DNA of 23,103 nt. Source: an uncultured Deinococcales bacterium (GTDB taxonomy: Bacteria; Deinococcota; Deinococci; Deinococcales; JAAFIG01). The notes beneath the pieces are model-generated. The model was given only the letters and a program-made list of their open reading frames with translations, ran no database searches and was not told the DNA's origin. A program made the translations under genes and the position numbers. The stretch lies in the NCBI GenBank assembly GCA_964247135.1, contig CAXTTL010000053.1, positions 1-23,103 of the forward strand. Direction: 5' to 3'. Each line of letters opens with the position of its first letter. Position 1 is the first letter of the stretch. Positions 1 through 23,103 of this stretch are shown here, piece by piece.

Positions 1-118
1 CTCTTTTGTGCGTGTCCAAGCAGTCAATTAACCAAGTTGAAAGTGAAAATGATGCTAGCCTAAAGTTCAATCGAAGGCGGTTTTGCGAGCAAATCGGGAG
101 AATGGCTTGCGCAGAATA

Positions 119-1372
119 ATGGCTTTCGGCACGAATCGAGCGCTTGTGAAGGCAGAACCCATTCAAGAATTAAAAGACATTGCCAAAAATTTACCGAGCG
201 CGGTCAGCACCAGACTCAACGCCGTCACCAGACAGCTCGAGGGTGAGCGCGGGGCGTTCAATGCCCTGTCATTCATCGGTAACAAGCTCTCAGGCGTGCG
301 TGATGTCTTTGATGCCACGGCGCTGCTCGAGGCGGTCTTAAAAGAGGCTGTGGTGCTCATGCAGGGTGACCGTGCCGCGCTCGCACTGGTCGAAAAAACG
401 GGTTTGCGCGTGGTTGCCAGCCGCTCGAGGGATTCTGACGCCGATGTCACGGTTTCGCAGACCTTCCTCGAGCGGGTCGTCAAAACCGGTCAGGCGCTGG
501 TCTCAACCAACGTTCAAGAAGACCCGAGCATGAATTCCAGCGCCAGCATTCTGGCGCTCGACATTCGTAGTGTTCTGGCAGTGCCGTTGCGCTCGAGAGA
601 CGAAGTGATTGGCGTTTTGTACGTCGATACCCTGTTCAACCATCGCATGTTTTCAGACATTGATGCCGCAGTATTGGCGACTTTCGCCGGACAAGCCAGC
701 GTTGCGGTCATTTTGGCTCGCAGCGTGCAGCAAGACCATGAACGTAACGTGGCGTTCATCAAAACCATGCTGACCACCCTGGATGCTCGAGACCCGTACA
801 CCGCAGGGCATTCCAACCGCGTCGGCGATTACACCCTCAAGCTGTCCAAGGTGCTGGATTGGAAAGCCGCCGACCAGGAACGCGCCTTGTTCACCGGTTG
901 GGTGCATGACATTGGCAAAATTGGCATCCGAGACGAGTTCTTGTTTAAAAAAGAACCCTTAAGCTTTGGCGAACGCGAGATCATCGAAGAGCATTCGGTG
1001 ATTGGCGAGCGCATTCTGAGGACCATGATGCCCGAAAATCAAGCCATTTTGAGCGCCGTCAGACACCACCACGAACGCTGGGATGGAGGCGGTTATCCCG
1101 ACAAACTCGAGCGGGATACCATTCCCATGCTTGCCCGCATGATCGCCCTCGCAGACACCTTCGACGCCATGACCACCGCCCGTCCGTACAGCACGCCCAA
1201 AACCTGGGAGCGCGGTTTTGAAATTTTGCGTCTCGAGGTTGGGAAGCAATTCGCGCCCGATTTGGTCGAACCGTTCATTCAAGCCTTAAACGACGAAAAT
1301 GTCGGCTCGAGCGTCGATGGTCAAATCATGACCTCGCCACTGGCTCAAACCCAGAATCTCGAGGTTGTGTAG
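119..1372 (+). CDS. GAF domain + HD-GYP cyclic-dinucleotide phosphodiesterase
   Basis: GAF-like segment (SQTFLERVVKTGQALVSTNVQEDP...IRSVLAVPL...VIGVLYVD) followed by intact HD-GYP motifs: TAGHSNRV, HDIGKIG, HHERWDGGGYP, ADTFDAMT. Start ATG 119 chosen; the ORF is open from TTG 83. Confidence 0.9.
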   Translation: MAFGTNRALVKAEPIQELKDIAKNLPSAVSTRLNAVTRQLEGERGAFNALSFIGNKLSGVRDVFDATALLEAVLKEAVVLMQGDRAALALVEKTGLRVVASRSRDSDADVTVSQTFLERVVKTGQALVSTNVQEDPSMNSSASILALDIRSVLAVPLRSRDEVIGVLYVDTLFNHRMFSDIDAAVLATFAGQASVAVILARSVQQDHERNVAFIKTMLTTLDARDPYTAGHSNRVGDYTLKLSKVLDWKAADQERALFTGWVHDIGKIGIRDEFLFKKEPLSFGEREIIEEHSVIGERILRTMMPENQAILSAVRHHHERWDGGGYPDKLERDTIPMLARMIALADTFDAMTTARPYSTPKTWERGFEILRLEVGKQFAPDLVEPFIQALNDENVGSSVDGQIMTSPLAQTQNLEVV

Positions 1373-1414
1373 GGTGCGCCCTGCGCACCGTTGGACATGC
1401 GTTGTTGGTGCGCA
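1369..1414 (+). repeat. GTAG-type REP hairpin with a partial inverted second copy, between convergent genes
   Basis: GTAG (overlapping the TAG stop) + GGTGCGC-cct-GCGCACC at 1373-1389. TGCGCACC (1382-1389) is also inverted by GGTGCGCA (1407-1414). Confidence 0.65.
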
Positions 1415-1419
1415 AGGCT

Positions 1420-3831
1420 TTAAGCCTCGAGTTTTTGTTTGACCAATTCTTGCACCATTTGCGGATTGCCCGCGCCTTTGGTTTGCGCCATGACCTGACC
1501 GACAAAAAACCCCAGCAAGCCCGTGCGACCAGATTTGTACGCCGCAACCTTGTCAGGATTTGCCGTCATGATCGCGTCCACAATCACCGCTAGCGCTCCA
1601 GAATCCGAAACTTGTTTCAATCCGTCACGTGCAATAATCTCGAGCGGATCAACACCTGTTTCAATGGTTTTCTCGAGCACCGTTTTGGCAATGCGGTTTG
1701 AAATCGTACCGTCCGAAATCAGCTTCACCAGTTCGCCAAGTTGAGCAGGGGAGACTCGAGGGGAATCGGTTTCTCGTAGGTGCGTGCCGAGTTCATTCAC
1801 CACCCAATTCGAGAGCGTCGAAGCATTTACGCCAGACTGGAATGATGCGTCCAAGAAGCTCGAGAGTTTTGGTTCTCGCACCAACACTCGAGCTTCAGAT
1901 TCGCCAATCTCGAGTTTGAGATATTGCTCGAGTTTTATTTGTTGCTCAGGTGTGAGTTCTGCTTTTGTAACTTCGGCGTTTGCTTGAGTTGAACTGCTCG
2001 CATGTCCGTGAGATGTCGCCATGACTGTTCTGGTTGGTGTTGCTCGAGTTGAACCACTTGCTGCGACATCAATGGTTGCACTGTTTGACCATGAATCCCG
2101 AAGCGAAATAATCCTGTTGAACACCAACTTTTCCGCGCTTGAGTCCACGGGATCACGCCAGAAATACCCGAGACGCTCGAACTGATACCGAGTCTCGAGC
2201 GGGTCATTTTCAATGCTGGGTTCGACAAAACCGTGCGAAATCTCGAGGCTGTTGGGATTCAAGAAATGCAGGAAATCCACCTCTTCACCATCGTCATCTT
2301 CCTCGAGTTCTTTGGCTTCGGCTTCGGGGTGAGGACTTTTGAACAATCGGTCATACAATCTAAACTCGGCTGGCACGGCGTATTTGGCGCTGACCCAATG
2401 AATCACGGCTTTGGCTTTTTCGGCTTCCTCGAGCAGCGTGCAGTGAAGCTCGAGAATTTCGCCAGCGTCATTTTTTACGATATCGTTGCATTCGATCACG
2501 CCAACACCACGCAAGAACACACGACCGTTCGGGGATAAACGTTTGAAACCCGCTACAGGCTCGAGCATAAAATCTTCACGCTCAATAAAAATTTCTTTTG
2601 TTAGTTTGACTGCTCGAGTTGCGGTTTCTGGGGTTACTCGAGTTCCATCTGGAAGCGGCACAAGTCCATCGGGTGACAGTTTGATCACGTCACTTGGAAA
2701 GTACGGAATCTCGAGTTCTAAATCCACCTCGACATTGGAGAGCACAATTTTTAACGGGTGCAAGACTGCCATCACCCGAGGTGCAATGAAGTTCAAATCG
2801 TCCCGAATCGCATTCTCGAGAATCGCCAAATCCACGGTGCGGTTCGTGCGGTTGATGCTGATTTGCGAGACGAATTTTTGGATGGCATCGGGTGTCACGC
2901 CGCGCCTGCATTGCGCCGCGATGGTTGGCATTCGCGGGTCGTCCCAACCAAGCACGTGCTTACCTTCGACCAGCTTTTTCAATTTGCGTTTGCTGACCAC
3001 GGTGTACTCGAGACTCCTGCGCCCGAACTCGTACTGAATTGGTGGGGCTTTTTCCCAAAGGTTGTCCATCAACCAACGGTACACGGCGTTGTTGTCAATA
3101 AACTCGAGCGAGCACAAACTGTGCGTTACGCCGTCGAGCGCATCCGTGATACTTTGAGCAAAATCGTAACTTGGGTAAATGCACCATTCGTTTCCCGTGC
3201 GGTAATGCGTGGCGTGAACGATGCGGTACAAGACTGGGTCACGAAGTTTAAAGTTTGGGTTAGCCAAATCAATCTTGGCGCGAAGCACGTGCGAACCATC
3301 AGGAAATTCTCCCAAACGCATTCTCTTGAACATCTCGAGGTTCTCGTTCACGCTGCGATCACGGTACTGGCTGGGCGTTCCAGGCGCGAAGGCTGTCCCG
3401 CGAAGCCGTGCCATCTCTTCGGCGCTCACGCTGTCCACGTATGCCAGACCACGTTCGATCAAACGAATGGCATCGGCATAAAGTTCTGGGAAGTAACTCG
3501 AGGCGTAAGAAATCTCGAGTCCCCAATCCAAACCAAGCCACGCGAGGTCTTTGGAAATAGACTCCACAAATTCGGGTTTGTCGGTGTGCGGGTTGGTGTC
3601 ATCAAACCGCAGCACAAAACGCCCGTTGTAATCTTTGGCGATACCGTAATTGAGTAAACTTGCAAACGCGTGCCCAAGGTGGGCAAAACCATTCGGGTTG
3701 GGCGGAAACCGCGTCACCACACCGTTGTAGCGTTGTTGCTCGAGGTCGCGGTCAATGATTTCCGTAATGAAATTCGGACCAATACGGCGAGAACTCGAGG
3801 TTGAAGGTTTTGAGTTGATTTCCGTGCTCAT
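1420..3831 (-). CDS. glnS: Glutamine--tRNA ligase with C-terminal YqeY (GatB_Yqey) domain
   Basis: RFPPNPNGFAHLGH (HIGH motif), RFDDTNP, HSLCSLEF, VVSKRKL (KMSKS motif), WDDPRMPT, YQFERLGYF. An S/T/A-rich linker leads to a YqeY tail (GLKQVSD...GFFVGQVM...GAGNPQMV). Start ATG 3831 has TATGCT 8 nt upstream; the ORF-track extension to 3930 crosses a REP. Confidence 0.96.
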   Translation of the reverse strand: MSTEINSKPSTSSSRRIGPNFITEIIDRDLEQQRYNGVVTRFPPNPNGFAHLGHAFASLLNYGIAKDYNGRFVLRFDDTNPHTDKPEFVESISKDLAWLGLDWGLEISYASSYFPELYADAIRLIERGLAYVDSVSAEEMARLRGTAFAPGTPSQYRDRSVNENLEMFKRMRLGEFPDGSHVLRAKIDLANPNFKLRDPVLYRIVHATHYRTGNEWCIYPSYDFAQSITDALDGVTHSLCSLEFIDNNAVYRWLMDNLWEKAPPIQYEFGRRSLEYTVVSKRKLKKLVEGKHVLGWDDPRMPTIAAQCRRGVTPDAIQKFVSQISINRTNRTVDLAILENAIRDDLNFIAPRVMAVLHPLKIVLSNVEVDLELEIPYFPSDVIKLSPDGLVPLPDGTRVTPETATRAVKLTKEIFIEREDFMLEPVAGFKRLSPNGRVFLRGVGVIECNDIVKNDAGEILELHCTLLEEAEKAKAVIHWVSAKYAVPAEFRLYDRLFKSPHPEAEAKELEEDDDGEEVDFLHFLNPNSLEISHGFVEPSIENDPLETRYQFERLGYFWRDPVDSSAEKLVFNRIISLRDSWSNSATIDVAASGSTRATPTRTVMATSHGHASSSTQANAEVTKAELTPEQQIKLEQYLKLEIGESEARVLVREPKLSSFLDASFQSGVNASTLSNWVVNELGTHLRETDSPRVSPAQLGELVKLISDGTISNRIAKTVLEKTIETGVDPLEIIARDGLKQVSDSGALAVIVDAIMTANPDKVAAYKSGRTGLLGFFVGQVMAQTKGAGNPQMVQELVKQKLEA

Positions 3832-3868
3832 CGAATTCGAGCATACCGTAAGAAGCTGCCCAGGGCAA

Positions 3869-3894
3869 AGGGCGAATACAAGGCTCGCCCCTAC
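3869..3894 (-). repeat. GTAG-type REP hairpin
   Basis: Minus strand reads GTAGGGGCGAGCCTTGTATTCGCCCT: GTAG head plus a GGGCGA/TCGCCC stem, in the glnS-jetA divergent spacer. Confidence 0.65.
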
Positions 3895-4000
3895 GGCAAG
3901 TCTTTTTTTTTGCGAGTAATCTGCTTTCATTTTCAGATCTAAATTGTGATTCGCACTGATACTCGAGATTTAGGGTATTAAGCTGTAAACTCGTACCAGC

Positions 4001-5431
4001 ATGGACTATTACAGGTTACAGCACGAATTCTTGCATTCCCCAAGCATTCGTTTGCTTCGCAGTCCACATGCGCCTTTGATTCTGAGTTTCTTGTATGCCC
4101 AGTTCAAAATTGCGCAACGTCTTGTTGTCCCCTGGGACGATCTGGTCGGGTTTCTCGAAACCGCACTCGAGGAGATCAATGCAGCCAAACCAGATGCTTT
4201 TCCAAAATCGGCGAGCATGTATTTAAAAGAATGGAGCAACGAGGAGCACCGAATTTTACGGGTGCTCAACAGGAACAACACCGATTTGGTCGAATTGACC
4301 CCAGACACCGAGCGCAGTATTGCTTGGATTGAGAGTTTGTACCAGCATCAGTTTGTCGGGACAGAATCGCGTTTTTTATCGATTTTTGGTTTGCTGCAAG
4401 AAATGATCGCCAGAAGCACCGAGGAGGTCAGTGTGCGTGTTGGGCAACTCGAGCGCGACCGTGATGCCATTCAAGCCGAGATTGATTTGATTGTTCAGCA
4501 AAACCGTGTCGAACCGTATTCGGACACGCAATTGCGCGAACGTTTTTTGCAAGCCAGCGACCTTGCGCGGGATTTGCTGCGGGATTTTGCGGCGATTGAA
4601 CAGAATTTTCGTGGTTTGGCGCGAACCTTGCAAGAACGGCAAATGCAGCCCGATTCTCGCAAAGGGGCGTTGCTCGGTTTTGTGCTGGATGCGGACAGCG
4701 AATTAAAACGTTCTGACCAGGGGAAAAGCTTTTATGCCTTCTGGGAGTTTTTGTCTTCCGAACGCAAGCGCGACGAATTGCGCACCATGCTCGAGGCGGT
4801 ATATGCCCTGCCGGCGTTACAAGACATCAGCAAGGAACAAGATTTGTTGCGGCGCATCATTCGCTATTTGGGTGAGGCTGGCGAGAAAGTGGTGCAATCC
4901 AATCAACGCCTGTCCGAACAATTGCGACGCTTATTGGATGAGCGCAGTTTGGCTGAACGGCGCAGGGTTCGTGAATTGCTGAGCGAAATAAAGCAACTGG
5001 CATTGCAAAACGACACTGAACTATTGAGCTTAGAACTGGACGGCGACCCTGAAATGAATTTCCCACTCGAGCGCGGTTTGTGGGAGGCTTCAAGCGTTCA
5101 AAAGATCACAGTCCGTCCGACGGCGGCAAAAATCGTTGATGCGACAGACCCAATTTTTCAGGAGTTGTACCAGCAATTTTGGGTCAATGAAGCCGAATTG
5201 GAAAACCACCTGGAGGTCGTGCTTGCAGAAAAGGGCAGTTGTACACTGTCCGAGGTGCTCGAGGTTTTTCCCTTGACCAAGGGCTTGCCCGAAGTCTTGG
5301 GTTATATGGCGATTGCGGGTCGTAATACGCGCCACAGTCTGGATCACAATGCCAACACGCTGTTGACGTGGCAGGTCAAAGACGGGCTGCAACATTGGCG
5401 CATTCCAGGGTTGACGTTTAGGAGATCATGA
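4001..5431 (+). CDS. jetA: Wadjet JetA (DUF3375-like kleisin subunit)
   Basis: DUF3375-like motifs (RLLRSPHAPLILSFL, FVGTESRF, SDQGKSFYAFWEFL, KGLPEVLGY). First gene of a four-gene operon with ATGA overlaps. Confidence 0.88.
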   Translation: MDYYRLQHEFLHSPSIRLLRSPHAPLILSFLYAQFKIAQRLVVPWDDLVGFLETALEEINAAKPDAFPKSASMYLKEWSNEEHRILRVLNRNNTDLVELTPDTERSIAWIESLYQHQFVGTESRFLSIFGLLQEMIARSTEEVSVRVGQLERDRDAIQAEIDLIVQQNRVEPYSDTQLRERFLQASDLARDLLRDFAAIEQNFRGLARTLQERQMQPDSRKGALLGFVLDADSELKRSDQGKSFYAFWEFLSSERKRDELRTMLEAVYALPALQDISKEQDLLRRIIRYLGEAGEKVVQSNQRLSEQLRRLLDERSLAERRRVRELLSEIKQLALQNDTELLSLELDGDPEMNFPLERGLWEASSVQKITVRPTAAKIVDATDPIFQELYQQFWVNEAELENHLEVVLAEKGSCTLSEVLEVFPLTKGLPEVLGYMAIAGRNTRHSLDHNANTLLTWQVKDGLQHWRIPGLTFRRS

Positions 5432-6024
5432 TGAAACCAGAACCCCATGCGGGCGTGATGTTGCGTTTGTTGCAGGGCGCGATTGAATTTGATGACCGCA
5501 ACACTTGGAATGCCTTAATCCTGCATGAAAAAATGGTGCGTCAAGATTTTGCACGAATCGGACTCGAGCTTGTTTTTGTTCAGTCCGATGGTTACGCTTT
5601 TTTACGCCAACCAGAACTCGAGACCGAAGACGGCGAAGCCATCGCCTTGCCTCGGCTGATCAGCCGTCATCGTTTGAGCCGTGATGTCACCTTGTTGTGC
5701 CTGCTGCTTCGAGAGCGCCTCGATCAATTTGAGAACAGCACCCCAGATTCGGATCGTTTGCTGTTGTCCCAAGAGGATTTACGCGATTTGCAGCGTCCTT
5801 TTGCCACTGAGCTTGGTGACGAACGCACGCTCTTCAATCGGTTTGATAAAACGATTCAGGTCGTGGTGAAGCTGGGTTTTTTGCGTCCAATCAGCAACAC
5901 CGAACGTTTTGAGGTGCGTCAAATCATCAAAGCCCGAATCAGCGCCGAGCAATTGCTCGAGTTAAAAAAGTCTTTGCTCGACGCTGCCACGCCAGACAGC
6001 CCAGGTTTTGAGGATGCGCCATGA
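5428..6024 (+). CDS. jetB: Wadjet JetB (DUF4194-like kite subunit)
   Basis: About 198 aa with IGLELV...DGYAFLRQ, LPRLISRHRLS..VTLLCLLLRE, LGFLR, FEVRQIIKA. Lies between jetA and an SMC-like ATPase. Confidence 0.88.
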   Translation: MMKPEPHAGVMLRLLQGAIEFDDRNTWNALILHEKMVRQDFARIGLELVFVQSDGYAFLRQPELETEDGEAIALPRLISRHRLSRDVTLLCLLLRERLDQFENSTPDSDRLLLSQEDLRDLQRPFATELGDERTLFNRFDKTIQVVVKLGFLRPISNTERFEVRQIIKARISAEQLLELKKSLLDAATPDSPGFEDAP

Positions 6025-9000
6025 ACAACGGTTTTCGACTCGAGAAATTTGAGGTCTACAACTGGGGAACCTTCAAAGATCAAGTCTGGTCACTCGAGGT
6101 TGGCAGCGGCACGGCGTTGCTGGTCGGAGCGAACGGCTCGGGGAAATCGACTTTGGTGGACGCTTTTTTAACGCTGCTCGTGCCGCCGCAAAAACGAAAT
6201 TACAATCAAGCTTCCGGCGAGAAATCAAAACGTGGTGAACGCAACGAAACCTCGTATGTGCGGGGTGCGTTTGAACGCAAATCCTCGGACGGTGAGACAA
6301 GCTCGGAGATTCGATACTTGCGCGATAAGAACAGTTACAGCGTTTTGCTGGCGCGGTTTGTTGAGGCGAAAACCAAGCAAATCGTGACCCTCGCCAGCGT
6401 TTTTTACTGGGCGAACAATCCCCGCCCAGAGAAATTTTTTGTCGTGGCAAGCAAAGCCTTAAGCATTTCTGAGGATTTTGCGGTGCAAGGTGAAGTCTCG
6501 AGCCTGAAAAAACGACTTCGCAATCAAGGCGCAGAGGTGTACGACGAGTTTAGCAAGTACAGCCGCGACATCATCAAGGGTTTTGGTTTGCGTTCAGAAA
6601 AAGCCCTGGATTTGTTTAACCAAACCGTTTCGATCAAATCGATTGAAAGTTTAAACGAATTTGTCCGCACGCACATGCTCGAGAAAACCGATATCTTGGA
6701 AAAAATCAATGAACTGCGTGGGCAATACCAGAATCTAACCAAAGCCCATGAAGCCATCGAACGCGCCGAAAAGCAAATCGATTTGCTCAACCCCTTATTG
6801 CGTGAAGCCGATGAGCACACGGCAAAACGAGAGCAGATCAATCAGACCGAACTGTTGCTCGAGGTCGTGCCGCTCTATTTTGCCAAGGCGCAACTGGATT
6901 TGCGCCAAACGGCAATCAGGGACTGCCAAACCGAGCAAACAGCCTTAAAACAGCAACTCGAGCAAACAAAGCAACAACTGGAATCCGACCGCAACCAAAA
7001 ACTCGAGTTGCAGATCGCGCTGCAAAACGACGATGTTGGACGGCGATTGACCGAATTGGAACGCGATATTGCCCAAAAACAAAAAGCGATTGCCGAAAAA
7101 CAAAAAAAGGCAGATCAATATGAAAGTTTATTGAACCGTTTGGGTTTTGCGCCCAGCGACAATCAAATCGATTTTTTAGGGCAACGTCAACACGCGATAG
7201 AACGTCTTGAAGCGCTCGAGCCAGACATTGAAAGGATCAAACGAGAAATCATCAAGGGCGAGATTGAAAAAGAAAAGTTAAACGAAAAGTTGAATGAGCT
7301 GCGACATGAAATTGAGTCTTTAAAATCGCGTCAGAGCAACATTCCAATCACGAACTTGCAAATTCGTGAACAAATCGCGGTTGGTCTTGGCATTCAAGAA
7401 ACCCATCTGCCGTTTGCTGGCGAGTTGATTCGGGTTCGACCCGATGCAAGCCCCTGGGAAGCGGCGATTGAACGCCTGCTCAACCCGCTCGGCAGGCAGT
7501 TGCTGGTCTCAGAGGCGCTTTACCATGATGTCAGCGATTTTGTGAACCGCACCAAATTGCGCGGACATTTGGTGTACCTGCGCACCTTACCGCAGCGTTC
7601 AAAGCTCGGTGCTCTCGAGTTTGAAGCCAATCTGTTGATTGCCAAACTCGAGGTAAAGCCAGACCACCCGATGCAGGCTTGGCTCAAAACCGAATTGATG
7701 ACACGCTGGGATTACGTCTGTTGTGATTCGATAGAGCAATTCCGACGTGAACGGCGTGCTTTGACCATCAGCGGACAAATCAAGCACAACGAAAACCGTC
7801 ACGAAAAAGACGACAGCCGTGTGCTCGGAGACCGCAGCCGTTACGTGCTGGGTTGGAGCAACCTCGAGAAACTTAAGGTGCTGGAGGCAGCCTTTTTGGA
7901 TCTCACCAGCGACCTGAGCACCACCCAAAGCGAGATCAAAAACCTCGAACTTGAGGGCAAAAACCTCGAGCAGCGCAAATACACCTTGCAGCAATTTATC
8001 GGTTTTGAGAACTTTGATCAGATCGATTGGCACAGCGAGGTTAAAGTTCTCGATGATTTGGAATTGCAAAAGCAAAAACTCGAACAGGACAGCAATCATT
8101 TGCAAACGCTAAAACAACAACTCGAGGTTTGCCAAACCAGAATCTTGAACCTTGAAACGGTCCAACAGAAACTCAACCAAGATTTGGGAAGGCTCGAGAC
8201 AAACTTAAACGATCATCAACACAAAAGCCGAGCGCATGAAACTGTTTTAAAGGAGCATCCTTTTGAAATCTGGCAAGCTTTTATCCCAACAATCGAAACC
8301 GAGTTGCGGCAAAAAACGCTGACCCTCGAGACGGCAGGCGACCTGCAATACAGCTTGAATGATTCGCTCAACAAACGCGCCAACGTTTACCGTGGTCAAG
8401 CTTCAAAACTCGAAACCGAAATCAGTCTTAAAATGTCCAAGTTCCGCGATTCGTACCCAGAGGACAGCAGCGAATTTGACTCGTCGCTCGAGTCCATTCC
8501 CGAATACCGCAGGTTGTTTGAACGTTTGGAACGCGACGACCTGCCAAGACACCGTGAAGAATTTAAGACTTTTCTGAACGACAAAATGACCATCGCCATC
8601 AAAAGTTTTCAACGCCACCTCGAGACTCAGGAAGAGGATATTCTGTCCAGCATTGCCGCCCTGAATAGCTCGTTGCAGCATATCGATTACACGCCAGCCA
8701 CCTATATTAAACTCGAGGCAAAACGCAACACCGACGTTGAAATCCAGGAATTTAAGAATGCCTTGCGTGCCTGCACCCCAGATGGTGGATTGCAAAACCA
8801 AGAATTGCGCGAGAACAGTTTTGCCCGAATCCGAGAGTTGATCGAACGTTTTAGCAGCTTTGAAAATTGGACAAACAAAGTCACAGACGTGCGTCAATGG
8901 CGGGTTTTTGCCGCCGAAGAGCGTTACCGCGAAACGGGGCAGCAAAAAAATTATTACGAAGGCTCGAGCGGCAAATCGGGTGGACAACAAGCCAAATTGG

Positions 9001-9326
9001 CGTACACCATTCTGGCTTCGGCAATCGCGTATCAGTATCAACTCGAGCAAGGTGCCTCGAGCCATAAAACTTTTAGGTTCGTGGTGGTTGACGAGGCGTT
9101 CAGTAAACTAGACGAATCCAACGCCAGTTATGCACTCGAATTGTTTAAGCAATTGGAATTGCAATTGCTGGTCGTGACCCCCAAAGACAAAACCCATGTG
9201 GTCGAATCGTTTATTCAAAGTTGCCATTTTGTCACCAACAACGCCGAAGAGAACGATTCTCGAGTTTACAACCTGACTCAAAGCGAATTTGAGACTCAAA
9301 AGCAGCGCTGGGCAAACGAATCATGA
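6021..9326 (+). CDS. jetC: Wadjet JetC SMC-like ATPase
   Basis: N-terminal YNWGTF, Walker A GANGSGKST, long coiled coils around a hinge (LPFAGELI...WEAAIERLL), signature KSGGQ, Walker B FVVVDEAF, LLVVTP. Confidence 0.93.
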   Translation: MNNGFRLEKFEVYNWGTFKDQVWSLEVGSGTALLVGANGSGKSTLVDAFLTLLVPPQKRNYNQASGEKSKRGERNETSYVRGAFERKSSDGETSSEIRYLRDKNSYSVLLARFVEAKTKQIVTLASVFYWANNPRPEKFFVVASKALSISEDFAVQGEVSSLKKRLRNQGAEVYDEFSKYSRDIIKGFGLRSEKALDLFNQTVSIKSIESLNEFVRTHMLEKTDILEKINELRGQYQNLTKAHEAIERAEKQIDLLNPLLREADEHTAKREQINQTELLLEVVPLYFAKAQLDLRQTAIRDCQTEQTALKQQLEQTKQQLESDRNQKLELQIALQNDDVGRRLTELERDIAQKQKAIAEKQKKADQYESLLNRLGFAPSDNQIDFLGQRQHAIERLEALEPDIERIKREIIKGEIEKEKLNEKLNELRHEIESLKSRQSNIPITNLQIREQIAVGLGIQETHLPFAGELIRVRPDASPWEAAIERLLNPLGRQLLVSEALYHDVSDFVNRTKLRGHLVYLRTLPQRSKLGALEFEANLLIAKLEVKPDHPMQAWLKTELMTRWDYVCCDSIEQFRRERRALTISGQIKHNENRHEKDDSRVLGDRSRYVLGWSNLEKLKVLEAAFLDLTSDLSTTQSEIKNLELEGKNLEQRKYTLQQFIGFENFDQIDWHSEVKVLDDLELQKQKLEQDSNHLQTLKQQLEVCQTRILNLETVQQKLNQDLGRLETNLNDHQHKSRAHETVLKEHPFEIWQAFIPTIETELRQKTLTLETAGDLQYSLNDSLNKRANVYRGQASKLETEISLKMSKFRDSYPEDSSEFDSSLESIPEYRRLFERLERDDLPRHREEFKTFLNDKMTIAIKSFQRHLETQEEDILSSIAALNSSLQHIDYTPATYIKLEAKRNTDVEIQEFKNALRACTPDGGLQNQELRENSFARIRELIERFSSFENWTNKVTDVRQWRVFAAEERYRETGQQKNYYEGSSGKSGGQQAKLAYTILASAIAYQYQLEQGASSHKTFRFVVVDEAFSKLDESNASYALELFKQLELQLLVVTPKDKTHVVESFIQSCHFVTNNAEENDSRVYNLTQSEFETQKQRWANES

Positions 9327-10456
9327 CGCCCAAAGAATTGACGGCACGGCTTTTAAAGCTCTACCCCAACGTGCTCAGGGCGTGGTTGCAAGGTCAGCCA
9401 TTTGCTCCGATTGGGTTAAACATTCCCAAGCCAAGCTTTGAGTATCTCGAGTTGCGAGCACATCAAGAAACCTGGCTCGAGACGCCAAAGTTTTGTCGCA
9501 TCGAACGCGAGATCATGCAAACCCGATCACATGGCACGCAAACGATTGCCCGAAGAATTTGGCTTGATGCCCAGGATGATTTTTTGGGATTGATTGGAAA
9601 AAAACAAGAATTTCAGAACGCCCAAACCGACGCCCAACTGATTCGCAACCAATTGCCTATCTTGCTCAGTTACCTCGAGCAACAACCAAAAGTCTTGATC
9701 GAACAACATGGCATCTGGCTCGAGCTGCTGCGGGTCTGCCAGTATTTTATGGCTCATCCGCGCCCAAACCGTTACGCCAGAGAATTGCCGATAGCGGTGC
9801 ATACCAAATTTATTGACCAAAACCAAGCCGTGTTGCAACGTCTGCTCGAGGTGGTTTTACCGCCAGAAACCATTGACCGGAAAGCAGAGACTTTTGAATC
9901 GCGCTTTGGCTTGCGTTTCACAGAACCTCTAATTCGATTCAGAATTTTAGATGGTGAATTGCAAACCGTACTGGGTTTCCCAATTTCGGATGTCAGCACG
10001 CCACTGTCCGAATTCGTGACGCTCGGTTGGCAGAATCTAGCGTGCTTGATCGTGGAAAACAAGCAAACGTTTTTAACCCTGCCAACACTATCAAAAACCA
10101 TTGCCATTTGGGGACATGGCAATGCAGTACATCTGCTGCGGCACGCCGCGTGGTTGTCAAATTGTCAATTGCGTTATTGGGGCGACTTGGATGCGCACGG
10201 GTTCTGGATTTTATCGGGTTTGCGAAAGCATTTTCCAAACACCCAAAGCGTCATGATGGATCGCGCGACCCTCGAAGCATTTCGAGAATTTATTGTTCCA
10301 AGCGCTCACCTGAGCACCACCCAACTCGGGTACCTCAACGACCAAGAATGGAGCGTGTTTACTGAGCTTCAAACCCAAAATTTGCGTTTGGAGCAAGAAC
10401 ACCTCGAGCATTCTTATGTCTTAAAGCAATTGCAAAAAATTGATCATCTGGGATGA
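9323..10456 (+). CDS. jetD: Wadjet JetD Toprim-fold nuclease (DUF3322 + DUF2220-like)
   Basis: RYARELPI.VHTKFI, IVENKQTF (Toprim Glu), IWGHGN, YWGDLDAHG (DxD), LRLEQE. Last gene of the operon. Confidence 0.9.
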   Translation: MTPKELTARLLKLYPNVLRAWLQGQPFAPIGLNIPKPSFEYLELRAHQETWLETPKFCRIEREIMQTRSHGTQTIARRIWLDAQDDFLGLIGKKQEFQNAQTDAQLIRNQLPILLSYLEQQPKVLIEQHGIWLELLRVCQYFMAHPRPNRYARELPIAVHTKFIDQNQAVLQRLLEVVLPPETIDRKAETFESRFGLRFTEPLIRFRILDGELQTVLGFPISDVSTPLSEFVTLGWQNLACLIVENKQTFLTLPTLSKTIAIWGHGNAVHLLRHAAWLSNCQLRYWGDLDAHGFWILSGLRKHFPNTQSVMMDRATLEAFREFIVPSAHLSTTQLGYLNDQEWSVFTELQTQNLRLEQEHLEHSYVLKQLQKIDHLG

Positions 10457-10465
10457 ACATTTGAT

Positions 10466-11437
10466 TTAAACCCAGTTCGCGTTCAAAAACCGTATCTTCT
10501 CGAGAAAATGCACGTTCTGTCCGCCCTCGTGGTTGTTGTACGGGTACACCCGCATTTCTTTTGCGCCCCGCCATTGGTTGTACGCCGCGTAGACCGTGCT
10601 GGGTGGGCAGATGGTGTCCATTAACCCGACGCTGAACAGTGCCTTGCTTTTGGCTCGAGCCGCAAAATTCACACCGTCAAAATACGAGAGCGTGTTGAAG
10701 ACCACTCCGAGGTGCGAACGATGGGTTTTGAGATAATTGGTGATCTCATTGTAAGGCATGGTGTCGATCATTTCGGTAGCGCGGCGATACGCGCACAAGA
10801 ACGGCACTTCGGGCATACAAATCTCGACGCTCGGCTCGAGGGCGGCGGCAGCAATGCTGATGCCTCCACCTTGCGAGGCACCCGTGACCGCGATTCTCGA
10901 GGCGTCCACGACAGGGTGCGCTTTGGCGGCTTCGATGGCACGCACGGCGTCGGTGAAGACGCGGCGGTAATAGTACGAACTCGGTTTGAGAATACCCCTG
11001 GTCATGAAGCCTGGGTATTGGGCGTTGCCCGGTTCGGTTTCGATGTCGGGCGTGTGACCCTCGCGCCAGGTTGTGCCCTGCCCTCGGGTGTCCATGATCA
11101 GAAATGCAAAACCCGCGCTCGAGAATCCCAGATGATCGATGGGCAAGCCGCGTCCGCCGCCGTAACCGATGTATTCGACCACGCAGGGCAGTTTGCCGTC
11201 ACGGTGTTTGGGCAGCACCAACCAGGCTTTGATGGGTTGCCCCGCAAAACCGTTGAAGGTTACATCAAAAATCTCTAAGGTTTTGATTTCGGGTGCGACG
11301 GGTTCAAAAGTTGCGTTCAATGGGTAAGCTCGAGCCTCCAAGAGCGTGTTTTCCCAGAAGGTATCAAAATCTTTGGGTTCGATGCGGGCGGGTTTGAAGT
11401 TCTCGAGTTGTTCGAGCGGCAGGTCAAAAAAGGGCAT
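10466..11437 (-). CDS. Acetylxylan esterase / cephalosporin-C deacetylase (CE7)
   Basis: CE7 motifs DTRGQG (RGQ), GASQGGG (nucleophile), [17 protein letters not shown] (HE). Leaderless -10 TAGAAT 6 nt before the ATG. Confidence 0.92.
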
Positions 11438-11468
11438 GACGCAATTCTAAACGATTTGGAGAATGTTT

Positions 11469-11499
11469 CGTGGGGGATGGTTTCAGACCATCCCCCACG
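11469..11499 (-). repeat. Perfect 13-bp hairpin (GTGG-type REP-like; may terminate or stabilise the NmrA-like mRNA)
   Basis: CGTGGGGGATGGT-ttcag-ACCATCCCCCACG, about 20 nt downstream of the minus-strand stop at 11520. Confidence 0.6.
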
Positions 11500-11519
11500 C
11501 GTGATTCGATTGGCTTTGT

Positions 11520-12353
11520 TTATAACCAGGCGTCTTTGTGATCCGCCGCAAATTGATCGAAACTGATTGGATCGCGTCCCAAAACTTTCTTGACGGTGTC
11601 GGTGGTGGCATCCGTCCAACCCGCACGAACGCCAGTGTACAGGCTGCTCATCAACTCGAGGTAGCTGGGTGAGAGCACGTTCTGCATTGCGCCGCGAAAT
11701 TGCTCATCGTTGATTGGCACGTATTGAACGGCTTTTTCGGTGGCGCTCGAGATTTTGGCGGCGACCGCATTGCGGTCTAGGCTTTCGCTCCCAGTGAGGA
11801 CATAGGCTTGTCCGTTATGCCCATTTTCGGTTAACGCTTTCACAGCAACAGAAGCGATGTCTCGAGCGTCAATAAAACCCGTTTTGGCTTGCTCGGCGGG
11901 TTCGTAAAGTGTGCCGTCTTTGATGCCCTGCGCCATGCCCGTCGAGTAATTTTGCATAAACCAGGTCGGGCGCAAAATGGTGTACTCGAGTCCCGAGGCT
12001 TCGATGTGTTTTTCGACTTGACGAAGTGGAATGCTGTCGTCGGCTTCGACACCCATTCCCGAAAGTTTGACCACGCGTTTGACGCCTGCGGCTTTTGCCA
12101 AGTCAACCGTGGTTTTTTCAGGGTCGCTTGGAAAGTCGCCTGGTGAGGCGAGGTACAAGGTGTCCACACCCTCGAGTGCGGCTTTGATGCTGTCGGTGTC
12201 GTGGTAATCAAAATGAACCACGTGTGCGTTTGGGAAATTTGCTTCGGCTTTGGCGACGTTGTGCGCCCCAACCCGAACTTTTTCGCCCTTTGCCAGAAGT
12301 TGCTCAACGATTTCGCTGCCGACCTTGCCGTTTGCGGTGCTGATGAAGATCAT
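11520..12353 (-). CDS. NmrA-like NAD(P)-binding oxidoreductase (atypical SDR)
   Basis: Rossmann start IFISTANGKVGSEIV, AGVKRVVKLS, SGLEYTILRPTWFMQN, FIDARDIA, LGRDPISF. SD AAGGAG precedes ATG 12353. Divergent from an HxlR regulator. Confidence 0.85.
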   Translation of the reverse strand: MIFISTANGKVGSEIVEQLLAKGEKVRVGAHNVAKAEANFPNAHVVHFDYHDTDSIKAALEGVDTLYLASPGDFPSDPEKTTVDLAKAAGVKRVVKLSGMGVEADDSIPLRQVEKHIEASGLEYTILRPTWFMQNYSTGMAQGIKDGTLYEPAEQAKTGFIDARDIASVAVKALTENGHNGQAYVLTGSESLDRNAVAAKISSATEKAVQYVPINDEQFRGAMQNVLSPSYLELMSSLYTGVRAGWTDATTDTVKKVLGRDPISFDQFAADHKDAWL

Positions 12354-12477
12354 GGTTTTCTCCTTTGGGTCTGAAACCCTCGAGAGCAAATGTAAAACTT
12401 TGCGCTCTAAATTACAAGTACATACCAAAAAGTTTTATACACACGATTTGGTGCGTGTTGTGTGCTATTGTACAAAA

Positions 12478-12888
12478 ATGGAACGCCAAACTTTGAACGA
12501 CTCCCAAGAAATCAATTGCCTGAGCATATACTGCCCTTCACAAAGCGTGCTGGACATGGTCGCAGACCGTTGGACGGTGCTGGTTGCCTATGCCCTAAAA
12601 CTCAATGGCACGATGCGTTACAACCAACTGCATTCCACCGTCGAAGGCATCAGCCAAAAAATGCTGACCCAAACCCTACGTTCGCTCGAGCGCAACGGCT
12701 TGGTCAAACGCACCGTGTACCCCGTCGTGCCGCCGCACACCGAGTACAACCTGACCGAACTTGGACACAGCCTCGACGAGGTCATCACCCAGATGGCGAT
12801 TTGGTCCATGCAGAACATGCCCCAAGTGTTAACAGCTCGAGCGAGTTATGACGCTCGAGACAATGCCGTACAACAACCTCGAGCCTGA
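12478..12888 (+). CDS. HxlR-family winged-helix transcriptional regulator
   Basis: CPSQSVLDMVADRWTVLV, MRYNQL, GISQKMLTQTLRSLERNGLVKRTVYPVVPPHTEYNLTELG. Extended -10 TGcTATTGT 6 nt before ATG 12478. Confidence 0.93.
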   Translation: MERQTLNDSQEINCLSIYCPSQSVLDMVADRWTVLVAYALKLNGTMRYNQLHSTVEGISQKMLTQTLRSLERNGLVKRTVYPVVPPHTEYNLTELGHSLDEVITQMAIWSMQNMPQVLTARASYDARDNAVQQPRA

Positions 12889-12922
12889 AAATTGTCCTGA
12901 TGCTGGCGTGTTAATTTACGGT

Positions 12923-13642
12923 GTGAAAAGCGCACCGCCGGTGGGTGAAAACAGCGAAAAGGGCGAAAAAGTTCAGGCGATGTTTGACAGCATCGCCGGG
13001 CGTTACGACCTCCTCAACCGGGTGCTGTCAATGGGCGTGGACAGGGGTTGGCGCACGACTGCCACCGCCGAAGTCCTCGCCAACAACCCCAAAGACGTGC
13101 TCGACGTTGCCACGGGAACTGGTGACTTTGCCCTGACCATCAAAAAAATCAGTCCCGAAACCCGAGTCATCGGCAGCGATTTTGCCGCCAACATGCTCGA
13201 GATTGCCCGTGAAAAAGCTTTAAAGCAACACCTCGAGATCAAGTTTGAGCAAGGTGATGCGCTGAATTTACCGTATGCAGACTCGAGTTTTGATGCGATT
13301 TCGTGCTCGTTTGGCTTTCGGAATTTTGCGGATTTTAAACGCGGTTTGCAGGAATTTTATCGGGTCTTGCGCCCCGGCGGTCGTTGTGTGATCCTCGAGT
13401 TTCCACCGCCGCCAGAAAATCTGCTCGGGCAGGTCTACGGCTTGTACTTTCGGCACGTGCTGCCGTTTATTGGCGGTGTGATCTCGGGTCGTCCCGAAGC
13501 CTACCGCTACCTTCCCGAGAGCGTGATCGCTTTCCCAAAACCAGAAACCTTAGCCAAACTCATGCTCGAGGTTGGCTTTGAGGCACGCTTTCAGGTGCTG
13601 ACCGCAGGGCTGGCGGCGATTCATGTGGGTGTTAAAAAATGA
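12923..13642 (+). CDS. menG: UbiE/MenG demethylmenaquinone methyltransferase
   Basis: VQAMFDSIAGRYDLLNRVLSMG, VLDVATGTGD (SAM motif I), GDALNLPYADSSFD, FGFRN, RVLRPGG, AYRYLPES. Start GTG 12923 inferred from TGtTAATTT just upstream; the ORF is open from 12848. Confidence 0.9.
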   Translation: MKSAPPVGENSEKGEKVQAMFDSIAGRYDLLNRVLSMGVDRGWRTTATAEVLANNPKDVLDVATGTGDFALTIKKISPETRVIGSDFAANMLEIAREKALKQHLEIKFEQGDALNLPYADSSFDAISCSFGFRNFADFKRGLQEFYRVLRPGGRCVILEFPPPPENLLGQVYGLYFRHVLPFIGGVISGRPEAYRYLPESVIAFPKPETLAKLMLEVGFEARFQVLTAGLAAIHVGVKK

Positions 13643-13645
13643 AAC

Positions 13646-13674
13646 TTGCGGCTTCAGCGATTTTCTGTTAAGCT
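13646..13674 (+). promoter_or_regulatory. Sigma70-type promoter TTGCGG-17-TAAGCT with extended TG
   Basis: TTGCGG 13646-13651, 17-nt spacer, TG at 13666-13667, TAAGCT 13669-13674. Confidence 0.55.
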
Positions 13675-13680
13675 TCCGTC

Positions 13681-13748
13681 GTCGCACGGATTAACTCCTT
13701 CAGTGGAGGCAACCCCGCACCTTTAACGGTACGGGGTTGTATTTTTTT
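13681..13748 (+). ncRNA. Candidate ~68-nt small RNA with an anti-Shine-Dalgarno motif
   Basis: Promoter directly upstream, no ORF, AACTCCTT with a small CTCC/GGAG stem, followed immediately by an intrinsic terminator. Confidence 0.45.
13709..13748 (+). terminator. Intrinsic terminator
   Basis: GCAACCCCG-C-ACC-tttaac-GGT-A-CGGGGTTGT followed by ATTTTTTT. Confidence 0.8.
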
Positions 13749-14075
13749 GCCGACTCGAGCTTTCACCCAGATTCAACACTCGAGTCCGAAATCTGTGTCT
13801 CAAGTCAAGCTCGAGATTGGGTTTTGGTCTGCCCAGAATTTCTCGAGTTGGGTTTTATTGAATTTCTGACGATAAAAGAGCGTCGCGTCAAAACTTGGCT
13901 CGTGCGACGCCCATGCGACGCCTCTTTTCGCAAACTGATTCTCAGGAATCAATTCAAGAAAGGAGTTGCGAAACCAAACAACAAAGTCCGACTCGCGGCT
14001 GCTCAAGTGCGTCTCAGCGTTTTGTCTCGCAAGCCAGAAATACCATTTCGGCTTGAATTAATGGAGGATTTACCC

Positions 14076-15239
14076 ATGAAAAAATGGATTGCTCAATCGG
14101 TCATCATCGCGTTAATGGCAGGTTCTCTGGCGGCGTGCGGCGGCGGTGGCTCAACGCCAGGCGGGGCGTCTGCAAGTTTGGGTGGCATTCTGTTTGACGA
14201 CCTCAACAAAAACAACCTGCGCGATGCGGGCGAACCAGGTCTGAAAGACTGGACGGTTTACGTGGACGCCAACGGCAACTCGAGCCTCGACGCCGGCGAG
14301 AAGACTGCCGTGACGGGTGCAACGGGCGCCTACAGCTTTGGCGACGTGAAAATTGGCGCGAACAAAATAGGGGTGCAAATGCGTTTGGGTTACAGCGCCG
14401 TCCATGTTGTGCCGCTCTCCTCGAGCTTGATCGATCCCAAAATCATCAACGGTACGACTGTGCCTGGCAAAGATAAATTCCCATTTCAGGTTGCTTTGGT
14501 TCAAAAAGCCGATGGCGCTCAATTTTGTGGTGCGTCCTTGGTTGCGCCGCGCTGGGTCTTGACGGCGGCGCACTGCTTTTACACCGACAGCAAGCAAACA
14601 ACTTTTGCCGCCGCCGTTCAAGTCCGAATTGGGGTCACCGACCTGAGCACCCAAGACGGCGAGACCATCGATGTCAGCGAAATCATCAACCACCCACAGT
14701 ACCTGTTGCCCGCAGGCAGCGGCACAAACAACGACATCGCCCTGCTGAAACTGAGCGCCCCAGCCACCCAGGGCAGCCTGATCGTTCCCGCTCGAGGCGG
14801 CGACACGAACCTCAATGCCGCAGGCACAGCCGTGCGCGTGATCGGTTGGGGCAGAACCGAAACGGGCACGACCAATGTCTTGCGCGAGGTTCCTCAACAA
14901 CTTTCCCAGGATGCCCTGTGCCAAAGCACCTGGAATGCCACGCCGCAGATGCTCTGCGCCCAAACCCCAGCGGGCGACACCACCGTGCGCGAATCCTGCC
15001 AGGGTGACAGCGGCGGACCGCTGTTCACCGACAGCGCCACCCCAAGGCAAGTCGGCGTGGTGTCGTTCGGTACGACAAGCTGCACCGACATCACAAAACC
15101 AGGCGTGTACGCTCGAGTGACCGCCTTCGATGATTGGTTGGGTGCAACCACCGGACGCACCGCCAGCGATTTGGGCATCTCGTTTGACCTGAGCGCCAAC
15201 ACCTCGAGTGTCGGGATTGGTGTGCAGCAAAGCAACTGA
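14076..15239 (+). CDS. Lipoprotein with SdrD-B-like domain and S1 (trypsin-like) serine protease
   Basis: SD GGAGG, signal peptide with lipobox LAA-C, SdrD-B-like FDDLNKNNLRDAGEPGL...VYVDANGN..LDAGE, activation site K|IING, catalytic TAAHC / NDIALL / GDSGGP, PGVYARV. Confidence 0.9.
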   Translation: MKKWIAQSVIIALMAGSLAACGGGGSTPGGASASLGGILFDDLNKNNLRDAGEPGLKDWTVYVDANGNSSLDAGEKTAVTGATGAYSFGDVKIGANKIGVQMRLGYSAVHVVPLSSSLIDPKIINGTTVPGKDKFPFQVALVQKADGAQFCGASLVAPRWVLTAAHCFYTDSKQTTFAAAVQVRIGVTDLSTQDGETIDVSEIINHPQYLLPAGSGTNNDIALLKLSAPATQGSLIVPARGGDTNLNAAGTAVRVIGWGRTETGTTNVLREVPQQLSQDALCQSTWNATPQMLCAQTPAGDTTVRESCQGDSGGPLFTDSATPRQVGVVSFGTTSCTDITKPGVYARVTAFDDWLGATTGRTASDLGISFDLSANTSSVGIGVQQSN

Positions 15240-15282
15240 AGTTCAAAAGCTTTAGGCTCGAGTTTTAAAGTTTGTGCTTTCA

Positions 15283-15322
15283 CCTCTCATCCCCGACCCT
15301 TCTCTCCCAGGAGAGAAGGGAG
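15283..15322 (+). repeat. REP-like element, copy 1 (CCTCTCATCCCC..CCCTTCTCTC-loop-GAGAGAAGGG)
   Basis: 10-bp stem 15297-15306/15311-15320; a near-identical copy lies at 22874-22952. Confidence 0.75.
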
Positions 15323-15338
15323 TTTTGGTTTTAGCTCG

Positions 15339-15426
15339 AGAAGCGACCATGCCCGCTAGGTGCGTTTTATGGTCAAGAAGCGACCATGCCCGCTAGGTGC
15401 GTTTTATGGTCAAGAAGCGACCATGC
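15339..15426 (+). repeat. 37-bp perfect tandem repeat, about 2.4 copies
   Basis: AGAAGCGACCATGCCCGCTAGGTGCGTTTTATGGTCA at 15339 and 15376, plus a partial copy at 15413-15426. Confidence 0.9.
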
Positions 15427-15502
15427 GCGTTGCAGTGATTTGTCTGATCTCGAGCACATGTTCACCTCGAGCCGACCAAAAATCCAAGCTTTGAGAACAT
15501 CC

Positions 15503-15955
15503 TCAATCGTTCGAGGCGGCGATCAGCCGTCTGTGGTAGTTGATCTGTCCCAAATGCCAGTTGAGATGCCCGTACAGGTGCAGCAAAAAATAACCCGTGC
15601 TCATCGGGTAGCCCAGTGTTTCTTTGGGAAAACCTTGCTCGAGTTTAAGGCTGTCCAAATTGCCCAGCACTGTTTCGATCATGCCCGAGGTCGCTTTGAC
15701 CATCGCAATCAAGTCGGCTCGAGGAACGTTTTTAAGGTTGAATTCTGCCTCGCGGTCACGCTTGTAATCCGTACCGCCAAGGTCAACGCCAACATATTGG
15801 TTGAGGTTACCAACCAAGTGCAATGCCAGGTTGCCCGTAGGGTTTTTGATGTCGGGCGCAACCCGCCAAAGGCTGTCCTCGGTGGGGTACGCCTCGAGTT
15901 CGATCACCAGTTTTGCCAGGTCGCGCTTGTAGAGTTTGATCAGGTCTTGGGTCAT
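15503..15955 (-). CDS. DinB-superfamily (DUF1572-like) protein
   Basis: NPTGNLALHLVGNL, YKRDREAEF, HLYGHLNWHLGQI (His triad pattern). Leaderless -10 TAGACT 6 nt before the ATG. Confidence 0.85.
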   Translation of the reverse strand: MTQDLIKLYKRDLAKLVIELEAYPTEDSLWRVAPDIKNPTGNLALHLVGNLNQYVGVDLGGTDYKRDREAEFNLKNVPRADLIAMVKATSGMIETVLGNLDSLKLEQGFPKETLGYPMSTGYFLLHLYGHLNWHLGQINYHRRLIAASND

Positions 15956-15999
15956 GGTTTTAGTCTAGCGGTTTTGAGGCTCGAGCGGCAAAACCCTCA

Positions 16000-16153
16000 G
16001 AGGGTGTTTATGAAGGGTTTCTCGAGCAGGGCTATAAGCTTTAAGCTCCAAGCTGTAAGCCAAAAACGCTGTTCCTTAGAGTTTGGAGCTTAGAGCCAAA
16101 ACCACCTCAAACCCTGAGCACTTTTTTCCGATATCGACTTCATAAACAGGCTC
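16000..16153. mobile_element. 154-bp MITE with 16-bp TIRs and TCA target-site duplication
   Basis: Left end GAGGGTGTTTATGAAG (16000-16015) and right end CTTCATAAACAGGCTC (16138-16153) match 14/16. TCA flanks both sides (15997-15999, 16154-16156). No ORF of note. Confidence 0.75.
16031..16096. repeat. Inverted arrays of 7-bp GCTnnAA units inside the MITE
   Basis: GCTATAA GCTTTAA GCTCCAA GCTGTAA (16031-16058) versus TTAGAGT TTGGAGC TTAGAGC (16076-16096). Confidence 0.7.
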
Positions 16154-16948
16154 TCAGACTGCGGTCCAGCCGCCGTCAACCAGCAAGGTATGCCCTGTGA
16201 CCATGCTCGCGGCGGAGGACGCCAAAAAGACCACCGCGCCGAGCATGTCGTCCACCGTGGCAATCCTGCCCATCGGAATGCGCGACTCGAGGTCGGCTTT
16301 GATCTCGGGCTGGGCAAAAGTCTGTTCGGTCAGTGGGGTGCGCACGAAGGTCGGCGCAATGGCGTTGACGGTGATGCCGTGTTTTGCCCATTCAAACGCC
16401 AGGACCCTGGTTTGGTTGACCAAGCCCGCCTTGGCAGAACCGTAGGCGGCGCGTTGATAGTAGCCGACCACACCCATCTGCGAGGCGATGTTGATGATTC
16501 GTCCGCCAGCGTCGCCCGCTTTGGCTCGAGCGATCATATGCCGCCCGACGGCTTGGCTCATGAAGAATGCGCCTTTCAGGTCGGTGTCGAGCACCAAATC
16601 CCAATTTTCTTCGGTCACATCTTCTGCCCATTGAACGCGGTTCACGCCGGCGTTGTTGACCAGAATATCCACCCTCCCAAATTCGGCTATCGCCTGGTCA
16701 ACAATTCTGGTGCATGAGGGCACATCGCAGACGTCAAGCTCGAGTGCCATGCCTTTACGACCGTGGCTGCGAATCAGCTCCAAGGTTGGTTTTGCCATGT
16801 CCAGCCTGCCTGGCAGTTCGGTGATGATGACATCCGCGCCGTAGGCGGCGAGGGCGGCGGCAAACCCTTGTCCAAGTCCTGATCCTGCGCCGGTGACGAG
16901 TGCCACGGAACGCTCGAGTTGGAAATTTGGCATTTTTAAATTGGTCAT
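16154..16948 (-). CDS. Classical SDR oxidoreductase (KduD / gluconate-5-dehydrogenase-like)
   Basis: VTGAGSGLG, DILVNNAG, IINIAS, YGSAK (YxxxK), VNAIAPTF, VTGHTLLVDGG. Extended -10 TGcTAGACT 6 nt before the ATG. Confidence 0.9.
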   Translation of the reverse strand: MTNLKMPNFQLERSVALVTGAGSGLGQGFAAALAAYGADVIITELPGRLDMAKPTLELIRSHGRKGMALELDVCDVPSCTRIVDQAIAEFGRVDILVNNAGVNRVQWAEDVTEENWDLVLDTDLKGAFFMSQAVGRHMIARAKAGDAGGRIINIASQMGVVGYYQRAAYGSAKAGLVNQTRVLAFEWAKHGITVNAIAPTFVRTPLTEQTFAQPEIKADLESRIPMGRIATVDDMLGAVVFLASSAASMVTGHTLLVDGGWTAV

Positions 16949-17220
16949 GACTCGAGTCTAGCAGTCTTTGTGAAACCTTGAACTTTGGGGTGTTTTGATG
17001 TTTTGCTCGGGTGTCTGAGGGTGGTGATTTGATTCGATCTGAAACGTGTAAGCTTTGACTCAATTTGCACGTGTCAAAGTTTGTGCAACCTTAGACATCA
17101 ATGGTTGTCGACCTCAGGTAAAACGGAAGTATTTTCATGGCTTCATCCGAGCCGTTTGGAAAAGCGTAGCTCGAGAAAACCCGTCTTGGAGATGATAAAT
17201 GGCTTTGGGATGAATGTGAC

Positions 17221-17288
17221 TTGACTTTTGTTTGACCTGCCCTTAACATGCGACCAAGTTTATACAAACCTTCTACGGATTGTGTACA
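17221..17288 (+). promoter_or_regulatory. carH promoter (TTGACT-17-TAACAT) with 11-bp-phased TnnAC(A) CarH operator-like repeats
   Basis: -35 at 17221-17226, -10 at 17244-17249. Hexamers TTGACT/TTGACC/TTAACA at 17221/17232/17243 and TATACA/TCTACG/TGTACA at 17261/17272/17283. Confidence 0.65.
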
Positions 17289-17314
17289 AAATCAAGATTG
17301 CCCAAAGGTCTGAC

Positions 17315-18271
17315 ATGAGCATAAGCCTTCAAACCAACAACCCAAACAGCGCCGCATCCCAAGACACGCCGCTGTTTACCGCCAGCGAGGTCGAACATCG
17401 CACCGCCGTGCCTGCCACAACGTTAAGACAGTGGGAACGGCGTTACGGTTTGCCAAACCCAAAACGCACGCCAAGCGGCTACCGGCTTTACAGCCAAAAT
17501 GATATCGCCTGCATCGAATTTTTTAAAAACCGCATTTCAGACGGCATTCCAGCCTCCAGGGCGGCGCAACTTTACGCCCTCGAGCAATCGTTACCCGCCG
17601 GCAACAATCAAATGCCGCAAAACATGCAGTACCCTCGAGCCACCAACCCAAACGACCTGGTGAGCCGTTTGATTGACGCGACCCTGCAAGGCGACAGCGC
17701 CAAAAGCGATGCGATCTTGGCTCAAGCCCACAGTACTTTGGCAGTTGAAGATGTGCTGCTCGAGTTGATCCAACCGACCCTGGTCGAAATCGGCGAGCGT
17801 TGGCACCGAGGCGAAATCACGATTGCCCACGAACACCAAGCCACCGCTTATCTGCGCGGCAAATTGCACGGTTTGCTCGAGATGGCGGGTTCGCCGCGTC
17901 ACGGTCCAACTGTGGTGGTGGCTTGCCCACCAAATGAATGGCACGAAATTGGGGCGCTCACCATTTCGATTTTCTTGCGTCGCGCCGGAATTCGCACGCA
18001 CTTTCTGGGCGCCAACACGCCGATTGCGGATTTGGCGCGTTTCGCCCGCGAGATCAAAGCCAGCGCGGTCATGGTTTCGGCTGGCACCAGCGAAGTGATC
18101 GAAAACATGCGCCCTCAAGCGCACTTGCTGCGCGAGGCGGTCGGCATCGTGATTTACGGCGGCAACGGTTTTAACGCCAATCCAAACTTGGCAACCGAAC
18201 TCGGCGGCGAGTATTACGGCGCCAACGCCAAAGTTGCCCTCGAGACACTGATCGCCAGGTTTGCATCATGA
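17315..18271 (+). CDS. carH: CarH/LitR: MerR-type, adenosylcobalamin-binding photoreceptor repressor
   Basis: MerR HTH with LRQWERRYG and RTPSGYRLYS, W-x9-EH motif (RWHRGEITIAHEH), B12 motif PPNEWHEIG...LGANTP. Start ATG 17315. Confidence 0.9.
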   Translation: MSISLQTNNPNSAASQDTPLFTASEVEHRTAVPATTLRQWERRYGLPNPKRTPSGYRLYSQNDIACIEFFKNRISDGIPASRAAQLYALEQSLPAGNNQMPQNMQYPRATNPNDLVSRLIDATLQGDSAKSDAILAQAHSTLAVEDVLLELIQPTLVEIGERWHRGEITIAHEHQATAYLRGKLHGLLEMAGSPRHGPTVVVACPPNEWHEIGALTISIFLRRAGIRTHFLGANTPIADLARFAREIKASAVMVSAGTSEVIENMRPQAHLLREAVGIVIYGGNGFNANPNLATELGGEYYGANAKVALETLIARFAS

Positions 18272-19893
18272 CCCAAGTTCGTGCGCCACTGCCTTCAAAT
18301 CCAATCATTCCCGTCTTGGAATCGGCTGTGGCTCCCTCGAGCCAAACCAAAAATCGTGCCCCCGATAGCCATGCCGATGTCACGATCATCGGGGCTGGTT
18401 TCGCCGGTTTGACCGCCGGCGCATTGCTCGCCAAAGACGGTTTTAAAGTTCAGGTGCTCGAACGCGACGTTCACCCTGGCGGTTGCGCCGCCAGCTTTAC
18501 CCGCACGACCCCGCAAGGAGATTTTCGCTTCGCCGTGGGTGCGACCGTCGCGGCTGGTCTCGAGCCTGGCGGCATCTTGCACGGCATTTACGCCAAACTC
18601 GGGCTTCACGCGCCAGGAAAAGCCCTGGAGCGCATCATGCGGGTGCATTTGAATGCCCAGGCGGTCGAAGTATCACACAACCGTAACCTGTGGAAAACCG
18701 AATTGCTGCGGGCATTTCCAGGACAGGAGGCTGCCAAACTAAAATTCTGGCAAGATTTGCAAAGCCTTGCCGACACCATGCACCACGTCGCCAAACGTTT
18801 TCCATCGATGCCGTTTAAAAGTGTTTACGACCTTCTCGACACGGCTCGAGGCATCCACATCGGCGTGCCAAAAGTCTTACTGTCGCTAAACAAAACCGTG
18901 TCGCAACTGCTCGATGGGCACGGCATAGAAGACCCTGCGCACAAGGCATTCATCGACGGTCAGTTGTTGGATTCGATGCAGGTGGTCTCAAACGGTTGCG
19001 CCCTGCCCAACGGCGCATATGCGCTCGAAGTGTACCGTTTTGGGGCGCAGTACGTGCCTGGTGGACTCTCGAGCATCGCCCAAGATTTGGCGAACAGCAT
19101 TGTCGATAATGGCGGCGCGGTGCATTACGCCGCCCGCGCCCGCGAGATTCTGACCGAAAAAAACCGTGTGGTCGGCGTTCAAACCCACGCTCGAGCCTTC
19201 AAATCAGACATCGTGATCTCGAGCGCACCAGTGCCGGACACGCTGGCGCTCTTGGGGGATGCCAAACCGAAAAAACTTGAGCAAGATTTTGCCGACAAAG
19301 CCGAAATTTGGGGTGCGTTCACGCTTTACATCGGCATTCAGGAATCCGCTCTGCCCAAAGACTTTGGCTGTTTTGAACAAATCACCGATTTTAACGAATC
19401 TGGCATCCTCGAGAATTTTTTGGTCAGCACCAGCCCCAATTGGGATTCCAGCCGCGCACCCAAAGGCTTTCGCGCCATCACGATCAGCACCCACGTCCGC
19501 GCCACGGACTGGTTTGGGCTAAGCGAAACCGATTACAAAGCCAAAAAAGCCGCCTTCGGGAAACGTATTTTGGGGCGTCTCGAGGAACTTTTCCCAGGTT
19601 TTCACGCGGGCATCGTTCACCTCGAGATGGGCACGCCAAGAACCTTTCAAGGTTTTACATTGCACGGCTTTGGTCGCGTCGGCGGTATTCCGCAAACCAT
19701 CTCGAGCGCCAACCTGAACGCGATTCATCACGATTCGGGCATTGCAGGCTTGTACCTGGCGGGCGAAACCATTTTCCCAGGGCAGGGCACACTGGGCGTT
19801 GCCGTCAGCGGCTTTAACGCCTACCGCAGCAGCAAACGCCAGCTCATCAAAACAAGGGCGACGGTTCAAAGAACGTCAGAAAGGGAAGTTTAA
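18268..19893 (+). CDS. FAD-dependent carotenoid desaturase/isomerase family protein (CrtD-like)
   Basis: IIGAGFAGLTAG, PGGCAASF, F.VGAT.AAGLEPGG, GTPRTF...GRVGGIPQ, GLYLAGETIFPGQGT.GVA.SG. ATGA-coupled to carH. Confidence 0.8.
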   Translation: MTQVRAPLPSNPIIPVLESAVAPSSQTKNRAPDSHADVTIIGAGFAGLTAGALLAKDGFKVQVLERDVHPGGCAASFTRTTPQGDFRFAVGATVAAGLEPGGILHGIYAKLGLHAPGKALERIMRVHLNAQAVEVSHNRNLWKTELLRAFPGQEAAKLKFWQDLQSLADTMHHVAKRFPSMPFKSVYDLLDTARGIHIGVPKVLLSLNKTVSQLLDGHGIEDPAHKAFIDGQLLDSMQVVSNGCALPNGAYALEVYRFGAQYVPGGLSSIAQDLANSIVDNGGAVHYAARAREILTEKNRVVGVQTHARAFKSDIVISSAPVPDTLALLGDAKPKKLEQDFADKAEIWGAFTLYIGIQESALPKDFGCFEQITDFNESGILENFLVSTSPNWDSSRAPKGFRAITISTHVRATDWFGLSETDYKAKKAAFGKRILGRLEELFPGFHAGIVHLEMGTPRTFQGFTLHGFGRVGGIPQTISSANLNAIHHDSGIAGLYLAGETIFPGQGTLGVAVSGFNAYRSSKRQLIKTRATVQRTSEREV

Positions 19894-19972
19894 GTTGACC
19901 TTTAAACCGCCGAACAAAAAATCCTATCCCAATTTCGTCAGCCGCGCCGCTTCAACGCCACAGGAGGCATTT

Positions 19973-20599
19973 ATGACACTCGTTGCCAACAACCGTCCGC
20001 ATCAGATTCGTTACCGCCGTGGTCAAACCGTTTATTTCGAGGGCGACCCAGCGCTCAGCCTGTTTAAAGTCGAAACCGGTTTGGTGCGAATTGCCAAACT
20101 GACCCCCAAAGGTCGGGTTTTGACCGTGCGTCACGTGTTGCCTGGCGATTACTTCGGCGAGGAAGCCTTCAACGGAATGCTGCGCGATCATCAAGTCGAA
20201 GCCCTGACCGACGCCACCTTATCCAGCCTCGACCCAAACGGTATCAATGTCGAGAACCTGCAATCGGTCACGCGCAGCCTATCCGACCAACTGCAACGCG
20301 TGATGGCTTACGAGTACCACTTGCAAATTGGCGATTTGCGTCAACGCGTGGCGCGGTATTTGATGCAGCTCGCCGCGACGCCACTCGGCGGCATCGACGA
20401 ACAGGGTCATCCCTTTGTCCGTGCGACGCACGAACTGATCGCCGAGGGCACCAGCAGCACCCGTGAGAGCGTCAGCAAAATCATCACCGAACTGCGCAGT
20501 GAAAACCTGGTGCAAAGCGGTTACAGACGCATTACGCTGTTAAACGTGGTCATTCTCGAGCAGCTTTCAGAAGCCACCGACCTCGACAACGACGATTGA
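19973..20599 (+). CDS. ldrP: Crp/Fnr-family regulator, LdrP-like
   Basis: SD AGGAGG; GLVRI...TVRHVLPGDYFGEEA, AYEYHLQIGDLRQRVARYL..LAATPL, THELIAEGTSSTRESVSK. Resembles Thermus LdrP as I recall it and sits downstream of carH/litR. Confidence 0.8.
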   Translation: MTLVANNRPHQIRYRRGQTVYFEGDPALSLFKVETGLVRIAKLTPKGRVLTVRHVLPGDYFGEEAFNGMLRDHQVEALTDATLSSLDPNGINVENLQSVTRSLSDQLQRVMAYEYHLQIGDLRQRVARYLMQLAATPLGGIDEQGHPFVRATHELIAEGTSSTRESVSKIITELRSENLVQSGYRRITLLNVVILEQLSEATDLDNDD

Positions 20600-20683
20600 T
20601 AACGGTTCAACCGGCAATCAGCAATATGTCTTACAGTGTCTCGAGGCAAGACAAAGCTCGAGACACCATTTTTGGGGGAAATC

Positions 20684-21595
20684 ATGAAAGTGCTTGTTAC
20701 AGGTTCAACAGGTTACGTCGGACATTATGTGGTCAAAGCGCTTTTGGCGGCTGGACATTCTGTGGTCAGCGTCAGTCGGGACGCAGGAAAAACCAAAACC
20801 GCCTCGGGCGCACAACTCGAGATTTTTGGCAACGTCGAATACCGCCAAGGCGATGTCAGCAACGGCAACGGTTTGAAAGAAGCCATGAACGGCGTCCAAG
20901 CCGTGGTGCATTTGGTCGGCATCATTGCCGAGAAGGGCTTGCAAACCTTTGCCCGCGTTCACGTTGAGGGCACACGCAATGTGCTCGAGGCTGCCAAAGC
21001 CGCTGGCGTCAAGCGTTACCTGCACATGAGCGCCCTGGGTGCGAGCGCCAACGCCGTCAGTGGTTACTCGAGCAGCAAGTTTCAAGCCGAGGAACTGGTT
21101 CGGGCGTCTAACTTGGATTGGACGATTTTTAGACCCAGTTTGGTCTTTGGGGTCGGTGACGATTTTTTCGGGCATGTTCTGAAAAACCTGGTGTCTCAGG
21201 CGCCCATCGTGCCCCAAATCGGCGATGGCATGTTCTTGTTCAGACCCATCTGGGTCGGCGACGTGGCGCAGTGCTTTGCTCAAGCGCTCGAGAAACCCGA
21301 CACTGTCGGCAAGATTTTTGAATTGGTCGGACCCAAAGAATTCACCTTCAAAGAACTCTCGGCACTGATGCAAACCGTGCTGGGTCTGAAAAAGCCGGTC
21401 GTTCCCGTGCCGCTGCCGATCATGGACATCATGGTTCCGCTCATGAACGTCATCCCTGCCATCGCCCCAATCACCAAAGACCAGTACGCCATGATGAAAG
21501 CCGGCAACACGGGCAACCCAGAGACCATGAAAAAAACGTTTCAACTCGAGCAACGCAAACTTGAGACTGAATTGCCAGCCATACTCGGGAAATAA
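20684..21595 (+). CDS. NDUFA9-like NAD-dependent epimerase/dehydratase family protein
   Basis: MKVLVTGSTGYVG, VVHLVGIIAE, VHVEGTRNV, HMSALGA, YSSSK..AE, WTIFRPSLVFG.GD, PIWVGDVA. Confidence 0.88.
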   Translation: MKVLVTGSTGYVGHYVVKALLAAGHSVVSVSRDAGKTKTASGAQLEIFGNVEYRQGDVSNGNGLKEAMNGVQAVVHLVGIIAEKGLQTFARVHVEGTRNVLEAAKAAGVKRYLHMSALGASANAVSGYSSSKFQAEELVRASNLDWTIFRPSLVFGVGDDFFGHVLKNLVSQAPIVPQIGDGMFLFRPIWVGDVAQCFAQALEKPDTVGKIFELVGPKEFTFKELSALMQTVLGLKKPVVPVPLPIMDIMVPLMNVIPAIAPITKDQYAMMKAGNTGNPETMKKTFQLEQRKLETELPAILGK

Positions 21596-21646
21596 CCGAA
21601 CGTCTCGAGTGCTCAGTTTTGACGCACTCGAGCTGCCGCACGGTTT

Positions 21647-22819
21647 ATGATGATGGGCGTGGAATTGTTCATCATCGGTTTTGCGTTTCTTTTTGGTTCA
21701 CTGATCGGTTCGTTTTCCAACGTGCTGATCTACCGCATCCCCCGCAAGGAAAGCGTCGCCTTCCCGCCCAGCCATTGCCCCAACTGCAACCATCAACTCG
21801 GGGTGCTCGACCTGTTCCCGATTTTTTCCTGGCTCGCCTTGCGTGGCAAATGCCGTTACTGCGGACATCCGATCTCCAGCCGTTATCCGATCATCGAACT
21901 GATTTCGGGCATCGGTTACGCCCTGATCGCCTGGAAGGTCTACGGCAATTACAGCCTCGGCTTGCAATACGGGTTTGAGCGCAATTACATTCTCGAGGCG
22001 CTCGGCATGATGTTCTTGTACACCTGCCTGCTGGTCGGTTCGGCAATTGACCTCGAGACGAAACTGCTGCCCGACGAATTTACCTTGCTGCCACTGCTGG
22101 TGGGTTTGGCGCTCTCGGTCTGGATCGGCGGCGTCCCAGGGTTTTACAAGGCGCTCGAGGGAGCCATCTTTGGTGCTGGCATTCTGGCGTTTGTTGCGGG
22201 TTTTTTCGCCTGGGTGCTGCGCCGTTTTAGAGAACCAAAATTCCCATCGTTTCCGGTTGGTTATTTGAACATTCACCTGGCGTTTCTGGTCGGGGCTTGG
22301 CTCGGACCTATTTATGGCGTTGCGGCTGGCGTGCTTTTGACGGTTCTCAATTTGATTTTTAAACGCGTGATTCCAATGCCCGACTTTTTGACCCTCGGCG
22401 GCGGCATCATCAGCATTTTTGTCTCGAGCAGCGTCTTACACAACCATAGCCTCGCCTCGAGCGCTTACGGTGCCTTGCAAGCCGCCGGCGGCATGGCATT
22501 GCTGGCAGGCTTGTACTGGTGGTTCACCCCCGAATTTGAGGACGATGAAAGCGAAGACGGCGATCCCGTCGCCTTTGGGTTTGGCGATGTCAAACTTTGG
22601 GGCGCGGTCGGTGTGGTGCTGTTCTGGCAGGGCGCGATCTTCGGATTTTTGATTGGCGTGTTTGCTGGCGCGATTTTTGGTATCATCCAAAAAGCCCGCA
22701 CCGGAGATTCGCAACTGCCATTTGGACCTGGTTTGGCGCTGGGCGCAATGACTGCGTATTTTACAAACTCGAGTCCATTCTTGAGCTATCTGCAAAACAT
22801 TGGGATTTTGGGAAAATAA
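21647..22819 (+). CDS. pilD: Type IV prepilin peptidase/N-methyltransferase (A24A)
   Basis: GSFSNVLIYRIP, two CxxC motifs (SHCPNC, GKCRYC), catalytic Asp motifs IDLETKLLPD and GFGDVKL, LPFGPGL. Start may be ATG 21647/21650/21653 or GTG 21659 (7 nt after TATGAT). Confidence 0.92.
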   Translation: MMMGVELFIIGFAFLFGSLIGSFSNVLIYRIPRKESVAFPPSHCPNCNHQLGVLDLFPIFSWLALRGKCRYCGHPISSRYPIIELISGIGYALIAWKVYGNYSLGLQYGFERNYILEALGMMFLYTCLLVGSAIDLETKLLPDEFTLLPLLVGLALSVWIGGVPGFYKALEGAIFGAGILAFVAGFFAWVLRRFREPKFPSFPVGYLNIHLAFLVGAWLGPIYGVAAGVLLTVLNLIFKRVIPMPDFLTLGGGIISIFVSSSVLHNHSLASSAYGALQAAGGMALLAGLYWWFTPEFEDDESEDGDPVAFGFGDVKLWGAVGVVLFWQGAIFGFLIGVFAGAIFGIIQKARTGDSQLPFGPGLALGAMTAYFTNSSPFLSYLQNIGILGK

Positions 22820-22873
22820 GGACAGGGCGCAATTTCCTTTTCTCGCACGAAAATCAGCCATTGCTCGAGCCAT

Positions 22874-22952
22874 CCTCTCATCCCCAACCCTTCTTGCCCC
22901 TTACGGCAGCACCTTCGGGCTTGGGGCGCTTCTCTCCTCGGAGAGAAGGGAG
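22874..22952 (+). repeat. REP-like element, copy 2, interrupted by a 34-bp insert
   Basis: CCTCTCATCCCCAACCCTTCT-[22895-22928]-CTTCTCTCCTCGGAGAGAAGGGAG; the flanks match 15283-15322. Confidence 0.75.
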
Positions 22953-23062
22953 CTTAAGTCTTTACATGTCTGGCTCGAGAATTTTGCTGACAGACTTTTT
23001 GTGTGAAAATCTGTTTTTCTCAAGAAATCGAACCTCAAGGTGCGGGAATCATACCAAATTGC

Positions 23063-23094
23063 GGGGAACAGTCATGCTTTATCGACTGTTCCCC
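23063..23094. repeat. Perfect 11-bp inverted repeat at the window edge
   Basis: GGGGAACAGTC-atgctttatc-GACTGTTCCCC. Confidence 0.6.
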
Positions 23095-23103
23095 CGACCA
23101 ACG

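Follow-up and report, generated by a model that had tools for sequence, protein, structure and literature searches.

The stretch of DNA that was analysed (the window; 23,103 nt from an uncultured Deinococcales bacterium) carries the following features:

1420..3930, minus strand: glutaminyl-tRNA synthetase (GlnRS) with a C-terminal GatB/YqeY domain, containing many CTCGAG; this gene was used to locate relatives.
4001..10456, plus strand: Wadjet jetABCD operon (DUF3375, DUF4194/MksE, SMC-like, JetD).
13737..15239, plus strand: trypsin-family protease ORF (Pfam Trypsin).
13754..13847, no strand: four clustered CTCGAG (13754, 13779, 13810, 13842), probably situated in an intergenic leader that belongs to the protease gene.
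21647..22819, plus strand: prepilin peptidase PilD (type IV pilus/competence machinery).
236..22979, no strand: 152 exact copies of CTCGAG spread at ~6.6 per kb; called ORFs contain 142 of them.

A direct count of the hexamer (first copy at 236-241, last at 22974-22979) agreed with the sequence-only reading that had preceded this analysis, which gave about 150 copies over the range 236-22979. The Bernoulli expectation at the 52.6% GC of the window is 6.2 copies (24.5x excess), and 100 dinucleotide-preserving shuffles yielded 4.67 copies on average (sd 1.92, maximum 10). That reading had also stated that none of the five copies in the protease gene encodes Leu-Glu, and the frames bear this out: the copies at 14279, 14420, 14791, 15112 and 15203 read x-Ser-Ser in three cases and Ala-Arg-x in two. 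The four-copy cluster was recovered as described and is most likely intergenic: it is situated downstream of a terminator-like hairpin and T-run (at about 13714-13748), despite the mechanically called, TTG-started ORF that spans it and whose translation there looks non-protein-like. The Wadjet operon is an indel with respect to the syntenic locus of the same-genus genome G005 (window positions 3851 and 10472 adjoin in G005:C25), though it holds 36 CTCGAG (5.6 per kb).

The source genome (G000, 5.09 Mb) contains 33,925 CTCGAG, that is 6.7 per kb, about one per 150 bases or 4.0% of all bases. The genome-wide excess is 24.7x and persists under Markov models of order 1 (35x) and order 2 (14x). The hexamer is found in all 297 contigs larger than 5 kb (2.6-10.5 per kb), with a spacing that is near Poisson (variance/mean 0.91 at 500 bp, up to 2.3 at 10 kb) and has no marked evenness, and the 19 genomes of the window's family are all rich in it (4.3-6.8 per kb); the enrichment is thus not confined to this contig. 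The source assembly is fragmented (386 contigs, 84% complete), which could point to an artefact, whether from assembly, binning, adapters or synthetic DNA, but the identical signature is present in the 18 further family genomes, one of them closed and single-contig, and in other public MAG records, and the sites keep their frame in conserved genes and match at orthologous positions between assemblies. An artefact was rejected on these grounds, its probability being practically nil.

The excess concerns the exact hexamer. The remaining 15 NTCGAN words in the source genome occur at 0.09-1.8x of expectation, so that the equal enrichment of all such words that the sequence-only reading had considered does not occur. 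One-mismatch variants are not enriched, there is no depletion of the transition neighbours (CTTGAG 1.16x, TTCGAG 1.76x), and GAGCTC, which has the CTC and GAG codons in reverse order, has 0 copies. The flanks carry at most 0.07 bits per position, which identifies a bare 6-bp palindrome and no longer element or repeat; the most frequent 14-mer context accounts for 9 of the 4,743 non-coding sites. In non-coding DNA the flanks have a weak dyad-symmetric preference (A at -3/T at +3 in 43%, G at -1/C at +1 in 35%). The density is 6.5 per kb in coding and 7.5 per kb in non-coding DNA, with the reservation that genes were called crudely, by greedily taking the longest ORFs (100 aa or more), and short genes are thus counted as 'non-coding'. 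Intergenic classes range from 7.1 to 8.7 per kb, the density is level along gene length, and 96% of the ORFs contain the motif.

These data bear directly on the possibility that the motif simply follows from codon usage, from dipeptide composition or from selection on translation, for instance from Leu-Glu being favoured as CTC GAG. The Leu-Glu frame indeed provides 61% of the coding sites (CTC-GAG 17,462; nCT-CGA-Gnn 4,590; nnC-TCG-AGn 6,649), and in the high-GC genus g9, which is not enriched, the counts are wholly accounted for by codon usage (coding ratio 0.78). In the source genome, however, synonymous shuffling in 5 replicates, which preserves every protein, hence every dipeptide, and the per-gene codon counts, brings the 28,701 coding copies down to 4,036-4,108. 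This 7x excess extends to all frames (frame 0, 5.6x; frame 1, 13x; frame 2, 11.5x), and shuffling of the codon order leaves only 1,662-1,714 copies. Leu-Glu dipeptides are in surplus (22,739 vs 9,486 expected, 2.4x) without a Glu-Leu counterpart (9,634, 1.0x). The shuffles, the density in non-coding DNA and the absence of GAGCTC led us to reject the codon-usage explanation as exceedingly improbable, in keeping with the earlier assertions that all three frames are used and that codon bias cannot explain the motif. The accumulation of CTCGAG has altered proteins, forcing amino-acid changes.

The comparison across relatives, where genomes are mostly 57-94% complete and statements on presence and absence are bounded accordingly, shows that CTCGAG is a family-wide trait that is graded across the order, which is new relative to the earlier reading. 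Outside the window's family, a weaker codon-corrected excess was found in other Deinococcales, namely in G019 (1.8x), G024 (3.2x) and the MAG loci L004 (3.0x) and L006 (3.3x); there is no excess over codon expectation in G016 (0.8x), and G014 has 0 copies vs 12 expected. The family f3 avoids the site (26-1,193 copies per genome). The Leu-Glu excess follows the gradient of the CTCGAG excess across lineages.

CTCGAG is preferentially kept within the genus. In 236 kb of alignment between G000 and G005 (85% identity), 1,327 sites (of 1,656 and 1,577) are common to both, a Jaccard index of 0.70 that compares with a pooled value of 0.30 for control words; none of the 841 control words reaches 0.70, and CTCGAG lies 2.3-fold above composition-matched controls. 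By frame the index ranges from 0.58 to 0.74, and non-coding DNA gives 0.67. At conserved residues, 92% of CTC codons within the motif are retained vs 58% of those elsewhere; for GAG the figures are 93% and 72%. The flanks of conserved sites diverge normally (15%), the differences are evenly spread over the half-site (114, 115 and 102 at its three positions), and no mutational hot spot was found at a single cytosine between G000 and G005. One-mismatch variants are poorly conserved (pooled Jaccard 0.22 vs 0.30 for control words). We infer that the exact hexamer is read in an all-or-none fashion by some lineage-conserved DNA-handling protein. Between genera, 14-17% of the G000 sites are common vs 11-12% for control words, while two stretches of G011 used in this comparison have 4.8 CTCGAG per kb and G000 has 6.7 per kb. 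Sites are therefore continually re-created, the density being steady at 4.3-6.8 per kb throughout the family while positions turn over, and both this and the conservation within the genus support the earlier proposal of an active process by which the motif arises or is preserved. The turnover is illustrated by the presence and absence of GlnRS sites in four same-genus genomes (e.g. 2784, 3514). Of 79 site positions, 8 are occupied in just one of these four genomes, some of them differing from the other three at 4-5 bases; losses (20 positions occupied in three of four) exceed these clear gains, so that a present-day equilibrium of gain and loss cannot be taken as established.

The motif is best explained as a lineage-wide, DNA-level signature palindrome of the same class as HIP1 (GCGATCGC), uptake signal sequences and Chi. 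Its description as a HIP1-like palindrome outside the cyanobacteria is upheld by its resistance to shuffling, its density in non-coding DNA and its conservation in all frames. Like HIP1 and the alternate cyanobacterial HIPs, it is short, GC-rich and far above Markov and codon expectation, occurs in all frames and between genes, is lineage-wide with sublineage variation, is accompanied by heavy avoidance of other restriction-type palindromes, and is more conserved between relatives than control words in the same test as in section 8 of PMC5861425. Unlike HIP1 it is a hexamer and no octamer, it belongs to another phylum (Deinococcota) and it clearly reshapes dipeptide composition; its 6.7 copies per kb (4% of bases) compare with the more than one HIP1 motif per gene that PMC5861425 gives for some genomes, and its one-mismatch variants are not conserved, whereas those of HIP1 are according to section 25 of that paper. 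HIP1 furthermore has the methyltransferases DmtA and DmtC described in PMC13756078, whereas no cognate conserved methyltransferase was found for CTCGAG. Our search of the literature recovered no earlier report of CTCGAG hyper-abundance. After the cyanobacteria, this uncultured relative of Deinococcus and Thermus provides a second, independent instance of 'highly iterated palindromes', a phenomenon still without explanation; here evolution has actively kept the palindrome, and proteins were reshaped.

The sequence-only reading had offered three mechanisms. In methylation-directed repair, a CTCGAG- or TCGA-specific methyltransferase would mark sites and a mismatch endonuclease acting in the methylation context would repair near or damaged sites to the full motif, the ratchet that Elhai proposed for HIP1 (PMC4390886; PMC5861425, section 25). 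Exact, all-or-none recognition of a hexamer is typical of restriction-modification enzymes; G000 has at least 12 methyltransferase-like genes, which together with the extremely strong avoidance of most other palindromes indicates intense restriction-modification pressure; and a repair bias would also account for the synonymous and non-coding conservation. Against this, the five small methyltransferases of G000 all lack family-wide orthologues (the Dam-like one does best with 5 of 12 genomes, the rest reach 2-4), G008 with its 21,883 CTCGAG gave no match for a C5-methyltransferase, and the closed genome G011 lacks a PF01555 methyltransferase. The ~500-aa N6 methyltransferases of five genomes are mostly dissimilar (mutual identity 28-41%, one pair 68%) and have no counterpart in G000; four of the six adjoin an ORF of 307-365 aa, three such neighbours being alike, and we read them as putative type I hsdM-hsdS units. 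A family-wide methyltransferase was thus not found among the G000 enzymes compared with 12 genomes, the N6 enzymes of five genomes, or G011, nor was Vsr found in G000. The undepleted transition neighbours and the lack of a mutational hot spot at any single cytosine also speak against this mechanism, which we consider unlikely.

The hexamer is identical to the target of XhoI/PaeR7I, and its recognition is apparently equally strict and all-or-none. Restriction targets are normally avoided; this one is 25x enriched in G000, the avoidance expected of such a target being seen in f3. A search for an XhoI-family nuclease gave no match, the control search likewise matching nothing anywhere.

In the second mechanism an abundant protein of the nucleoid or of chromosome organisation would bind the sites as an array, reading CTCGAG as a dimer, and ordinary selection on compaction or architecture would keep them; Xu et al. 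reportedly proposed such a function for HIP1. The dyad-symmetric flank preference, the uniform spread over ORFs and the conservation akin to that of HIP1 in PMC5861425 are consistent with this. The poor conservation of one-mismatch variants is the opposite of what PMC5861425 describes for HIP1 and of what is expected of a degenerate binder, there is no 10-11 bp phasing, and any one of the 34,000 sites would presumably add too little to fitness to explain how strongly each is retained. We regard this explanation, too, as improbable.

The third mechanism, biased uptake, is still plausible. PilD is confirmed by its domains (A24_N_bact, Peptidase_A24), which provides context only, and ComEC is present in 20 of 21 relatives; this machinery is order-wide and also occurs in lineages without an excess. 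We put forward, tentatively and at somewhat short of an even chance, that CTCGAG is an exact-match tag of self-DNA in homologous-recombination traffic, uptake- or Chi-type, that spreads via conversion-like drive. Such drive would act like selection at each site, plausibly through biased gene conversion or through preferential import of alleles that bear the motif; that each of 34,000 sites benefits the organism is less probable. The site conservation itself is equally expected from purifying selection alone or from a repair bias that restores the motif. The tag could function in uptake or processing during natural transformation (ComEC, PilD). It could also be a palindromic Chi-like signal that stops a predicted AddAB-type helicase-nuclease, in which case alleles without the site would be degraded and re-copied from site-bearing copies, leading to conversion; this is a possible fourth candidate. 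An AddA-like/AddB-like gene pair is found at G000:C24:24923-30555, and an AddB-like orthologue was recovered from 16 of the 18 other family genomes and from 125 of 129 in f2, f4 and f5, but from 0 of 53 in f3, the one family that avoids the motif. The absence of AddB from f3 is a single phylogenetic event. ComEC and AddAB-like genes also occur in non-enriched lineages (genus g9; Thermus-like genomes) and are therefore necessary conditions at best. No reader protein was identified in the analysis.

The uptake sequences of Pasteurellaceae (USS) and Neisseriaceae (DUS) are genome-wide exact motifs of 9-12 nt, non-palindromic and present about once per kb, which are conserved in relatives, carry a proteome cost, are lacking in recent acquisitions and are thought to spread by molecular drive. 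CTCGAG resembles them as an exact-match motif in genes and intergenic DNA, with a proteome cost, conservation among relatives, absence from recent acquisitions and competence genes present; it is shorter, palindromic and denser, and ComEC is shared with relatives without enrichment. We know of no sequence-specific uptake receptor or uptake bias in the Deinococcales. With the Chi sites of RecBCD/AddAB it shares an exact motif (5-8 nt for Chi), over-representation in the core genome, absence from foreign DNA and the predicted enzyme. To our knowledge all Chi sites are asymmetric, G-rich, strand-skewed and co-oriented with replication, whereas CTCGAG is palindromic and far denser. A 6-bp palindrome thus fits neither class.

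CTCGAG is missing from recently acquired low-GC DNA: the motif-free stretches (1.3-2.6 kb, 26-40% GC) contain accessory or defence genes. These islands, the extremely strong avoidance of other palindromes and the search of the 19 family genomes, which found no HK97-type capsid gene, could also reflect a self-mark for defence, in which an effector or nuclease spares DNA dense in CTCGAG (modified or not) and attacks DNA without it, selection keeping the density high. No candidate system was identified, the islands are tolerated, the problem of marginal benefit per site recurs, and the idea overlaps with the Chi-type tag; we consider it very improbable. A phage record (G201, 72.9 kb), for which a host was sought and not found, contains 186 CTCGAG and no GAGCTC, with a coding excess of 2.5x after shuffling and 17 non-coding copies vs 1.8 expected. 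Its enrichment could be mimicry of a self-mark. Phages without RecBCD inhibitors accumulate Chi, so that the enrichment in this phage would favour the Chi-type form of the self-DNA tag proposed above over the uptake form.

The hexamer CTCGAG is a hyper-iterated palindrome at the level of the DNA itself, exact in its match and family-wide in its occurrence. The window holds precisely 152 copies (the first at 236-241, the last at 22974-22979), where the sequence-only reading had estimated about 150; expected were 6.2 copies by a Bernoulli model at 52.6% GC and 4.7 ± 1.9 (maximum 10) in dinucleotide-preserving shuffles. The complete assembly to which the window belongs as contig C53 (G000; 5.09 Mb, 386 contigs, 84% complete) contains 33,925 copies, or 6.66 per kb, which amounts to 24.7 times the Bernoulli expectation and to 35 and 14 times the expectation of an order-1 and an order-2 Markov model, respectively. 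The enrichment is not limited to one contig, as the density lies between 2.6 and 10.5 per kb on each of the 297 contigs above 5 kb, and the chance that the excess is an artefact is negligible. In total, 4.0% of all bases lie inside a site, and 96.4% of the ORFs of at least 100 aa carry at least one. Of the sampled words, 6% were recovered from two sequencing runs only, as contigs.

The other 15 words of the type NTCGAN occur at 0.09-1.8x, so that an equal enrichment of this whole group does not apply, and the 18 one-mismatch neighbours of CTCGAG range from 0.08x to 1.76x; the runner-up among the palindromic hexamers is TTTAAA (3.7x). The positions flanking the sites contain at most 0.07 bits of information. 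In non-coding DNA the flanks have a weak dyad-symmetric bias (A at -3/T at +3 in 43%, G at -1/C at +1 in 35%), in which the left and right preferences show no statistical coupling at offsets 2 and 3 and a mild antagonism at offset 1 (0.83x), and the most frequent 14-mer context is found 9 times among 4,743 non-coding sites. Because the flanks are nearly uninformative and the 14-mer contexts rarely recur, CTCGAG should be regarded as a bare hexamer and not as a repeat element. A dispersed element of the REP or MITE type was ruled out, there being no conserved sequence outside the core.

The gaps between sites have a mean of 148 bp (CV 0.96) and the counts per bin are near-Poisson (variance/mean ratio 0.91 for bins of 500 bp, 2.3 for bins of 10 kb). 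Short gaps are rare (below 10 bp 0.11x and at 10-20 bp 0.56x the expectation), and a gap of exactly 6 bp does not occur in G000, because such spacing creates GAGCTC, which is missing from this genome. No helical phasing (10-11 bp) was seen in G000, and a binding-site array for a nucleoid protein strikes us as an improbable explanation of the sites.

Other palindromes are shunned very strongly in G000: GAGCTC is found 0 times in 5.09 Mb (1,371 expected), GGGCCC once, CGGCCG three and AGGCCT four times; 28 of the 64 palindromic hexamers remain below 0.1x, and GGCC and CTAG stand at 0.016x and 0.07x. GAGCTC is nearly missing from most of the family (f1) too, and in the closed genome G011, of another genus of the family (GC 0.59-0.60), the avoidance of GGCC is relaxed to about 0.4x. 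The commonest hexamers of G000 after those overlapping CTCGAG are A-/T-tract words such as GGTTTT, AAAACC, CAAAAA and GGTTTG.

Genes in G000 were called crudely, as greedy longest ORFs with a minimum of 100 aa, which gave 4,557 and covered 86% of the genome. By this division the density is 7.5 per kb in non-coding and 6.5 per kb in coding DNA, which bears out for the whole genome the earlier observation of dense intergenic sites; it is 8.7, 8.2 and 7.1 per kb in convergent, tandem and divergent spacers, respectively, and flat along genes. As had been stated for the window, all three frames are used: 17,462 coding sites are read as CTC-GAG (Leu-Glu), 4,590 as nCT-CGA-Gnn (mostly Ala-Arg-x) and 6,649 as nnC-TCG-AGn (x-Ser-Ser). 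A synonymous shuffle within each gene, which changes neither the protein nor the codon counts of the gene, reduced the 28,701 coding sites to 4,036-4,108, leaving a 7-fold excess, and a codon-order shuffle left 1,662-1,714. Codon bias fails against this 7-fold excess and against the 7.5 sites per kb in non-coding DNA, and can practically be dismissed, in line with the sequence-only reading. CTCGAG has even reshaped the proteome of G000: Leu-Glu dipeptides number 22,739 where 9,486 were expected (2.4x), 77% of them encoded by CTCGAG, and Glu-Leu dipeptides number 9,634 (1.0x). The tRNA and tmRNA genes contain 11 sites in 5.5 kb, 3.3-fold below the 36.6 expected at genome density; a 16S rRNA gene was not found in the assembly.

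We applied the conservation test, as outlined in Xu et al. 2018 (PMC5861425), to G000 and a relative of the same genus (G005), using 236 kb of alignment with 85% identity. The aligned positions included 1,656 sites in G000 and 1,577 in G005, of which 1,327 were common to both (Jaccard 0.70); for control hexamers of four G/C and two A/T the pooled value was 0.30, and none of the 841 words reached 0.70. The index was 0.74, 0.58 and 0.71 in the three frames and 0.67 in non-coding DNA (137 shared of 172 and 170), with controls at 0.29-0.30 by frame and in non-coding DNA. Where the amino acid is conserved, CTC is kept in 92% of cases inside a site versus 58% outside, and GAG in 93% versus 72%; the flanks of conserved sites diverge by 15%, the normal level. 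The one-mismatch neighbours are less stable than the controls (pooled Jaccard 0.22 versus 0.30). Single differences are spread evenly over the three half-site positions (114, 115 and 102) and consist for 80% of transitions, and no m5C-type mutational hot spot was found within the word in the comparison of these two genomes. Of the non-identical pairs, 22% (129/579) differ in at least three of the six bases, versus 11% in controls.

Over 8.2 kb of the window region, four equidistant genomes of the same genus have 79 site positions between them, of which 35 are occupied in all four, 20 in three, 16 in two and 8 in one; of the control words, 10% are found in all four. Some of the single-genome sites are 4-5 bases off the other three genomes (e.g. 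window 2784, 20452 and 21106). Between genera, in 163 orthologue pairs of G000 and the closed G011 (59% amino-acid identity), 14-17% of the G000 sites are also sites in G011, versus 11-12% for controls, and the excess conservation of the CTC and GAG codons is gone; the density in G011 is nevertheless 4.8 per kb. Stretches of 1.3-2.6 kb without a site do exist in G000. They are mostly of 26-40% GC and carry genes of the accessory or defence type (a reverse transcriptase-protease fusion, AAA_21 and AAA_16 ATPases, an O-antigen ligase), and 4 of the 10 genes examined in them lack a Pfam match. One gene in such a stretch looks like a defence-associated reverse transcriptase:

G000, contig C4, 51606-53234: reverse transcriptase fused to a trypsin-like protease, 542 aa, in a CTCGAG-free island of 35% GC

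A segment with sites that is nonetheless an indel with respect to the syntenic locus of G005 lies within the window:

Window 4001-10456: complete Wadjet operon jetABCD, with 36 CTCGAG (5.6 per kb)

Its near-normal density points to exchange between family members or to a long stay in the genome. Taken together, these comparisons show that the retention of exact CTCGAG exceeds that of neutral sequence about threefold, that the word is continually re-created and builds up with residence time, and that it is the density that is held and not the positions. An ongoing process, as had been proposed from the window, thus retains and re-creates the word (Jaccard 0.70 versus 0.30, density held under turnover of positions) and overrides synonymous and even amino-acid choice. 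A conserved protein probably reads the exact hexamer. As the fitness value per site among 34,000 must be almost nil, a drive that acts per site, by biased conversion or biased import, seems more plausible than classical selection.

The distribution was surveyed across 201 sampled Deinococcales genomes. Close relatives, public MAGs of the order, were identified by the following gene, an architecture that is known from Deinococcus:

Window 1420-3930, minus strand: glutaminyl-tRNA synthetase fused to a C-terminal GatB/YqeY domain

In these relatives CTCGAG stands at 5.7-7.5 per kb, and none has more than a single GAGCTC. The density is 4.3-6.8 per kb throughout the 19 genomes of family f1 (five genera), the 53 genomes of family f3 have 26-1,193 copies per genome, which is avoidance, and the remaining families do not exceed 3.4 per kb. 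For codon correction, 80 kb from each of four genomes, about 350 kb of G005 and two MAG loci were sampled. The f3 genome G014 has no site where 12 are expected from codon usage, and the corrected ratio is 0.78 in G016 (genus g9), 1.8 in G019 and 3.2 (z about 19) in G024, both from other lineages of the order, 3.0 and 3.3 in the MAG loci L004 and L006, and 7.0 in G005. Non-coding sites are likewise in excess (observed/expected 26/3.1 in G019, 16/2.3 in G024, 332/10.3 in G005), and the Leu-Glu excess follows the same ranking (0.94, 1.15, 1.49, 1.67, 2.34, 2.40). Since both measures are graded, the trait is to be seen as order-wide, with f1 at its extreme. We infer that family f3 is Deinococcus-like and genus g9 Thermus-like. 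The gradient (avoided in f3, neutral in g9, 2-3x in several lineages and, corrected for codons, 7x in f1) permits a phylogenetic correlation with candidate genes, and opens the way to experiments in relatives with essentially complete genomes, possibly cultured ones.

The genes that could act on the word were searched. A self-mark in defence appears a very unlikely role for the sites. An XhoI-family endonuclease (PF04555) had no match in G000, nor in any of 14 control genomes. G000 encodes about 12 methyltransferase-like genes, for none of which Pfam or NCBIfam gives a recognition specificity. Five small ones were compared with 20 relatives, in genomes that are 74-94% complete, and none was family-wide across 12 members of f1; the best-spread, a Dam-like enzyme, occurs in 5 of the 12. 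A search for C5-methyltransferases in genome G008 gave no match, a PF01555 enzyme is absent from the closed G011, and an inventory of five of the more complete f1 genomes yielded no common orthologue group. The N6 enzymes of about 500 aa in these five are mutually divergent and have no counterpart in G000; we read them as type I HsdM units, and the methyltransferase on contig C169 of G000 as a type I hsdM adjoining hsdS. As no methyltransferase orthologue group spans the family genomes searched, a cognate orphan methyltransferase in the manner of HIP1, the highly iterated palindrome of cyanobacteria, is not supported, though with incomplete assemblies this is no firm exclusion. A methylation-directed repair ratchet could in principle create and keep CTCGAG, and is rendered doubtful by this same lack of an orthologue group, by the lack of a detectable Vsr in G000 (84% complete) and by the lack of an m5C-type hot spot among the site differences.

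A search for ComEC succeeded in 20 of 21 relatives, G000 among them, and the gene for PilD lies within the window; both are also present in Deinococcales lineages without CTCGAG excess, and because this machinery is order-wide, its presence does not discriminate. A helicase-nuclease of the AddAB type is encoded side by side:

G000, contig C24, 24923-30555: AddA-like (UvrD helicase and PD-(D/E)XK nuclease, 953 aa) and AddB-like (935 aa) gene pair

AddB-like orthologues occur in 16 of the 18 other f1 genomes and in 52/53, 21/23 and 52/53 genomes of the families f2, f4 and f5 (125/129 together), versus 0 of the 53 genomes searched in the CTCGAG-avoiding family f3. This distribution is a necessary condition for a reading of the Chi type; it is a single phylogenetic contrast and not specific. 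The two genes of G000 are themselves very dense in sites (30 and 27, about 10 per kb).

Our preferred reading, held tentatively, is that CTCGAG is a self-DNA tag in recombination traffic, with the weight about evenly divided between a tag for uptake and transformation and a palindromic, Chi-like signal for AddAB. Part of the probability falls to some mechanism other than those named here. A fuller version, to which we assign a rather low probability, is that of an orientation-free Chi-like self-tag that is read by the AddAB-type enzyme and spread by runaway biased gene conversion. Members of the Deinococcales are polyploid. Alleles without CTCGAG would then be resected and re-copied from site-bearing copies of the genome, the word would spread through biased gene conversion, and the drive would have run away until 4% of the genome was occupied and the proteome rewritten; a weaker form of the tag would exist in other families of the order with nearly complete genomes, possibly cultured. 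If true, this would be a sequence dynamic of a new kind, selfish or self-marking, and CTCGAG would give the HIP1 puzzle, now 30 years old, a second and independent point of attack.

To our knowledge, hyper-iterated palindromes were until now a peculiarity of cyanobacteria. What they do has been argued over for three decades, in terms of methylation-linked repair, chromosome structure and, latest, transformation, and a long-range periodic distribution (10-90 kb) is a feature of the class. CTCGAG resembles them in being hyper-abundant beyond compositional, Markov and codon expectation, in occurring in all reading frames as well as in non-coding DNA, and in the conservation of its sites above control words (Jaccard 0.70 versus 0.30). 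It differs in that the family genomes searched have no cognate methyltransferase in common and that its single-mismatch variants are not conserved (0.22 versus 0.30 for controls), and from HIP1 in particular in length, density and phylum. According to Elhai 2015, a cognate orphan methyltransferase for the motif or its core is found wherever a motif of the class is abundant; more recent work on HIP1 (PMC13756078; 10.1101/2024.09.10.611283) indicates a move toward the transformation reading. The proposal of a HIP1-like system outside the cyanobacteria holds with respect to abundance, frame independence and conservation, and CTCGAG is an independent hyper-iterated palindrome in another phylum, more extreme than the cyanobacterial cases: one site per 150 bp, 4% of the bases, and Leu-Glu 2.4-fold in excess. 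In the literature no report of CTCGAG hyper-abundance was found for any prokaryote, non-open papers and supplementary tables (e.g. of methylome surveys) being outside the scope of the search.

With uptake sequences, by which motif-bearing DNA is preferentially taken up via a specific receptor, CTCGAG shares the encoded import machinery (ComEC, PilD) and the dynamics; USS and DUS are however asymmetric and about 9-12 nt long, and CTCGAG is a 6-bp palindrome. Chi attenuates the nuclease and stimulates RecA loading, and is enriched in phages. The likeness to Chi lies in the AddAB-type helicase-nuclease of G000 and, again, in the dynamics, and the difference in that Chi is strand-asymmetric and co-oriented with replication, whereas CTCGAG reads the same on either strand and so can have no strand skew.

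A scan of viral contigs with double octamers gave at least 120 stretches, of which 80 loci were examined. Among the matches listed, the densest viral loci were mostly of high-GC phages in which GAGCTC is common too, which indicates codon effects. The phage record G201 (loci L257 and L258; 72.9 kb) has 186 CTCGAG and zero GAGCTC, with a coding excess of 2.5x and 17 non-coding sites versus 1.8 expected; it is the one genuine phage record that the scan yielded, and its CTCGAG signature is intermediate. Its genes include those for tape-measure, DNA polymerase, primase-helicase and SbcCD-like proteins. From the 40 kb of it that were examined, 21 palindromic hexamers are missing. A search for its host with 20 kb of DNA against 363 Deinococcales genomes gave chance-level matches only. 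In 19 f1 genomes, the closed one among them, no gene for a major capsid protein of the HK97 type passed the cut-off, and prophages of this type appear to be rare or unassembled in the family.

A six-letter DNA word can override codon choice, and even protein sequence, throughout a bacterial family. On the practical side, XhoI would cut DNA of the f1 type into fragments of some 150 bp, the k-mer signature can serve as an almost unique binning marker for these organisms and possibly their phages, and composition-based gene finders and detectors of horizontal transfer will be biased by the word. The window also contains a short element that resembles a REP or MITE:

Window 15270-15430, 3' of the protease gene: short dispersed repeat, an inverted repeat followed by about 2.5 tandem 37-bp units

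Dozens of matches to it, of 40-100 bp and 85-100% identity, are scattered over many contigs of the genomes G001, G003, G005 and G009.
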